From a virus, in IMG/VR virus record IMGVR_UViG_3300042691_047309, positions 96,001-160,000 of that record: a DNA stretch of 64,000 nt. One strand, given 5' to 3'. The notes under the pieces were generated by a model, which saw only the letters and a program-made list of their open reading frames with translations, had not been told where the DNA came from and searched no databases. The position numbers were made by a program, and so were the translations under genes. Positions 1 through 64,000 of this stretch are shown here, in pieces. Position 1 is the stretch's first letter, and each line of letters begins with the position of its first letter.

Positions 1-114
1 GAACTTTATAATGCTGTTTCATTTCCAAATGATAATATTGGTCACTGGTCTCATATATTTGGTGTTATATTTGGTACAATTTTCTACATACATCATAAAA
101 AAAGTCTCTCTTAA
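1..114 (+). CDS. C-terminal fragment of rhomboid-family intramembrane protease (5' truncated)
   Basis: Frame 1 reads ELYNAVSFPNDNIGHWSHIFGVIFGTIFYIHHKKSLS*; DNIGHxxHxxG matches the rhomboid catalytic-His helix. Confidence 0.6.
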   Translation, partial: ELYNAVSFPNDNIGHWSHIFGVIFGTIFYIHHKKSLS

Positions 115-128
115 AAAAGAGAGACTTT
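101..128. terminator. bidirectional intrinsic terminator
   Basis: aaagtctctctt-aaaa-aagagagacttt hairpin between convergent genes. Confidence 0.7.
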
Positions 129-263
129 AAAAAATACTATTAAGGGTGTTAAGTATTTTTTACCATGGTCTAACTAAACTGTAACCAATCATCGTAAAAG
201 CTAAAGTGGTTATTATTATCAGACTGATTAATATTAAATCGATTTTTATATTTTTTTGCATTT

Positions 264-1826
264 TTATTGAATTATTATTTTTATAGTTTTATTTTGATTT
301 ATTAAGTAATACTGACCCGGAGTACTGATACTAACAATTATATCATTTGATCTAATTTCTGTAACTAAACTTCCGACACTATCAAATATTTTTGAATCTG
401 ATGGTAAATTTGCTATATTAAAAATGCCATTGTTAGGATTCGGATATACACTAAATTCAGAGTCACTTAAAGTATTAAAATGATTACCGTTATTACCCTG
501 TCCATTGCCATTATTAGAATTAGAATTATTATTGATTACTCCGTTTTGACTTCCTAATTGTGAATTGTCATACCCTGGATTAGAAGGATCGAATCCGTCG
601 CTATTTCCGTGTCCATTATTATTGTCATTATCTATAACCAAAGTCATTTCATAAGCAATTCTTACTGCTTCTGCTGAGTTTAATCTACCAGAACCCAACT
701 TTCCTAAATATTGTGGATTTATTGAATAAATATCCACAGCTGTTATTCTAAGAATAGAATCAATTTCTGAATTTGTAATATTTGGATTCACTGATAACAT
801 AAGAGCAATTGTACCAGATACATAAGGAGCAGCAAAAGAGGTTCCGGATGAATATGAATACCAACCCGGTGCAGCACTTAGTGGAACATTGTAACCAGGT
901 GCGCAAATATCCACAGTTGAATTATGTTGATGTGTTGATCCATTTTGAGAAATATGACTATCATTTTGACCAACACTAGTAACTGAAAAAACGTGGTTGT
1001 AAGCGGCTGGATAAACTAAGTTATCAGGTCCACCACAAGTTGAGCCATTGCCAGCAGATGCTACTATAAATGTTCCGTTATTCCATACTTCGTCTATTGC
1101 TAATTGAGCGTAATAGTTATATGTGCAACCAGAAGCCCAACTCAGATTTATTACTTTATAACCATTATAAGATGCTTTTAACATATCATTATAATTCATT
1201 CTAAAAAGACCAAGTGAAGAATTATATCCAATTGAACTTATTCCTGTTGAGTTATTAGTATTCCCAGCAGCTGTAATTGCAACAGCTGTTCCGTGTGTTT
1301 TTGTAGATGTATTTGTAACATCATAGTATTTTACTTTTCCTACTAATTCTTCGTGATTTTGATAGAAGTTTTGGTCTGAAATAGCTATTCTAACAGATGT
1401 ATCACCGGTAGTATAAGACCAGGCGCCTTCGGCATTTATTAAACTAAGTGCCCAGTTATTAGAGAAAGAAGATGTGTAATCGTTAGGAAGTTCTAAAGTC
1501 TCAAATTTAGGAGCGATTTCAACCTTAGAGACTACAGTCGATTTGTTTGTAAGATTTTGTAATAATTCTACTTCATTACAGTTACAATCTATTTGATAAA
1601 CATTTTGTAATTTTTGATTTTTAGAGTCAGGAAATACTTTTTGAACATTTGTAATTTGGTATGTTTCTAAAACAGAGTTTAATTCTTGATTTTGAGAATA
1701 CAATTTATCACCTCTCATTTGTGGTACATTTTGGGACTCATTAATTGTCATCCAAACTGAATTTTGAGCCATTAAGTTTACACTTACTATTAAGATTGAT
1801 GTGATAAGTAGAATTAATTTTTTCAT
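264..1826 (-). CDS. S8 subtilisin-like serine protease with signal peptide and T9SS type A-like C-terminal domain
   Basis: IAISD, HGT and SGTSFAAP triad motifs; SAGN oxyanion motif; C-terminal VYPNP...KIIIQ. Confidence 0.9.
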   Translation of the reverse strand: MKKLILLITSILIVSVNLMAQNSVWMTINESQNVPQMRGDKLYSQNQELNSVLETYQITNVQKVFPDSKNQKLQNVYQIDCNCNEVELLQNLTNKSTVVSKVEIAPKFETLELPNDYTSSFSNNWALSLINAEGAWSYTTGDTSVRIAISDQNFYQNHEELVGKVKYYDVTNTSTKTHGTAVAITAAGNTNNSTGISSIGYNSSLGLFRMNYNDMLKASYNGYKVINLSWASGCTYNYYAQLAIDEVWNNGTFIVASAGNGSTCGGPDNLVYPAAYNHVFSVTSVGQNDSHISQNGSTHQHNSTVDICAPGYNVPLSAAPGWYSYSSGTSFAAPYVSGTIALMLSVNPNITNSEIDSILRITAVDIYSINPQYLGKLGSGRLNSAEAVRIAYEMTLVIDNDNNNGHGNSDGFDPSNPGYDNSQLGSQNGVINNNSNSNNGNGQGNNGNHFNTLSDSEFSVYPNPNNGIFNIANLPSDSKIFDSVGSLVTEIRSNDIIVSISTPGQYYLINQNKTIKIIIQ

Positions 1827-1985
1827 AACATTTTTTGTTTTTTTGTTTTATAATTTATATAGTTAGATACTACTGAAAAAGACACTGATTTTGACAGTTC
1901 CGAATGTAATTTACACATTCACTTATAGTAAGACATACATATAGATACTTACTAATATAAGTAATACTACTTAGTTAAATTTTTT

Positions 1986-2014
1986 TGATCATTGGATATA
2001 CTAAAATGCTCAAA
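1986..2014 (+). promoter_or_regulatory. 21-bp-period direct repeat (LytTR-like box)
   Basis: tGATCAtt at 1986 and tGCTCAaa at 2007; same motif upstream of the 4360 gene. Confidence 0.35.
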
Positions 2015-2086
2015 TCATTAGGTTTTACTGAATCTTTGTATTAAATATAAATATATACTATAGGGATTAAAAATTATTTTTCAATT

Positions 2087-4246
2087 ATGATAAAGTTTTA
2101 TTTATTTTTATTATCAACCATTTTATTGGTCACAAATTCGTTATCACAAATAAATGAGGGTTTTGAGAGTGGTCTACCCGCTAGCTATACAACTACGACA
2201 TCTTATACACTAAGTTCCGGAACTTGGACTGGTCAAGCAAGTGGTGTTATTGGAAACACAACTGCAACTTGGATTAAAAGTGGCACTAGATCCTGCCAGC
2301 TTAGGTCACAGGTTGGATCACAGATAACCACTCCGACTATTACTCAAACAGTTGGCACAGTAACGTTTTGGGCATCAAGAACATCAGGTAGTGGAAGTTC
2401 TTTACAAGTAAATTACTCTACAGATGGTGGGACTACTTGGGTAGCTGCTACCGGATCACCCTTTAGTCTAAACACAACAGTAAGTCAATACACAGCTACT
2501 GTAAATACGACGAGTGTGAATGTCAAATTACAGTTTTATAGAACAGCAGGAACCGTTAATATAGACGATGTTGTTATTAATAAAAATAATAATTCCGTAT
2601 GTTCAACAGTAACAACACTTTCTTTACCATCAACCGTTGGATCAACGACGACTACAGGAACACAGACAACTTGTGGAAAAGTAAATGATTTTCCGGCTGG
2701 TTCTTTTGGATCCTCACTTTACGGTGATGGTCAAGATGCTGTTTGGCAAATTGATGTTCCGGTTAGTGGAGGTAATTATAAATTCGATATAGGAGGTGCT
2801 GGAACTTATAAAATATTATCTTTACACTCTTCTTGTTCCCCAACAAGTGGAAACGCTTTAAATTGGATCACAACTTCATCAGGAACAACTGGTAATTTCT
2901 CACAAAATCTTACAACGGGAACATACTATCTATGGGTAGATACGTGGCCATCTCCTGATTGTGGTCAGTACTCCATAACCATTACAAGATTAGCAAATCC
3001 ACCAGCTCCAAGTTGTATTTCATCACCGACATCTCCAACTAACGGTCAAACAGATGTCAGTACAGCCCCAACGTTATCATGGCCAACCGCATCTAACGCT
3101 ACAAGTTATGATGTATATTTTGGGTCTACTTTACCGATCACACCAACGATTAACGTTACTACAACATCTTATACTCCAAGTTCATTATCAATCACTACAA
3201 CATATTATTGGAAAATAGTACCTAAAAATTCTTCGGGTGAGCCTACAGGGTGTTCAACATGGTCTTTTACTACTTTAACACCAATTACTAATGACGACCC
3301 TTCAGGATCAACAACTTTAATTGTTAATGATCCTTTAGGTTATAAAACTTTTACGAATGTTGGATCATCAAATACGACAACAGAATCTTCACCTACATGT
3401 GCATCATATAATGGTGAGGATGTTTGGTTTAAGGTAGTTGTACCGAATGGGATAACAACGCTTGATTTTGATACTCAAACAGGTGGTATAACTGATGGTG
3501 GTATGTCTATTTACAGAGGAACTATTGGTTCTTTAACTCAAATTGAATGTGATGATGATGATGCATTAGATGGTCTAATGTCTTGGATATATCGAGAAGA
3601 TTTTACTCCCGGTGAAACAATTTATATCAGATTTTGGGAATATGGTGGTGGTACAGGAACATTTAAGATTTATGTTAGTACTCCTCAAGCACTACCAGTT
3701 GAACTAATTAGTTTTAATGCAACTTGTTCCGATGAAGGTATATTAATTAACTGGAAAACCGCTTCTGAACATAATAGTTCCCACTTTACACTTGAGAAGT
3801 CAAGAGATGGCGAAGATTGGTCTCAAATTTATACCGAACAAGCAGCTGGTAATAGCAATCAAATTATTACTTATAGTTTCACAGATAAAAACACTATTAA
3901 CGGTATTAATTACTATAGATTGAACCAATATGATATAGATGGTGTTTATGAACAATACGGACCTATTTCTGCAAATTGTTTAGAAAAAACAAAAGGATAT
4001 TTTTCTACTTTTCCGAATCCAAGTTTTTCAACATTTAATATTACTGTCAATAATGAAAGTATTATCGGTGAATCTATTATAGAAATAGTAGATGATATTG
4101 GTAGAAAAATAACAAATAAAAATGTCACTGTAAGTCCTGGAATAAACCTTTTCAACTTAAATATAGATATCGAACCAGGTATTTATTACATAAACATTCA
4201 TAATGATTATTTTTCTACCGATGTAATAAAACAAATTATAAGGTAA
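2087..4246 (+). CDS. secreted beta-rich protein with T9SS type A sorting domain
   Basis: signal peptide; FN3-like YYWKIVP module; LPVELISF motif; FPNPS...GIYYI CTD. Confidence 0.85.
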   Translation: MIKFYLFLLSTILLVTNSLSQINEGFESGLPASYTTTTSYTLSSGTWTGQASGVIGNTTATWIKSGTRSCQLRSQVGSQITTPTITQTVGTVTFWASRTSGSGSSLQVNYSTDGGTTWVAATGSPFSLNTTVSQYTATVNTTSVNVKLQFYRTAGTVNIDDVVINKNNNSVCSTVTTLSLPSTVGSTTTTGTQTTCGKVNDFPAGSFGSSLYGDGQDAVWQIDVPVSGGNYKFDIGGAGTYKILSLHSSCSPTSGNALNWITTSSGTTGNFSQNLTTGTYYLWVDTWPSPDCGQYSITITRLANPPAPSCISSPTSPTNGQTDVSTAPTLSWPTASNATSYDVYFGSTLPITPTINVTTTSYTPSSLSITTTYYWKIVPKNSSGEPTGCSTWSFTTLTPITNDDPSGSTTLIVNDPLGYKTFTNVGSSNTTTESSPTCASYNGEDVWFKVVVPNGITTLDFDTQTGGITDGGMSIYRGTIGSLTQIECDDDDALDGLMSWIYREDFTPGETIYIRFWEYGGGTGTFKIYVSTPQALPVELISFNATCSDEGILINWKTASEHNSSHFTLEKSRDGEDWSQIYTEQAAGNSNQIITYSFTDKNTINGINYYRLNQYDIDGVYEQYGPISANCLEKTKGYFSTFPNPSFSTFNITVNNESIIGESIIEIVDDIGRKITNKNVTVSPGINLFNLNIDIEPGIYYINIHNDYFSTDVIKQIIR

Positions 4247-4248
4247 TT

Positions 4249-4282
4249 AAAAAAACGAGTTATTTAAATAACTCGTTTTTTT
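4249..4282. terminator. perfect 34-bp palindrome, probable terminator
   Basis: aaaaaaacgagttattt/aaataactcgttttttt directly after the stop codon. Confidence 0.75.
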
Positions 4283-4332
4283 TGCTCATTAGTCTGTATA
4301 TAATGCTCAATTTGTATTTTTTATAGCTAAAC
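4283..4332 (+). promoter_or_regulatory. three direct repeats with 21-bp period (LytTR-like box)
   Basis: tGCTCAtt 4283, tGCTCAat 4304, aGCTAAac 4325. Confidence 0.45.
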
Positions 4333-4347
4333 TTGATTGACTAAATT

Positions 4348-4355
4348 GATATATA
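4348..4355 (+). promoter_or_regulatory. class-2 (A/G)ATATATA promoter box
   Basis: GATATATA 4 nt before ATG 4360. Confidence 0.55.
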
Positions 4356-4359
4356 GGGT

Positions 4360-6258
4360 ATGAGAATTATATTTAAACATAATTTATTATTTCTATTTTG
4401 TTTATTGACAAACTTTTTACTTGCACAACCAGCAAATGATAATTGTTCTGGTGCTCAAAATTTAGGAAATTTACCAACACCTGCATCTTGCCCAAGTGGT
4501 ATTGGAACATCAGTAAATGTCACAGGAACCACAGTTGGAGCAACACCTACAAATCCATATAACTACCTTTTAGGTTGTCAAACTGGTGGAAATCAACCAG
4601 CACCAGCTAATGACGTTTGGTATAGATTTGTCGCAACCGGAAATCAAGTAAATATAAATATAACAGCAGGATCTCCGGTATTAGCAAATCCAGCAATAAC
4701 ACTTTGGACAGGAACTTGCGGTAATCTAACCGGAGTTGGATGTGATAATAATGGAACAAATGCTGGTGCTAATTCTGCAATTTTTGAGCCTTTAACATCT
4801 GGTCAAACTTATTATATTCAAGTATCTGGCTCTACATCAACGGCTACTGGTAACTTTAACCTTTCTGTAAATTCACAAAATGATTGTTCAGATTGTCTTC
4901 AAGGTTCTTATATAACTGCTACTCCTGCTCCAACAAATGGAACTTATCCACCAAATACTCAAGTGACTTTTTGTTATACAATCACTTCTTTTAATCAGGT
5001 AAGTGCAAACTGGATACATGGAGTGATACCTTCTTTTGGTGCTGGTTGGAATCCAACAACTTTACAATCAGTGAGTGCTCCAAATGCTTCCGCGGGATAT
5101 GTTTGGACTTGGACTAATGGACCACTGGGTTTAGGTTGGTATGTTGATTATGATCCAGTAGGACCAACCGGTCCAGATGGAAATGTCACTAATAACTATG
5201 GAACTTCTAATATAAATGGAACGGGAACTTGGACTTTTTGTTGGAGAATTACAACTGATCCAAATTGCACCGGTGGAACTGACCTTTCGGTAGATGTCAA
5301 TACAACGTCTGATGGGGAGACCGGTAACTGGACTTCTGTTGCTTGTCAAGACGACCCAGTTTATCAATTTTCATCCACATTAATATGTTGCACAAATCCA
5401 ACTGTAACATTATCCAATCAAACTATTTGTCAGGGTCAAAGCGTGACTCTAACTCCTACGGTTAGTCCTGGTGGTGGAACTTACTCTTGGTCATCTGGTC
5501 AAATAACTTCTTCTATTACGGTTACACCTTCAACAACTACATCCTATACCGTTACATATGCGACCGGTTCTTGTTTTTCAACTGCGACTGCTACGGTAAC
5601 TGTTAATACACAAACTACACCAACATTTACACAATTAGGACCTTTCTGTTCAGGAACTTCATTTACCTTACCAACAACATCAAATAATGGAATCACCGGT
5701 TCTTGGTCACCTGCTATTAACAATACATCAACAACAACTTATACATTCACTCCAACTGCTGGTCAATGTGCTTCAACTGCAACAATGACAGTTACAATAA
5801 ATCCACAAACAGTTCCAACATTTACGCAAGTAGGACCTTTTTGTTCTGGAACTTCATTTACTTTACCAACAACATCAAATAATGGAATAACAGGAACTTG
5901 GTCTCCTGTAATCAATAATACCTCAACAACAACTTATACATTTACACCAACTGTCGGTCAATGTGCTCAATCAACTACGATTACAATAACAATAAGCCCT
6001 CAAGTTACTGCTACTGTCACCGGAACAAATCCAACTTGCGACAACGCCTGTGATGGAACAGCAACTACCACACCACTTACCGGAACTCCCCCTTACACTT
6101 ATGTATGGACTCCTTCTGGTGGTACACAAACCATCACAAATTTATGTGAAGGAACTTATAATGTAACTATCACTGACTCTTTTGGATGTCAAACAACAGG
6201 AAGTGTAACCCTAACAGACCCGGTTGCACCAGTGTTGGGTCCAATTAGTCATGACTAA
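4360..6258 (+). CDS. SprB-like adhesin module (Cys/Thr-rich repeats), no T9SS CTD
   Basis: signal peptide, PANDNC start, Ig/SprB-like repeats (GTPPYTYVW...[13 protein letters not shown]), ends GPISHD. Confidence 0.8.
5611..6000 (+). repeat. two tandem 195-nt (65-aa) intragenic repeats
   Basis: [34 protein letters not shown]... starts at 5611 and 5806. Confidence 0.9.
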
Positions 6259-6275
6259 AAATAAAAAAAAGAAAA

Positions 6276-6863
6276 ATGAAAAAACTATTAACTTCTCTAG
6301 TTGTTTTGTTTGTGAGTGTTGTTTCCTACTCTCAAACTTTTACAACTACTCAACCAGACACGGTGTGTTTTGGTTCGACAACTCCTTCAACTTATCAAGT
6401 TGCTAACATTGGTTCAGGAACTTATACTTGGACCATTCCTGCTTGCGCATCTATTGTATCTGGGCAAGGAACAAATCAAATTCAAGTCAATTGGTCTAAC
6501 TGTCCAGCTGGTTTAATTCCTAATGCTGTTTCTGTTACATATGCATCTCCAGCTCCAGCTAACTGTCCCGCTCTTCCAGTTGATATGGATGTTTTAATTT
6601 ATCAAGTTGTACCGACAATCACAGCTTTAGGTCCATTTTGTGAATCTGATCCTTGTGTGACTTTAGTTGGAACTCCAGCGGGTGGAACATGGACTGGATT
6701 AGGTGTTTCAGGAAACCAATTCTGTCCTGATAACGTAGCTAATGGAACTAACGCTACATCAACAGTTACTTATACACTTACAAATGGTGGATGTACATTT
6801 ACTACATCGGTAGTTGTTCCGGTTTATGGAACTCCTACACTTTCACCTATACAACACGATTAA
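6276..6863 (+). CDS. secreted PKD-like/Ig-fold protein
   Basis: signal peptide; SGQGTNQIQVNW and GTPAGGTWTG motifs; ends SPIQHD. Confidence 0.75.
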   Translation: MKKLLTSLVVLFVSVVSYSQTFTTTQPDTVCFGSTTPSTYQVANIGSGTYTWTIPACASIVSGQGTNQIQVNWSNCPAGLIPNAVSVTYASPAPANCPALPVDMDVLIYQVVPTITALGPFCESDPCVTLVGTPAGGTWTGLGVSGNQFCPDNVANGTNATSTVTYTLTNGGCTFTTSVVVPVYGTPTLSPIQHD

Positions 6864-6880
6864 AAATAATATAAAGTAAA

Positions 6881-7447
6881 ATGTTGAGATTATTAAGTTT
6901 CATATTTATAATGATGTGTTTTGGTTTGTTTTCACAACAAACTTTACAAATATGCCCTGGTGAAAGCGAGACAGTTACTTATTGGACTGAAACTACAACA
7001 CCGGGAGAGATAGTGTGGTCTGTAAATGGAACATCTTATTATAGTGATCAACTTGTTATGAACTGGACACAACCTGGAACTTATAATATATCAGTCACTC
7101 AAACAAATGGAATTTGTGAAGATAGTAAATACTTTACAGTTATTATAAGTTCTTGTGATGATTTAATTTATTATGTTCCTAATTCATTCACACCGGATGA
7201 TGATAATTTTAACAACATATTTCAACCTGTATTCACAGAAGGATTTGATCCATTTGATTTTCATTTAACTATATTTGATAGATGGGGTGAGATTATATTT
7301 GAGTCATATGATGCCTCAAAAGGATGGAATGGATATTATGGAAACAAAAAGTGTCAAGATGGGGTATATACCTGGAAAATCGAATTTGGAAGACCTGGTA
7401 TAGATGATAGAGAAGTTATAGTAGGACACGTAGTTTTAATAAGATAA
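6881..7447 (+). CDS. gliding-motility-associated C-terminal domain (T9SS type B) protein
   Basis: YVPNSFTPD..NNIF, IFDRWGE, WNG, DGVY, GHVVLIR. Confidence 0.9.
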   Translation: MLRLLSFIFIMMCFGLFSQQTLQICPGESETVTYWTETTTPGEIVWSVNGTSYYSDQLVMNWTQPGTYNISVTQTNGICEDSKYFTVIISSCDDLIYYVPNSFTPDDDNFNNIFQPVFTEGFDPFDFHLTIFDRWGEIIFESYDASKGWNGYYGNKKCQDGVYTWKIEFGRPGIDDREVIVGHVVLIR

Positions 7448-7476
7448 AAAAATCCATCAGAAATGATGGATTTTTT
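7447..7476 (+). terminator. intrinsic terminator
   Basis: aaaaaatccatca-gaaa-tgatggatttttt. Confidence 0.8.
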
Positions 7477-7487
7477 GTTTTTATCCT

Positions 7488-7495
7488 TATATTTG
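7488..7495 (+). promoter_or_regulatory. Bacteroidota -7 promoter element
   Basis: TATATTTG 4 nt before ATG 7500. Confidence 0.6.
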
Positions 7496-7499
7496 CATT

Positions 7500-7865
7500 A
7501 TGGATAAGTCGAGAATTAATGATATGGTTGATAGAAAAATAATACAGTCTTTTCAAGAAGGATTTTCTATTGGTTCTATTCAATCAGATCTTAAAGTCAG
7601 AATAAGAAATTTCACTAACACTATTGGAAAGGATAGTAGTGTGAATTATATGCAGTTATATGATACTAAATTTGAAGATATTCCAAACATTCGTCATAGA
7701 TATGGTATAACCTACATAAAACAGTGTCAAAAAAGATTACAGGATTTAGATTGGATTATTGAGAAGAAATCAAAATTTAGTAATATGACTTATTCTAAGG
7801 TATTTAAATTAATTCAGTTTAGAGAAAAACTCGAATCTACTGCAAAAATTTATCCATTCAAATAG
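7500..7865 (+). CDS. hypothetical protein
   Basis: 121-aa ORF directly behind a promoter. Confidence 0.7.
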   Translation: MDKSRINDMVDRKIIQSFQEGFSIGSIQSDLKVRIRNFTNTIGKDSSVNYMQLYDTKFEDIPNIRHRYGITYIKQCQKRLQDLDWIIEKKSKFSNMTYSKVFKLIQFREKLESTAKIYPFK

Positions 7866-7896
7866 TTTGTAAATTTTAATATTTTCCTTATATTTG
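7866..7896 (+). promoter_or_regulatory. Bacteroidota housekeeping-sigma promoter
   Basis: TTTG-N19-TATATTTG, 4 nt before ATG 7901. Confidence 0.8.
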
Positions 7897-7900
7897 TTGT

Positions 7901-8122
7901 ATGAAAATCAATAAAGGAAACCTCTGGACAATTCTTGAAAAATATGACTCAAAAGACTACGATGGTCTTTGTAATGGTCTTTCTCGTATAATTCAAGGTA
8001 AATCTACTTCTGGTGATCTGCTTGATGTTTTCACTTACATGGAAAAAATTCAAAAAGAAGATAGAGACATTATCGAAAACGAAATCGGAAACGATATCAC
8101 GAATGTACTTTTCTGTATCTAA
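7901..8122 (+). CDS. hypothetical protein
   Basis: 73-aa ORF directly behind a promoter. Confidence 0.7.
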   Translation: MKINKGNLWTILEKYDSKDYDGLCNGLSRIIQGKSTSGDLLDVFTYMEKIQKEDRDIIENEIGNDITNVLFCI

Positions 8123-8196
8123 TTTTCATGTAACATCATGATGATATAACTATATTATATGTTATGGTTTTTTAAAGTTTAATGATAGTGGATTTT

Positions 8197-8937
8197 TTAT
8201 AGTCTAATCCATTCTTTAAACCTCAATAAAGATTCTTTTAATGTTTCTACAAAATCAAAATCAATCAAGAATTGACCGAACTCTTCAACATATTTTTCTT
8301 TTGACTCATCGTTGGGGTTTTTTAGAAACTGCCAATTAAATGATAATTGAGTAGGTGTTTTAAATCCAAAGAAACTAAGAACTTCTTTTTCTAATTTGAC
8401 AGCTTCTGAACCATTCCAGTTATGACCAACTGCAATTACTCCGGCTTCTTTATTTTTAAGTAGATTACTTTCACCAAGTGTTGTGTGTCTGTTTTCAAGC
8501 CAAGTCAATCTTTCAATAAGTGATGTATAAATAGCATTCATTTTACCCCATCTTATTGATCCAAAAAAGATAACTATATCAGCGTCAAAAATAGCATTTG
8601 CTACTTTATACATTTCATCTGATTTGTTGTTAAGTGATGCCCAACATCTTATATGACCTGTTGGATTCTTTTCTTTATCTTTAAGAATGGCATCTTTTAA
8701 TCCACAAGTATTTCCTCTTTTAGTTGAAACATTACCTTCACAAGAAAATATTTTAAGCTTTGCAACATTTATTATTTGACATCTATCGCTTCCTAATTTT
8801 TTCATAATCTCCTCAGCAATGATAGAAGACTTCGGAAGCTCTTTATCACCAGACCATCTATTCGATGTGGTTAAGAAAAGAATTTTCTTTTTGTTATTCT
8901 TCTTTAGATAATTGTAAAGTCTTTTTAACTCGGTCAT
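8197..8937 (-). CDS. flavodoxin-fold / NADPH-dependent FMN reductase-like (iron-sulfur flavoprotein-like) protein
   Basis: LTTSNR loop, Cys cluster CEG...TCG...RCW, ADIVIFFGSIRWG, LIERL. Confidence 0.75.
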   Translation of the reverse strand: MTELKRLYNYLKKNNKKKILFLTTSNRWSGDKELPKSSIIAEEIMKKLGSDRCQIINVAKLKIFSCEGNVSTKRGNTCGLKDAILKDKEKNPTGHIRCWASLNNKSDEMYKVANAIFDADIVIFFGSIRWGKMNAIYTSLIERLTWLENRHTTLGESNLLKNKEAGVIAVGHNWNGSEAVKLEKEVLSFFGFKTPTQLSFNWQFLKNPNDESKEKYVEEFGQFLIDFDFVETLKESLLRFKEWIRL

Positions 8938-8941
8938 GTTT

Positions 8942-8949
8942 TATATATT
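8942..8949 (-). promoter_or_regulatory. class-2 promoter box
   Basis: AATATATA on minus strand 4 nt before ATG 8937. Confidence 0.6.
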
Positions 8950-9004
8950 AAAAGTTTTGAATACAATTTTTTATTAAATATAAAATTACTTAAAAGTCTT
9001 TGAT

Positions 9005-9033
9005 AAAAAAAAGGACTCTAAGTCCTTTTTTTT
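9005..9033. terminator. intrinsic terminator
   Basis: aaaaaaaaggact-cta-agtcctttttttt at the 3' end of the 9032 gene. Confidence 0.7.
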
Positions 9034-9982
9034 ATCCGTGTCTTAACGTCTCTATACCAGGAAACTTAGCTTTTAAATCTTCACTAACAGTTTCAGTAAT
9101 TACTGATGGAGGAAGTGTATTTCTTTGAAACTTCCAATGTAGTGCTTCCCAATCTTTAATTTCTTGGTCTAATTTCATTAAAGATGATTCTTCTAAATTA
9201 ACTTCTTCTATTTTTATTTGAATAATTTTTTCAGCTTCTTCTACATCAGATTCTCTTTGTAAAAGTTCTTCTTCTTTTCTTTTCAACTCTTTTGAAAGTA
9301 CTTCTAAATCTTTTTCTTTTTCAGTGACTAATCTCAAATCTTTGTCAATTTTTGTTTGAAGATCGGCATATTTAACATCTAAATCTTTTGCTGATTCTAA
9401 AATACTTCTATCAAAGTTTCTTTCCTTTTCATTAAGGTCTTGAATTTTATCTTCTAAATCAATTTGTTTTTCAGTAAGGTCTCTAGATCTTTGTCTTAAC
9501 TCATCTTCTTTTTTATCAAGCGATTTGAGCTCCAGTTTATGATCTTCTTCTCTTTTTTCAACTCTCTTTAAACGAATATCAATCTCTTCTTCTTTATCTT
9601 TAATTCTTCTTTCTCTATTGTTTAGGTCAATTTCTTTCCATTCAACTTCTCTTATTTTACTCTCATCAATATTAGAAACTGGTCCAGAATTATGTTGAAT
9701 TGAAGAAAGTACCATTTCTTCAATAAAGGGAATTAGTTTTTTATGAAATTGAGAAGGAGTTGGAAACTTTTGAGCTTTCATGTGAGTCAGTAACTCGCTT
9801 TTCCAGTCAATGACTTCAAAAAATTCTGGATTATTATCAATGATATCTTTATCAATTGGTATTATCTCTGATTTAACAGTGTAGTTATACTCTTGTAAGA
9901 TAGTTCCAACTTTAAGTATAAAGATTTTTTTATCAGGGCTTAAATACTGAAACTCCTTAATAACCTTATGCTTAATTTTCAT
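9032..9982 (-). CDS. coiled-coil hypothetical protein
   Basis: long E/K-rich heptad region. Confidence 0.75.
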   Translation of the reverse strand: MKIKHKVIKEFQYLSPDKKIFILKVGTILQEYNYTVKSEIIPIDKDIIDNNPEFFEVIDWKSELLTHMKAQKFPTPSQFHKKLIPFIEEMVLSSIQHNSGPVSNIDESKIREVEWKEIDLNNRERRIKDKEEEIDIRLKRVEKREEDHKLELKSLDKKEDELRQRSRDLTEKQIDLEDKIQDLNEKERNFDRSILESAKDLDVKYADLQTKIDKDLRLVTEKEKDLEVLSKELKRKEEELLQRESDVEEAEKIIQIKIEEVNLEESSLMKLDQEIKDWEALHWKFQRNTLPPSVITETVSEDLKAKFPGIETLRHG

Positions 9983-10030
9983 TTTAAAAAATATATTTTA
10001 AGTTATATATAAAAAACCAGTTTTTTAGTT

Positions 10031-10038
10031 TATATTTG
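10031..10038 (+). promoter_or_regulatory. Bacteroidota -7 promoter element
   Basis: TATATTTG 4 nt before ATG 10043. Confidence 0.65.
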
Positions 10039-10042
10039 TGAA

Positions 10043-10516
10043 ATGGAATCTTTAGATAGGGAGTATAATCAAATTGTTAATCTTACTAAATTCAATGTTA
10101 ATTTCAGTAAGTATGTGGATAGCTGCGATCTTTTAAAACAAAGTCCTGACTATATTCTTGAGAAATATAATCACTGGATTGGTTTTGGACCAACAGTTGA
10201 AAAGAAGTTATATACACCAGGTGATATGACAGATTTTTTCAATAAATATTGTAAAATTTGGAAAATAGACACAGAGAGTTACCATAAATTAAAAAATATA
10301 CTGATGTATTTACATTATACTCAAAATTTGAACATCTTAAGGATGTCTGAAAAATTTGAAGAATATATCGGACCAATGACGATGATATCAGATACCTCAG
10401 ATAAACCAGGATTACATCATAAAACAAATGATTTCGTTAATAATATTTTAGAAGGAAATAAAAACAATATTAAAGTTATTTTAAGAAATATGAAAATTGA
10501 TAATATAGTGCGATGA
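10043..10516 (+). CDS. hypothetical protein with C-terminal RxxKIxxI motif
   Basis: ends LRNMKIDNIVR. Confidence 0.75.
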   Translation: MESLDREYNQIVNLTKFNVNFSKYVDSCDLLKQSPDYILEKYNHWIGFGPTVEKKLYTPGDMTDFFNKYCKIWKIDTESYHKLKNILMYLHYTQNLNILRMSEKFEEYIGPMTMISDTSDKPGLHHKTNDFVNNILEGNKNNIKVILRNMKIDNIVR

Positions 10517-10884
10517 AATATAAAGACAAATCATTTTTAAAGTATCAAGAAAAACAACGTGATGGTGAAGTTGGGTATTGGTCTAATAGGTCTGAAAGAC
10601 AAATTCGTAGAGAAAGAGAACACAGATTTTCAACTTTTTATCAAAAGTTTCTTATTGGAAAAATTGACAAGTATTGGTGGAAAAACCTAAGAGATTCTGA
10701 TAAAGAAAAAATTATATCACTTCACTATATACAAGTAGATGCTATTTCATCGAAAGATTTAGATAGATGGTATTCTGATCCTGTATTTGATACTTGGTCT
10801 GAGTGGTTTGATTATATCAAGACAACTTTTAAACCAAATAAAATATCATTAAGAGAGGATAAACTCAAAGTTTTGGGTATATAA
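10513..10884 (+). CDS. hypothetical protein with C-terminal motif
   Basis: ends LREDKLKVLGI; ATGA overlap. Confidence 0.75.
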   Translation: MKYKDKSFLKYQEKQRDGEVGYWSNRSERQIRREREHRFSTFYQKFLIGKIDKYWWKNLRDSDKEKIISLHYIQVDAISSKDLDRWYSDPVFDTWSEWFDYIKTTFKPNKISLREDKLKVLGI

Positions 10885-10911
10885 TAAGTAACAATAAAAA
10901 ACAAAATAAAA

Positions 10912-11391
10912 ATGAAAACAATTAAATTTATCTTTTTGGCCATAGTAGCCGCAATTTCAATGACTTCTTGTACTGAGAATTACTCTAATGGTGAGCGTAT
11001 CGGTATGATTACAAAATTCTCTCAAAAAGGACTTGTATGGAATTCTTGGGAAGGAACACTCAACACAACTCAAACTGGTATGAACAGTGCAACTCCTTTC
11101 GAATTCTCTGTTGATAATGATGTGAACGATCCTAAAGTTATCGCTACTTTAGATTCGGCTGCAACAAATGGTTGGAAAGTCAAAATCAAATATCACGAAA
11201 CTTTTGGAAAGAATTGGCTCTCTAACAGAGGTGAAACTAACTACTTTGTTAAAGAGGTTCAAGTCTTAGATAGAGATCCAATTGGTAATCTTTTCGGTGA
11301 CTCTTCAAAAAATAACAAATCAAATTGTGATTGTAAAACCGGTGGAAAAGTCATTGATACTATTTATGTTGTAATTGATAGAACTAAATAA
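10912..11391 (+). CDS. lipoprotein
   Basis: MKTIK + hydrophobic core + SMTSC lipobox; YSxGERxG..KFSxKG..WEG motif. Confidence 0.75.
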   Translation: MKTIKFIFLAIVAAISMTSCTENYSNGERIGMITKFSQKGLVWNSWEGTLNTTQTGMNSATPFEFSVDNDVNDPKVIATLDSAATNGWKVKIKYHETFGKNWLSNRGETNYFVKEVQVLDRDPIGNLFGDSSKNNKSNCDCKTGGKVIDTIYVVIDRTK

Positions 11392-11393
11392 CT

Positions 11394-11603
11394 ATGAGAA
11401 AGGGAGACAAACTTATTTGCAGAGAGACAGTTAATAATGTCTTTGGAATGCCTCTTTTTGAAAAGGGTAAAGAATATGAAGTTCTTTACATTGATAATGA
11501 AAAAACAGAGGTCATGGTTATATTAAACCACAACCTTTATGCAAACGAATATATGGAATATCCATTAGTATGGGTTAGTAAAAAATTTAAATCAAAATGT
11601 TAA
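11394..11603 (+). CDS. small beta-rich hypothetical protein (C...GKxY family)
   Basis: GDKLIC...FEKGKEYEV, resembles ORFs at 13702, 15241 and 49799. Confidence 0.7.
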   Translation: MRKGDKLICRETVNNVFGMPLFEKGKEYEVLYIDNEKTEVMVILNHNLYANEYMEYPLVWVSKKFKSKC

Positions 11604-12025
11604 AAGATAGAATTATAGAAATCGTTAAGACACTAACAGAAGTGACTAATTCAAATATTTTGAAGTGGAACGAAGATGATCCTAAGTCAGTATCAAGAAA
11701 TTATAGAAGAAAAATGATTTCCAATGGAGAGGATGGTACAAAGTATGAAATGGAAATAAAATTCATACTTAAAAATGATAATTGGCAAATTGAAGAGGAT
11801 GCAAGCCTTTGGTTAAGAAATAAATTACTACCAGATGGTATATTTTATATAACAAGTTTTAAATCAGACGGTGAGACTTCACATCTTAGAGATTCAATTT
11901 TAAATAATTTTTGTAAAGATATGAATCCGTCTATAGAAGATATTGAAAATACATTGAGCGATATCGCTCGTGGAATTAGTATCTCTGAGTTCAGAGAAGG
12001 AAGACTAAATAAAATTTTAAACTAA
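11597..12025 (+). CDS. hypothetical protein with C-terminal motif
   Basis: ends FREGRLNKILN. Confidence 0.75.
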   Translation: MLKDRIIEIVKTLTEVTNSNILKWNEDDPKSVSRNYRRKMISNGEDGTKYEMEIKFILKNDNWQIEEDASLWLRNKLLPDGIFYITSFKSDGETSHLRDSILNNFCKDMNPSIEDIENTLSDIARGISISEFREGRLNKILN

Positions 12026-12031
12026 AAAGAT

Positions 12032-12598
12032 ATGTATATTATTAACACTAACTTAGAAGAAGTAACTAAAGAATTTGATTTTATAAATAGCTGGATTGAC
12101 ACACTTTGTGATAACATTCTACATAAAGACAGGAAAAATTGCAAAATAACAATGTTTTATAATTATGGATATTTTGTACCAAAAGGTAAAGGTGTAAATC
12201 CTGAACAATTTGATATGTTTTTTGAAGATAGATTAAAATATGAGTTATCAAAAGTCAGAGTCAATGTTACTATAAAAATCAATGAACTGATGATAACAAA
12301 TCGTTTAAAGAAAGGAATGGTACCGGATGTAATTAAATCAATGGTTACTGAAATAACTAAGTATAAAATGTCAATTGAGTGTGAGTTTCATCAAAATGAA
12401 GATATCAAAAATTCTATTCCTGAATTTGATGAGTCAGTTGTATCAATTGAAGTTATTAAACAAGAAATCGGAACTGATAAAATTGAAGAAGATTATTTTG
12501 ATTTAGATGATATCTTAGATAAAATTGCAAAAAGTGGAATAGATTCTCTAACAGATGGAGAGAAGTCATTTTTAGATAAAAAAAGTAAAGAAATGTAA
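12032..12598 (+). CDS. protein with C-terminal DUF6576-like helical domain
   Basis: LDDILDKIAKSGIDSLTDGEKSFL. Confidence 0.7.
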   Translation: MYIINTNLEEVTKEFDFINSWIDTLCDNILHKDRKNCKITMFYNYGYFVPKGKGVNPEQFDMFFEDRLKYELSKVRVNVTIKINELMITNRLKKGMVPDVIKSMVTEITKYKMSIECEFHQNEDIKNSIPEFDESVVSIEVIKQEIGTDKIEEDYFDLDDILDKIAKSGIDSLTDGEKSFLDKKSKEM

Positions 12599-13413
12599 TG
12601 GATATAAATCAAATATATCAAGGTGATTGTTTAGATTTACTCAAACAGTTAGATGATAACTCTATTGACTTGGTTATCACAAGTCCACCATATGCGGATT
12701 TGAAGGTTTATATTGATAATCCTGGAATACTTGCTGGTGATTATGTTGAATGGTTTTTACCAATATGTAATGAAATCTGTCGAGTTATAAAACCGACAGG
12801 TTCTTTTATTTTAAATATAAATGATAAAGTAGAAGAAGGATTTAGACATCCTTATGTTTATGATCTTATTTCCGAAATTCATAAAAGAACGGAATTAAAA
12901 ATGTTTGAGCGTCTTTTTTGGAATAAGATGAAAGGTCTTCCCAATAGAAGTAGATTTGGGGATAGAGTTGAATATTTATTTTGGTTCGCAAAAGAAAAAG
13001 GTTTCAAGTTTAACATAGATGAAATGAGAACTGAATATTCTGAAAAATCCATTAAGAGAATGAAGAATCCCCTTAAAAAAAGATTTGCTCGAACAGAGGA
13101 AAATCAAAATGAAAGTGAGTATAAAGAATGGAAACCAAATCCATTAGGTGCCTTACCTACAACACTTGTTAGTATATCATCAGAATCAAAAAGAATTGCA
13201 GATAATCATGTTGCAGTTTATCCAGTTGAACTTGTTGATTACTTTATCAAAGGTTCAACTCAAGAAGGTGATTTAGTTTTGGATCCATTTATAGGAACAG
13301 GAACAACAGCGGTCTCTGCTAAAAAAATGGGTAGAAACTTTATAGGTTTTGAAAGACAATCAGAATATATCAAAGTTGCGAATAAAAGAATTTTAGATGT
13401 TGAGAATAACTAA
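12598..13413 (+). CDS. site-specific DNA methyltransferase (N4/N6, beta class)
   Basis: GDCL...ITSPPY followed by VLDPFIGTGTT. Confidence 0.92.
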   Translation: MDINQIYQGDCLDLLKQLDDNSIDLVITSPPYADLKVYIDNPGILAGDYVEWFLPICNEICRVIKPTGSFILNINDKVEEGFRHPYVYDLISEIHKRTELKMFERLFWNKMKGLPNRSRFGDRVEYLFWFAKEKGFKFNIDEMRTEYSEKSIKRMKNPLKKRFARTEENQNESEYKEWKPNPLGALPTTLVSISSESKRIADNHVAVYPVELVDYFIKGSTQEGDLVLDPFIGTGTTAVSAKKMGRNFIGFERQSEYIKVANKRILDVENN

Positions 13414-13696
13414 AACACCTAAAATAGTAAGTGTTAAATGGTACACAAAAGGAGAAATGGATCCAAGTTATAACGGTACTGATGTAGATAGTTTTGTAAT
13501 TATTCCAGGTGTTACACACTACCAACATATTTACTCTTCTCAAAAATATTTAATCTTTGATAGTAAAACAAGTTATATGGCAGTTGAATTTACATCAGAG
13601 GCTGATTTAGAAAGATACTTTATACAACTAATGAGGGAAATTAAACTTAATCAAATCACAAATGTTAATGTTGATGTTGATAAAAAAACAAAGTAA
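13397..13696 (+). CDS. hypothetical protein with near-C-terminal motif
   Basis: MREIKLNQIT near the end. Confidence 0.7.
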   Translation: MLRITKTPKIVSVKWYTKGEMDPSYNGTDVDSFVIIPGVTHYQHIYSSQKYLIFDSKTSYMAVEFTSEADLERYFIQLMREIKLNQITNVNVDVDKKTK

Positions 13697-13701
13697 TATG
13701 A

Positions 13702-13938
13702 GTGAATATTTATTGCAAAAGAACAATGTTTAATCCAGATGATAATTCGGTGATATGTGCTAAAGGTAAAATATATCAAACCGTACCATCTTCTGAATTT
13801 GAAGCAAAAACAGGTTTGGTTTTTTGGGTTTCTTCTGAAATTGAAGAAAACATACCACTAACATTAAAACTTTATGATAAATATTTCACAACTATTGATG
13901 AAATGAGGAATAATAAAATAAACGAAATACTAAAATGA
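13702..13938 (+). CDS. small C...GKxY family protein with C-terminal motif
   Basis: GTG start; ends MRNNKINEILK. Confidence 0.7.
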   Translation: MNIYCKRTMFNPDDNSVICAKGKIYQTVPSSEFEAKTGLVFWVSSEIEENIPLTLKLYDKYFTTIDEMRNNKINEILK

Positions 13939-14696
13939 AAATTGTAAAATATCTTTCTGATACTGAAATAATGAATTGGAATAATAGACTTGAGAATACA
14001 CCTTATATTGTTATTCCAAGATATCACACTCATTCATCTTTTCCTACAATAGTTTTTAAACAAAAAACAACAACTGGTTTAGGAAATTTTCTAAATGATC
14101 CACAATCAGAAGTAATAACACTGGATCCACATATGAAATTTCAGTTTTCATTTTCAGTTGCTAAAAATCGTGTAGATAATTTTTTTAATATATTCAACAA
14201 ATGGTTTTCTAAAATAGAAACCAAAACTTATTTTCAAGATAGAAGTAATCGAGAGAAAATAGATGATATAGAAGTATCTGATTCTATTATTAAATCAAAG
14301 AAGCAAATTGAACACAAAGTAAAAGAAAAAGAATATACTAAATTCATTTACTATTTTGAAGGACATCTTTCTTCAATTATGGCTTATGTGATGTTCTTAG
14401 AAGACTCTATTGATATTTTCTCTTCTATATGGGGATATGATGAGTCAGGATCAGAACACCTACTGACTAAATTTAATATTGGTGATTGTGTAACAAAAGT
14501 TGGTGACCAATCAGAAGATTATCTCATTTTAGATTTCGAGCCAATAAAAAGTGGTAAAGATTTTTCTTTAGATTATGAAATTTGTAAAATGATTACAAAA
14601 GGACAGATTATAAAATATGGAAATTCAGAAGTAGTCAAAGAAAAAGATATAACCTGGTCTCGTAATAATAGAATTGATGATATTTTAGATAATTGA
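13935..14696 (+). CDS. hypothetical protein with C-terminal motif
   Basis: KFNIGDCV SH3-like segment; ends SRNNRIDDILDN. Confidence 0.75.
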   Translation: MKIVKYLSDTEIMNWNNRLENTPYIVIPRYHTHSSFPTIVFKQKTTTGLGNFLNDPQSEVITLDPHMKFQFSFSVAKNRVDNFFNIFNKWFSKIETKTYFQDRSNREKIDDIEVSDSIIKSKKQIEHKVKEKEYTKFIYYFEGHLSSIMAYVMFLEDSIDIFSSIWGYDESGSEHLLTKFNIGDCVTKVGDQSEDYLILDFEPIKSGKDFSLDYEICKMITKGQIIKYGNSEVVKEKDITWSRNNRIDDILDN

Positions 14697-14727
14697 TTTG
14701 ATATTCTAAAAATTAGTATTATATTTG
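14697..14727 (+). promoter_or_regulatory. Bacteroidota housekeeping-sigma promoter
   Basis: TTTG-N19-TATATTTG, 4 nt before ATG 14732. Confidence 0.8.
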
Positions 14728-14731
14728 TAAA

Positions 14732-15241
14732 ATGGATAAGTGGAGTAATCTACAATTTAAAGATTTTCTCGAAGGTGAAAGACTGAATTGTTATTGGTTC
14801 TGGTATAAAGGTAAAATCACAAGAAGAAAGAATTTAGATGGAGAAATTTACGAACAAAACCTTTCTGGTAAATGTGAATGGAATGGAATAAGATTGCAAA
14901 ATGGATTTAATCATTGTTTTAATATTTTAACTAATAAATATATGAGAGGATTAAAAGAAGGAAAATACAACGGTCAAACTAAAGCAGAGTTTGAAAAGAA
15001 CAAAGTTAGAGTTAGTGATATTTGGATAAAATCCGGTGCTGATATTGAGAAGGCTAAGTCTTTATCAACAACACAAGCAAATCGAATTACTGACGAGTGG
15101 AAGGCTCTAAATAGAGCTTTTGCTGCTAAAGAAATGGGTTACGAAGAAATATTTGAGATTTTCTTTCATCGTGCTTATGAATTAGGTTCAGTTTCTAAAT
15201 TAGAATACCGAGAATATAAATTAGATAAGCTTGGTATCTAA
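14732..15241 (+). CDS. hypothetical protein with C-terminal motif
   Basis: ends YREYKLDKLGI. Confidence 0.75.
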   Translation: MDKWSNLQFKDFLEGERLNCYWFWYKGKITRRKNLDGEIYEQNLSGKCEWNGIRLQNGFNHCFNILTNKYMRGLKEGKYNGQTKAEFEKNKVRVSDIWIKSGADIEKAKSLSTTQANRITDEWKALNRAFAAKEMGYEEIFEIFFHRAYELGSVSKLEYREYKLDKLGI

Positions 15242-15528
15242 TGAAAATAATTAAAACTAAATTTCTTTGCAAGAATAGTAGTCAAACTGTTACGAAAGGA
15301 CTTCCTATGTATGTTAAAGATAGGTTTATTGAAGGAAAATGGTATGATGGTGAATATGAAGCCTGGAACTTCCATGATAGTTACAGACTAAATGGTGGAT
15401 GGCGTAGATACTGGGTTATAAATGAAAAAGGTGAAAAAGAAGAAATTCACAGAGCTCACATGAATGCAATTTTTGAAACAGATATAGAAAAGTTAAGAGA
15501 TAATAAAATAAATGAAATACTAAAATAA
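15241..15528 (+). CDS. small C...GKxY family protein with C-terminal motif
   Basis: ends LRDNKINEILK. Confidence 0.75.
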   Translation: MKIIKTKFLCKNSSQTVTKGLPMYVKDRFIEGKWYDGEYEAWNFHDSYRLNGGWRRYWVINEKGEKEEIHRAHMNAIFETDIEKLRDNKINEILK

Positions 15529-15529
15529 A

Positions 15530-15928
15530 ATGAGCGAAGAAACAAAACAACTAAAAGTATCCAATGAGTTTGTTGATATTTTTAAAAACTTCAATGTTGT
15601 AAATAAAGTTGAAGAAATGAAAGCACTTTCTAAGAAAGAACTATATTTATTATTAACACTCTGCTTGGATAAGCACGATGATGAACAACCAACTGTTGTT
15701 TATAACTTTCAACCGTTTAGAGAACAAGTGATGGAGTTATTTGAAATTCAGGATGATAAAGAAACTCTCAATCCGGTTCTAAAAGAGCTTATTGAAGAAA
15801 GCGGTGATAAATACATTGAAACTGATAATATTGTTGATGAAACAGGAAATAAACTTCCAGAGCCTTTAACAAAAGAGGAAGTGAGAGATGTAAAAATTAA
15901 TATCATCAATAGTGATGATTCAAAATAA
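15530..15928 (+). CDS. hypothetical protein with C-terminal motif
   Basis: VRDVKINIINSDDSK at the end. Confidence 0.75.
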   Translation: MSEETKQLKVSNEFVDIFKNFNVVNKVEEMKALSKKELYLLLTLCLDKHDDEQPTVVYNFQPFREQVMELFEIQDDKETLNPVLKELIEESGDKYIETDNIVDETGNKLPEPLTKEEVRDVKINIINSDDSK

Positions 15929-15954
15929 TTTCCTAAATTTGTAAAAAAATAATT

Positions 15955-17202
15955 ATGCAAGAAGATATTCAAAATCCAGTAACTGAAGAAGTAAGAACTG
16001 AACCAATCATTGGTGAGTTTAAACCAAAACGTAAATTCTTAAACTTTGTTTCTGCTGTAAATGGTGCTCGTGTTCGTTTCATTCGTGATGTTGCCTTTCT
16101 TAAAGGTGAAAAACTATCTGGTGTTTTAGAAGGGGCTATATTTAAAATAACTATTTGTGATGAAGGTACAATTAACATTGAAGAACAGGAAGGAACTAAT
16201 CTTTCTGATAAATCAATGATCCAAAGACTTCTTAATGAAATCGATGAAATCGATGTTACTGGTTATGCTCAAAAGTTTGTTGTCGCTGGATTAGAGTTCG
16301 CTGATGTAAAAGGTGACCGTTGTTACTTAGAAGTAGAACATCAAAAACCAATTGATAAATTAAAATCACTTTTTGATGAAGAGGAAAAAGTTGAGGTTTC
16401 TGAAAAGAGTTTGAGTTTACTTGATGATTTATTTGGGAGTGATGAAGAAGAGTGGGATGAGGATCATGCACTTTCAGAAGTGATGAATTCTATGTTAGAT
16501 GATCTATCAGAAGAAGATGTTAAGACAATTATTGAAGCAAATGAAAATCCAGCTGAACCTAATGATAAATTAAAAGAGGCTGCTGAGTCATATATGGAAA
16601 AACAATTCCGTAAAATGCATGAAGCAAAAATCATTGAGTTAGAATACCGTATTGAAGAAACTCAGAGAGAAATCATTCGATATAAAAATGATGCTAAACA
16701 AGCTGAGTCAAAGGCTGAAGAAAAAGTTGAAGCACTTGGTATTTTAGAAACTCGATTAGAAACAATGAAACCAGGTGACGAACCTAATGGTTATGTATTT
16801 TTTGTATCTGAGGAAATGAAAGATATGGAAGAACTTGATGAAACCGAAGCTAAAGTAGCTGCTAAGATTGCAGATATTATGAAGTTGAAGAAAGACGTTT
16901 TGGTTAAGATGTTGACAGAAGGCTACTACAAAATCAAAATTGCTAAGTCCGATGATATTTCAAATCAAGACTTTGAATTAGACAAAGAAATCTATAATAA
17001 GATTATGACTTTAGATATTGATGGTAAGATGTCACTTACTGATAGTGAGTTTCGATACCGTGGTAAATTAAACTGGCATCAACTTGTCTCTAAAATGATT
17101 AAATCTGGATTTGCTCAAGATGAAGAGTTTGATAAACTTTGCAACTCTAATTCTTATGAAAGTCACGAAGAAGAAAAAGAATCTGATAAAACTGAAGAGT
17201 AA
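15955..17202 (+). CDS. acidic coiled-coil hypothetical protein
   Basis: 415-aa ORF, E/D-rich; TAAATTTG at 15934 upstream. Confidence 0.8.
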   Translation: MQEDIQNPVTEEVRTEPIIGEFKPKRKFLNFVSAVNGARVRFIRDVAFLKGEKLSGVLEGAIFKITICDEGTINIEEQEGTNLSDKSMIQRLLNEIDEIDVTGYAQKFVVAGLEFADVKGDRCYLEVEHQKPIDKLKSLFDEEEKVEVSEKSLSLLDDLFGSDEEEWDEDHALSEVMNSMLDDLSEEDVKTIIEANENPAEPNDKLKEAAESYMEKQFRKMHEAKIIELEYRIEETQREIIRYKNDAKQAESKAEEKVEALGILETRLETMKPGDEPNGYVFFVSEEMKDMEELDETEAKVAAKIADIMKLKKDVLVKMLTEGYYKIKIAKSDDISNQDFELDKEIYNKIMTLDIDGKMSLTDSEFRYRGKLNWHQLVSKMIKSGFAQDEEFDKLCNSNSYESHEEEKESDKTEE

Positions 17203-17204
17203 AA

Positions 17205-17591
17205 ATGAATATGGGGTTTACAAGATATTGGGAATTTGAGAGATTAAATAGTGAGAAGTTTAAAGAGTTCTCTAATATCTGTCAGTTACTTATAGATAAT
17301 ATGGATATTCCACTTGATGATGTCACCGTTAATGAAGCACAAGTAAGATTCAATGGAGTTGATGATGATGGTCATGAAACATTCAATTTCTCTTTAAATA
17401 AAGATGGATTTAACTTTTGTAAAACAGCTACTAAACCTTACGATGAAGTTGTGTATGGTTGTCTTTATATTGCTAAGTTAATATTCGAAGATAGTGTAAA
17501 GATAAATCAAGATTGTAAAGAAGACGAACCTTATGTAAAAAAAGTAATATCTATTCTAAGAGAAAATAAACTTAATCAACTATTAAAATAA
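17205..17591 (+). CDS. hypothetical protein with C-terminal motif
   Basis: MGFTRYW start, FNG..HETF..FCKT..KPYD; ends LRENKLNQLLK. Confidence 0.75.
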   Translation: MNMGFTRYWEFERLNSEKFKEFSNICQLLIDNMDIPLDDVTVNEAQVRFNGVDDDGHETFNFSLNKDGFNFCKTATKPYDEVVYGCLYIAKLIFEDSVKINQDCKEDEPYVKKVISILRENKLNQLLK

Positions 17592-17598
17592 AAAAAAT

Positions 17599-18069
17599 AT
17601 GATAACTAAAGAAAACCTGAAAATAAAACTTACTAGATTAAGAAGAATAATTAAAGTTTTTTATTTAAAAACATTTAAAACTCTTGGTAAAGAAAAGAGG
17701 CTTAAAAAACCAAAAAAACTTACCGAGTCTGAAGATACTGCTTGTGAGATATTTTTAACAATATTACACAATAAGGATAGTAAATTACATTATGATATTC
17801 AAACACAGGAATGTTATATAAGTTCTTCAGATAAAACACTTTTTGTCTTTTTAGAAGCTGGTAATGTTAAGATTATTAATTCTGTTTTTGGGTATGATGT
17901 GCATATACGTCAAGACTTAGAGGCTTATCTACTTGACAAATTTATTAGAGAAATGAGTATTAGAAGAAATGCTTTCAAAAAAGAAGTTCTTTCTAAAATA
18001 AATCACTCTTTAGACAGCACTCTTGATAGAATTAAAGACTGGGATAAAGAATCAAAAAGTAAAAAATAA
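17599..18069 (+). CDS. hypothetical protein
   Basis: 156-aa ORF in operon. Confidence 0.7.
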   Translation: MITKENLKIKLTRLRRIIKVFYLKTFKTLGKEKRLKKPKKLTESEDTACEIFLTILHNKDSKLHYDIQTQECYISSSDKTLFVFLEAGNVKIINSVFGYDVHIRQDLEAYLLDKFIREMSIRRNAFKKEVLSKINHSLDSTLDRIKDWDKESKSKK

Positions 18070-18118
18070 TTAGGTTTATCAATTAATAAATACTATATTT
18101 GTAAAAAATATTCTAAAA

Positions 18119-19612
18119 ATGATAATTAAGAACATTCACGAAAAATTACTTAACGGTATCCAAACGATGCTTATTGATACTAAAATCAATTTGCCTTACT
18201 ACGGAGAATTCAACCTACACGTTTCATTTCATGAGCAAGATTCAATTGGAACCTGTGCTGTAAATGTTACCTCAAAAGGTATGAACTTCTTTTATTCTCC
18301 AAAGTTTTTGGAAAATATGTCTCAGAAAGAAGTGAACTTCATCACATTACATGAAGATTTTCACTTACTTTTTAATCATCCTCGTAGAACAATCACTGGT
18401 CAATACGATCACAAATTGTCCAACATCGCTCAAGATATGATTATTAATCACGTTATCTGGGAAGATATCCCACACGCTTTTGTTGAAATTCCAAAGTCTC
18501 CAGATGGTAAGAATATGGCACTTTTTGTTCCGAAAGAATATGAAGGTAAACTTATCTTTGAAGAGCTTTACGAATGGTTGAAAGAAGAAAAAGAAAAATG
18601 GCAGAAAGAACAAAAACAAAACTCTCAATGTCAGTCTTGTGGTGGATCTGGAAAGAAACAAGATGGTCAATGTCAGCAACCTCAAAAAAGTGATGACCAA
18701 AAACAAGATGGTAAGGGAAAAGGTGAAAAACAAAATGGTGAAGGAGACCAACCAGAGGATGGTCAAAGTCAATCAGAAGGTCAGGGTCAAGGAGAATCTT
18801 GTACAGATTGTCAAGGAACTGGTAATGAAGAAGGAAAAGACTCTTCCGGAAAACCTTCTTATGGACCCTATGGTAAAAATCCATCTAAAGATGGTGAGTC
18901 ACTTGATACTTGGTCCAAAGAGCAAATCTTCCAAGATATGGAGAATGGGAATGGAGAGTATCTTGACAAACACATCGGTGATGATGTACCTGAAGAATTG
19001 AGAGATGCGATGGTTAAGGATGTTATGGAGAGATTAGCCGCTCGTGGTTTATCAGCGGGTAATGTTGAACAAACACTAAACAAACTTCGTAAGAAACGAA
19101 AAGATTATCTTCGTGAAATCAAAAGAGCAGTTTCTAATATGATTTTTGGAACTGTTAAAGAACGAACAATTGTTAAACCTAATCGAAAAGGTATATCTGG
19201 TTTAAAAGGTAATCGTAAAGTTAAAACCAAAATTAATTGTATCTTAGACACATCAGGTTCAATGGGTGGAACTTTTGAGAGAGTTTTGAACTATGTTTAT
19301 CGTAATGATATTGAAATCAATTTGATTGAGGCTGATACTGAGGTTAAATGGATTGAAAATATTAAAAATGCGAAAAAACTTGAAACTCTTAAAATCAAAG
19401 GTCTTGGAGGAACAATTCTTCAACCTGCGATTGACTTAGTTGCTGACCAATACAATGAGTTTAACACTGTTGTATTGACTGATGGTTACTGCGACTCTCT
19501 TGACTTATCTAAGATTAAAGGTAGAGTCTTAATGGTATCGATTGGTGTAAAAGTTCCGATTTCTCGTTCTAATGGAAAAGTCAAGCAGATTATGGTTGAG
19601 AAAGAAAACTAA
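18119..19612 (+). CDS. metallopeptidase-like (DUF2201) + VWA domain protein, MoxR partner type
   Basis: LHEDFHLL HExxH, NIAQDMIIN, ILDTSGSM MIDAS, GGT, LTDG; TATATTTG at 18094. Confidence 0.88.
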   Translation: MIIKNIHEKLLNGIQTMLIDTKINLPYYGEFNLHVSFHEQDSIGTCAVNVTSKGMNFFYSPKFLENMSQKEVNFITLHEDFHLLFNHPRRTITGQYDHKLSNIAQDMIINHVIWEDIPHAFVEIPKSPDGKNMALFVPKEYEGKLIFEELYEWLKEEKEKWQKEQKQNSQCQSCGGSGKKQDGQCQQPQKSDDQKQDGKGKGEKQNGEGDQPEDGQSQSEGQGQGESCTDCQGTGNEEGKDSSGKPSYGPYGKNPSKDGESLDTWSKEQIFQDMENGNGEYLDKHIGDDVPEELRDAMVKDVMERLAARGLSAGNVEQTLNKLRKKRKDYLREIKRAVSNMIFGTVKERTIVKPNRKGISGLKGNRKVKTKINCILDTSGSMGGTFERVLNYVYRNDIEINLIEADTEVKWIENIKNAKKLETLKIKGLGGTILQPAIDLVADQYNEFNTVVLTDGYCDSLDLSKIKGRVLMVSIGVKVPISRSNGKVKQIMVEKEN

Positions 19613-19614
19613 TC

Positions 19615-19643
19615 AAAAAGACCAACCTATAGTTGGTCTTTTT
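19615..19643. terminator. intrinsic terminator
   Basis: aaaaagaccaac-ctata-gttggtcttttt. Confidence 0.8.
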
Positions 19644-19654
19644 ATTTTAATAAA

Positions 19655-19662
19655 TATATTTG
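19655..19662 (+). promoter_or_regulatory. Bacteroidota -7 promoter element
   Basis: TATATTTG 4 nt before ATG 19667; GTTG 19 nt upstream. Confidence 0.7.
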
Positions 19663-19666
19663 TAAT

Positions 19667-20233
19667 ATGAAAGTAATTTTTTTGGATTTTGATGGTGTTA
19701 TGTGTCTCTCTGAGCAATGGGGTGGACGAGCTAAAAAAATGCTAAAGTTTCAAAGAGAATTTCCGGGTTCAACTGAAGATGATATGCCAGCTTGGATTAA
19801 GCTAGATAATTTTGATTTTAAGGCAACTAAAGTTCTTAACTCTATTTTATTACATCACGATGTTGAGATAGTTTGCTCTTCAGATTGGAAATTATTTGCT
19901 ACTTTAGATCAACTTCAAGATATGTTTGATAAATACGGTGTGATTAAATCACCAATAGATGTCACACCAACTCTTGTTAAGTATGAGTCTAAATCTCAAT
20001 TCACACAAAGTGAATTAGAGCAATGGAGAGTTAAAGAAATTAAAACGTGGTTAGATTTACATCCAGAAGTAACACACTGGGTTGCTGTTGATGATATGGA
20101 CTTAGGTGAGAAGTTTGGTCCTATTTCTGGAAATTCCAATGGTGGTCTAACTAACTTCATATTAACTAAGCAGTATATTGGAATTAAACAATCCGGAATA
20201 AAAGAAAAAATCATTAAGTTCTTAAATGATTAA
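19667..20233 (+). CDS. HAD-domain protein (Swiss-army-knife RNA-repair type)
   Basis: IFLDFDGV, IVCSSDWK, RVKEI..WL, WVAVDD. Confidence 0.82.
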   Translation: MKVIFLDFDGVMCLSEQWGGRAKKMLKFQREFPGSTEDDMPAWIKLDNFDFKATKVLNSILLHHDVEIVCSSDWKLFATLDQLQDMFDKYGVIKSPIDVTPTLVKYESKSQFTQSELEQWRVKEIKTWLDLHPEVTHWVAVDDMDLGEKFGPISGNSNGGLTNFILTKQYIGIKQSGIKEKIIKFLND

Positions 20234-20723
20234 TGTTTTAGAAATGGACATGAGTATTGAATACAAGTTCGCGTGGAATGTAGCTGCTCGAGCTTGTTTC
20301 AGTATTTTCTATATCCTACCAGACTGTATGTTACTTTATAGACATCAAGTGTCGGAACCATATATCTGGACTAAATTCGGATGTAATCACCCTGATAAAA
20401 TAGATTTAGTAAAACTAGATGGTAAAAATCTAATGTTATTTCATGTTGATGTTTATAAAGAAAAAACTCATAAATTTAAAGACCTAATTGATTATTGTCA
20501 GTCTAATAACATTGATATCTGGATTCCTTTTCCACTTAAAAACCTTTGGAGAACTGAAGAGCCTCATCTTCAGATTATGAAAGATATACTAGATAATTAT
20601 CAATACAGCACTTACGATTTAACTGGAATGAACTACAGGAGTGAAAATGAAATAAGTAGATTGGTTAAAGAAAAAACGAAACCTATATTAAGAGATATAA
20701 AATTAAGAAACTTATTTGATTAA
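20226..20723 (+). CDS. hypothetical protein with C-terminal motif
   Basis: ends LRDIKLRNLFD. Confidence 0.72.
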   Translation: MINVLEMDMSIEYKFAWNVAARACFSIFYILPDCMLLYRHQVSEPYIWTKFGCNHPDKIDLVKLDGKNLMLFHVDVYKEKTHKFKDLIDYCQSNNIDIWIPFPLKNLWRTEEPHLQIMKDILDNYQYSTYDLTGMNYRSENEISRLVKEKTKPILRDIKLRNLFD

Positions 20724-20974
20724 TATTCTATTTTCTCAACATCATCTAAATCAACATAGTATTCATTACCATCGATTTCTACTGTTATTAAACCATCTTC
20801 ATCTATATCGACCGGAGTAATTGGATCTTTTGGATCATTATCAGGATATTCTTTAACAATTGTAGAATAGATAACTCCTCTTTTCTTAATACATTTTATT
20901 ATATCATCAATTGTGATAAGAGTTCCTTCTTCATTATTCTGTTTGAAATCCTCAAATAATTTTATCCATTTCAT
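20720..20974 (-). CDS. small protein with N-terminal leader motif
   Basis: starts MKWIKLFEDF. Confidence 0.75.
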   Translation of the reverse strand: MKWIKLFEDFKQNNEEGTLITIDDIIKCIKKRGVIYSTIVKEYPDNDPKDPITPVDIDEDGLITVEIDGNEYYVDLDDVEKIEY

Positions 20975-20978
20975 AAAT

Positions 20979-21002
20979 TATATATTAAAAACTTAATATA
21001 TA
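20979..21002. promoter_or_regulatory. back-to-back class-2 promoter boxes
   Basis: AATATATA on minus (20979-20986, 4 nt before ATG) and on plus (20995-21002, 6 nt before ATG). Confidence 0.65.
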
Positions 21003-21008
21003 AAAAGT

Positions 21009-21821
21009 ATGAAGTATATTAAAAGATTCAACGAAGAGCTTAAACCAGAAACTTATATTAGTGCTGGTTATAGATTAAAAAATTTACCAGGTGGTGGAAA
21101 AAGAAGATCTTCACCTCTTATTGATTATGGTTTTGGGAAAAAGTATGGTTTCTATAAAATGCACTGGGCTAATGGTTCATCTCTTTTAGGAAAAGATTTA
21201 ACATTTACTAATCTAATATGTGAGAGTTACTTTGGGAGACCTGACTCTTCAAAAATTGAGACTTTTAGGTATTCAGCAGAAGATGCTGTGGAACTGTGGA
21301 AACAAGGTAATCATCCTCTTTGTATGACTTTTAATTTTGTTTTTCAATCTACTGAAGAAACAAAAGATAAATTAAATAGTAGTAGTGAACTTAATACCAA
21401 CTGTCCAATGTTCTCATTTGAGATTTGGTTTAGTAACTGGGAAGAAGGTTTAGATTCTTATAATTGGGATTATGATACTGAAGAGCCAATGACTGGAGAT
21501 ACCGTAGTTGATTTAAATGGTATGTATAAATGGACTAATGAACTTACAATCTATAAGAAGAAACCTGTTAAAATGTATTACTCAAAATCATATCCTTTCT
21601 GTGGTATATTTTCAGATAGAGCTTCTGCTTTGAAATTCAAAAAAGAATTAAACAGTTTAATGGATCCACATAAAGAAAAAGTTATGGAACTTTTAAGCTG
21701 TGTTAATGCTTCTGCTGACGACATAGAAGATTTTGAAGATAGAATCAATAAAATAAGTTTAAATCATCTTTTCTCAGTTGATGAAAAAACAACCAATTGG
21801 TTCACATACAATGAATTGTAA
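21009..21821 (+). CDS. leader-motif protein, paralog 1 of tandem family
   Basis: MKYIKRFNEELKPETYISAG; FSDRASALKFK. Confidence 0.8.
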   Translation: MKYIKRFNEELKPETYISAGYRLKNLPGGGKRRSSPLIDYGFGKKYGFYKMHWANGSSLLGKDLTFTNLICESYFGRPDSSKIETFRYSAEDAVELWKQGNHPLCMTFNFVFQSTEETKDKLNSSSELNTNCPMFSFEIWFSNWEEGLDSYNWDYDTEEPMTGDTVVDLNGMYKWTNELTIYKKKPVKMYYSKSYPFCGIFSDRASALKFKKELNSLMDPHKEKVMELLSCVNASADDIEDFEDRINKISLNHLFSVDEKTTNWFTYNEL

Positions 21822-21834
21822 ATAAATTAATAAT

Positions 21835-22560
21835 ATGAAACACTTAAAGAAATTTAACGAAGAACTTAGACCACAGACTTATATGTCTGCTGCTAGAAAA
21901 TTAGATAAATTAGGTCACCACGATAGAGCAAATGCTTTAAAAGACTGGGCTAAAGAAACTGAGAAAAAAGAAGAAATGATTAAGTGGCAAGACCGCATAC
22001 AAGATTATGCTCAGTTTGGAACATTTAAATTGACTATAAAAAATCCAGAAACTAATGAAACATTAACTGGTGATTTTCATTTAGATGTTAATTTTGATGA
22101 TTTATCATTTAGTGATGAGCCTGAAAGTGGTATAACTTTCTTCTTAGGTTTAATTCCAACTTCTGAAGATTTAATCTATCAGTATATGGAACTTTGTCCA
22201 GATTATGATTTCGGAAACGGTTTCTTCTGGGGTAAAATCTTTAATTTACAATATGAATTAGGAGATACTGTTGTATTTACTAAGTGGAATATGTGGGACT
22301 ATGATGATGAAATGAATGGTAAAATAAATTTTGCTGACAGAGCATCTGCTAACAAGTTCAAGAATTTAATTATACAAATATTTAGTAATCCACAATTAGG
22401 TTATCCATCTGGATATACCGACGCTGATGACTTATATGAAAAATTAACTAATACTATCTTAGCAGAGAACTCATTCTCTTCTGATTATGGATTTAAATTA
22501 GAAGATGCTGCTGAATACATGAGAACAATTAGTCCAAATTTACTTTCTTCTACACTATGA
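21835..22560 (+). CDS. leader-motif protein, paralog 2
   Basis: MKHLKKFNEELRPQTYMSAARKLDKLGH; FADRASANKFK. Confidence 0.8.
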   Translation: MKHLKKFNEELRPQTYMSAARKLDKLGHHDRANALKDWAKETEKKEEMIKWQDRIQDYAQFGTFKLTIKNPETNETLTGDFHLDVNFDDLSFSDEPESGITFFLGLIPTSEDLIYQYMELCPDYDFGNGFFWGKIFNLQYELGDTVVFTKWNMWDYDDEMNGKINFADRASANKFKNLIIQIFSNPQLGYPSGYTDADDLYEKLTNTILAENSFSSDYGFKLEDAAEYMRTISPNLLSSTL

Positions 22561-23417
22561 GATACTTAAAAAGATTTAATGAAGAGTTAAAAGCATCTAC
22601 TTACAAAAAAGCAGGTGAGAAATTCACTCAGATGGGTCACAAAAGAAGAGGATCTGAATTATTAGATTATGCAACTCAAGTTGAATTAAAAGAAAAATAT
22701 CAAAAATTAAGACAGGCTCAGGATGAAAATAAGGAGTATGGTTTATTTGATATTACGATGACAAGAGGTTATGGGTCAAATAAGAAAGATGTATTTTCTG
22801 GTAAATTTTATCTACAAATGTGTTTAGAATCTGATTGGTTCAAAGACCAATTATGGGATTGGTTTTATGAAGGTATGGATTGGCATATGGGAATTGCTAT
22901 GGAGTTTGCCATTATACCAGCTGATGACGAAACACTTAGAATGTTGGAAACAAGTGAAGACGGAGATATAGTGTATTTTAGAAATAATACTATGTGGGGA
23001 GATGACTATAGATACTGGACAAATAGACTTTGGCTTACACTCTGTGATAAAAATGCAGTTCCTCTTTATATAGCAGGTGCTGGTGGATTTGAAGATAGAG
23101 ATTCTTTTACATTCCATTTTAATTCAAGATCAGAAGCTATGAAATTTAGAAACTTATTGGCTAATACATTAGAAGGAAAATCTGATTGGGGTTCTTATAA
23201 TGGTAGAACGATTTCTGACCAATTAAAATCAACAATTATTATGGATGAAGAAGACTGGAGATCAAAACTAATGGATAAGTTTTTACCGGGTAGAGAAGAT
23301 GAATATGATATTAATAATCCAGATACTTGGCCAAAAAATACTTTTACAGAAGATACTTACAAAGGAGCTATCGAGGCGGTTAAGAGAATGTCAGTAAATG
23401 GTTTATATAGAGATTAA
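22557..23417 (+). CDS. leader-motif protein, paralog 3
   Basis: MRYLKRFNEELKASTYKKAG; FNSRSEAMKFR; ends NGLYRD. Confidence 0.8.
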   Translation: MRYLKRFNEELKASTYKKAGEKFTQMGHKRRGSELLDYATQVELKEKYQKLRQAQDENKEYGLFDITMTRGYGSNKKDVFSGKFYLQMCLESDWFKDQLWDWFYEGMDWHMGIAMEFAIIPADDETLRMLETSEDGDIVYFRNNTMWGDDYRYWTNRLWLTLCDKNAVPLYIAGAGGFEDRDSFTFHFNSRSEAMKFRNLLANTLEGKSDWGSYNGRTISDQLKSTIIMDEEDWRSKLMDKFLPGREDEYDINNPDTWPKNTFTEDTYKGAIEAVKRMSVNGLYRD

Positions 23418-23420
23418 GAG

Positions 23421-24692
23421 ATGAAGTATTTAAAAAGATATGAAGAAGCTGTCGGTGTTAGATTGAAATCAGAATTGAAATCAACAGTTGAAGATTTGCT
23501 TATTGATTTAAGAGATGATGAATTTGAAACTAAAGTATCTGAAATAGATTATCATTCTCAAAAAGTAAAGGTCAAAGTCAATATACAAAGAGATAGAGAA
23601 TTTACTTATGAAGATATAAAACCTCAAATTGAATCTATTTGGTCTTATTTAAATGAAGAAGGATTTACAATTGAAAACTTCACTAGTGTAGAAGACTGGG
23701 AAAACTTTGAAGAACCAGAAGACGAATTTACAATTCATCAAAAAGATAAAGGTTATGTGTGGTCCACTGGTGAAGATGGTGAGATTAAATCTATTGACAA
23801 AGAATTTCAAAGAAGACCAAATGTCATGATTTCACCAATATATAATCCAGAAAACTTTGATAGAATTCAAAAGTGGATATTTGAGATTTCATTTACTAAA
23901 GATAAAATTGTAGTTGATAGAAAGAGAGGTCATCTTACAACTAATGAAGAGTTAAAACCACAAACATATATAAGTGCTGCTGATAAACTAACTAAGTTAG
24001 GTCATATTAAAAGACCTGAGCAATTAAAATCTTGGGCTGAAACTATTAAGCAAAGAGAAATAGATACTAAACACAAAATGGCTTTAGAAGAAGCAAAAAA
24101 ATTAGGACAATTTCAATTAAGATTTGTTGGTAGAGGAAGTGAAATAAGGTTTGCAAACTGTTACATTCAACTTTATTTTAATTCCGATTATTACCTAAGT
24201 GAGATGTTACCAGAGTGGTTAGATGGTGAGAGAAACACACTTTGGTCACAGTTTATGTTTGGGATTCATCCGGTTTCTTCAGAAGATTTAGAAGTTTTAA
24301 ATTGGTTTTCTGGTGATATTAAAGGTTATACAAATAGAGCGAATGGTATAATCTGGTTACAAGATGTTTATATCAATCTGACAAATCAAAACTGCAAAGA
24401 TGAAGATGGTGTGACTTTACCTATGACCCCTTCAGGTGTAGTTTCAATCGAATGCTCTGAATTTAGTGAAGTTTATTTTGCAAATAGAAGAGAAGCTATT
24501 AAGTTTAGAAATTTATTAGTCGATCTTTTCGAGGGAGATATAGATTACATACAACCGAATGGTAAAGACTTTAAAGAAGATATAATTGAAACTTGGTGTG
24601 ATCATGAAGAAAGACCAGTTGAACTTTCAGAGTTAGAAGATTTTATTGATAAACTTAGAGTAATGAGATTAAATTCATTATATAGAGATTAA
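23421..24692 (+). CDS. leader-motif two-module protein, paralog 4
   Basis: MKYLKRYEE; internal NEELKPQTYISAADKLTKLGH; FANRREAIKFR; ends NSLYRD. Confidence 0.8.
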   Translation: MKYLKRYEEAVGVRLKSELKSTVEDLLIDLRDDEFETKVSEIDYHSQKVKVKVNIQRDREFTYEDIKPQIESIWSYLNEEGFTIENFTSVEDWENFEEPEDEFTIHQKDKGYVWSTGEDGEIKSIDKEFQRRPNVMISPIYNPENFDRIQKWIFEISFTKDKIVVDRKRGHLTTNEELKPQTYISAADKLTKLGHIKRPEQLKSWAETIKQREIDTKHKMALEEAKKLGQFQLRFVGRGSEIRFANCYIQLYFNSDYYLSEMLPEWLDGERNTLWSQFMFGIHPVSSEDLEVLNWFSGDIKGYTNRANGIIWLQDVYINLTNQNCKDEDGVTLPMTPSGVVSIECSEFSEVYFANRREAIKFRNLLVDLFEGDIDYIQPNGKDFKEDIIETWCDHEERPVELSELEDFIDKLRVMRLNSLYRD

Positions 24693-24708
24693 TTATTATA
24701 TTTACAAA

Positions 24709-25881
24709 ATGAAAATAAAAAGATATAGACAATTCTTAGAATCAAACTCTAATGATATGTGGAACATTATTCCACAGTCAGTGAAAGATTTGCAACAACT
24801 TTTTAAATCAAAAGAAAAAAAATTATATGTTGTTGGAGGTGCCGTTAGAGACTTTCTAACAGGAGATACACCAAAAGACTTTGACTTAGCAACTGATGCA
24901 CTTCCAGATGAAGTATTAGAAATATTAGGAAGTAAATATAAAACTAACCTACAAGGTAAAGCATTTGGAGTGGTCGTGGTTTTCACCAATGATCAACCAG
25001 AAGGAATGGAGATTGCAACATTCCGAGAAGATGTTTCAAAAGGTAGAAACCCTGAAGTTAAATTAGGAGTTACCATTGAAGATGATGTTAAAAGAAGAGA
25101 TTTAACTTATAACGCACTTTTCTATGATTTAGATACTAAAGAGATTGTTGATTTAACTGGAGGACGTGAGCATTTAGCAAAAGGAATAACTCAAATGGTT
25201 GGTGATCCTATTGAAAGATTTGATGAAGATTCTTTAAGAATTTTGAGAGCTTTTAGATTTGCTTCAAGATATGGACACCCTTTACATAAAGATACTGAAG
25301 CGGCAATTGAAAAAAGAAAACAATTAGAAAATATAGATCCTGAAACCGGTGAAATGAAAAGAATTTCACAAGAAAGAGTTTGGGAAGAGATGAACAAGGC
25401 GTGGAAACAAGCAAAAGACTATAGAAACTATTTACAATTCTTTACTAAGTTTGATATGTGGTCTGAAGTTTTTCCAGGCTCTGAAATCAATACCGATCTG
25501 GTTGATAGTAAAGACTTTGTGGTTGTTATTGCTAACTTATTTAAGAATGAAAACACGGATGGTTTAGAAAAGAGATTGGTTCAAGACTACAGAATAGATT
25601 CTCAAATGGCATCAAAAATAGTTTTCTTAATTAGATTATTAGAATTGACACCAGATACAGCATTTGATTTACATAAGTCAAAATTACAATGTCATATTGA
25701 AGATAAAACTATTTTAGAATGGTTTAGAGTTTTGGGTGTAAATGATACTGTTAAAATTAAATTTGTAGAATACAAACCAACTACTTCTGCTCAGGAATTG
25801 ATGTTACAGGGTTTTAAAGGAAAGGCTTTAGGTGATGAGTTAAAAAGACTTGAAATTGAAAATTTCAAGAAGATTTTATAA
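24709..25881 (+). CDS. cca: CCA-adding tRNA nucleotidyltransferase (class II NTase)
   Basis: VVGGAVRD, DFDLAT, EIATFR, EDDVKRRDLTYNA, RFDEDSLRILRAFRF, ISQERVWEE. Confidence 0.88.
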   Translation: MKIKRYRQFLESNSNDMWNIIPQSVKDLQQLFKSKEKKLYVVGGAVRDFLTGDTPKDFDLATDALPDEVLEILGSKYKTNLQGKAFGVVVVFTNDQPEGMEIATFREDVSKGRNPEVKLGVTIEDDVKRRDLTYNALFYDLDTKEIVDLTGGREHLAKGITQMVGDPIERFDEDSLRILRAFRFASRYGHPLHKDTEAAIEKRKQLENIDPETGEMKRISQERVWEEMNKAWKQAKDYRNYLQFFTKFDMWSEVFPGSEINTDLVDSKDFVVVIANLFKNENTDGLEKRLVQDYRIDSQMASKIVFLIRLLELTPDTAFDLHKSKLQCHIEDKTILEWFRVLGVNDTVKIKFVEYKPTTSAQELMLQGFKGKALGDELKRLEIENFKKIL

Positions 25882-25913
25882 TTTTCTCATTTTAAAAATA
25901 GATATATACTGCT

Positions 25914-26378
25914 ATGATTTACCACTTATCGTATTTAAGAGACCGTTTAGGAAATAACTATTTAGGAATTAATATTCCAGTCGATTTAATTGAACCCTAT
26001 TTAAATGAATTAAAAAATCACTTAACTACTGAAGAATACTCAACTTATGTCCAAAATCATCAAAATAGAGATTCTGGTCATTATCACATTACGGTTATAA
26101 ATGTTATGGATTATAATAAGTTAGCGGAAGAATGGGGAATGGATAAATTTATTAATTCTTTAGAACCGGTTTTTCACTATGAAATCGATGACTTAGAAAT
26201 GTTAGGAGTTGGAAAGGCCATAAAAGAACCAAACGTGGCTTATTTTATCGTCTGTAATTCGGATAAATTAGATGCTGTAAGAACTAGATTTGATTTACCA
26301 AAACAAGATTTTCATGTTACAATAGGTTTCAAAGATAAAGATGTTTTTGGTGTAAGAAAAAATGAATTACTAAATTAA
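25914..26378 (+). CDS. 2H phosphoesterase (RNA-repair type)
   Basis: HITV and FHVTIGF 2H motifs; GATATATA at 25901 upstream. Confidence 0.85.
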   Translation: MIYHLSYLRDRLGNNYLGINIPVDLIEPYLNELKNHLTTEEYSTYVQNHQNRDSGHYHITVINVMDYNKLAEEWGMDKFINSLEPVFHYEIDDLEMLGVGKAIKEPNVAYFIVCNSDKLDAVRTRFDLPKQDFHVTIGFKDKDVFGVRKNELLN

Positions 26379-26429
26379 ACTTTTAGTCTAATTATAGATA
26401 TAGGAATCTATAATAAAAAAATAAAATAT

Positions 26430-26702
26430 ATGGAAAAAATGGAACTTTATGATTACTACAATCTTGATGAATGTGTTGATAGAAAAAAAGTAATTACTAC
26501 ATTAAAGAAGTTTAAAAAAGACGGAAAGATCGATTATTCTTTAGATGGTGAGGAACTTCATATTGAAGATATAGATTTAGATGATACTGAAATCGAGTAT
26601 TTGTCTGAACTACTTGACGAAAATGATGTTTTTCCAAATCCTGATAAGGAAGAAGGTGATGATGATTATTCAGACTTTGATGACTACGATGATGATTATT
26701 AA
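26430..26702 (+). CDS. small acidic hypothetical protein
   Basis: 90 aa, D-rich tail. Confidence 0.7.
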   Translation: MEKMELYDYYNLDECVDRKKVITTLKKFKKDGKIDYSLDGEELHIEDIDLDDTEIEYLSELLDENDVFPNPDKEEGDDDYSDFDDYDDDY

Positions 26703-26703
26703 T

Positions 26704-26735
26704 AAAAAAGAGTTAGATTTTTCTAACTCTTTTTT
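26704..26735. terminator. bidirectional intrinsic terminator
   Basis: aaaaaagagttag-N6-ctaactctttttt between convergent genes. Confidence 0.75.
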
Positions 26736-27568
26736 GTTTTCTTTCTTTTACGGTTCCAAAAATAAAGAAATATTGGAATAATTATAGTAGTCATTAACCA
26801 TTGCCAGTATTTCTCAAAAAAACCTTCAACTACAATCGGAAGATTTGATTTGATTTTAATATTTTTATTGAATACAATAATGTCTTTATTTAAATCTTTC
26901 AACTTAATAACTAACTTTAAAGGAGTTTCACCACTTTTTTTAGGTGTCACAATCCATTCCCATTCTGTGTAACTTTCATTATCTATGTTTTGAACAGGAG
27001 TTGAAAGTGCAACAATGTTGAAAGCTTCTGAGTCACCTCTTAAATCAGCCGACATCTCACCAGAAACTTTGATATCATCAATTGTTGCGACGCTCTCATA
27101 TTGAGGATTGTTTATAAAATCATCATTTCCTAATATCAAAACTGATTTATTTTGACCATTTGTCTTTTTAGATATTCTTACTTTTATTGAGTAGTTTTTA
27201 GATACCTTCATGCTTTCAGGTACTGAATAAGCTATCCATCCTTTTGCAGTATCAACTATATTTTCAGAGATATTTTGAATTGACCTATCCACCACTTTTA
27301 AATTTGTATTTTTTTCGTGTTTTTCAACTAGTCTTATTTGATGAATCACATCAATTTTATTGATGTCGTCTTTTTTTATTACTTTCATTTCTTCAACTAA
27401 TTCTTGTCTAATTAAAGTGTCTTTTATCGGCTCAACATTTAATTCATCTTTAATAACCGAGACAGTATCTAGTTTTAAAGACTCTAAATTCGTATCTGAT
27501 TGGGTTACTTTTTGTGTTGCACATGAGACTAACCAAAATGCACTAATAAAAATAAAAATAAATCTCAT
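26723..27568 (-). CDS. lipoprotein with C-terminal transmembrane anchor
   Basis: LVSC lipobox; WQWLMTTIIIPIFLYFW plus basic tail; AATATATA 4 nt upstream. Confidence 0.75.
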   Translation of the reverse strand: MRFIFIFISAFWLVSCATQKVTQSDTNLESLKLDTVSVIKDELNVEPIKDTLIRQELVEEMKVIKKDDINKIDVIHQIRLVEKHEKNTNLKVVDRSIQNISENIVDTAKGWIAYSVPESMKVSKNYSIKVRISKKTNGQNKSVLILGNDDFINNPQYESVATIDDIKVSGEMSADLRGDSEAFNIVALSTPVQNIDNESYTEWEWIVTPKKSGETPLKLVIKLKDLNKDIIVFNKNIKIKSNLPIVVEGFFEKYWQWLMTTIIIPIFLYFWNRKRKKTKKS

Positions 27569-27612
27569 ATGTTATATATTTAATATGAAAACTAAAATTA
27601 ATATATAGTTTT

Positions 27613-28866
27613 ATGGATATTATTAAATTTTCTCAGTTTCTAAATGAAAATGTTATGATAACAGTTCTTGACTGTGTAATTGATGAATTCGGAAATTTAT
27701 ACAATGGAACTAACAATCGATATCCGCTAATGAAAGGATATATTGAAAAAGAGAAACTTCCAAAAATTTCAGTTGGTAGAATTTTAGGTGATGATAAAAG
27801 GACTTATTTAGCTGGTATAGACAAAAACGGTGTTTTAGTAGCAGCTGAAAAAAACAAATCATTAGATGGATATCTAATAGATAATATCGGAAATAGAGTA
27901 AAAGTTCCGGCTTGGTTAAAAGGTACAAAATCAAGATATTGGAAGTTCTTTGACTTAACAAAGGATGCAAACGGAAATGATGTTCAAAGTTTTAATTATG
28001 ATTACACAAGACTTGTTCCAACTGTTGCAACTGGTTGGGTAAATACTAAAGTTGATATGGAAGTCATCAAAAAAGTTCGTAGATATTCAAGAGGTTTAGG
28101 TCAAGGTTCCGGTAGAGAAGGATTCGTTAGTAAATTGTCTGACTTGCAAAGAATATCTTCTGAAGGACTCCAAAAAAGAAAAAGATCAAGAAATACAATA
28201 CAGAAAGAAATGTCTGTAATTATGTTACTTCACTACATTAATGAAATTAAAAACTTTTTTACTCCGTCAGCATCTGGATTCCTTTTTGAATCATTCTTAG
28301 GTGGTTTAATTAAAAACTCAAAAGTGGTTGAAGATAATTCCAAAGCAGATGTAAGAGCTGACGGTGAAACTTGGCAAATAAAACTTTACGATGCTGTTTC
28401 ATCCTCTTCGATATCAGTAGCCTATATGGACGAAAGGTCAGTGCCAAAAATTCCGGTAGATCACTTTGTAATTTGTTTGAAATATGCTGATAAGATTGAT
28501 ATCGTTGTATTAAGAGGTATTGAAGACACAACAGATCCTCTTTGTTATACTAACTTCATAACCGGTGGTGGTAATTTTTCTGTAGCTAAAATCAAAAACA
28601 CACCATTCAAATATACAATAGAGCTTTTAGGTATTGAAGAAAAAATTAAATCTATTGCATCTGGACTTAAAGAATCAATAGATGATATTTATTCTGATTT
28701 AAGCACTTTTCAATATAATATAGAATCAATAATCACTGGAGTAGATGAGAAAGGAAAATTGTTAAACGAGTCTAAGTTTGACCAGACTTACAATGAATCA
28801 GTTAATATTGCACAAGGACTTGATGTCAAAATAACATCTCTTTACAAGACTATTAAACAAGAATAA
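27613..28866 (+). CDS. leader-motif protein with possible PD-(D/E)XK-like nuclease core
   Basis: MDIIKFSQFLNE; GFLFESFL...ADV...WQIKLY pattern; AATATATA at 27600. Confidence 0.6.
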   Translation: MDIIKFSQFLNENVMITVLDCVIDEFGNLYNGTNNRYPLMKGYIEKEKLPKISVGRILGDDKRTYLAGIDKNGVLVAAEKNKSLDGYLIDNIGNRVKVPAWLKGTKSRYWKFFDLTKDANGNDVQSFNYDYTRLVPTVATGWVNTKVDMEVIKKVRRYSRGLGQGSGREGFVSKLSDLQRISSEGLQKRKRSRNTIQKEMSVIMLLHYINEIKNFFTPSASGFLFESFLGGLIKNSKVVEDNSKADVRADGETWQIKLYDAVSSSSISVAYMDERSVPKIPVDHFVICLKYADKIDIVVLRGIEDTTDPLCYTNFITGGGNFSVAKIKNTPFKYTIELLGIEEKIKSIASGLKESIDDIYSDLSTFQYNIESIITGVDEKGKLLNESKFDQTYNESVNIAQGLDVKITSLYKTIKQE

Positions 28867-28897
28867 TTTGACTTTTATAAACATTGTATTATATTTG
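28867..28897 (+). promoter_or_regulatory. Bacteroidota housekeeping-sigma promoter
   Basis: TTTG-N19-TATATTTG. Confidence 0.8.
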
Positions 28898-28911
28898 TAA
28901 TAAAATATATT

Positions 28912-29559
28912 ATGATAGATATAAAAGAAGTAGTTGATTACCTAAACACATTTAATAATTATCAACTTTCAAACTCAAGTGATGATGGAAGAGTTAATTC
29001 ACTCACTTCTGAAGATTTACTTGTCTCAACTATTGAAAAAAATCTAAGTCACTACTCTAACATAAAAGTAGAACCTAAAACCAGCAACCGACAGGAGCAT
29101 GATTTTGTTTTATCACTAATTGATAACTCTGGTGAATCAATTTTCACCGAAGGGCATGATATAAAGATTGTTGAACCTTCTAACTTCACAAATACTGTTA
29201 GCTTTGTGAAACTATCTAAAATGTTAAATTTAGATGGGATGTCCTATGAGACAGTTATCAAATCTTATGAAAAGAAATCTAAAGCATGTGATATTAAATT
29301 AACACAAGATTATTCAATTTTGTTTTTTAACAAATCAACGATGAAGTTTTTTCATTGCTATCTTTCTGAAATGCCTAATAATGATGTCACTACAAATCCA
29401 TCGAATTGTATTCAAACAAAACTTCCAACTGAACTAGTTACAAGAACTGAAGAAGAAAAGTTCAACTTCATACATTCATTGTGGAAAGGATATATTTATA
29501 AAAGAGTTGTAGCACCTGCTAAATTATGTGAGTCGATTGACTTTTCAGATATGTTTTAA
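28912..29559 (+). CDS. putative restriction endonuclease
   Basis: DDGRVNS..E, HDF...HDIK PD-(D/E)XK-like pattern; convergent with and overlapping an MTase. Confidence 0.55.
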   Translation: MIDIKEVVDYLNTFNNYQLSNSSDDGRVNSLTSEDLLVSTIEKNLSHYSNIKVEPKTSNRQEHDFVLSLIDNSGESIFTEGHDIKIVEPSNFTNTVSFVKLSKMLNLDGMSYETVIKSYEKKSKACDIKLTQDYSILFFNKSTMKFFHCYLSEMPNNDVTTNPSNCIQTKLPTELVTRTEEEKFNFIHSLWKGYIYKRVVAPAKLCESIDFSDMF

Positions 29560-30698
29560 ACATCTATTGTTATATTTGATAAAGTTTTCTGAGAAAAAAC
29601 AAATCTTCCACCAACTTTAAATCCTAAACTTTTCCAGTCAGTCAAATTAAGTTTTGATAAGTAGAAGTCTATGTTATTTTCAACCTCGTCTGACTTTGGA
29701 ATAAGAGCTAATACTGAACCATCGTAGTTCTTACATTCGTGTGTAAAGAATGGATTTTGATTTCTGGTTTTAGCATTAACATAGATTCTTCTTCTATCTG
29801 ATTTATAGAAATCACGACCCCACATCCACCAATTAGTTTCGTTGAATTTTTTGATTTTACGTTTAATTATTACATCTTTCTTAGATGTGATATAATCATT
29901 GATGATATTATAGTGAAAGGTTTTAAGTTGTCCAGTCTGTGCTGTATAAGAACAAACGAATTGCTCATTACCGGTTTCTTCTGCAAAAACTTCATCCATT
30001 CCTGACACACCTCCGACTTTAACATCAAACAAGTCACCTAATCTTGTACCTGACGGAGCATCATCTAAAAATAGAATTTGACCGTTAAGTAATGTAAAGG
30101 TTTTGACACCTGAATTTGTAATTGTTTTTCTGGAAAAGTCACCTTTTTGAAATCTAAATATTACCACAGATGGAGAGTATCCTTTAAAGACGACAGAATC
30201 ACCAAATTCGTACCAATCAGTGATTGTTCCCATATCATAAATGAATTGGTTCAGACCAATAGATGAAGTAGATTTTATAAACTCTCTTGGTGTAATAAAA
30301 ATAATCTCACCGTTATCGGTTAGGTGATTGATACTTTTTTCAATAAAGTATAGGTAAAGATTTGACTTTGCGTGCGTCACGCACTTACTGTTAATCTTTG
30401 AAAGTGTTTGTTTAAGTATTTTTTTACCTTTCACATACGGAGGATTTCCAACAATTGTGTCAAACTTTTCATCAATTGAATAATCAAAAAAATCCATGCA
30501 AATTGCATTTTCAGGACAATGATTTTGGTCGAATTCAATTCCAACTATATTCTCATTACTTAAATTATTCAGGAATATTCCATCGCCACAAGAAGGTTCA
30601 AGTATTCTTGAGCCGTTTTTTATCATTTTACACATTCTTTCAACTATATCTTCTGGTGTAAAAACTTGACCTAAATCTTCAACATTGTATTCTGACAT
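29556..30698 (-). CDS. N6-adenine DNA methyltransferase (gamma class, TaqI/Eco57I-like)
   Basis: GQVFTP, LEPSCGDG, IVGNPPY; start moved to MSEYNV at 30698 because the longer start runs through the divergent promoter. Confidence 0.9.
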   Translation of the reverse strand: MSEYNVEDLGQVFTPEDIVERMCKMIKNGSRILEPSCGDGIFLNNLSNENIVGIEFDQNHCPENAICMDFFDYSIDEKFDTIVGNPPYVKGKKILKQTLSKINSKCVTHAKSNLYLYFIEKSINHLTDNGEIIFITPREFIKSTSSIGLNQFIYDMGTITDWYEFGDSVVFKGYSPSVVIFRFQKGDFSRKTITNSGVKTFTLLNGQILFLDDAPSGTRLGDLFDVKVGGVSGMDEVFAEETGNEQFVCSYTAQTGQLKTFHYNIINDYITSKKDVIIKRKIKKFNETNWWMWGRDFYKSDRRRIYVNAKTRNQNPFFTHECKNYDGSVLALIPKSDEVENNIDFYLSKLNLTDWKSLGFKVGGRFVFSQKTLSNITIDV

Positions 30699-30737
30699 AG
30701 TTATTATATTAAAAACTATTGATAAAGTTAAGATAAT

Positions 30738-30769
30738 TTTGATAATTGAATTATTTATTATTATATTTG
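30738..30769 (+). promoter_or_regulatory. Bacteroidota housekeeping-sigma promoter
   Basis: TTTG-N20-TATATTTG, 5 nt before ATG 30775. Confidence 0.8.
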
Positions 30770-30774
30770 TCATT

Positions 30775-31365
30775 ATGAAAATTTATTTAGTAAGACTAAA
30801 AAATACTAATGTTAGATGGTTTGATAATGATTCAGACCTTACTAACTTTTTTATTAATGCACCTGAAAGACTTGATAGTTATCAAGTCACTATACTTAAT
30901 GCTGAAGTTGATACAAAAATAACCGGTGATAAATTATTTGATGCTATTCAAGAACAGTCTAATCTTGATAGAAAATTAAATGTTGTTTTAGGTAATGAAT
31001 ATGTTGATAAAGTCGAGAAATTAATTCAATTATATGAGCAGTTTTGCAAAAGGACTCCTTGGGATAAAACCAAAATGACTACAAATGCTCAAAAAGTTTA
31101 TGAAAAATTGACTACCACCACACCGGAAGAAAAACAATTTTATAAACTTATGAGTAGTAGTTGTCAAAGATATTTACTTTACTCTGTTTCTGACTCAGTT
31201 GAGTGGTACGAAGCTATGTTGGATGTTTATCCAAAAATTAAAGGTCTTGCTGAAACTTGTGAAATTGAGTATGTTGATCCTGTTACTCGTGGAACTTCTT
31301 GGAGAGGTGGTAGAACTCCTGTAAAAATGGTTAAAAACTTCGAAAAAGCAAAAAAAATAAAATAA
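30775..31365 (+). CDS. hypothetical protein (paralog of next gene)
   Basis: start moved to MKIYLV behind the promoter; shares DSVEW[YF] and NFxKAK with the 31365 gene. Confidence 0.78.
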   Translation: MKIYLVRLKNTNVRWFDNDSDLTNFFINAPERLDSYQVTILNAEVDTKITGDKLFDAIQEQSNLDRKLNVVLGNEYVDKVEKLIQLYEQFCKRTPWDKTKMTTNAQKVYEKLTTTTPEEKQFYKLMSSSCQRYLLYSVSDSVEWYEAMLDVYPKIKGLAETCEIEYVDPVTRGTSWRGGRTPVKMVKNFEKAKKIK

Positions 31366-31952
31366 TGAAAAAGTTTATAGTTTATAGTGATGTTGTTAAA
31401 ATATTTAATGAAGAAAAAGACTTAGTTAAATATTTAGCCACTCAAAAGTCAAAAAGAACTTGGTCTGGTGGTAAAATCGTTTCTAAATTAGACCTTATTG
31501 AAATTGAAACTTGTGAGATTGAAGTTCTGGAAGAATCTATTGCTTCAAAATATTTAGAGTCTTATGTAGAAAAACAAAAAAGAGAAACAAAATTGAACAG
31601 TATTTTTGGAGATACTCTTTCTCAGAATTTTGAAAAGTTTAAAACTATGTTTTTAGAGTTAGCAAAAGATGATATGAACAAAAGGAAATTTCTAACTCAA
31701 CTAGAAATAACACCAGTTGAAAAGAAATCTATCTCAAAACTTATTTCAGGTTGGGTCTCTTATCTTTTCTTATTAAATGATAGTGTTGAGTGGTTTAAAA
31801 TATTGATTGCCTTACACAACTTTAGAAAAATAAATGACTCCTATGTCACAGAAGTATTTTATTCCAACGGTTCAAGTAGATATCAAAATATCAAAATAAG
31901 TGAATCGACTAAAGAGAATTTCTATAAAGCAAAATCACTAAATAATTTTTAG
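31365..31952 (+). CDS. hypothetical protein (paralog of previous gene)
   Basis: internal RETKLNSIFG; DSVEWF; NFYKAK. Confidence 0.78.
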   Translation: MKKFIVYSDVVKIFNEEKDLVKYLATQKSKRTWSGGKIVSKLDLIEIETCEIEVLEESIASKYLESYVEKQKRETKLNSIFGDTLSQNFEKFKTMFLELAKDDMNKRKFLTQLEITPVEKKSISKLISGWVSYLFLLNDSVEWFKILIALHNFRKINDSYVTEVFYSNGSSRYQNIKISESTKENFYKAKSLNNF

Positions 31953-31959
31953 AAAATAA

Positions 31960-31990
31960 TTTGTATTGTTAATTTTTTTTACTACTTTTG
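31960..31990 (+). promoter_or_regulatory. Bacteroidota housekeeping-sigma promoter
   Basis: TTTG-N19-TACTTTTG. Confidence 0.75.
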
Positions 31991-32010
31991 TATAAATAAA
32001 ATGTATCACT

Positions 32011-32520
32011 ATGAATATGTCTAAAATCTTTTGTGTTGATTTAACTAAATACAATCAAGATCAACTTACTAAAATTTCTGATATCATCGGAATAAATTCA
32101 GGTTCTCTTGTAGAAGCAAAAGTTAATGGAACTAAACGAGTTTATTTTGATCACGAGAATAGATTATTCATCGGAGAACTTGTAAAAGATGCTACTAAGT
32201 ATATTAGAAGCTACAAAAATCTTGTTCTTACTGAAAATTTTGCACACCTTTCTAAAAGAGAAAAAGACCAATTAATTAATATGGATCCTTATAAATTCAA
32301 CACAAAAAATGTTGATAAAAACGATTTATTTAATTCTGTTGTTGAGACTGAAATTATTGAAATTAAAGGTGATGTTACTAAAAATGAAATTGTTAATGTT
32401 GTTAGAGTTTCAAATGTTGTTTTGGAAATTGACGCTATATTAGATAAAATTGCAGACTTTGGAATTAAATCATTGACCAAAGAAGAAAAAGATTTCTTGG
32501 ATAAGGAATCAATGAAATAA
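32011..32520 (+). CDS. protein with C-terminal DUF6576-like helical domain
   Basis: IDAILDKIADFGIKSLTKEEKDFL. Confidence 0.72.
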   Translation: MNMSKIFCVDLTKYNQDQLTKISDIIGINSGSLVEAKVNGTKRVYFDHENRLFIGELVKDATKYIRSYKNLVLTENFAHLSKREKDQLINMDPYKFNTKNVDKNDLFNSVVETEIIEIKGDVTKNEIVNVVRVSNVVLEIDAILDKIADFGIKSLTKEEKDFLDKESMK

Positions 32521-32646
32521 ACTTTTTTCCGATTGAAAACCAAAATCAATATCTATAATAATCAGAACTCTAACTGATAGAATAAAATGAGGGATAGAGA
32601 ATTGGCATTTTTCTATATTTTCCTTGAAAAGTAATCATATTTACTC

Positions 32647-32712
32647 ATGTGTGGAAGATTTTCTTTACAACAATTTGTTAGAGAAGAAAAAATAAATTCT
32701 ATTATTTCTTAA
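32647..32712 (+). CDS. 21-aa micropeptide or gene remnant carrying the C-terminal motif
   Basis: MCGRFSLQQFVREEKINSIIS*; stop overlaps the convergent stop as TTAA, like other gene pairs here. Confidence 0.4.
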   Translation: MCGRFSLQQFVREEKINSIIS

Positions 32713-33365
32713 TATATTCTTTTTGACGCCTCAATACAAGCAAGTACATCCTTTTCACAATACTCTTTTATCTCTTCTAATTTCCCATTCCAAAAATAAG
32801 TATTGACATCACCACCATTGATTTTATCTTTAGGTGATTCTACTCCTAACTCATAACACATTTCATCAAATGACCAAGACCAAGCAAATTTTTGTTTCCA
32901 ATCATCAGCCATATCAACAATTCTCATTTCCCAAGGTTTCTTGTTGTATGGTTTAATAATATCAGCTGGAATAATTTCATACTTGTGAAGTTTATGTAAA
33001 ACATAAGGAATATCAAAATGTAAAATACGAAATCCAGAAAGACTAAAAGATTTCTTTTCGATTTTTTTAAGTAGATTATTAAATGATTCAACAATTTCTT
33101 TCTCATCTTCACCATATATAGAACGAATTTGTGATTGACCAGAATCATCGGTGAATCCGAATGAAATACAAACAATTCTACCATAAGTTGAAATGATACC
33201 ACCCTGTTCTTTATAAGCTTCTTCTAATGAAGAATACTTATCTTCCCAATTCATACGATGGTATTTAGATTCAAAAAGTTTTGAACCTCTTTCGTCTTCT
33301 AATTTAAATGTTTCCCAGTTCGGGAATCCACAAGCTGTTTCTATATCCCAGTGAAATAATTCCAT
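32709..33365 (-). CDS. 3'-5' exonuclease (DEDD, PolB-exonuclease-like)
   Basis: WDIET, FDIPY, YCEKDV Exo I-III motifs. Confidence 0.88.
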   Translation of the reverse strand: MELFHWDIETACGFPNWETFKLEDERGSKLFESKYHRMNWEDKYSSLEEAYKEQGGIISTYGRIVCISFGFTDDSGQSQIRSIYGEDEKEIVESFNNLLKKIEKKSFSLSGFRILHFDIPYVLHKLHKYEIIPADIIKPYNKKPWEMRIVDMADDWKQKFAWSWSFDEMCYELGVESPKDKINGGDVNTYFWNGKLEEIKEYCEKDVLACIEASKRIY

Positions 33366-33416
33366 ATTTATTATACTACACAGTGAACTTAAGTTTTATT
33401 TTTTATATACCTTATT

Positions 33417-33530
33417 ATGATAAAAATAATAGAACTAATTAAAATTTATCCAATATCATTTTTTATGATAGTTGGTATATTCATAGCCTTAGTATTTACA
33501 ATTAAAGAAGAAATTGGAAGAAAAAAATGA
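33417..33530 (+). CDS. 37-aa single-pass membrane peptide
   Basis: MIKIIELIKIYPISFFMIVGIFIALVFTIKEEIGRKK*; TTATATAC upstream. Confidence 0.5.
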   Translation: MIKIIELIKIYPISFFMIVGIFIALVFTIKEEIGRKK

Positions 33531-33564
33531 TATGAGAAAAGATTAAGAGTTTTATAAATACTCA

Positions 33565-34077
33565 ATGGGTAGAAAATCATCAATCAATAAAATAAAAAGA
33601 GATAACTCTAAATCAAAAAATATAGAAGCATCTTTGGTAATGTATCTGTATCAAAAATCACATTCACCAATAACAACTAGATTCACCGGAATGGGTCTTC
33701 AAGAATGTGATGTGATATCAGTATCAAAGTCTGATTATATCTATGAGTATGAAATTAAAATAAGTCGTCAAGACTTTAAAAAAGATTTCATTAAAGAAAA
33801 ACATAATCATATCTTAAATGAGAAATTTACTTATGTTAGAAAGGGTGAACAACTTTTCAGAGTTTGTAATTACTTTAACTATGTAGTTCCAAAAGATTTG
33901 ATTTCAGTTGATGAGGTTCCAGAGTATGCTGGACTTATTTATATCAATGAGGATTTTACTTTTGAAATTGTGAAGAAACCAATATTATTACATAAGACTA
34001 AAGCAACTGCAGGATTTATCAGACAGTTAGCACATAATTTAAGTTGTAAATTAATATTTAATAAGGTTTTATCCTAG
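33565..34077 (+). CDS. MmcB-like PD-(D/E)XK nuclease
   Basis: ECDV...EYEIKISRQDFKKD, NYFNYVVP, VPEYAGLI; TATAAATA 4 nt upstream. Confidence 0.75.
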   Translation: MGRKSSINKIKRDNSKSKNIEASLVMYLYQKSHSPITTRFTGMGLQECDVISVSKSDYIYEYEIKISRQDFKKDFIKEKHNHILNEKFTYVRKGEQLFRVCNYFNYVVPKDLISVDEVPEYAGLIYINEDFTFEIVKKPILLHKTKATAGFIRQLAHNLSCKLIFNKVLS

Positions 34078-34134
34078 AACACGAGTGAACAACACAATTA
34101 TAATTTATATATACTAAAAAAATAATAAAACGTT

Positions 34135-34419
34135 ATGGATGAATACATAGGATCAATTTTACCAATGGCATTTAATTGGTCACCTAAAGGGTGGTATATT
34201 TGTCATGGTCAAGTATTATCAATTAATCAATATCAAGCACTTTTTGCACTTATTGGAACTACTTATGGTGGTGATGGTGCTACTACCTTTAAGATACCTG
34301 ATTTAAGAAAAAAGAATTCAGGTGGTAATTATTACCAACCTGGTGAGATTATGGAAGATGGAACTCCTTATATTGAGAGTTGTATCTGTGTTGAAGGTAT
34401 ATTTCCTTCGAGACCTTAA
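34135..34419 (+). CDS. phage tail-collar domain protein
   Basis: YIGSI..AFNWSPKGW..CHGQ.LSI.QYQALFALIGTTYGGDG.TTF..PDLR; GIFPSRP. Confidence 0.9.
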   Translation: MDEYIGSILPMAFNWSPKGWYICHGQVLSINQYQALFALIGTTYGGDGATTFKIPDLRKKNSGGNYYQPGEIMEDGTPYIESCICVEGIFPSRP

Positions 34420-34422
34420 ATT

Positions 34423-34453
34423 AAAACCTCATCTTTTAGATGGGGTTTTTTTT
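34423..34453 (+). terminator. intrinsic terminator
   Basis: aaaacctcatct-ttt-agatggggtttt plus T run. Confidence 0.8.
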
Positions 34454-34462
34454 ATTCTAATA

Positions 34463-34585
34463 TTTGTAAATTAAAATAATTTCCGTATATTTGTATTGTC
34501 TGATTGAGACAACGATTTAGATACAACAATCAGAAAAAAAAGATAAGGAAATATTTGGTGAAACCAGAAAAACTCCTTATCTTTG
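34463..34585 (+). promoter_or_regulatory. tandem Bacteroidota promoters
   Basis: TTTG-N19-TATATTTG (34463-34493) and TTTG-N20-TATCTTTG (34554-34585). Confidence 0.8.
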
Positions 34586-34625
34586 TAAAAGAAATTAATC
34601 ACTACAAATAAAAAACAAAGAAACT

Positions 34626-35246
34626 ATGGCAAATTTATTCGCAAAAGCAAAGAAAGCAGCACCCGCTAAAACTACAGCAGCAAAAGACAAAAAAGTTCGT
34701 CTAAACGTAACTGACCCTACATTCTTCTCTAAAGTTGAGAAGTTGGAGCAACTAAACGACACTCTTAAATCAGCTAAAGCTCAAGCTGACATGATTTCTG
34801 ACGAAATCAAAGACTTGGCTAAATCTGAGTGGGTTGATTACTACTCTCAAACTGGTAAAAACCCTGAGTCTGTTATGATTGTTCAGGAAGTTGCTGGAGA
34901 CACTGCACAAGTTATGTTCATACCTACAGACAAATACATTACCGTTACTGAGGCTCGTGCCGAAGAACTTCGTGAGACTTACGGTGAAGAAATCGTTGAA
35001 GAAGAAACTACTTTCTCTTTTGACTCAACAATGATTGAGAAATACGGTGAAGTTCTTTCTATGTTGATTGAGAACTGTGCTGATATCACAGACGCTGACA
35101 AAGAGAAAATCATCAAAGCAACTACTAAATACTCTGTCGCTAAAGGAACCATCGACAAATTGAACCAATACGGTGATGTGACTGAAGTTATGGAAGCTGT
35201 TAAACCAGTTGTAGCACTTAAGAACGTTGAAGTTATCAAAGGGTAA
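34626..35246 (+). CDS. hypothetical protein, probably highly expressed
   Basis: tandem promoters; C-ending codon bias (AAC, ATC, GAC, TAC); basic K/A-rich N-terminus. Confidence 0.8.
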   Translation: MANLFAKAKKAAPAKTTAAKDKKVRLNVTDPTFFSKVEKLEQLNDTLKSAKAQADMISDEIKDLAKSEWVDYYSQTGKNPESVMIVQEVAGDTAQVMFIPTDKYITVTEARAEELRETYGEEIVEEETTFSFDSTMIEKYGEVLSMLIENCADITDADKEKIIKATTKYSVAKGTIDKLNQYGDVTEVMEAVKPVVALKNVEVIKG

Positions 35247-35276
35247 TCCTTTGATAACTTTTTTAATATAATAATT

Positions 35277-35717
35277 ATGAAAAACACTATTTTATTTTTA
35301 ATCTCCTGTTGTATTAGTTTTCTAATAATGTTTGCTTGTAATGAAACAGACCGTGGTCCGAAAGCTCCTCAATCAAAACGAATGGAGTTAGATACCACTT
35401 CACAATACTATGACCAACAATATAAAGTTTATACACTTGAAGGATGTGAATACATTGTAGTTGGATATGGTAAGGATAGGTGGGGATCTCATAAAGGAAA
35501 TTGTAAAAATCCAATACACTCTAATGTTCCTGTTTGTAAAACACCTGTAATCGATACAGTAGAAAAACATTTCGATTGTTATGTAGAAGATTGTTATTTT
35601 GATAAAGAAATGAATTCATATGCAGTAACAACTGAATGTGGAATTCAATTTTACGATAAATCTAAACATAATAAGAATGTAGTCCTAAAAGGATTTAAAT
35701 CACCTAAACATAAATAA
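35277..35717 (+). CDS. putative lipoprotein, Cys-rich
   Basis: hydrophobic N-terminus with MFAC; GCEY..HKGNCKNPIH. Confidence 0.7.
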   Translation: MKNTILFLISCCISFLIMFACNETDRGPKAPQSKRMELDTTSQYYDQQYKVYTLEGCEYIVVGYGKDRWGSHKGNCKNPIHSNVPVCKTPVIDTVEKHFDCYVEDCYFDKEMNSYAVTTECGIQFYDKSKHNKNVVLKGFKSPKHK

Positions 35718-35718
35718 G

Positions 35719-35877
35719 ATGAAGAGAAGTAAGACTGATAGAATTGTAGGAGGAGTTTGTGGAGGTATTGGAAAATATTTTGATATAAACCCGTGGGCGC
35801 CAAGGCTAGTTTTTCTTTTAGCCGGTGGATTTTGGATATATGTTATCCTTTGGATAGCTTTAAAAGAAGAAAATTAA
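35719..35877 (+). CDS. pspC: PspC-domain membrane protein (52 aa, not in ORF track)
   Basis: MKRSKTDRIVGGVCGGIGKYFDINPWAPRLVFLLAGGFWIYVILWIALKEEN*. Confidence 0.85.
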   Translation: MKRSKTDRIVGGVCGGIGKYFDINPWAPRLVFLLAGGFWIYVILWIALKEEN

Positions 35878-35881
35878 CATT

Positions 35882-36019
35882 ATGGAAAATTGGAATAGAA
35901 ATGAATGGCAAGGTCGCCGTAAAGACCAATATGAATCATCTGCTAAGATTTTAGTTGGTTCTTTTGTTGCGATTGTTTTGATATTAGTTGTGTCTTTAAT
36001 TTATTTGGTGTGTCTTTAA
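35882..36019 (+). CDS. 45-aa membrane peptide (not in ORF track)
   Basis: MENWNRNEWQGRRKDQYESSAKILVGSFVAIVLILVVSLIYLVCL*. Confidence 0.6.
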   Translation: MENWNRNEWQGRRKDQYESSAKILVGSFVAIVLILVVSLIYLVCL

Positions 36020-36600
36020 AATTTATAACTTTACTTCTAACACTTTTTATCTTCAATCCAGTTTTGAATGAATCTAAAAAAGTTGATATTAGAGTTAAAA
36101 AAATAGACACTTCTAAAAAACAGTTGGTTCAAAAAAATATCATCATCGGTGACTCTCAATCACCATTTGTTGATTGGGGAAGTCAGAGTTTTAATTTGAT
36201 TTCATCAAAAGGTGGCCAAAGTTCTCTTTGGTTGGGAGGGAAAACTTTAGGTTGGTTGTTAGAATCCATTAAAGTTTATCCTGGTGATAGTTTAGTAACT
36301 GGTGTTGCAATTTGTATTGGAACAAACGGTGGGTTTAATAAAAATGATAAGATTTCAGAATTGGTGACCGAGTGTAAATTAAAGTTTCCAAATTCTAAAC
36401 TCTATGTAATACAGGGATCTTGGGGTTGGGGTGGTGTTTCTAATAAAACTGAAAGTGTTGTCAGAGATTACTATAAGAAGTTTTCAGAATTAGGTGTTGT
36501 AGTGGTTGAACCACCTATTGGAAAGATTGAACCACATGGTAGAAAACTAATTTATAAAAAGATTGGACAAAATTTAGATAGTTTAGTGAAAATAAACTAA
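36010..36600 (+). CDS. exported SGNH/GDSL-like hydrolase
   Basis: N-terminal hydrophobic segment; IIGDSQ block I, IGTNG block III, late His (EPH). Confidence 0.6.
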   Translation: MSLKFITLLLTLFIFNPVLNESKKVDIRVKKIDTSKKQLVQKNIIIGDSQSPFVDWGSQSFNLISSKGGQSSLWLGGKTLGWLLESIKVYPGDSLVTGVAICIGTNGGFNKNDKISELVTECKLKFPNSKLYVIQGSWGWGGVSNKTESVVRDYYKKFSELGVVVVEPPIGKIEPHGRKLIYKKIGQNLDSLVKIN

Positions 36601-36628
36601 ACAAAGTTGATAATTAAGATAAAAGTTT

Positions 36629-36636
36629 TATCTTTG
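36629..36636 (+). promoter_or_regulatory. Bacteroidota -7 element for tRNA unit
   Basis: TATCTTTG with GTTG 19 nt upstream. Confidence 0.65.
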
Positions 36637-36649
36637 TTAAAAGAAATAA

Positions 36650-36734
36650 GGTCGAGTGATGAAATCGGTATACATGACAGACTTAAAATCTGTTGGGCAT
36701 TACGCCCGTGCGGGTTCAAGTCCCGCCTCGACTA
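36650..36734 (+). tRNA. trnL: tRNA-Leu(TAA), CCA not encoded
   Basis: GGTCGAG/CTCGACT acceptor, ACAGA-CT-TAA-AA-TCTGT anticodon arm, long variable arm, GGTTCAAGTCC T-arm; followed by CAA. Confidence 0.95.
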
Positions 36735-36770
36735 CAAATAGGTAATCTTCGGAAATCCTTATAAAAAAAG

Positions 36771-36842
36771 GGTCCCATAGCTTAACGGATAAAGCCTCGG
36801 TTTTCTAAACCGATAATCCAAGTTCGATTCTTGGTGGGATCA
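36771..36842 (+). tRNA. trnR: tRNA-Arg(TCT), CCA not encoded
   Basis: GGTCCCA/TGGGATC acceptor, TCGGT-TT-TCT-AA-ACCGA anticodon arm, GTTCGATTC T-loop; followed by CAA. Confidence 0.93.
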
Positions 36843-36847
36843 CAAAA

Positions 36848-36877
36848 AAAAAGAGACTCAGATTTGAGTCTCTTTTT
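36848..36877. terminator. bidirectional intrinsic terminator
   Basis: aaaaagagactca-gatt-tgagtctcttttt. Confidence 0.8.
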
Positions 36878-36880
36878 GTT

Positions 36881-37231
36881 TTAAATAATTTCAGTTACAT
36901 CTGATGCGGTTTGACCATCTTCTTCGTCGACTTTCTGAATCAACATTTTATCTCTATCTTCAGAATTAAACCAGTAGTCAACTACTTTGTTTAGGTTACC
37001 AACAAATGCCCCTAAAAGGATAAGTAACATTTCTTTCCAATCTTCGTTAATCGAGGCTCCCATAAACACACCAGCATTTATTCCTAAAATAATGAAAAAG
37101 AAAAGTCCTAATACGATAGCTGTAATTCTCCATCTATTAGCTTGCATTTGTTGAAGCATATAATAGAATCTGTTTTTATCTTCTACTTTAACATACTCGG
37201 TCTTTGCGCTAAAAATGTTTTTAAATCTCAT
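36881..37231 (-). CDS. two-TM membrane protein, possibly holin-like
   Basis: two hydrophobic helices, LLILLGAF...VVDYWFNS; AATATATA upstream at 37246. Confidence 0.6.
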   Translation of the reverse strand: MRFKNIFSAKTEYVKVEDKNRFYYMLQQMQANRWRITAIVLGLFFFIILGINAGVFMGASINEDWKEMLLILLGAFVGNLNKVVDYWFNSEDRDKMLIQKVDEEDGQTASDVTEII

Positions 37232-37308
37232 AATATTTTTTGTTTTATATATTATAAGTCGAATTCAATAATTTTTCTAACATTTTACAAAAATTCAATA
37301 TAACATAA

Positions 37309-37995
37309 ATGATTAATATAACTAAAGGTGTCATAGTAACAGAAGTTGATTCTATAATTAAATATATCAATGAGATTAAAAAGATACCGATTCTTACAAG
37401 AGAAGAAGAGTTTGAGATTTGTCAAAGAATCAAATCTGGTGACCAATCTGCTATTTCTGAGTTAGTAAAACACAATTTAAGATTTGTTATACACACTGCA
37501 AAAAAGTATCAGAATTTAGGTCTTACATTTGAGGATTTAATATCATTTGGTAACTTGGGTCTTTACAGAGCAGTTGAAAAGTTTGATATTGATAGAGGAT
37601 TTAAGTTTATAACATTTGCTGTTTGGTATATCAAATCTGAAATAACAACCGCTATAAATGAACTATCTACTCAGGTGAGGATACCTAACTCACAGGACTC
37701 TGATAATTATGATTTTAAGTCGGAAGATGCTAATTTATCTACAAATGATGTTAGTAGATTCGATAAGAGTGATTTAATGACGGAGTTAAAAATGGTTCTT
37801 AATTGTTTGTCTAGTGAGGAATATGATTATATAACTAGATTTTATGGATTTGGATATGAGTTTGCTCAATCTATTGATGATATTGCTGAAGTAATGAGTC
37901 TATCTAATGAAAGAGTAAGACAGGTGATTAGAAAGGCTGAAAGAAGGTTAAAGAGTCATCCTAATTTAGATATATTAAGGAAATATTTAGATTAA
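37309..37995 (+). CDS. sigma-70 family RNA polymerase sigma factor (RpoD-like, shortened)
   Basis: region 1.2 YINEI..IPILTREEE, region 2 NLRFV..AKKYQ..GL..DLI..GNLGL..AVEKFD, region 4 ERVRQ. Confidence 0.92.
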   Translation: MINITKGVIVTEVDSIIKYINEIKKIPILTREEEFEICQRIKSGDQSAISELVKHNLRFVIHTAKKYQNLGLTFEDLISFGNLGLYRAVEKFDIDRGFKFITFAVWYIKSEITTAINELSTQVRIPNSQDSDNYDFKSEDANLSTNDVSRFDKSDLMTELKMVLNCLSSEEYDYITRFYGFGYEFAQSIDDIAEVMSLSNERVRQVIRKAERRLKSHPNLDILRKYLD

Positions 37996-38014
37996 AATTA
38001 TTTTTTACAAACTA

Positions 38015-38045
38015 TTTGATATTTATACTAAAAGTGGTATATTTG
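38015..38045 (+). promoter_or_regulatory. Bacteroidota housekeeping-sigma promoter
   Basis: TTTG-N19-TATATTTG. Confidence 0.8.
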
Positions 38046-38059
38046 TAAAAAATAGTAAT

Positions 38060-38227
38060 ATGTCACAGCTCAGTAAAGAGCAAGATTTGCTCAGAAAGTT
38101 ATATGAATGTCAGGAAGAAATGGAAAAACTTCTAAAGCAGGGTAAGGAAGATTCTCACTATAAAATGATATGTGAGTTAATAACTCGTTTAGAGATGTTT
38201 CTTTGTAATAATCAAGATTTAATGTAA
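38060..38227 (+). CDS. 55-aa helical hypothetical protein (not in ORF track)
   Basis: MSQLSKEQDLLRKLYECQEEMEKLL...NNQDLM* behind the promoter. Confidence 0.65.
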   Translation: MSQLSKEQDLLRKLYECQEEMEKLLKQGKEDSHYKMICELITRLEMFLCNNQDLM

Positions 38228-38230
38228 GTT

Positions 38231-38680
38231 ATGGATATAGATAAACTTTATAGTGATTTCAACTTTGCTCAGGGAGTAGATGAAAAAAGACAAATTTTAG
38301 AATCATTTTCTGATGATATTTCGGATCATGATTTAAAAGAGCTTCAAGCTCAGATTAATGATGTTATTGAGAATTCAAAAATTGAAGAGGATATTATTAT
38401 TTCTATGGAAATAGAAGATGGTAAGTACCACCTTTATAACTGTGTGGAAAGTGTTGCTGATTATAAATCTGGTTCTAATTACTATGTCAAAGTAGATGAT
38501 CCAAAAGAATTTTACTTATCAACTGGAATTGGTGAAACAAATACAATTATTCACAATATGATTGAAACTATTAAACCAATCTATTGGATTATAACTGACG
38601 ATGGTATTGGTACATTAAAAAGAAAAAATATTTTCCCGAATGATGTTGATTTTTCGGATTATTTTGTTAAATTTGCTTAA
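38231..38680 (+). CDS. hypothetical protein
   Basis: 149-aa ORF in operon. Confidence 0.72.
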   Translation: MDIDKLYSDFNFAQGVDEKRQILESFSDDISDHDLKELQAQINDVIENSKIEEDIIISMEIEDGKYHLYNCVESVADYKSGSNYYVKVDDPKEFYLSTGIGETNTIIHNMIETIKPIYWIITDDGIGTLKRKNIFPNDVDFSDYFVKFA

Positions 38681-38689
38681 AATATAAAT

Positions 38690-38875
38690 ATGGAAAAAAT
38701 TAATGAAGTTGAAATTATCTCAAGATTAGATAAACAATTCGGAAATGATCAAGATTTGGGTAAAAACTACCGTAGTGTTATCTTAATGAATTTTGGAAAA
38801 TTCGACGAAAATTGCAAAAAATATCCTAATGATTTTGACTTAGGAAAAAATTTAAGAAAAAAAATTAAAAATTAA
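38690..38875 (+). CDS. small protein with duplicated NDxDLGKxxR motif
   Basis: FGNDQDLGKNYR and YPNDFDLGKNLR. Confidence 0.7.
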   Translation: MEKINEVEIISRLDKQFGNDQDLGKNYRSVILMNFGKFDENCKKYPNDFDLGKNLRKKIKN

Positions 38876-38906
38876 TTTGGTAAAAAGAAAATAATTACTA
38901 ACTTTG
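38876..38906 (+). promoter_or_regulatory. Bacteroidota housekeeping-sigma promoter
   Basis: TTTG-N19-TAACTTTG. Confidence 0.78.
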
Positions 38907-38929
38907 TTAAAAATAAAAACGAAAAATAT

Positions 38930-40054
38930 ATGTCAATGAAACCTAATGGAATGTCAGAAGAAATGTTAGAGAACTTGGGTAACCTAACAGAAAAAGAAAG
39001 AAAGTATTTTGCTATTATGTGGGCAAAGTATGGTGTTCTTTTTATATCATCTAAACCCGGAGTTGCTAAGTCTGCAATTGGTCGTTCAATCGCTGAGAAG
39101 ATGGGATTTGCATACTTAGATATGCGTTTATCGATGTCTGATGAATCTGACTTCAAATATCCTTATCTTGAAGATGGTACGTTTGAGGGAAAACCAATTA
39201 AAGTTTCCGGATACGCAGTACCGAAATGGGCTTATGAGGCTAACCAACGCCCAACACTTATTCACTTCGAAGAGTTAAACAGAGCTCCTCAATTCGTAAG
39301 AAATGCGGCTCTACAAATCCTTCTTGAGCGTGAGATTGGTGAATTCAAATTCAACTCTAACGTTATTATGATGGCATCTGGTAACTTAGGTGATGAAGAT
39401 GGTACTGACGTTGAAGAGTTCGACTCAGCTCTTAACAACCGTCTAATTCACATTCCTCACTCTCTTGGAGTTGAAGAGTGGTTAGGTGATTTCGCATCTA
39501 CAGGGTGTCACAAACTTATCACTTCATTCATCAAATCTCACCCAGAGCAGATGTATAAGACGAGTGATAACACTAAGGGTTACGCAACTCCACGTTCTTG
39601 GACAATGTTGTCTAAGTTTATCACAGAAAACTGGGGAATGGAAGCTTCACCGAGAGAGTTTCTTCCACTTTTGAAAGAGGTAGCCTCTGGATATGTTGGA
39701 AACTCAGCGATGAAGTTCATTCAATACTGTGAGGATATGTTGAATATCTCAATTCAAGATGTTCTTAATGACTACGACCGTATCAAAAAGGATCTTGAGA
39801 AGTACAACCGTGATAAGAACTCTGAATTGATTCAGTCATTGAAAGAGATTGATATCACTAAGTTGTCTGAGAAACAACTTGACAATTGTGTTAAATTTCT
39901 TAACGGAGTTGGTGATGATGAAAAGACGGCTTACCTACTTTACATCTTAGATAATATCGCGGATGTGACTAATCCAAAAATGAAGAAGTTTCTTCTTAAG
40001 TTTGAGGAATTGTTGAGAACAATTAAGAAAATCAACAAACCAGGTAGTAAGTAA
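38930..40054 (+). CDS. MoxR-like AAA+ ATPase
   Basis: SKPGVAKS Walker A variant, HFEELNRA Walker B variant, ASGN, ALNNR, ATPRSW. Confidence 0.88.
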   Translation: MSMKPNGMSEEMLENLGNLTEKERKYFAIMWAKYGVLFISSKPGVAKSAIGRSIAEKMGFAYLDMRLSMSDESDFKYPYLEDGTFEGKPIKVSGYAVPKWAYEANQRPTLIHFEELNRAPQFVRNAALQILLEREIGEFKFNSNVIMMASGNLGDEDGTDVEEFDSALNNRLIHIPHSLGVEEWLGDFASTGCHKLITSFIKSHPEQMYKTSDNTKGYATPRSWTMLSKFITENWGMEASPREFLPLLKEVASGYVGNSAMKFIQYCEDMLNISIQDVLNDYDRIKKDLEKYNRDKNSELIQSLKEIDITKLSEKQLDNCVKFLNGVGDDEKTAYLLYILDNIADVTNPKMKKFLLKFEELLRTIKKINKPGSK

Positions 40055-40071
40055 TAGTCTTTCTGAGAGTT

Positions 40072-40103
40072 AAGGGGATGTCGAAAAGATATCCCCTTTT
40101 TTT
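40072..40103 (+). terminator. intrinsic terminator
   Basis: aaggggatgtc-gaaaa-gatatcccctt plus T run. Confidence 0.8.
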
Positions 40104-40136
40104 GATAATTAAGAAATTATTTTAGATATATAAACC

Positions 40137-40361
40137 ATGTATGAGATAAAACTTGTTTTGATAAGCACTTACGGTGAATTTCGAGGTAGGCCTGCAATTC
40201 TATCTTTAGAAGACTATGCTCGTCTTGTCGAAATGACCAAAACATTTTACAGTGGAGGATTTGAATTGACACTTGAAGATGGTACATTCGTAGTATTTGC
40301 CCCTGATGTTGTTAGTCAATCTATTCTTAAAATAGAAAAAAAAGAAATAAAAAATGTTTAA
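40137..40361 (+). CDS. hypothetical protein
   Basis: 74-aa ORF; GATATATA 4 nt upstream. Confidence 0.7.
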   Translation: MYEIKLVLISTYGEFRGRPAILSLEDYARLVEMTKTFYSGGFELTLEDGTFVVFAPDVVSQSILKIEKKEIKNV

Positions 40362-41004
40362 AAATAGATTTAAAAGATTTGGGGGAGATTACATTCCTGA
40401 TATCATAGAGTATCTTTCTGATTATATTAGTAAAGATCCTAGTGTTACTATTTCAGTTGGTTGTGACTCTATTCAAAAGAGACGAAGAACTGTTTATGCA
40501 ATCACAATTATGATGTATAATACCGATTTAAGACATGGGGCTCACGTTGTTTTTTTCAGAGAGTCTTGTCCTAAAATTAGAGACAACAATGAAAGACTTT
40601 TTAAAGAAGCTCAATATTTACATGATATTGGAACTTACTTAGATGGTGAGCTTTCCAAATTTTATAAAAGAACAGACTTATCAGAAAGAGAAATGAAAAG
40701 ATATAAGTATCACCTTCTTAAATGTGCGGGTGAATATGGACACGTTCCTCTTCACCAAGATGATGCGGTAATGAATGCTCTGTTTCTCAGTCCTGCTGAT
40801 ATGATTGATTATAGAACTGTTGATATACATGTTGACTTTAATCCATTTGAGGGTTCAATAAATGAAAAAGGATTACATAAAAATAAGTCGTATGCTGCTT
40901 ATAAAAGTTATACACCTTGGTTGAGAGGCATGGGCTTTAGAACTTGGGCAAAACCTCTCGCCCATGCCAGTACATCAGCCGCAGACTTACTTTTACAGGA
41001 CTGA
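40354..41004 (+). CDS. RNase H-like YkuK (DUF458) family protein
   Basis: ISVGCDS, ERLFKEA, IHVDFN, KP.AHASTSAAD. Confidence 0.8.
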   Translation: MFKNRFKRFGGDYIPDIIEYLSDYISKDPSVTISVGCDSIQKRRRTVYAITIMMYNTDLRHGAHVVFFRESCPKIRDNNERLFKEAQYLHDIGTYLDGELSKFYKRTDLSEREMKRYKYHLLKCAGEYGHVPLHQDDAVMNALFLSPADMIDYRTVDIHVDFNPFEGSINEKGLHKNKSYAAYKSYTPWLRGMGFRTWAKPLAHASTSAADLLLQD

Positions 41005-41363
41005 TGTTTGAATTAAACTCACATATGATTCAAAAAATGGGGTGGTTTTCATATCACCCTTCTATTGGACTTGGGTTTGATTTGCCTGGTGTTTTTCATA
41101 GTGATCCTTTTGTTAGATTTTTTTTCATTGACAAGTCTAAAAATGTTGTTTTCATTATTAAAGAAATGACTCCTGATGAAAAACAAAAGACAAAAAAAGA
41201 ATATAAATTTATAGATTTTAAAACACCAATAAACATAAAAGCTACTAAGATGAATATAGTAGAATTTAACTCAAATGAAGAATTATGGAAACTGGTTATT
41301 GAAAATGAGGCTTGTGGTGAAAATTATCAAAGACACTTTAGACTAAACAAAATATTAAAATGA
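41004..41363 (+). CDS. hypothetical protein with C-terminal motif
   Basis: start moved to the TGATG overlap (MFELNS); ends QRHFRLNKILK. Confidence 0.72.
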   Translation: MFELNSHMIQKMGWFSYHPSIGLGFDLPGVFHSDPFVRFFFIDKSKNVVFIIKEMTPDEKQKTKKEYKFIDFKTPINIKATKMNIVEFNSNEELWKLVIENEACGENYQRHFRLNKILK

Positions 41364-41986
41364 AAAGAAAAGAATTAAAAATTTTAGGTCTCTCTTATAG
41401 CCAAACACAAATCGGATCTTATGTTTGTGTGCTAACTGAAAAAAAGGGAACAATTAAGATACCACTTATTATTAAAGCAAATGAAGCTCAAAGAATTGCA
41501 CTTGAACTTGAAGGTATTAAACCAACTAGAACTCTAACACATGATACCATTAAAGGTATTTGTGATTCTTTTGATTTAGATGTTCAGGAAGTTTTTATTT
41601 ACGCACTTATGGAAGGTGTTTTCTACACCAGAATAGTAGTTTCTAACGGAATTGATGAAATGGAAATTGAAACAACTATTGGTGATGCACTTGCTCTATC
41701 AACAATATATAAATGTCCAATTTACACTACCACTGATATCATAGGTTCGGTAGGTGTCAAAATTAATGATGATGGTAGCTTTGATTCAAATGATAAAGAT
41801 GAAGATGATTTTGAGGATGATGATTTTGAAGATGATTTTGATAGTTTTATTGATGATGGAAAAAAAGAAAGAGTTGTCTCTGTTGAAGATTTAGAGATAC
41901 TTATGCAAAATGCTATTGATAATGAAGAGTATGAAATTGCAGCAGAACTAAGAGACCGCATACAAAAATTAAAAAATGAAGAATAA
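41360..41986 (+). CDS. bifunctional nuclease (DUF151) with C-terminal UVR domain
   Basis: IPLII..EAQRIA..RTLTHD, GVFY, DALAL; AIDNEEYEIAAELRD. Confidence 0.9.
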   Translation: MKRKELKILGLSYSQTQIGSYVCVLTEKKGTIKIPLIIKANEAQRIALELEGIKPTRTLTHDTIKGICDSFDLDVQEVFIYALMEGVFYTRIVVSNGIDEMEIETTIGDALALSTIYKCPIYTTTDIIGSVGVKINDDGSFDSNDKDEDDFEDDDFEDDFDSFIDDGKKERVVSVEDLEILMQNAIDNEEYEIAAELRDRIQKLKNEE

Positions 41987-42417
41987 TGGAGAAAAAGTTA
42001 TACGATAAAATCGATAGTAATATACTTAAATCACTACCTAACCCAACTGAAGAAGCTTACGAGGCAAAAATAAAAATTCCAGAATGTACCTTTTTAGGAG
42101 TTCATGAACAACCAGATTTTGCTAGTTTCTACCTTACTTTTTATGCTGATAAAAAAATCATTGAATTGAAATCTCTTAAACATTACATCTATCAATTGAG
42201 AGATATTGTAGTTTCATATGAGAGACTAATCAATATCGTTTATGAGGATTTAATGAAAACATATGAGCCTACTAGATTAAGAATCGTTATGGTTTGTAAT
42301 CCACGAGGCGGTATAAGTTCTAAACTAACCATTGATTCGGATTGGGGAATTAGAGGTGGGAAAGAAATTTTCAAAGACTGGCACCAATCAGAGGACACTT
42401 GGGAAGTTGTAATGTAA
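41986..42417 (+). CDS. queF: QueF-like T-fold protein (7-cyano-7-deazaguanine reductase family)
   Basis: QPDFA, IELKSLKHY..R...SYE, PRGGI; canonical Cys position not conserved. Confidence 0.75.
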   Translation: MEKKLYDKIDSNILKSLPNPTEEAYEAKIKIPECTFLGVHEQPDFASFYLTFYADKKIIELKSLKHYIYQLRDIVVSYERLINIVYEDLMKTYEPTRLRIVMVCNPRGGISSKLTIDSDWGIRGGKEIFKDWHQSEDTWEVVM

Positions 42418-42431
42418 AAAAAAATTACAAT

Positions 42432-42457
42432 AAAGGCAACTTAGGTTGTCTTTTTTT
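42432..42457 (+). terminator. intrinsic terminator
   Basis: aaaggcaac-ttag-gttgtcttt plus T run. Confidence 0.75.
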
Positions 42458-42482
42458 ATATAACAAAAAAATAAAATATTAA

Positions 42483-43382
42483 ATGGCATTATCTTATATC
42501 GGTGGTAAGTCAAGAATCGGAACTTGGATTAGAAATTATATTCCAAAAGACATTGAGACTTATGTAGAACCTTTTTCCGGAATGTTCTGGGTCTTCTTCA
42601 AAATGGAGCTTCCAGTATATCAAAATATCAAAACTGTCGTTTATAACGACTGGAACCCACTCAATGTAAATCTTTTCAACTGTATCAAAAATTACAAAGA
42701 GTTTTATGATGTGATTAAAGATTATAAATCACAGGATAAATCAATGTTTGAAAAGTTTCAAAAAGAGATTTTTAGTCCTGAATTTAAAATAGATTTGACC
42801 AATTCTGATTATCACACGGCCGCAAAATACGCTTATGTTTTATCACAAGTTTGGTCTGGGACTAATCCTGAGAAATCTAAATTTATTGATCTTAAGGGTA
42901 AATATAAATCAAAGTTTGATTCATTTGTTAATAAACTTCAAAACCCTAATTGGCAAAAGTATTTTGATAAAATAACAGTTTGTGAAAATTTAGACTTTGA
43001 AGAAGTTATTAAAAAATATGATTCGGAAAGAACATATTTCTACTGTGATCCACCTTACTATAAGACGGAAAAGTATTACGCAAATCATGAGTTTGGAATT
43101 GAAACACATGAAAGATTGGCAAATTGTTTAAAATCAACTACTGGTAAATTTTCACTTAGCTACTATCACTTTGAACAATTAGAGGAATGGTTTCCAAAAG
43201 ATGAGTATCAGTGGCAATCTAAAGAATTCTCAAAAGCAGCAATGGCTAAGGCAGGTAAATCTCAAACAGTTGGAACTGAACTACTAATTATGAACTATGG
43301 AAAAGTAGAAAAGAGAGAATTGATAGAAGAAGAAAAGACATCAACTATTTTAGATGATGATAACTTTGATTTCAGTATTTAA
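42483..43382 (+). CDS. D12-class N6-adenine DNA methyltransferase (Dam-like)
   Basis: SYIGGKS, YVEPFSG, VYND, FYCDPPY, ELLIMNY. Confidence 0.92.
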   Translation: MALSYIGGKSRIGTWIRNYIPKDIETYVEPFSGMFWVFFKMELPVYQNIKTVVYNDWNPLNVNLFNCIKNYKEFYDVIKDYKSQDKSMFEKFQKEIFSPEFKIDLTNSDYHTAAKYAYVLSQVWSGTNPEKSKFIDLKGKYKSKFDSFVNKLQNPNWQKYFDKITVCENLDFEEVIKKYDSERTYFYCDPPYYKTEKYYANHEFGIETHERLANCLKSTTGKFSLSYYHFEQLEEWFPKDEYQWQSKEFSKAAMAKAGKSQTVGTELLIMNYGKVEKRELIEEEKTSTILDDDNFDFSI

Positions 43383-43398
43383 TTTATAAAAGGAGACT

Positions 43399-43433
43399 TG
43401 ATAATTTTTATAAATAAGTTATAAAAATTATCA
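43399..43433. repeat. perfect 15-bp AT-rich inverted repeat
   Basis: tgataatttttataa-ataag-ttataaaaattatca. Confidence 0.85.
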
Positions 43434-43442
43434 CTCTTTTCT

Positions 43443-43664
43443 ATGAAGTACAAACCCGGTGATATAGTCATTAAAACCACAGGTGGTAATAAAATGACAA
43501 TCTTTGATAAGATATCCGATGGTGTTTATAAATGTCTTTGGTTTGTTGAAAACTCAATGAAGGAATCCGTATTTAATGAGGAGGAATTAGTTACTTTAAA
43601 TGAGTATAAACGGTTTCTGAAAACGGAAGAAAGAGAAGATAAGATTAATCAATTACTGGGTTAA
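43443..43664 (+). CDS. YodC/DUF2158-like small protein with C-terminal motif
   Basis: YKPGDIV..TGGNKMTI...CLWF; ends EREDKINQLLG. Confidence 0.78.
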   Translation: MKYKPGDIVIKTTGGNKMTIFDKISDGVYKCLWFVENSMKESVFNEEELVTLNEYKRFLKTEEREDKINQLLG

Positions 43665-44142
43665 AATAAACATTTAATGATATTGACTTATATTCTTCGT
43701 GGTGTGAATTCATATCAATAAGAACTTTATCATAACTATCTTTAAGTCTATCCCAAGTTACTAAAATATCCTTTAACTTATCAACACCAGAATCATCTAA
43801 AATAGCATAATCAGCTTTTATCTTTATGGTAGCACAAAATACAAACGGATATTCATCTAAATCAGTTGTGCGTAAAAATAATTGACGGTAAGACTCATTA
43901 TCAAGATATCTATTAGCTTCTTCTGTTTGAGATTGAACCCATCTTTCAAAATTTCCATTATTTGGATTTACAGACCAAAGCATGTCACGCTCTTTTACAC
44001 CAGAGTATCCACAAACACACATGCTATAAGATACAACATCATCATCTTCATACTCTACGAAATATTCCCTAATCTTATTTACTTCATCTTTGAAAGAATC
44101 AGACGAATTACTTTCATTAAATTTTGACCAGTCTTTAATCAT
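43645..44142 (-). CDS. leader-motif hypothetical protein
   Basis: starts MIKDWSKFNES. Confidence 0.75.
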   Translation of the reverse strand: MIKDWSKFNESNSSDSFKDEVNKIREYFVEYEDDDVVSYSMCVCGYSGVKERDMLWSVNPNNGNFERWVQSQTEEANRYLDNESYRQLFLRTTDLDEYPFVFCATIKIKADYAILDDSGVDKLKDILVTWDRLKDSYDKVLIDMNSHHEEYKSISLNVYFNPVID

Positions 44143-44143
44143 A

Positions 44144-44206
44144 CTACTTCTTTCTTACAGCAACTCTACCTTTAAGTAAAGATTTTAATAATTCTAATAT
44201 TTTCAT
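44144..44206 (-). CDS. 20-aa basic amphipathic peptide (not in ORF track)
   Basis: MKILELLKSLLKGRVAVRKK*; AATATATA exactly 4 nt before its ATG; stop 1 nt before next ATG. Confidence 0.5.
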   Translation of the reverse strand: MKILELLKSLLKGRVAVRKK

Positions 44207-44216
44207 AGATTATATA

Positions 44217-47006
44217 TTAAAAATTATATTTGAAAGAAAGACTTATTGATTGACCAAAGTTTATTTCCTGCCATCTATTGTCACCAGATGTATATTTTCT
44301 ATTACCATCTAAATCTTGAAATAAAATCAAATCTTGAGATATAATATCTTTGATATTCAGTTTAAGCTCACAATTTTTAATTGTCTTAGAAATTTGTAAA
44401 TCAATTACATTTCTACCATTTTCCCAAACAGATGGCTCTTGAACATTACCAACTATATAAATCCTTTGGCCTATTAGGTTGTATGAAATTGTCGCTGTGA
44501 AATCCTTTTTAGGGGATGTGTAAAATAAACCAGAATTTATTATAAAAGGTGATTGTCCCTGTAGAGGTCTATTTTCAGATCCATGAAAACCTTCTAAATT
44601 AACTTCAGACTTAATAAGTGATGCATTTGTGTATATTGATAGATTTTCAAATTTACTGGATATAAATTTTAAATTAGTTCTCATTTCAATCTCTGCTCCG
44701 AAATTTCTACTTGACTTAGCATTCATGTAATACAATTCTGGAGAACCTGAAGTTCCCGTTCTGTTTATCAACTCTATTGGGTTTATGAATTTTTTATAGA
44801 AACCGGATACTGAAATCATTTGACCACTTTTAGGAAACCACTCCCATCTTAAATCTAAATTATCAATGGTTGCTCTCTCTAATTTAGGATTTCCAGAAAC
44901 TATGTTGTCTAAAACAAAGTTATAAAAACTAAATGGTGCTAATTCTCTAAACTCTGGTCTCGAAACTGACTTGAAGTAAGCCGCTCTTATTTTCATTTTA
45001 TCAGTTAGTGAATAGATTAAATTCAATGAAGGTAAAACATCAATAACAGTTGTATCAATTGTCTTTTTTAAGTTACTTCCGAATTCAACATAATTAAACT
45101 TCTGACTGTAAGACTCAACTCTCACTCCTGTAACAAATCTGAAATTGTTTATTTTTGAATCTGTCATTAGAAATCCAGAGTTGAGAAATGAATTCGCTGA
45201 GTAAGAGTCATCGACATTTGTCGCTTCATCTAATTTGAATCCACCTGTTCCATCGGATAAAAGACCCATATTTTGTTGTGAGAAGATTTCACTCGCTGGA
45301 AGTAAAAGTAACTGTGAGTTGAAATACGAACCTTGTGGTTTATATTGAGAAAATCCAAAGTTTCTTGATATAAATTCTTTGTCTCTAAATTGATGCCATC
45401 CTCCGAGTTTAATCTCATTTTCTAATTTTGATATATTGACCGGTATTATATAATCATAATTCAAAGACCATATATTTTCACCTGATTTAGACCAAAACAT
45501 ATTACCAGCAGCTGTTGGAATAGTTCCATTTGATTGTATGACAGCCGCGTATTGTTGAGTCGTATCATCTTCGTATAAAGAGTATTTTCTATAAACTATT
45601 CTTCTTAAATTCGGAATATCTCTTATAACATTTGAATATCCAATATTCCAATTGAATACGGTTTTTTTAATATCGTGTTTTCCAGATAACTGATTTGTTA
45701 AAATATTATTTTGTGTTAGCCAAAAATTAGTGGATTTTTCCCATTGACGAGGATCATTATCCATTTCACGAACACCGTTTCTAACATTTATTCTATCTTC
45801 AGAGTTTATTGAATATAAAGATTTCAACTTAATGTTGTTTTTTTGATTAATTTTTAGACTCAAATTCAATAAGTTAGTAAATAATATATTTTTTGTAAAA
45901 ACCGAATCTTTTAATTCCATTTTCGTAATTACACCTGAAGCTTGTTCTTCAAAATCTCGCCTGATTGAATTATTCATTGATTCAACATTTTGATAAGATG
46001 TAGCAAAAATAAGACCTAATTTTGTGTCTTTTTTTAATTTAATTTCTTTACCAATGGTCCATTGTAAAGTTCCACCTGGAAGAGCTAATCTTTGATTAGT
46101 GGTCCAGTTCCAATTCATCAGTTTAGAATAGTCAGCTCTCTGATTTTTATCAGTTAATAACCAGTCTTCTATTGTTGGTATTCCATCTGGTAGATTTCTT
46201 GATTTACCAGCAATTCCTAAAAATTCTAAACCAGAATTTTTATTATAATTAAAGTTTCTAAAAGTAGAGATTGTGTTATAATTTAAACCTAAACTTAGAT
46301 TATGTATAACCTTAGCATCAAGTGTTGATACATTTATCACACCACCTGCAAACTCACCAGGTAGGTCTGGAGAACCCGATTTATAAATGACTAAATTGTC
46401 TAATATATTTGAAGGAAATATATCAAAAGAAAAAGCTCTTTTGTCAGATTCGGTCGATGGTAGAGGACTTCCATTTATAAGTCCAAAATTATATCTATCA
46501 TTAAGTCCTCTTATGATAACGAATTTGTTTTCCTGTATTGAAGCTCCTGAAACTCTTTTAAATACATCAGTAGCTTTAGAATCAGGTGTTTTTTTAAATT
46601 GTTCTGATGTCACTCCATCTAAAGAAACTGCTGATTTATTTTGCATTCTTATAATTTCAGAAGTTGATCCTTTATCAACCGTCATAGTGACTGTCACTCC
46701 CTCAAGCTCCTGTGTTTTAGATTCTAAACTTACAACTATTGAAGTGTCGGAATTTATAGATAATTCTATTAACTTATTTTGATACCCGATATATCTGAAC
46801 TCAATTCTATTAACACCTTTAGATAGATTAATTTTGAAATTACCATCATAATCTGTTCTAGTCCCTGTTTGTTGATTAATTATATATACTGTTGCACCAA
46901 AAAGTGACTCACCTGATTGAGAGTCACTAATGGTTCCAGTTAGTGTTTGTGAAAATGTGTAATAAGAAATAAATAATAATACTACACTTAAAAATAAATT
47001 TCTCAT
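44217..47006 (-). CDS. TonB-dependent outer-membrane receptor
   Basis: signal peptide, carboxypeptidase-regulatory-like N-domain, plug (IIRGLNDRYN), GNPKL, C-terminal aromatic YNF. Confidence 0.93.
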   Translation of the reverse strand: MRNLFLSVVLLFISYYTFSQTLTGTISDSQSGESLFGATVYIINQQTGTRTDYDGNFKINLSKGVNRIEFRYIGYQNKLIELSINSDTSIVVSLESKTQELEGVTVTMTVDKGSTSEIIRMQNKSAVSLDGVTSEQFKKTPDSKATDVFKRVSGASIQENKFVIIRGLNDRYNFGLINGSPLPSTESDKRAFSFDIFPSNILDNLVIYKSGSPDLPGEFAGGVINVSTLDAKVIHNLSLGLNYNTISTFRNFNYNKNSGLEFLGIAGKSRNLPDGIPTIEDWLLTDKNQRADYSKLMNWNWTTNQRLALPGGTLQWTIGKEIKLKKDTKLGLIFATSYQNVESMNNSIRRDFEEQASGVITKMELKDSVFTKNILFTNLLNLSLKINQKNNIKLKSLYSINSEDRINVRNGVREMDNDPRQWEKSTNFWLTQNNILTNQLSGKHDIKKTVFNWNIGYSNVIRDIPNLRRIVYRKYSLYEDDTTQQYAAVIQSNGTIPTAAGNMFWSKSGENIWSLNYDYIIPVNISKLENEIKLGGWHQFRDKEFISRNFGFSQYKPQGSYFNSQLLLLPASEIFSQQNMGLLSDGTGGFKLDEATNVDDSYSANSFLNSGFLMTDSKINNFRFVTGVRVESYSQKFNYVEFGSNLKKTIDTTVIDVLPSLNLIYSLTDKMKIRAAYFKSVSRPEFRELAPFSFYNFVLDNIVSGNPKLERATIDNLDLRWEWFPKSGQMISVSGFYKKFINPIELINRTGTSGSPELYYMNAKSSRNFGAEIEMRTNLKFISSKFENLSIYTNASLIKSEVNLEGFHGSENRPLQGQSPFIINSGLFYTSPKKDFTATISYNLIGQRIYIVGNVQEPSVWENGRNVIDLQISKTIKNCELKLNIKDIISQDLILFQDLDGNRKYTSGDNRWQEINFGQSISLSFKYNF

Positions 47007-48565
47007 TTATTGATAGTTATCGTTTTTGTAATATCTCCTACTTTTACAAAGTAGATTCCACTTGATAAATTTGATAAATTAATATAAGAGTCATTAGTAG
47101 AGATTAAATTCTTACCTAAATTATCTGATATCGAGACTATAACATTTCTGTCTGACTTGATATTTATGTAATCAGTAGCAGGATTTGGATAAACAACTAC
47201 ATCTGAATTAGAAATTTCAGAAACAGTCAAAAATCCACCTTGAAATTTAGGGTTGGTGAAGTCAGCTCCTGTTGATACTGTAGAATTATTATTTAGTCTG
47301 AAATCTGGATTATTTGAAAAAGCATCAACCCAAGAAATTTGATCTATTGATTTAGTAGTATCATTTGAATTCTGATTAAAAAATGTTGAATAAAATTGTG
47401 TAGTAGCTGTTACTAAATTAAATCCGGTTGTGAATTCAACTAAATCATTATTTGCGAAAACTAAATTTCCATTTGATATATTTGTTTCAACTGGTAATCC
47501 TTCAATTGATAGCCCCTTTTCCCAACCAGTAACTAAAGAGTTAAATATTGAAATTGAAGAGTTTCTTCTTATTCTGAAAGATTTCTCAAATTTCTCACCA
47601 ACTGGAAGTTGAATACTACCATCACCTTTTGGTCCTATGATTGTGAAGTTTGAAAATATAGCCGATGTTTGTGGTGTATTTGATGAACCTTGAGCATCAT
47701 TGTCTGATTCAAAACAATTTGAATCACCCGCAGCATCTGATAAATATTGAGTTCTTATTGATAATCCAAATTGAACTTTTCCTCTATATCCAAAATCAGT
47801 ATCGAAATCATCATCAGTTCCTTTAAAAGCAATCAAGTGTCTGCAATTAACAGTTCCGCCAAACCATTCAAATGAATCATCTCCTGAAAAAGAAACTTGA
47901 ACGAAATCAACTTCTGTTTCACTACCTACGGATCCAAAAGTCAAACCATTTATTTCTTTGTTAGGCTCTAGTGCAATTCCTGCAAATTCTATTCTAACAT
48001 ATTTTAATATTCCCGAATTGTCTAAGTCATTACTTCCACCATACTCGGTATTGGAAGTTGGTGAAATTCCTTCAATATTTGCAACTCCACCAGGTTGGTT
48101 ATTAGTTGCTTGTCCTAAGATCACCAGACCACCCCAATCACCTTCAGCTCTTAGACCGACATTTTGTGAAGAAGTGAAAACTATTGGATTTGTTGATGTG
48201 CCTTCTGCTATTATTTTTGAGCCTTTTGTTATAATCAAACTACCTTGAGTGGAACCATCTCCTCTGATTATAGTTCCTGGTAGAATTGTTAATACTGCTC
48301 CATTTTTAACATAAACTTTATTTTCTAATAGAACTACTCCAGAGATGGTTGTATTTGTAGTAATATCGTTATTTAAGGTTGAAGTAATTTGAGGATAATA
48401 GGTATTTTCAGGATCGAAATTTGACCAACCATCTGTCCAGTCTGTCTGAGATGTTCCATCTGTCACCGGAAATGCTCCTTTATAGCTTGTTGATGTCCAA
48501 AATGCTTGCTGACTTAATAACAAATTAGAAATGCAAATTGTAATTAATGTAATTAATTTTTTCAT
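47003..48565 (-). CDS. T9SS type A sorted beta-rich surface protein, TBDR partner
   Basis: signal peptide; WGGLVILG, DNSGILKYVRIEFAG, DDSFEWFGG; VYPNPA...GIYFV CTD. Confidence 0.85.
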   Translation of the reverse strand: MKKLITLITICISNLLLSQQAFWTSTSYKGAFPVTDGTSQTDWTDGWSNFDPENTYYPQITSTLNNDITTNTTISGVVLLENKVYVKNGAVLTILPGTIIRGDGSTQGSLIITKGSKIIAEGTSTNPIVFTSSQNVGLRAEGDWGGLVILGQATNNQPGGVANIEGISPTSNTEYGGSNDLDNSGILKYVRIEFAGIALEPNKEINGLTFGSVGSETEVDFVQVSFSGDDSFEWFGGTVNCRHLIAFKGTDDDFDTDFGYRGKVQFGLSIRTQYLSDAAGDSNCFESDNDAQGSSNTPQTSAIFSNFTIIGPKGDGSIQLPVGEKFEKSFRIRRNSSISIFNSLVTGWEKGLSIEGLPVETNISNGNLVFANNDLVEFTTGFNLVTATTQFYSTFFNQNSNDTTKSIDQISWVDAFSNNPDFRLNNNSTVSTGADFTNPKFQGGFLTVSEISNSDVVVYPNPATDYINIKSDRNVIVSISDNLGKNLISTNDSYINLSNLSSGIYFVKVGDITKTITINK

Positions 48566-48675
48566 AATTTTTTTTTGTTTTTTATTTTTATATATGTGAT
48601 TTGTCTAAATCAATAAAAAACACAAAAATCATCTAAACTATTGCTGGGTAATAGTTTCAAACGATTTTTACTTTT

Positions 48676-48708
48676 GTTAAGAAATCGTTAAGAAAAGGTT
48701 ATAAAATC
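48676..48708 (-). promoter_or_regulatory. three 11-bp-period direct repeats (OmpR/PhoB-type box)
   Basis: gttaagaaatc, gttaagaaaag, gttataaaatc (TTAAC on minus strand) upstream of the TBDR operon. Confidence 0.55.
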
Positions 48709-48729
48709 AGCACATCTAATATATAACCT

Positions 48730-49074
48730 ATGAAACTTGACATAAATGAAGTATATCATAACTATATTGTTAGAGTGGTAATTTTTTCACTCTTCACTTA
48801 TAAGAGATTAGTTAGGCAGCCAAATGTATATAAACAATCTGTTCTTTCGTTTGTGACTAAAAGAGTTGCATGGAAAATACATCTTGTTATAGATACTGGT
48901 CTTCAAATGTCAAAAGATGAAGAAAGAGATATAGTATTAAATGAGTTACTCGAAGGAATTGAATCTGATTATCTAACAACAGTAACTGTTACTTTTACAA
49001 CACCACTTAAAGAAATAACAATAGAGGTTGATTTAAAAGATGAAGATAAATACCAAAACTTTCTGTACTTATAA
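48730..49074 (+). CDS. hypothetical protein
   Basis: AATATATA 4 nt upstream; internal ERDIVLNELL. Confidence 0.7.
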   Translation: MKLDINEVYHNYIVRVVIFSLFTYKRLVRQPNVYKQSVLSFVTKRVAWKIHLVIDTGLQMSKDEERDIVLNELLEGIESDYLTTVTVTFTTPLKEITIEVDLKDEDKYQNFLYL

Positions 49075-49089
49075 TTTAATATATAAAGT

Positions 49090-49761
49090 ATGAAATATTT
49101 AAGTAATTGGAAACAAATAAATGAAGCTGATAATCAACTAACTGAAGAAACACCAAGTAGATCTGGTAGAGTATTAACTCAAGCTCAGCGAGAGTGGAAT
49201 GATGATTCTTCTATAGAAAGAGGTGATAATTTACCTTCAGTTCTCTTTACTGATGTTGAGGGATCTTCTGAAAAATGGTCAAGTGATGCTGTAACAATGA
49301 TGGAGCAATTGAAAGGACATCATGAGTTAGTTAATAGAATTTCTAAAAAGTATAACGGATGGATTGTTAAAACAATAGGAGATGCTTTTATGATATATTT
49401 TGAACCAAATACTGATTCACTAACAAATGCAATTAAATGTGGTAAAGAGATAATTTTGTCTGAAAAAAACTATAATTTAAGAGTTGGGGTTTGCCAGGGT
49501 CCGATGCAAGAAGATACTTATGAGTTACAAAAGGTAACTCTAAGAGATTTTTATGGTAACTCTATAAATGTTGCATCTAGAATGGAGTCTAAAATCGCAG
49601 AAGCTGCCGGTTATATTGCTTTTACATCACTTGAGCCAATTAGTAAAAATATTATATCTCAGTATAGTAAAACAATTGGTGAGGTTTTAGATGTTGATTT
49701 AAGTAAATTTGATCTAAAAGGAGCTAAAACCGAATCTGCTTATAGAATAAAAGTAAAATGA
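49090..49761 (+). CDS. class III adenylate cyclase with N-terminal leader motif
   Basis: LFTDVEGS, VKTIGDAFM, DFYGNSINVASRME; ATP-specifying K and D present; AATATATA 4 nt upstream. Confidence 0.9.
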   Translation: MKYLSNWKQINEADNQLTEETPSRSGRVLTQAQREWNDDSSIERGDNLPSVLFTDVEGSSEKWSSDAVTMMEQLKGHHELVNRISKKYNGWIVKTIGDAFMIYFEPNTDSLTNAIKCGKEIILSEKNYNLRVGVCQGPMQEDTYELQKVTLRDFYGNSINVASRMESKIAEAAGYIAFTSLEPISKNIISQYSKTIGEVLDVDLSKFDLKGAKTESAYRIKVK

Positions 49762-49798
49762 TTTTACTTTATTAAATTTTTTTTAGTATATTTGTAAT

Positions 49799-50014
49799 AT
49801 GTTTATCTGTGTTAGTAATACATCAAATAGAAGTGAATTAGAAATAGGAAAATACTATGACTTATTTAAACATGAGCAACACCCAAAAGTTGTTTGGGTA
49901 AAAATACCCGATTCATCTAATACTGTTGGTTACAGAACTATTCAATGTTATTTAGCTGACTTTAAAAATAAAGGTCAATGGAGAAATGATCAGATTGATA
50001 AGATTTTAGATTAA
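49799..50014 (+). CDS. small C...GKxY family protein with C-terminal motif
   Basis: TATATTTG 4 nt upstream; ends WRNDQIDKILD. Confidence 0.75.
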   Translation: MFICVSNTSNRSELEIGKYYDLFKHEQHPKVVWVKIPDSSNTVGYRTIQCYLADFKNKGQWRNDQIDKILD

Positions 50015-51345
50015 TCTTCCCAAAAGAAATAGACAAACTTATCTGGCCATCTGTAATCAAAGTGTGCAAAACCATATAACTCTGCAACTCTTTCTAATCT
50101 ATCATCAGTATTTCTTGGAAGTTCTCCGTCATACTCGATTGAGTCAAATTCAACATAAACATTATCATCATGTTCTGTGACATCTAAAATATGTAAGCCA
50201 GTATGATGTTCGAAATTGGACCTGAACTCATTGGTATCAAATTTCTTTTCACCAACTCTTTCGTCTTTCTTTTTGAATTTAAAATCAATTGTGTGAAATT
50301 TAATATCTGTTTGTTCACCTTCACTTGAATAAGGCTCGAATTTCACTAAAGACCAACCTAAATCTGAAAGTCTAGCAATTACCACTTGCATTTCATCACA
50401 AATTCTAACAAAGTCTTCATAGGTCTTAAATTTATCATTTTTAAAGAATCTTATAAAAAACTGAGAAACCAAAACACCGCTACTCATTTTTATTTGTGGT
50501 TGGAAACTGGTATCACCATCTAAATATTGTTGATAAGTAATACCACCACCATGTGATATAAATTTTATATCATATCCATCATCAATAAAATCTAGCATAG
50601 TATCAACTATTTGTGAAGTAACATCTTTGTTATCAACACTTTCTTTAATGACGTATCTGTCATTCTTTCTAATTGCTAACTTACCATCAATAAATTTATA
50701 AAACTTATATTTCTTATCAATTGATGTTACTAAATAATATGCATCTGGATTAAGTGCTTTATATCTTTGAATATTACCTTCTACTTTAACTCCATCAACT
50801 TCACCACCCTGTTGTTTAGCATAAGCCCATTGAATATAGTGTGGATCAACGTGACGTGATCTTAAAGCATCTTGGTCAATAGAGGTTTGTAAAGTAGAAA
50901 GTAAATGAATGAATATTATTTTATATTTATTTTGTCTAGCATTATCATAAATCTCTTTTATGTGTTCATATCCTTTATCTGTGAATTCTTTTCCAGCACC
51001 AGTTGTGTCATAGATAAAGTTTTGACCAGTTTCCATAAACTCCATCATTCTTAGAAGATTTAATTCAGAAGCATTCTTAGTTCTACCACCTTCTTTTTTT
51101 TCTCTACCTCTGTAATAAACATTTGGATCTTTTGTAAAAAGAAGTGAAACATCATCAGTTGAGAAGTCTTTAATGTTTCTATTTTTAGTATGAATATGAT
51201 TTTTAACAAAGTAAGACTTTCCGATACCTGGTGCTCCAATCAAGAAGATAGCTAGTCCTCTACTCATTCCAATGATTTCTGGAATCGGCTCGTTTTTAGA
51301 AACTTCTTCTAAAATAAATTGGTTATATTCCTTAATAAATTTCAT
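50011..51345 (-). CDS. leader-motif P-loop kinase (AAA_33/zeta-toxin-like) with extra C-terminal domains
   Basis: MKFIKEYNQFILEE; IGAPGIGKS; FIYDTTG; LRSRHV lid. Confidence 0.75.
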   Translation of the reverse strand: MKFIKEYNQFILEEVSKNEPIPEIIGMSRGLAIFLIGAPGIGKSYFVKNHIHTKNRNIKDFSTDDVSLLFTKDPNVYYRGREKKEGGRTKNASELNLLRMMEFMETGQNFIYDTTGAGKEFTDKGYEHIKEIYDNARQNKYKIIFIHLLSTLQTSIDQDALRSRHVDPHYIQWAYAKQQGGEVDGVKVEGNIQRYKALNPDAYYLVTSIDKKYKFYKFIDGKLAIRKNDRYVIKESVDNKDVTSQIVDTMLDFIDDGYDIKFISHGGGITYQQYLDGDTSFQPQIKMSSGVLVSQFFIRFFKNDKFKTYEDFVRICDEMQVVIARLSDLGWSLVKFEPYSSEGEQTDIKFHTIDFKFKKKDERVGEKKFDTNEFRSNFEHHTGLHILDVTEHDDNVYVEFDSIEYDGELPRNTDDRLERVAELYGFAHFDYRWPDKFVYFFWED

Positions 51346-51386
51346 ACTATATTGTATATATTAAAATTGTTTATTATATTTGTCGT

Positions 51387-52241
51387 ATGAGAGGATTTAG
51401 AATTTACAACAAACAAGAACTATTCAATTCGATTGAAAAAATCACGGTTGAAAAAATTGAAGACCAAGTTATCACAAAGTATAACGGTCGTGTCACACAG
51501 GTGGCAAATGTCTCAAAAAGATATGAGATATTTGATATTGTTAAATATCTAAAAGATAAGATTGAACTTATTGAACAAAACTTTACTATTTCTAAATATC
51601 AATTGTTGATTAGAAAAGGTCAACAATACCTTCAACTTATTTCTGATAGTGTTGAAATCGGAGGTATTCGTTTTTACAAATCCTTTTACATACTTAACTC
51701 AACTGATAAATCACGTAGGCTTAGTTTCTATGCGGGTCTACACTCTGAAAAATATTATTTCATCGGAGCAAACAATGTAGGTATGTCAAGAAAACATCTT
51801 ACTGGTGTCACTGAAGCTGCTGATGTTGCTTCAACCGCATTGAATGGTGAAACTTTTGATGAACAAATTAAAGCTCTTCAAAACTTAGTCGGTCACCGTA
51901 TTCAACTCTCTAAAATACGTGAGGTTATCTTAGGTGATAAAGAGGAAATTCCACAAATCAATCATCGTAAATTTGATGCGTTTAAGAACTCTATTCGTTA
52001 CGCTGATAGTGATGGTCTTATCAGACTTACCAGAGAACAACGTTCTCAATTATATACTGACTCTGAAAGAATGACAGAAGTTAAAGAAGATTTTTACTTA
52101 GATGCTTTCTGGGTTTTCGGAACTTATATGAGATTGTTTAACAAACAAGACTCACATATCATTAAAAATGAAACAGACCGTATTATGAAGATTACTCAAT
52201 GGGCTGTTAGAAACTCAGTGTTGGAGGCACTTGGTATCTAA
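51387..52241 (+). CDS. DUF932-like protein with C-terminal motif
   Basis: VSKRYEI, ILNSTDKS...FYAGL, RKH; TATATTTG 4 nt upstream; ends VRNSVLEALGI. Confidence 0.6.
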   Translation: MRGFRIYNKQELFNSIEKITVEKIEDQVITKYNGRVTQVANVSKRYEIFDIVKYLKDKIELIEQNFTISKYQLLIRKGQQYLQLISDSVEIGGIRFYKSFYILNSTDKSRRLSFYAGLHSEKYYFIGANNVGMSRKHLTGVTEAADVASTALNGETFDEQIKALQNLVGHRIQLSKIREVILGDKEEIPQINHRKFDAFKNSIRYADSDGLIRLTREQRSQLYTDSERMTEVKEDFYLDAFWVFGTYMRLFNKQDSHIIKNETDRIMKITQWAVRNSVLEALGI

Positions 52242-52358
52242 TGAAAAAAATTGGATGCACAGACTATGATAGTATGGGAAACCACGGAAGGTTTCCTAAA
52301 AGAAAAGAGATTGAGCCAAGTCTTATGACTAAATTTATAAATTCAATTAAAAGATTTT

Positions 52359-52841
52359 ATGCTAAGAGAAGATAACACCGGATTTGTAAATTTTCCTATA
52401 TCAGGAAAAGTAATTGATAGAATTGAAGGTCTTAAAACCTTTATCTATTTGGTCGCGTTTGAAACATTAGACCTAACTAATGTTCCTTATATACTTTCTA
52501 ATTGCAGATTGAATTTACAAGGAACTCTTGTATCTGATGATGTTACCTTTAGAAAACGATTTACACACAATACACTCGACGAAATTATCGAGTCACAATT
52601 GGATAGTAACGAGTTTGAAAGTCGTTATTTTCCAAACGTAGATGGAGAAACTCAAGTTTCTATTCCACTAACTACTTCAATTTGTTTGGGTTGGTCTGAA
52701 CATACTTATCAATTCAAAGATGGAAATGATTGGGTTTGTACTTTCAGAGATCTAACTAATGAAGGACAGAAGTTATACTATTCAATAAAAAAGCTTCACA
52801 ATAATAAAGAAGTAAGAATTTTTACTTTTAACAATATTTAA
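52359..52841 (+). CDS. hypothetical protein
   Basis: 160-aa ORF. Confidence 0.72.
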   Translation: MLREDNTGFVNFPISGKVIDRIEGLKTFIYLVAFETLDLTNVPYILSNCRLNLQGTLVSDDVTFRKRFTHNTLDEIIESQLDSNEFESRYFPNVDGETQVSIPLTTSICLGWSEHTYQFKDGNDWVCTFRDLTNEGQKLYYSIKKLHNNKEVRIFTFNNI

Positions 52842-52887
52842 TATTGTATTTTTCATTTTAATCATTATATTTGTAGAAAATAATTTT

Positions 52888-54210
52888 ATGGCATACGAAA
52901 GAAAAACTTACGACCTCTTTATCTCTGACGAACTAAAAGAAGTTTTAGAACAAATTAAATCAGAATCAGTTGTTGCTGATTTGCTTCTTAAACGCAGACA
53001 TTCCAAAGAGGACTTGGTTGATGATCCAATAAATTTCGTATCCATTTCATCACAAGATTCAACTCGAATTTCTTACCTTACAACTGAGCGTATAGGTATG
53101 ATAAACGAGGGTGAATTTTGGACATCCTCTCGTAGATTTCACATGAAACCAGGTGGTTTTATTTCTAAAGTTTTTAAGAATATTTCTGCAAAAGATGTTG
53201 AGGTTTTTTCAAATCTTTACCGTTCAGAGGTTCGAAAACCTAAATTTGAATTTAAAATTGTAAATGGTGAAGATATCAGAAGATATTACCATTATGATTA
53301 CCACGCAAATGACTATGGAAGTCTTGGTGTTTCTTGTATGAGATATGAATCTTGTCAAAAACTATTCAATATGTATGTCGAAAACTCTGATAAAATTTCT
53401 TTGTTACTTATGTTAAACGAAGATGGTCGAGTTATGGGTCGAACTCTTCTTTGGAACTTCGATGGGAATAGAATTATGGATAGGATTTATTCTGTCAATG
53501 ACGAACAACTACCTTTTTATTTTAAGAAGTGGGCAACTGAAAACGGTTACTACTATAAATCACAACAAAATTGGTATAACTCAATTCAATTTGAAAGACT
53601 AGGAGAGGGTAAAAAATTATTAAAGTTAGACGTTAAGTTAGATAGTTTTGATTTTAGATACTATCCTTATATGGACACTTTTAAGTTCTTCAATCCCGAT
53701 ACAGGAACATTCTCTAATTACCGACCAGAAGGTAGAGATCATTATACACTTTGTTCATCTGATGGAAGCAAATATGATTGGAACTATCTTGAGTACGATG
53801 ATTTTGATAAAGTTTATCGTCATAGAGGAGAGACCGTAAGACTTAATTATCTTAATATGAATGCTCACCCTGATAGATGTAACTATTCTGAAATACATGA
53901 CCAATACTTGTTAAGTGATCATTCTCAATGGAGAGACGATTTAAGAGATTATGTTTTTAGTGGTGAATATTCAAACTTGAATGATGTGAATAGAATCGAA
54001 CAAAGAATTAAAGATAATGAGGAATATGAAAAAGAGAGAGAATCTCGTAGAAGTAGAAGGGGATATTCTATTTCACAGAGAATATTAGAATCACTTTCTA
54101 ATCCTCAAAGTGAGATTGATATGTCAAGTCTTTATCAACAATATGTAACCTCAGGATCAGCATTCGACCAAATTAATATATCAACACAAACAGAATCTAC
54201 AGAAGAATAA
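52888..54210 (+). CDS. phage-type hypothetical protein
   Basis: SCMRY, GRTLLW, MDRIYS, YPYMDTF motifs; TATATTTG at 52866. Confidence 0.8.
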   Translation: MAYERKTYDLFISDELKEVLEQIKSESVVADLLLKRRHSKEDLVDDPINFVSISSQDSTRISYLTTERIGMINEGEFWTSSRRFHMKPGGFISKVFKNISAKDVEVFSNLYRSEVRKPKFEFKIVNGEDIRRYYHYDYHANDYGSLGVSCMRYESCQKLFNMYVENSDKISLLLMLNEDGRVMGRTLLWNFDGNRIMDRIYSVNDEQLPFYFKKWATENGYYYKSQQNWYNSIQFERLGEGKKLLKLDVKLDSFDFRYYPYMDTFKFFNPDTGTFSNYRPEGRDHYTLCSSDGSKYDWNYLEYDDFDKVYRHRGETVRLNYLNMNAHPDRCNYSEIHDQYLLSDHSQWRDDLRDYVFSGEYSNLNDVNRIEQRIKDNEEYEKERESRRSRRGYSISQRILESLSNPQSEIDMSSLYQQYVTSGSAFDQINISTQTESTEE

Positions 54211-54238
54211 AAAAAAGAGATCTAATGGTCTCTTTTTT
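54211..54238. terminator. bidirectional terminator
   Basis: aaaaaagagat...gtctctttttt between convergent genes. Confidence 0.6.
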
Positions 54239-54767
54239 CTTTTTTATACTTATCTAATAACTCTCTAACATTTGTATAGTCATAATAATCAATATAATTA
54301 TCTATTGTTTTTATAAAGTTCCAATCTTTTCTTTCAGTAGTTGTTAGTATATTAAAATAGTAATCAAAATAATTGAATATTTTTTTTTCTGACACTAAAC
54401 CATTTTTACAATGAATATTGAAGTAAGCCAGTTTATCAAAAAAGTTATCAAAAAGGTCTCTTATATGTGCTTCCTCAATTGAAAATCTTGACTTTTGATT
54501 ATGTGTTTTCAAAGCTTCTATCATATAATCATCATTTACTTTAACTTCCTGTCCATTAATCATAATTTTTCTGACATTCCAATCAAGTAGTGTTAAAACA
54601 ACTTTTACTCTTTCATCTGAAAAAAACTCTTTAATCTCTTTAGATAAAAACTCAGATTCTTTCCAAAGTTGTGTTTTTCTATATTCAATGATGGCTTTTA
54701 TAAATGAAAATATTCCAAGCAAAGGAATAATATCAATTATGATGTTATATATTGTCTCCATAAACAA
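54222..54767 (-). CDS. N-terminally anchored membrane protein (DUF4760-like)
   Basis: single TM followed by helical domain; start may be METIY at 54761. Confidence 0.65.
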   Translation of the reverse strand: MFMETIYNIIIDIIPLLGIFSFIKAIIEYRKTQLWKESEFLSKEIKEFFSDERVKVVLTLLDWNVRKIMINGQEVKVNDDYMIEALKTHNQKSRFSIEEAHIRDLFDNFFDKLAYFNIHCKNGLVSEKKIFNYFDYYFNILTTTERKDWNFIKTIDNYIDYYDYTNVRELLDKYKKEKRDH

Positions 54768-54793
54768 ACACTTTTTTCTATATATAAATTATT

Positions 54794-55528
54794 ATGAAAG
54801 ATTTAATCTTATCTCAATTAGAATGTTTTAACGATACTGACTTTAAATTCGATCCAAAGTATCACAAATACACTTATCACGGAGAACAATTTATTTCCGT
54901 AACAAAGTATATTCAGAATTTTCACAAACCATTTGAAACTGATTTTTGGTCTAAAAAGAAGGCAGAACAAAGAGGAGTCGATCAAGAAGTTATTCTAAAA
55001 GAATGGAAACAACTCAACGATTATGCAAATGATGTTGGAACAGATACACATCAATGGATAGAAGATTACTTTAATGAAATTTGGAAACCACTTCCATCTA
55101 ATTTAGATTTAATACATCGTATAAATAAATTCAATAAGATATTCGCTAAACATCTTCACAAGTTAGAACCACTTAAATTTGAGGTAAGAGTATTTTCTAA
55201 AAAATGGAAAATTGCAGGAATGATAGATTCTCTTTTTCTTTATAAAGGAAAAATCTATATTTTAGATTGGAAAACAAATAAACAATTCACAAACGATGAT
55301 CATCAAAAAGGTCAATATGAAAAACTATTAGAACCATTTGATGATTTCTGGAAAAACCATCATAACGAATATTCAATACAGTTATCTCTTTATGCTCTTA
55401 TTTTAGAAGAGTGGGGATTTGAAGTAGGAGGAGCTTATCTCGTTCATATAGGACCAGGTGACGAAGAAGCTGAATTATACAAGGTTGTTGATATGAGAGA
55501 TAAGTTAAAAATAGCTCTTGAAAAATGA
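54794..55528 (+). CDS. PD-(D/E)XK exonuclease
   Basis: GTDTH, AGMIDSL, ILDWKT, YSIQLSLY. Confidence 0.88.
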   Translation: MKDLILSQLECFNDTDFKFDPKYHKYTYHGEQFISVTKYIQNFHKPFETDFWSKKKAEQRGVDQEVILKEWKQLNDYANDVGTDTHQWIEDYFNEIWKPLPSNLDLIHRINKFNKIFAKHLHKLEPLKFEVRVFSKKWKIAGMIDSLFLYKGKIYILDWKTNKQFTNDDHQKGQYEKLLEPFDDFWKNHHNEYSIQLSLYALILEEWGFEVGGAYLVHIGPGDEEAELYKVVDMRDKLKIALEK

Positions 55529-55758
55529 AATCAATTTTAGGATTTTTTAGATTTTTAGGAAATATTGCTCTGATTTATCTGGCTTTTTACTTTCTTTTTT
55601 GGTACATAAAAATGCACTTCAATCGTAAATGGTTTTGGGCTTTTTGGTTAAACACTAGTTTATCAATAGTCATGTTTATAAATCATAATAAACCAGATCG
55701 TGAAAGGGAAAAGATTGAAAGAATGACAGGTGCTGAATACTGGAAGATGACACATTAA
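55525..55758 (+). CDS. small membrane protein
   Basis: two hydrophobic segments. Confidence 0.65.
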   Translation: MKSILGFFRFLGNIALIYLAFYFLFWYIKMHFNRKWFWAFWLNTSLSIVMFINHNKPDREREKIERMTGAEYWKMTH

Positions 55759-55761
55759 ACA

Positions 55762-55790
55762 AAAAAAGAGAGTATTTAACTCTCTTTTTT
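55762..55790. terminator. bidirectional terminator
   Basis: aaaaaagagagt-attta-actctctttttt. Confidence 0.75.
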
Positions 55791-56252
55791 CTCTGACTTT
55801 TCAACATATTCCGAAAAAATATTCATTTCTTTAAATACCTCTAAAATTTGTGATGTTATTTCAAATTTCTCAGCAGCATAGACTGTTTCAATTTTACTAA
55901 TAACAGCATCTATGGAGTTTTTGATTGAATATTCTGAAACTATTTTTTCTATATCTTCATAAACCTCTTCTTTTAATTTTTGACCCATCTTTGATAGTTT
56001 ATATTTTGCATCTTTATCAATTTCAACCATTTGACTTTGTAGCCTCTGAAATTTTTCCATTCTTTGTTCTTGAGTAAGGTTGTCAACAATAATACCACCC
56101 TGAGATGCAGCAATGATATTTTGCATTTCTCTTCTCATTGGTTCAATACTTTCAAGTATTTGTGCCTTTTCTTTGTCAATCTCAGCAACTCCTTTTTGAT
56201 ACTTATCAAAGTGTCTTGTTAGTAATTCAAAATCTACGACTCTAATTTCCAT
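55776..56252 (-). CDS. OmpH/Skp-like chaperone lacking a signal peptide
   Basis: IRVVDFELL strand, long coiled hairpin, IDAVIS..VYA...EIT.QIL ending. Confidence 0.75.
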   Translation of the reverse strand: MEIRVVDFELLTRHFDKYQKGVAEIDKEKAQILESIEPMRREMQNIIAASQGGIIVDNLTQEQRMEKFQRLQSQMVEIDKDAKYKLSKMGQKLKEEVYEDIEKIVSEYSIKNSIDAVISKIETVYAAEKFEITSQILEVFKEMNIFSEYVEKSEKKES

Positions 56253-56287
56253 AATTATAATATTTTTCTATTATATATGAAATATCA

Positions 56288-57982
56288 TCAAGAGTTTAGA
56301 TAATCCACAGCTTGGGTATATCTAATTAGTAAATTTTGATCTTCCGCCAAAGATAAGTCATCATAAGCAAAAATTGATGCCGTTGCAAAGCCAGTTAATG
56401 ATGTTAAATCTACTTTATGTACTTCAAGATATGTTTTTCTTGCTCCTATAATTTTAGCAAATTGTCGATTTAACAATAAATATTTTGCATCAGGTGTAAA
56501 TATTTCTCTTTCAATGATTTTTCCTAAATAAGTGTTCCTGTTTGTGTCAATTTTGTAATTTAGTATTTGATTTTTACCTTTATAGTAATTAACTCTGTAG
56601 TAATAATTACTTGATTTACTTAGATTAGTTAATAAAACAGAGGCGGTAGTTCCATAAATTTGTTTTCCTAATTTATACTTTTGTTCTATAGTACTGAATG
56701 TGCTACTTTTCGAAAGTTCAAATTCGTATCCATTTTCATTATTTACAGACATTGGTCCTGTATTGATAGTTGGCCAATATGCAGTTCCAAATGAATCTGA
56801 GGATATGACCTCACCGGATTGAGTTTGACCATATAATGTTCTTACTCTGTAGTAATAAGTTCCGGTAGAAAGTCCAGATATTGAATACGTATTCGAAACA
56901 CTACTAGTAATATATGGTAAAGTATTCGACAATGTACCTAAAGTCAAACTGTAATTAGGTAATAAAGATGAGAATGAACTAAATGTTGATATATCAAAAG
57001 AATATGCATCAGCTGAATTATTTGTCGGCCATGTAAAACTAGCAGTACTGCCACTAGCTGATAATATCAACTGATTAGTAAAAGTAGTTAAAGTATATCT
57101 TGAAGTATAATAATAAGTAGTATTTGGTGATAAATCAAATACAACAAGAGAAGCGGTATTTCCAGAAACATTATAAGATGGTGGATTTGAACCTGTTCCT
57201 AACTTTATGGAATTATAACTAGATAATTTTGTTTCAAAAGAACTTGATGTTGATATGTTTAATATGTATCCAGTTGTTACCGGGTCTGTATTCCAAACTA
57301 TTGACGCGGTTGGATTAGAAGACATAAAAGAAGCCGAGTAAGTAAAATTCTTTAAAATATTTTCTCTTTCTTCTGTGTAAATCCACCATTGTTTAGTCAA
57401 ATCTAAATTTATTTGAGTTTGAATCTCACTAAATGTTCCAACTAAGAAATTCATATATTCTACCGCGTTTGATGGTACAAAAGTGTCATTATCATCAACC
57501 CATTCAGATAGATAAAGTTTAAAAGAGTATAGATTATCTCTAATGATATTCATATTAACGGAATAATCTTCTTCTTTTGTTAGTATAAAGGAACTAGTGA
57601 GCGAGGTAATAGAAAAAGTTGTCGATAATGGATCAGATAGAGATAAATTTATATTATTTATATTTAGTGAGTAAATATCGACCGATGTTTGATAAACTTT
57701 CTTCTTATCATACATCAGTTTTAACTTCTTCAAAAAAGGTGTATTAGTTTCAAAACAAATCTGTTCCCAAGTAGTTCTTTTAATCTCAGCCAAATTTGTT
57801 ACCTCATCAATATTAATTTTGTAATAGTAATACAAACATTGTTGAAAAGCTTGAAAATCTCCTTTATTGACTAATTCGTCAATATACTTATAATATTCTG
57901 AAATATTATCTTTGCCCTTAGATGCTAATTTATCAAGGCTATTTTGAATTTTTGCTAATTTTCTTTGATAGAGATTTGCCAT
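56288..57982 (-). CDS. fibronectin type III repeat protein, possibly structural
   Basis: three Y...S.SS.F...L...T.YYY.R modules; AATATATA 6 nt upstream. Confidence 0.7.
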   Translation of the reverse strand: MANLYQRKLAKIQNSLDKLASKGKDNISEYYKYIDELVNKGDFQAFQQCLYYYYKINIDEVTNLAEIKRTTWEQICFETNTPFLKKLKLMYDKKKVYQTSVDIYSLNINNINLSLSDPLSTTFSITSLTSSFILTKEEDYSVNMNIIRDNLYSFKLYLSEWVDDNDTFVPSNAVEYMNFLVGTFSEIQTQINLDLTKQWWIYTEERENILKNFTYSASFMSSNPTASIVWNTDPVTTGYILNISTSSSFETKLSSYNSIKLGTGSNPPSYNVSGNTASLVVFDLSPNTTYYYTSRYTLTTFTNQLILSASGSTASFTWPTNNSADAYSFDISTFSSFSSLLPNYSLTLGTLSNTLPYITSSVSNTYSISGLSTGTYYYRVRTLYGQTQSGEVISSDSFGTAYWPTINTGPMSVNNENGYEFELSKSSTFSTIEQKYKLGKQIYGTTASVLLTNLSKSSNYYYRVNYYKGKNQILNYKIDTNRNTYLGKIIEREIFTPDAKYLLLNRQFAKIIGARKTYLEVHKVDLTSLTGFATASIFAYDDLSLAEDQNLLIRYTQAVDYLNS

Positions 57983-58015
57983 ATAATTTATATATTAAAA
58001 ATCTCAATCTATAAG

Positions 58016-59146
58016 TTATTGCTCTTCTCCTCCACCTAATTGTTTTTCAATTTCAGCGATTTTATCTTTATTAACATCAGGATCTTTGTAAAGGTCAGCT
58101 ATATCACTTAGTTTTTTGATTGCTTCAGGATTCTTAGTTTTTACATCTTTAAGTGTATTTACTAAGTCTTCTTGTCCTTCTGCTTTTGCTTCTACTTTTC
58201 CTAATAAATCCTCAGTTTTCTTTTTAAAATCTGCATCTTCAAAGGAAACAACATCACCGTTAATATCCTTGACTTTTTTAATACCTATCATTTCTTTATC
58301 TTGAAGATCTTTCATAGGTCCTTCATTAGGTTTTTTCTTATCCTCATCAGTTATTTTTTTCCATTCATCTTCATTGAATTTATCTCTTTTATAGATAACT
58401 GTATCACCAGCTTTGTAACCTCCTTCTGGTCCAGCTTCCGGAACTTCTTTTCCTAATGACTCAACGTATTTATCAACGTCTTCGTCTTTAATTTCGGATA
58501 AATATTTATCAAGTCTCGGAACTAAAATTTTATTTACCCAATCAATAGATAATTGTTTCATCTTTTTAGTATCTTTTCCAGCTGGTAGAATTGCCTTTTT
58601 AAATTCCGGAAGGTGAGTTTGATCTTTCATATCAACAACAATCTTTTTGTCATCTACCTTAGCGTCTGTTCCAACTTTTAAATCAGGTCCACCCGCATAT
58701 TTATAATCTTTAATAGCTCTATTTCTTATTGTTTCCATATAGAATTTAACTATATCGACTGTCGGTGTATCTTTACCAAAAGATTTCAAAAGTCCATCAT
58801 AAAGAGTTTGAAGACCTTGTTTTCCAAGTGCTCCCAATTGAGGATCGAGTATGTTTTTAATCAGATCTAAACATGCTTGTTCATTAATATCTGTATCTTT
58901 TTTCTTTATAAATTCGTCCATTACTCCTTTAAGTAAGTAACTATCATCTTGTGGATTCAATGGATTTTTATCAATCCATGCTTCAATTTCTTCAGGTGCT
59001 GGGTTTTCTCCTAATTTTTTAATTTCCTCTACGGCTTTATTCCACATATTTTTGAAAAAATTCAAAACACCAGATAGGAGTTCTTCATTTACTGATTTTA
59101 GGTTTCTATCTTTTTTAAATGACTCAAATTTCTTAATATAGCTCAT
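58016..59146 (-). CDS. leader-motif hypothetical protein
   Basis: MSYIKKFESF...VNEE; AATATATA at 59170. Confidence 0.78.
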   Translation of the reverse strand: MSYIKKFESFKKDRNLKSVNEELLSGVLNFFKNMWNKAVEEIKKLGENPAPEEIEAWIDKNPLNPQDDSYLLKGVMDEFIKKKDTDINEQACLDLIKNILDPQLGALGKQGLQTLYDGLLKSFGKDTPTVDIVKFYMETIRNRAIKDYKYAGGPDLKVGTDAKVDDKKIVVDMKDQTHLPEFKKAILPAGKDTKKMKQLSIDWVNKILVPRLDKYLSEIKDEDVDKYVESLGKEVPEAGPEGGYKAGDTVIYKRDKFNEDEWKKITDEDKKKPNEGPMKDLQDKEMIGIKKVKDINGDVVSFEDADFKKKTEDLLGKVEAKAEGQEDLVNTLKDVKTKNPEAIKKLSDIADLYKDPDVNKDKIAEIEKQLGGGEEQ

Positions 59147-59205
59147 TACATAATATTATTTTTACAAACTATATATTATTTTTTTTATATAAAAAATAAA
59201 AAATT

Positions 59206-59661
59206 ATGAACTATTTATCAAAAGTATCAGAGTTTCATAAAACCTTTGACGCTCCAATATTAGAAAGTCCTCAAATTCCATCTGATGAAAGATGTCAATT
59301 AAGAGTTTCACTACTTCAAGAAGAATTAAATGAATTAAAACAAGCTATTGATGATAATGATATTGTTGAAATCGCAGATGCTCTCTGTGATTTACAATAT
59401 GTCCTTTCTGGTGCAATCTTAGAATTTGGTTTAGGTGAAAAGTTTGATGAACTTTTTGATGAAGTACAAAGGAGTAATATGTCTAAGGCTTGTAGTTCAA
59501 TACAAGAAGCAATCGAAACAATATCACACTATAAAAAGAAAGATAGTACTGAATCATCATATAAAATGATTGGTGAAAAATGTGTAGTGTATAGAGACTC
59601 TGATAACAAGGTGTTGAAATCTATAAACTATTCACCTGCTGATTTAAAAAATAAAATTTAA
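59206..59661 (+). CDS. MazG-like/PRA-PH NTP pyrophosphohydrolase
   Basis: LLQEELNEL, EIADALCDLQYV, EVQRSNMSK, KVLK. Confidence 0.9.
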   Translation: MNYLSKVSEFHKTFDAPILESPQIPSDERCQLRVSLLQEELNELKQAIDDNDIVEIADALCDLQYVLSGAILEFGLGEKFDELFDEVQRSNMSKACSSIQEAIETISHYKKKDSTESSYKMIGEKCVVYRDSDNKVLKSINYSPADLKNKI

Positions 59662-59663
59662 GA

Positions 59664-60509
59664 ATGGAAAATTTAGGAATTATAGGACAGGGTTTTGTCG
59701 GAGGTGCAGTTTATCAAGGAATGAAAAACTTCTTCAATGTTTATACTTTTGATATAAATGGAAATTGTACAGAGTCATCACTTTTTAATTTAATCGAAAA
59801 AGTTGATATGACATTTTTATGTTTACCAACACCAATGAGAAAAACAGGAGAATGTGATTTATCAATTGTTAAAAATTGTCTCTCTCAAATAGATTTGATT
59901 GTTAAATCATTAGATAAAAAAGATTTTATTGTTATTATAAAATCAACAATTCCACCGGGAACAACAGAAATGTTAAATAAAGAAAACGAAAATATACATA
60001 TCGTTTTCAATCCAGAATTTTTAACAGAAGCCAATGCTGTTGAAGATTATAAAAATCAAAATAGAATTATTGTCGGAGGTGACAGACCTTATTCATCAAA
60101 AGTTAAAAATATTTTTGAAAAGGCTTTCCCAAAAGTTCCTATTGTAAAGACTTCCTCAACAATTGCAGAAATGATTAAATATGTTACAAATACTTTTTTA
60201 GCAACTAAAGTTTCATTTGCTAATGAAATGTATCAAATATGTGAGGGGTTGAATATTGATTATGATAAAGTGATTGAATACGCTCGTTATGATGATAGAT
60301 TGGGTAATTCTCATTGGTCGGTTCCTGGACCGGATGGCGACCTGGGATACGGTGGTCATTGTTTTCCAAAAGATGTAGCAGCTCTAAAATATGTCGGTGA
60401 CTCAATGAATGTTTCAACGACAATGTTATGTGCAACTATGGACAAAAATAAAGAAGTTAGAACAGACAAAGATTGGGAAAGCCAAATAGGAAGAGCAGTT
60501 TCAGAATAA
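59664..60509 (+). CDS. ugd: UDP-glucose/GDP-mannose dehydrogenase family (lacks C-terminal UDP-binding domain)
   Basis: GQGFVG, LPTP, IKSTIPPG, NPEFL, GYGGHCFPKD. Confidence 0.88.
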   Translation: MENLGIIGQGFVGGAVYQGMKNFFNVYTFDINGNCTESSLFNLIEKVDMTFLCLPTPMRKTGECDLSIVKNCLSQIDLIVKSLDKKDFIVIIKSTIPPGTTEMLNKENENIHIVFNPEFLTEANAVEDYKNQNRIIVGGDRPYSSKVKNIFEKAFPKVPIVKTSSTIAEMIKYVTNTFLATKVSFANEMYQICEGLNIDYDKVIEYARYDDRLGNSHWSVPGPDGDLGYGGHCFPKDVAALKYVGDSMNVSTTMLCATMDKNKEVRTDKDWESQIGRAVSE

Positions 60510-60512
60510 AAT

Positions 60513-60761
60513 ATGAATCCTGATATGTCGGATATTCTTATGATGAACTCTAAGTTCTATGGTGATTATTACTGTAAGAAAGTAAAAGATTTTTTTGATG
60601 ACGGTCAAATAGTAACTGTTTATTCACACTACTCATATAGACTTTTTACAATAGGAAAAAATAAAAGAATATTCAGAATTCATCATACAGATTTTGGAAC
60701 TACACTTTTTACAAAAGAAGAATGGAGAAATAAAAAAATTAATAGAGTTTTAAAAAAATAA
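60513..60761 (+). CDS. small protein with C-terminal motif
   Basis: ends WRNKKINRVLKK. Confidence 0.7.
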   Translation: MNPDMSDILMMNSKFYGDYYCKKVKDFFDDGQIVTVYSHYSYRLFTIGKNKRIFRIHHTDFGTTLFTKEEWRNKKINRVLKK

Positions 60762-60777
60762 TTTCTATATTTGCCAT

Positions 60778-61134
60778 ATGTTATCGAATAAAGAAAAGAA
60801 ACGAAGACAACACGAGAAAGAACTGAAGTCACTTAGAAATAAGATGAGTAAAAACATCATATGGTTTGACGCTCTCAATACCACTCAACAATATGACCTT
60901 CTTTTTGCTTGGAAGAGAGAGAAAAAATCAAACACACGAACTAAACCTCAAAAGAAAACAATTATAAGAAAAGTGGGTGGATTCTTGAATGGTAGATATC
61001 AGACTATGAGAAAAGAAATCGAAATAGTGTCTTATCCACCAAACTTTAAACATTTTCTTAAAAATATGAAACCAAAATTCAGCGTAAGTGTCTCAAAAAT
61101 GAGACAGGCTCAATTAAAACATCTATTGAAATAA
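60778..61134 (+). CDS. basic protein with C-terminal motif
   Basis: TATATTTG 4 nt upstream; ends MRQAQLKHLLK. Confidence 0.72.
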   Translation: MLSNKEKKRRQHEKELKSLRNKMSKNIIWFDALNTTQQYDLLFAWKREKKSNTRTKPQKKTIIRKVGGFLNGRYQTMRKEIEIVSYPPNFKHFLKNMKPKFSVSVSKMRQAQLKHLLK

Positions 61135-61149
61135 ATTAAATAATAATAT

Positions 61150-62136
61150 ATGAAAATTTTTAGCGGAACCGGAAGTCAGCAATTGACTAAAGAAATTTGT
61201 AAAGTCTTAAAAGAAAGAGGTAGTGATATATCACCTGGTAGATTGAAAATTGATAAGTTTTTAGACGGTGAAATACTACCGTTATTTGAAGAGTCAGTTA
61301 GAGACCAAGATGTCTTTTTTGTTCAAACAACAAATAGCTCTGATAACATAATGGAAACACTCTTAGTTATCGATGCTGCAAAAAGAGCCGGTTGTAAATC
61401 ATTTACACTTGTTGCTCCATTCCACGGATACTCTCGTCAGGATAAAACAGACCACCTCCGTTCATCAATTGGTTCTAAAATGTTAGCTGATGTCTTAACA
61501 ACAGCTGGTATGAACCGAATTATTACAATCGACTTACATGCCTCTGCTATTCAAGGATTTTATAATGTTCCTGTTATTCACTTAAATGGGAATAAAATAT
61601 TTATTGACTACATTAAAGAGAACGAAATAGAAGATTTAACAATTGTTGCTCCAGACCAAGGAGCTGTTAAAAGAGCTTCTGACTTTTGTAAAGCATTTCC
61701 AGAAGCAACATTCGCAATGATTAATAAGAAAAGAATTAAACCAAATGAAATTCATTCAATGGAGTTAGTTGGTGAAGTTACTGGTCGTAATGTTGTTATT
61801 GTAGATGATATGGCTGATACATTAGGAACAATGTGTAAAGCAGCTGAGTTGCTTATTGAGAAGGGTGCTAATTCTGTAAGATGTATTGCGACTCATGGTA
61901 TTCTAAGTGGTAAAGCAATTGAAAACCTTTACAACTCTAAGATTACTGAGTTATTAGTATCTGATACAATCTCATTTATTGGTGATAAAGATGCTTCTCG
62001 TAATGAAGGTAGAGGTATTTATCAAGGTCCTCCAACTAATTCAAAAATGAGAGTGATTAGTTGTGCAAAAATTATTGGTAAATCAATCTGGTCTCTCTCT
62101 CAGCGTCAATCAATACACGAAATTAATATGATATAA
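61150..62136 (+). CDS. prs: ribose-phosphate pyrophosphokinase
   Basis: F.DGEI, YSRQDK, IDLH..IQGF, VAPDQGA, IVDDMADT.GT, ATHGILS. Confidence 0.95.
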   Translation: MKIFSGTGSQQLTKEICKVLKERGSDISPGRLKIDKFLDGEILPLFEESVRDQDVFFVQTTNSSDNIMETLLVIDAAKRAGCKSFTLVAPFHGYSRQDKTDHLRSSIGSKMLADVLTTAGMNRIITIDLHASAIQGFYNVPVIHLNGNKIFIDYIKENEIEDLTIVAPDQGAVKRASDFCKAFPEATFAMINKKRIKPNEIHSMELVGEVTGRNVVIVDDMADTLGTMCKAAELLIEKGANSVRCIATHGILSGKAIENLYNSKITELLVSDTISFIGDKDASRNEGRGIYQGPPTNSKMRVISCAKIIGKSIWSLSQRQSIHEINMI

Positions 62137-62501
62137 TGAAAAAGATTTTACTATGTGACATAGACGGAACTATATGTGATGATATCAAAAATGAGGAATC
62201 ACATCTTTATGCAACTGCAGAAGTGTATGAAGGATCCAGAGAACAATTAAATCAATGGTATGATGAAGGACATCATATTACATTCTTTACAGCTCGTGAA
62301 GAAAAAGATAGAGAAGTGACCGTAAAATGGTTAGATTATAATGGGTTTAAATATCACGGTCTTATTATGAATAAACCAAGATGTTTAAATGATGAAGATG
62401 TTTATTGTTGGATAGACAATAGAAAAGTTATGGGTGTTACTTATAAAGGGGTCTGGGGACCACTTGTTGAAAGAGTAACAACAATAAAAACGATGGAATA
62501 A
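62136..62501 (+). CDS. small HAD-superfamily phosphatase
   Basis: CDIDGTI, FFTAR, KP, WIDN. Confidence 0.85.
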   Translation: MKKILLCDIDGTICDDIKNEESHLYATAEVYEGSREQLNQWYDEGHHITFFTAREEKDREVTVKWLDYNGFKYHGLIMNKPRCLNDEDVYCWIDNRKVMGVTYKGVWGPLVERVTTIKTME

Positions 62502-62502
62502 T

Positions 62503-62595
62503 ATGGTAGTGTATTTAGTTGGTGGGATAGCAATAGGAATTATGATTGCACCTACAGTTAATCAAATGATTAAAGATTACGTTAATAGAAAATAA
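62503..62595 (+). CDS. 30-aa membrane peptide (not in ORF track)
   Basis: MVVYLVGGIAIGIMIAPTVNQMIKDYVNRK* exactly fills the gap between genes. Confidence 0.55.
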   Translation: MVVYLVGGIAIGIMIAPTVNQMIKDYVNRK

Positions 62596-62596
62596 T

Positions 62597-63241
62597 ATGA
62601 GTTATCTTAATGAACTTAAAGCTTATCTAAGAGATATAAATTTGGAAATTCTAATGGAAAGTCCAGATGTTAAAATTGATATATCTAAAAGATATTATAA
62701 TAAATTTAGACTTTTTTACCCAAGTCGTAGGCTTATCAAATACACCACCAATATTGGTGGTGTATTGGTTGGATCAAGAGCAATTCGTTGCTTTACAATA
62801 AATGATAAACCAATTCTTGAAAGAAGAGTAAATGATTGGGACTTTATTGTAACACTTGATATGGCTTTTAAGATCTGTGATGATATGGGAATAGAAGAGA
62901 TTCCAAAAATCGGTGGTGTTATAAGTATTAAGAATCAAAGAAGATGGGCTCATCCATCTTATCAAGATGCTTATAGAGTTGGTCCAGTTGATGTTCAGTT
63001 AATTGTAGAGGAAGAACTACCGGATTATACGGAAGTTGATGGTGTTAGAATTGCTAACTTTGGTTATTCAATTTCTCAAAAGATTGGTCTAACTTCTGAA
63101 TTACAAAGTAAATTGGGTGATCGAAACAAATACAAAAGCCTATCTTCTCGTTATGATAGTATAGATGAACAATATCATAAACACATAGATGATTTAAAAG
63201 AAATAATTATAAAATATAATAGTATCAAATGCAAACTTTAG
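62597..63241 (+). CDS. polymerase-beta-type nucleotidyltransferase-like protein
   Basis: LVGSRA...DWDF...VDVQ. Confidence 0.6.
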   Translation: MSYLNELKAYLRDINLEILMESPDVKIDISKRYYNKFRLFYPSRRLIKYTTNIGGVLVGSRAIRCFTINDKPILERRVNDWDFIVTLDMAFKICDDMGIEEIPKIGGVISIKNQRRWAHPSYQDAYRVGPVDVQLIVEEELPDYTEVDGVRIANFGYSISQKIGLTSELQSKLGDRNKYKSLSSRYDSIDEQYHKHIDDLKEIIIKYNSIKCKL

Positions 63242-64000
63242 CAAACATTTTAGATGGAAGAATCGTATCAGGTCAAATTTTATCCAATATCAAAGATAAA
63301 ATCGAAGGTCACATAGAAAAAAGCCAATCAAGATTAGGATATCAAATTTCAAAACCATCTATGGCGATAGTTCTTGTTGGAAATAATCCAGCATCTGAGT
63401 CTTATGTCAATGGAAAAACAAAAGCTTGTGAAAAAGCTGGAATAAACTATAGTGTTATTAGATTTCCAGAAAAAATAACCTCATTTGATCTTTTAGAAGA
63501 AGTAAAAAGATTAAATAAGTCTTCTTATGATGGATTTATTGTTCAACTTCCATTACCAGAACACATTAAGTCGGATTCTATTATAAACGAGATAAGTGCA
63601 TATAAAGACATTGATGGATTTCATCCTCTTAACTTTGGTAAAATGTCACTTGGTCAGAAGTCAATGAGACCAGCAACTGCTTATGGTATATTAAAACTAA
63701 TCGAATGGTATGAAATTGACACTAAAGGAAAACATGTCGTAGTTATTGGTCGCTCTAATATTGTCGGGAAACCTATTTCTATTATGTTAGGTAACGACTT
63801 TAACATTGGAAGAGCTACCGTTACATCTTGTGATATAAACACTCCTAAAGAACTCCTAATTGAAGAAACTAAGAAAGCTGATATAGTAATTGTTGCAGTT
63901 GGAAAACCTGGTTTATTAACAGCTGATATGATTAAAGAAGGAGTGGTTGTGATTGATGTAGGTATCAATAGATTAGAATCTGGTAAATTAGTTGGTGATT
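63229..64000 (+). CDS. folD: methylene-THF dehydrogenase/cyclohydrolase (3' truncated, not in ORF track)
   Basis: MQTLANILDG..., IVLVGNNPASESYVNGK, GFIVQLPLP, KDIDGFHP, VVIGRSNIVGKP, VVIDVGINR. Confidence 0.95.
   Translation, partial: MQTLANILDGRIVSGQILSNIKDKIEGHIEKSQSRLGYQISKPSMAIVLVGNNPASESYVNGKTKACEKAGINYSVIRFPEKITSFDLLEEVKRLNKSSYDGFIVQLPLPEHIKSDSIINEISAYKDIDGFHPLNFGKMSLGQKSMRPATAYGILKLIEWYEIDTKGKHVVVIGRSNIVGKPISIMLGNDFNIGRATVTSCDINTPKELLIEETKKADIVIVAVGKPGLLTADMIKEGVVVIDVGINRLESGKLVGD

Follow-up and report, generated by a model that had tools for sequence, protein, structure and literature searches.

Why do so many otherwise dissimilar proteins of a single phage end in the same short peptide? 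The question arises in the window, a 64,000-nucleotide stretch covering positions 96001–160000 of a 175,894 bp phage contig (G000), for which a preliminary description had listed 18 C-terminal peptides of one type. All 18 are present at the open reading frames named there and 17 of them end credible genes, the other closing a doubtful 21-aa frame at 32647 (Table 1). The expression used in that description matched 14 C termini and 0 internal sites among the 244 G000 genes of our own gene caller, against a C-terminal mean of 0.09 (maximum 1) in 200 shuffles. With a looser expression, R..[KRQEV][IL]..[ILV][LIFGVNT] within 10 aa of the protein end, 36/244 genes were tagged versus 0.56 in shuffles (maximum 3), whereas internal matches were at chance (9 observed versus 9.06), bearing out the proposed excess over C-terminal chance. 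For later counts a weak case at genome position 172328 was removed and gene 13397 added, leaving the total at 36, with 17 in the window. The tag consensus in G000 is R-x-x-K-[IL]-x-x-[IL]-[LFG], carried by around 1 in 7 proteins, almost all of them small early proteins without known function. We found no published description of this motif in the literature.

Codons in the motif are used as they are genome-wide (AGA for 30/36 Arg codons versus 80%; AAA for 24/29 Lys codons versus 82%), and Ile and Leu codons alternate at positions 5 and 8; because of this pattern, the constraint can be placed on the peptide and not on its codons, as had been suggested. Among 156 independent families, position 2 is D, E or N in 82%, position 6 is N in 42% and position −4 is K in 36%; logo positions 1, 4, 5, 8 and 9 are fixed by our own expression, whereas the bias at other positions is independent of it. 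Arg at position 1 is almost never Lys, a single K variant (61176) having been noticed by eye. Between 0 and 2 residues follow the motif in 73% of these families (range 0–11), with exactly one in 47% of tails. Two of the internal copies reported earlier, in genes 31365 and 48730, are genuine matches, and the one suspected in 30775 is weak. A free carboxylate is not required, given the internal copies and the up to 11 residues beyond the motif.

Table 1 Tags, internal copies and promoter boxes in the window (window coordinates).
Feature	Position	Strand	Gene and remarks
Tag RNMKIDNIV	10484..10510	+	10043-10516, 157 aa; 1 residue before stop; orthologs retain tag (G003 RDMKISNLI; G001, 27% identity, RQIKILNII)
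Tag REDKLKVLG(I)	10852..10878	+	10513-10884, 123 aa; L009/L010 orthologs with identical tail
Tag REGRLNKIL	11993..12019	+	11597-12025, 142 aa; ortholog tail RSGRLSNLL
Tag REIKLNQIT	13634..13660	+	13397-13696, 99 aa; 11 residues after motif
Tag RNNKINEIL	13906..13932	+	13726-13938, 70 aa from ATG; probably the real start of the ORF earlier begun at GTG 13702
Tag RNNRIDDIL	14661..14687	+	13935-14696, 253 aa
Tag REYKLDKLG(I)	15209..15235	+	14732-15241, 169 aa; G001 ortholog (41% identity) ends RREKLLEIF, then acidic tail
Tag RDNKINEIL	15496..15522	+	15241-15528, 95 aa
Tag RDVKINIIN	15884..15910	+	15530-15928, 132 aa; 5 residues after
Tag RENKLNQLL	17559..17585	+	17205-17591, 128 aa
Tag RDIKLRNLF	20691..20717	+	20226-20723, 165 aa; next gene convergent
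Tag RHFRLNKIL	41331..41357	+	41004-41363, 119 aa
Tag REDKINQLL	43632..43658	+	43443-43664, 73 aa; DUF2158 body
Tag RNDQIDKIL	49982..50008	+	49799-50014, 71 aa; next gene convergent
Tag RNSVLEALG(I)	52209..52235	+	51387-52241, 284 aa
Tag RNKKINRVL	60726..60752	+	60513-60761, 82 aa
Tag RQAQLKHLL	61102..61128	+	60778-61134, 118 aa; orthologs RE[AS]AIDLLL
Internal copy RETKLNSIF	31581..31607	+	31365-31952, aa 73-81 of 195; then Gly, second helical domain
Internal copy RDIVLNELL	48925..48951	+	48730-49074, aa 66-74 of 114
Weak internal look-alike DRKLNVVLG	30967..30993	+	30775-31365, paralog of 31365-31952
REEKINSII	32680..32706	+	ORF 32647-32712, 21 aa; doubtful gene outside called set, possibly a remnant
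TATATTTG box	10031..10038	+	4 nt before ATG of 10043; head of tag-rich unit
TATATTTG box	14720..14727	+	upstream of 14732
TATATTTG box	49787..49794	+	upstream of 49799
TATATTTG box	51375..51382	+	upstream of 51387
TATATTTG box	60766..60773	+	upstream of 60778

The bodies that carry the tag are indeed unrelated and mostly ORFans, with one similar pair at E<1e-3 among the 36 in G000, and 140/145 tagged proteins from other contigs lack a Pfam family. One of two recognisable folds to which the tag was said to be appended, the YodC-like fold, was recovered (DUF2158 in gene 43443–43664, 27.8 bits; cut-off 22.3); the other, DUF932-like, was not, the protein matching 0 Pfam families and a fold comparison with the PDB giving nothing at E≤0.001. 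Tagged proteins have a median length of 118.5 aa versus 207.5 aa in the comparison set, and 5/92 tagged versus 121/543 untagged G003 proteins are conserved between G003, a 476-kb relative, and G001, a deeply diverged 640-kb phage. Tag status is consistent within families (22 always tagged, 103 never, 16 mixed), the mixed families mostly reflecting variants missed by the expression, and ortholog pairs at 50%, 41% and 27% identity retain the motif while other tail positions differ.

Tagged genes are concentrated in one promoter class. We distinguished E units, behind host-type TAnnTTTG boxes, from L units of the phage-specific AATATATA class, a timing read from these sequence boxes only. Tagged genes fell in 19 E and 7 L units, the corresponding figures for untagged genes being 46 and 127 (odds ratio 7.5, p=7e-6), and an L-type box of the gene's own preceded 0/36 tagged versus 56/208 untagged genes (p=6e-5). 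In the window, 14/17 tagged genes lie in TAnnTTTG units, the exceptions being 41004, 43443 and 60513, as previously named.

The tag is common to unrelated phage lineages. It occurs in 92/635 genes of G003, 90/960 of G001 and 27/152 sampled genes of GenBank LR745206.1, and also in 8/50 genes (shuffle 0.1) of G005, a siphovirus-type phage whose 33-kb genome is complete (terminal repeats; CheckV 100%); the tagged share of the proteome is 9–16%. The portal of the huge phages is T4-type. By BLAST at E≤1e-3, G005 proteins had no homolog in G000, G001 or G003 save one weak 25% hit, and its terminase shares only 33–35% identity with terminases of siphoviruses from Parabacteroides and Flavobacterium. 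No TAnnTTTG box was present within 45 nt upstream of any of the 50 G005 ORFs. A matrix trained solely on G001 tails and scanned over other phages gave C-terminal/internal sites of 13/0 in G000, 31/6 in G003, 6/3 in G005 and 0/0 in phage immuto. A narrow DNA pattern, which picks up a small share of tags only, was scanned over cellular genomes: among the matches listed, a tagged ORF lay in 5/120 loci, none held two, and no host protein family had the terminal motif, giving no indication that the tag mimics a host motif.

In two AF2 models (pLDDT 88 and 86), the protein ends in a long helix whose confidence drops towards the tip, and the tip is the tag (helix 52–72 in gene 43443–43664; helix 256–281 in gene 51387–52241); the invariant Arg lies midway along the apolar arc of the tag helix. 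The reading that we favour, at a probability of roughly 0.5, is that the tag serves as a short, portable linear motif for docking on a single host-encoded receptor, most likely acting as an address label for a putative host-cell partner; we infer docking, a single-protein receptor and host encoding of that receptor. The tag would form the last turns of a C-terminal α-helix projecting from unrelated small proteins, with one face of its tip (Arg 1, Lys 4 and Ile/Leu 5, 8 and 9, flanked by D/E/N 2 and Asn 6) fitting a groove on one conserved host receptor. Fast-evolving early non-structural proteins could thereby all be recruited to one place or machine, where the variable body would give the specific activity. 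One external partner is suggested because one consensus holds over around 90 proteins per genome and across lineages, whereas self-pairing tails could drift. Host encoding is suggested because capsid and chaperone routes are disfavoured (below) and G005 is tagged without any protein common to the huge phages. Such a receptor would be left unused by some Flavobacterium phages, since the tag was not found in two cultured ones. As the outcome of docking, we lean slightly towards recruitment or localisation, counting adaptor-like use of a host machine with these; somewhat less than even odds go to delivery of early proteins to a host AAA+ protease or chaperone that would remove them at a set time. 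The proposal that a portable signal routes early proteins to one hub thus survives in part: the tag is portable, peptide-level, conserved among orthologs and associated with host-type promoters, but two of the suggested hubs, a phage compartment and a phage chaperone, are disfavoured.

Terminal helices might instead pair with their own copies or with other tagged tails, oligomerising small proteins, a scheme that requires no separate receptor and would therefore account for use by unrelated phages. The module behaves as an autonomous, portable unit, and both AF2 monomers have a long, solitary, lower-confidence terminal helix of a kind that usually needs a partner. However, the core of around 10 residues has three or four hydrophobic positions with the invariant Arg amid its apolar arc, the many proteins per genome with one consensus would cross-react mutually, and the charge pattern differs by lineage (D/E/N at position 2 in both G000 and G003, K in G001), making such association unlikely.

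It is improbable that the receptor is phage-encoded, the tag passing early proteins to a phage machine such as J-protein/Hsp70/ClpB, ClpS, a MoxR-like ATPase with a DUF2201 metallopeptidase-VWA protein, a small PF00004 AAA+ ATPase or the M16 peptidase. Huge phages are rich in proteostasis genes: G000 encodes a Clp-type ATPase, DnaK, DnaJ and GrpE, while ClpS, two J-proteins, M16 (HxxEH intact) and M42 peptidases, the MoxR-like ATPase and the VWA-metallopeptidase occur in both G003 and G001 but not in immuto. Tagged genes also lie within the grpE–dnaJ operon of G000 and G003, but the dnaJ neighbours in G001 are untagged, AAA+ N-terminal regions vary in length, and phage-encoded chaperones are disfavoured because Hsp70 and Clp ATPase were not found in the tag-rich G001. 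G005 is tagged, yet chaperone, AAA+ and protease families were not found among its genes, although this phage might co-infect with huge phages and use a receptor of theirs.

Binding to a membrane, as by the MinD/FtsA type of amphipathic helix, or to nucleic acid would need no specific partner and could function in any phage through a generic host structure, and the tag is C-terminal, amphipathic and equipped with basic residues. Against this, the 156 tails have little hydrophobic character (mean Eisenberg H −0.28, moment 0.25, net charge +1.2), Arg occupies the midpoint of the apolar arc and hardly ever becomes Lys, D/E/N 2 and N 6 are conserved, and two or three basic residues are too few for a nucleic-acid-binding arm; we regard this option as very improbable.

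Some C-terminal tags are known to bind HK97-fold shells, and the present tag could likewise load cargo into the virion or capsid, as encapsulin cargo peptides or scaffold C termini do. Tagged genes fall outside the late class, which speaks against a capsid or phage-compartment route, and we give it little credence. Structural genes belong to the AATATATA class, as do proteins bearing a T4-CTS-like leader (9 genes matching our leader expression, 7 in L units, 1 in an E unit and 1 in a mixed unit), although 2/9 are tagged all the same; the tag was not found in core structural proteins, and all 8 tagged G005 genes lie outside the structural module. The CTS of T4 internal proteins is an N-terminal peptide on late proteins that is cleaved off in the head. 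The present tag resembles it in being one short peptide that recurs on numerous unrelated proteins in a T4-like phage, but is C-terminal, belongs to another promoter class and sits on mostly different proteins (7/9 leader matches untagged).

A by-product at the nucleotide level, from the A-rich initiation region of an overlapping next gene, recombination junctions or a nascent-chain termination effect, is scarcely credible: a co-directional gene follows within 15 nt for 21/36 tagged genes and a single residue past the motif is frequent, but the tag rate is independent of coupling (21/119 coupled versus 15/125 uncoupled genes, p=0.28), five tagged genes have a convergent follower, codons vary as genome-wide, the stop distance ranges widely and internal copies exist.

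Docking on a host receptor has partial parallels in known systems. Sliding-clamp-binding tails (T4/RB69 gp43, gp33 and gp55; bacterial QL[SD]LF) are also C-terminal peptides with a hydrophobic-x-x-hydrophobic-hydrophobic core, and hub binding is what we propose for the tag. A clamp-binding tail is nevertheless disfavoured, because in these phages neither the polymerase nor the ligase, flap nuclease or sigma-like proteins end in the tag; the polymerase C-part terminates in an acidic/hydrophobic tail. ClpX and ClpA read C-terminal signals such as the ssrA tag and the MuA-type basic C terminus, FtsH reads the lambda CII tail, and SspB-type adaptors have tails of their own; these signals are unstructured and often need a free carboxylate. 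They share with our tag a short peptide at or close to the C terminus of unrelated proteins, early regulatory-type phage carriers and, as proposed here, a single reader. The present tag differs in being helical in two models, also internal, of another consensus and carried by 9–16% of a proteome. MIT-interacting motif 1 of ESCRT-III, (D/E)xxLxxRLxxL(K/R), binds an AAA+ ATPase at a helical domain and, like the tag, is an amphipathic helix at the C terminus in which a conserved Arg adjoins Leu positions; register and consensus differ, an MIT-type partner was not found and G005 lacks AAA+ proteins. Poxvirus ankyrin/PRANC proteins, which have counterparts in comparable multigene families of large viruses, end in a folded F-box-like domain, around 50 residues long, that binds eukaryotic Skp1. 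The constant part here spans around 10–13 residues, in phages of bacteria and with a putative partner, but the logic is alike: many fast-evolving variable bodies share a constant C-terminal module that, in our proposal, addresses a single host machine.

All 18 tails listed in the preliminary description, which had proposed a shared C-terminal helical tag (approximately R-x-x-K-[IL]-x-x-[IL]-[LFG]) on otherwise unrelated proteins, were found, 17 at the ends of credible genes and one ending an ORF of merely 21 aa (32647; genes are named by their start in the window). The window spans 96001–160000 of a single 175,894-bp contig (G000; ~30% G+C, 95% coding, 244 genes as called with a simple method of our own), itself a piece of the genome of a huge T4-like phage. 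Across this contig, the strict motif of the preliminary description matched 14 C-termini and no internal sites, compared with 0.09 (maximum 1) and 1.47 in shuffles, and a looser pattern (R..[KRQEV][IL]..[ILV][LIFGVNT], at most 10 residues from the end) matched the C-termini of 36/244 genes and 9 internal sites, compared with 0.56 (maximum 3) and 9.06, bearing out the proposed C-terminal excess, with internal matches at the shuffle level. After removal of one weak case and inclusion of 13397, which has 11 residues past the motif, the final set still comprised 36 genes, 17 of them in the window, the others lying elsewhere on the contig; minus-strand genes of the contig are also tagged. The pattern was derived from the observation itself; this was mitigated with the shuffles, with negative-control genomes and with a matrix whose training tails came from a different lineage. 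Because it misses variants such as REDLINQLL and REAAIDLLL, which explain many families with mixed tag status, tag counts are lower bounds. A degenerate DNA pattern was too noisy to serve as a fast local scanner (14 matches versus 5 expected).

A profile of 156 independent tagged families, in which positions 1, 4, 5, 8 and 9 were constrained by the pattern and the remaining positions were free, defined a core of R1, [DEN]2 (82%), x, K4 (85%), [IL]5, N6 (42%), [KQ]7 and [IL]8, ending in L9 (62%; F 12%, I 10%, G 9%) and x10, and preceded by K at −4 (36%), S/Q at −3, any residue at −2 and a hydrophobic residue at −1. Exactly one residue followed the motif in 47% of families, 0–2 in 73% and at most 11; internal copies also exist, with a further domain downstream. 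AF2 models of two tagged proteins, both built from shallow alignments, placed the tag in a terminal helix. In a 284-aa protein (18 sequences; mean pLDDT 88.3), the tag at residues 275–283 ends a continuous helix (256–281), with pLDDT dropping to 75 and then 65 at the tag end; in a 73-aa DUF2158-type protein (6 sequences; pLDDT 86.2), a beta domain (8–45) is followed by a long helix (52–72) of declining confidence (84 to 73 to 65). A helical wheel calculated for the profile groups I/L5, I/L8 and L9 into a narrow apolar arc centred on the invariant Arg, with Lys4 to one side and D/E/N2 to the other; the helix is only weakly hydrophobic (mean H −0.28, net charge +1.2).

Motif codons match genome-wide usage and the hydrophobic positions switch between Ile and Leu codons, in agreement with the earlier proposal that the constraint acts on the peptide; conservation at the nucleotide level is ruled out, as codon variation in the motif is the same as elsewhere in the genome. 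A by-product of translational coupling or of initiation regions was also rejected, as 21/119 coupled and 15/125 uncoupled genes are tagged (p = 0.28); the next gene is convergent after five tagged genes. The carriers are otherwise dissimilar, as had been claimed: among 36 bodies there was one weak similar pair at E < 1e-3, which, together with their differing folds, rules out deep paralogy. The YodC-like carrier 43443 contains DUF2158, the sole Pfam family above cut-off among 20 window proteins, but the 'DUF932-like' label of 51387 was supported neither by Pfam nor by Foldseek against the PDB; the 284-aa model gave 0 matches there at E ≤ 0.001. No Pfam family was assigned at E ≤ 1e-4 to 140/145 de-duplicated tagged proteins from other contigs, Pfam covered the tail in none of the 20 window proteins or the 145 from elsewhere, and a 30-residue tail query of the ESM Atlas returned no usable match. 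Tagged proteins were also smaller (median 118.5 aa versus 207.5 aa, p = 5e-8).

Tag status goes with the protein family: of the families with three or more members, 22 were always tagged, 103 never and 16 mixed. The 51387 tail RNSVLEALGI corresponds to RDEKISSLLD... and RDSKIEEILN... in ~50%-identity orthologs, the motif being kept while other tail positions drift, and in the 120 closest 51387 homologs R1, L5, [LI]8 and G9–I10 are constant and positions 3, 4 and 7 variable. Even across the deepest split, to the deeply diverged 640-kb phage G001, both 10043 and its ortholog (27% identity, ...RQIKILNII) and 14732 and its ortholog (41%, ...RREKLLEIF...) are tagged.

Two classes of promoter-like box lie 5–15 nt before start codons across the whole contig. 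The E-type box (TAnnTTTG, mostly TATATTTG), of which the window has 25 compared with 7.8 expected, corresponds to the −7 element of Bacteroidota housekeeping promoters; the L-type box (AATATATA-like) lies upstream of structural-type genes (head-tail adaptor-like, baseplate-wedge-like). When each gene was assigned to the nearest upstream box within its co-directional run, tagged genes fell into E (19), L (7), mixed (6) or no (4) units and untagged genes into E (46), L (127), mixed (10) or no (25) units (E versus L, odds ratio 7.5, p = 7e-6), and an L-type box of its own preceded 0/36 tagged but 56/208 untagged genes (p = 6e-5). Within the window, 14/17 tagged genes lie behind TAnnTTTG boxes, as the preliminary description had stated, and the exceptions are the same three that it named. 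From these boxes we infer that the tagged genes form an early class. A pattern for N-terminal leaders resembling the T4 capsid-targeting sequence (CTS) matched nine genes, seven of them in L units and two also tagged.

The relatives of this contig in IMG/VR are contigs of 276–483 kb. One of them, G003, is near-complete (476,236 bp, CheckV 97%); its T4-type portal shows 84% identity to the portal of the GenBank huge phage LR745206.1 (634,780 bp) and ~25% to those of T4-like phages. The 634–642-kb genomes belong to the 'Mahaphage' clade, with predicted Bacteroidetes hosts, according to the text of PMC7162821. G003 and G001 have only 126 proteins in common, 6 of which also occur in the cultured Flavobacterium phage immuto. 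With a single caller and a single regex for all records—the gene sets come from crude callers of our own, and most contigs may be fragments—the tag was found on 35/240 proteins of the source contig (14.6%; shuffle mean 0.6), 92/635 of G003 (14.5%; 1.8) and 90/960 of G001 (9.4%; 1.9), a 639,979-bp genome with terminal repeats that is 100% complete. Tagged genes numbered 11/77 and 16/75 in two 50-kb samples of LR745206.1. Immuto remained near the shuffle level over its whole genome (3/221, 1.4%; 0.6), with none among the 86 annotated CDS of its first 50 kb, and a small-gene region of the cultured Flavobacterium phage mymlan had 0 tagged tails among 41 ORF translations judged by eye. In the G001 lineage, the tag takes the form R-K-x-K-[IL]-x-x-I-[FL] with acidic residues after it; a matrix trained on G001 tails, with a threshold of ~1 match per shuffled proteome, found 13 C-terminal and 0 internal sites in the source contig, 31 and 6 in G003, 0 and 0 in immuto, and 6 and 3 in G005, a 33-kb siphovirus-type phage. 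When a common codon version of the tag was searched as a DNA pattern, 76 IMG/VR stretches matched; by our own ORF calls, 54 of them had one or more tagged ORFs, 47 two or more and 30 three or more. The same pattern in bacterial and archaeal species genomes gave a tagged ORF in 5/120 loci and two in none among the matches listed (odds ratio 56, p = 2e-24). Mimicry of a host motif found no backing, as nothing recurred among the species-genome matches listed, although this narrow DNA pattern has low power. Two homologous small ORFs (63% identical) on Bacteroidales MAG contigs end in FREKKLNEIF and FRKLKLNQIF and may be phage-derived (loci L170 and L261).

G005 widens the range of carriers. This complete phage (32,971 bp, terminal repeats, CheckV 100%; loci L278 and L279) encodes a tape-measure protein, a non-T4 portal and a large terminase, and 8/50 of its proteins are tagged (16%; shuffle mean 0.1), all encoded within the non-structural 18–27-kb half. 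At BLAST E ≤ 1e-3, it has no protein in common with G000, G001 or G003 except for a weak 25% match to a 1,679-aa protein. PHROGs revealed neither chaperones nor AAA+ ATPases or proteases in it and, unlike in the huge phage, a TAnnTTTG box lies within 45 nt upstream of 0/50 ORFs. Tagged proteins are also depleted among those common to G003 and G001 (5/92 versus 121/543, p = 6e-5). The same tail is therefore carried by different, lineage-specific proteins of otherwise unconnected phages.

The tag differs from most of the known terminal signals with which it was compared. The T4 CTS is N-terminal, is cut by the prohead protease and marks late, virion-destined proteins, whereas every copy of the tag lies at the C-terminus or internally and no tagged gene has a late-type box of its own. 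ssrA/ClpX-type degrons need an unstructured end and a free carboxylate; the tag is helical in both models, is followed by 0–11 residues and has internal copies. The SspB-type XB tail, a short basic/hydrophobic C-terminal peptide, is borne on a flexible linker, whereas the tag has a different consensus and, with no linker, prolongs a helix of 21–26 residues. Encapsulin cargo peptides and scaffold C-termini, found on proteins that an HK97-fold shell encloses and that are produced along with it, share its terminal position, but tagged genes lie outside late and structural units. For MIM1, which requires an MIT-domain AAA+ partner encoded alongside, a small PF00004 AAA+ protein is common to G003 and G001, with N-terminal regions of differing length, and G005 has none. 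Sliding-clamp motifs end DNA polymerase and replisome or late-transcription proteins, but the replication proteins of these phages are untagged among the C-termini of the 126 core proteins, arguing against clamp binding. For membrane-targeting helices, the yardstick is the Eisenberg threshold for surface-seeking helices; MinD/FtsA-type helices are strongly amphipathic with an unbroken apolar face, whereas the tag has a moment of 0.25 and an Arg inside its apolar arc.

We consider it about an even bet (probability ~0.5) that the tag is a portable motif by which its carriers dock onto a single shared partner. That ~90 proteins per genome have one consensus is easier to reconcile with an external reader than with self-pairing, and an invariant Arg within the apolar face suits a specific groove more than it does a membrane. 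Use of the tag by unrelated phages with no common protein points to a host-encoded reader, and the partner is probably a conserved host component on which different phages have converged. Several points weigh against this reading. A receptor was found among none of the phage candidates examined, and no family of host proteins ending in this tail appeared among the species-genome matches listed, a comparison of low power. G005 has no TAnnTTTG box within 45 nt upstream of its ORFs, and it could in principle exploit the receptor of a co-infecting huge phage instead.

The phage candidates were several. Phage Hsp70 and the Clp-type ATPase, present in G002, G003 and LR745206.1, were dismissed as universal receptors because tag-rich G001 lacks both. 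J-proteins are common to G000, G003 and G001, and tagged genes lie in the grpE–dnaJ operon of the first two, but the dnaJ neighbours in G001 are untagged. Common to G003 and G001 and absent from immuto are ClpS, M16 (HxxEH intact) and M42 peptidases, an SPFH protein, a small PF00004 AAA+ protein and a MoxR-like ATPase with a DUF2201 metallopeptidase–VWA partner; none of these is present in G005. The PF00004 protein, considered with its N-terminal region, is not conserved in length there and is absent from G000, and the helical domain that follows an internal tag is absent from G001. An untagged ~450-aa family encoded near tags is a multi-copy late family with a CTS-like leader and is not an evident receptor.

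Docking could result in recruitment or localization, perhaps by adaptor-like use of a host machine, or in delivery to a protease or chaperone of the host, by which early proteins would be cleared; the heavy proteostasis gene load of the huge phages is compatible with the latter but is no proof of it. A bolder version, which we regard as unlikely, is a host-directed address code, in which a constant helix tip would plug an early arsenal of 'warhead' proteins into one essential host machine. The ten-residue tip would stay constant on warheads that are small, numerous and quickly turning over, in unrelated phages, and tagged proteins might, for example, be adaptors that each present their own host target to an AAA+ protease or chaperone of the host. 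If true, bacterial viruses would have an equivalent of the F-box/PRANC logic seen in large eukaryotic viruses, and the tag would mark the host-manipulating proteome (~90 proteins per huge genome) by sequence alone. On the docking reading, the tag would group 9–16% of huge-phage genes into one class that is early, fast-evolving and served by one partner. Huge phages are rich in small proteins annotated without function, for which it offers a ten-residue handle for an experimental partner search, and a conserved host partner would be a point of vulnerability or control in Bacteroidota-type hosts. Short targeting or docking peptides are already known as a kind; as far as we have seen, what is new is the motif itself, the scale of its use, the class of its carriers and the fact that unrelated phages share it. 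We found no description of the motif in the literature; LR745206.1, one of the published complete genomes, carries the tag, yet the term 'C-terminal' is absent from the main text of PMC7162821, the 2020 Nature paper on huge phages that describes these genomes.

Coordinates of promoter-box examples, candidate partners and other features of the source contig
Feature	Window	Genome	Remark
E-type box, example	10031–10038		
L-type boxes, examples		upstream of 67241, 45812, 166113	
Hsp70-system and ClpB/ClpC-like genes		7502–9619, 47539–48618, 49473–49940, 63421–65304	outside window
~450-aa family	52888–54210	67241–68482	no Pfam family
DUF2201 metallopeptidase–VWA protein, MoxR/CobS-like ATPase	18119–19612, 38930–40054		ATPase: phrog_1297
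Helical domain after internal tag	31365–31952		
DUF6576-ended proteins	12032–12598, 32011–32520	94455–95078	L015:14455–15078
PrkA–DUF444 (YeaH)–SpoVR trio		70988–77343	outside window
Host-like outer-membrane genes	44217–48565, 55776–56252		
Strongly acidic, aromatic-containing tails	26430–26702	30987–31952, 70345–70896	
Nucleotide cyclase domain protein, sigma-70-like factor	49090–49761, 37309–37995		cyclase: Guanylate_cyc

Several further features of these phages were observed. The source contig encodes a full Hsp70 system (DnaK, DnaJ, GrpE) and a ClpB/ClpC-like double AAA+ ATPase lacking an N-domain, and its relatives additionally encode ClpS and M16 and M42 peptidases. The DUF2201–VWA and MoxR/CobS-like proteins are 46–48% identical between deeply split huge phages, and their genes are 1 kb apart in G001. 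In the 26 loci fetched, the ~450-aa family is represented 39 times; its members have a T4-CTS-like leader at the N-terminus and, often, paired CxxC motifs at the end. DUF6576 (47 aa, Pfam) is a second common C-terminal module, ending three otherwise different proteins, and a 67-aa protein of G003 consists of little else. Strongly acidic tails are a distinct kind of terminal peptide, exemplified by a gp32-like SSB ending in ...DDFFSDL. The sigma-70-like factor has only regions 1.2 and 2, and the host-like outer-membrane set comprises a TonB-dependent receptor with CarboxypepD_reg, a T9SS Por_Secre_tail protein and an OmpH/Skp-like chaperone.
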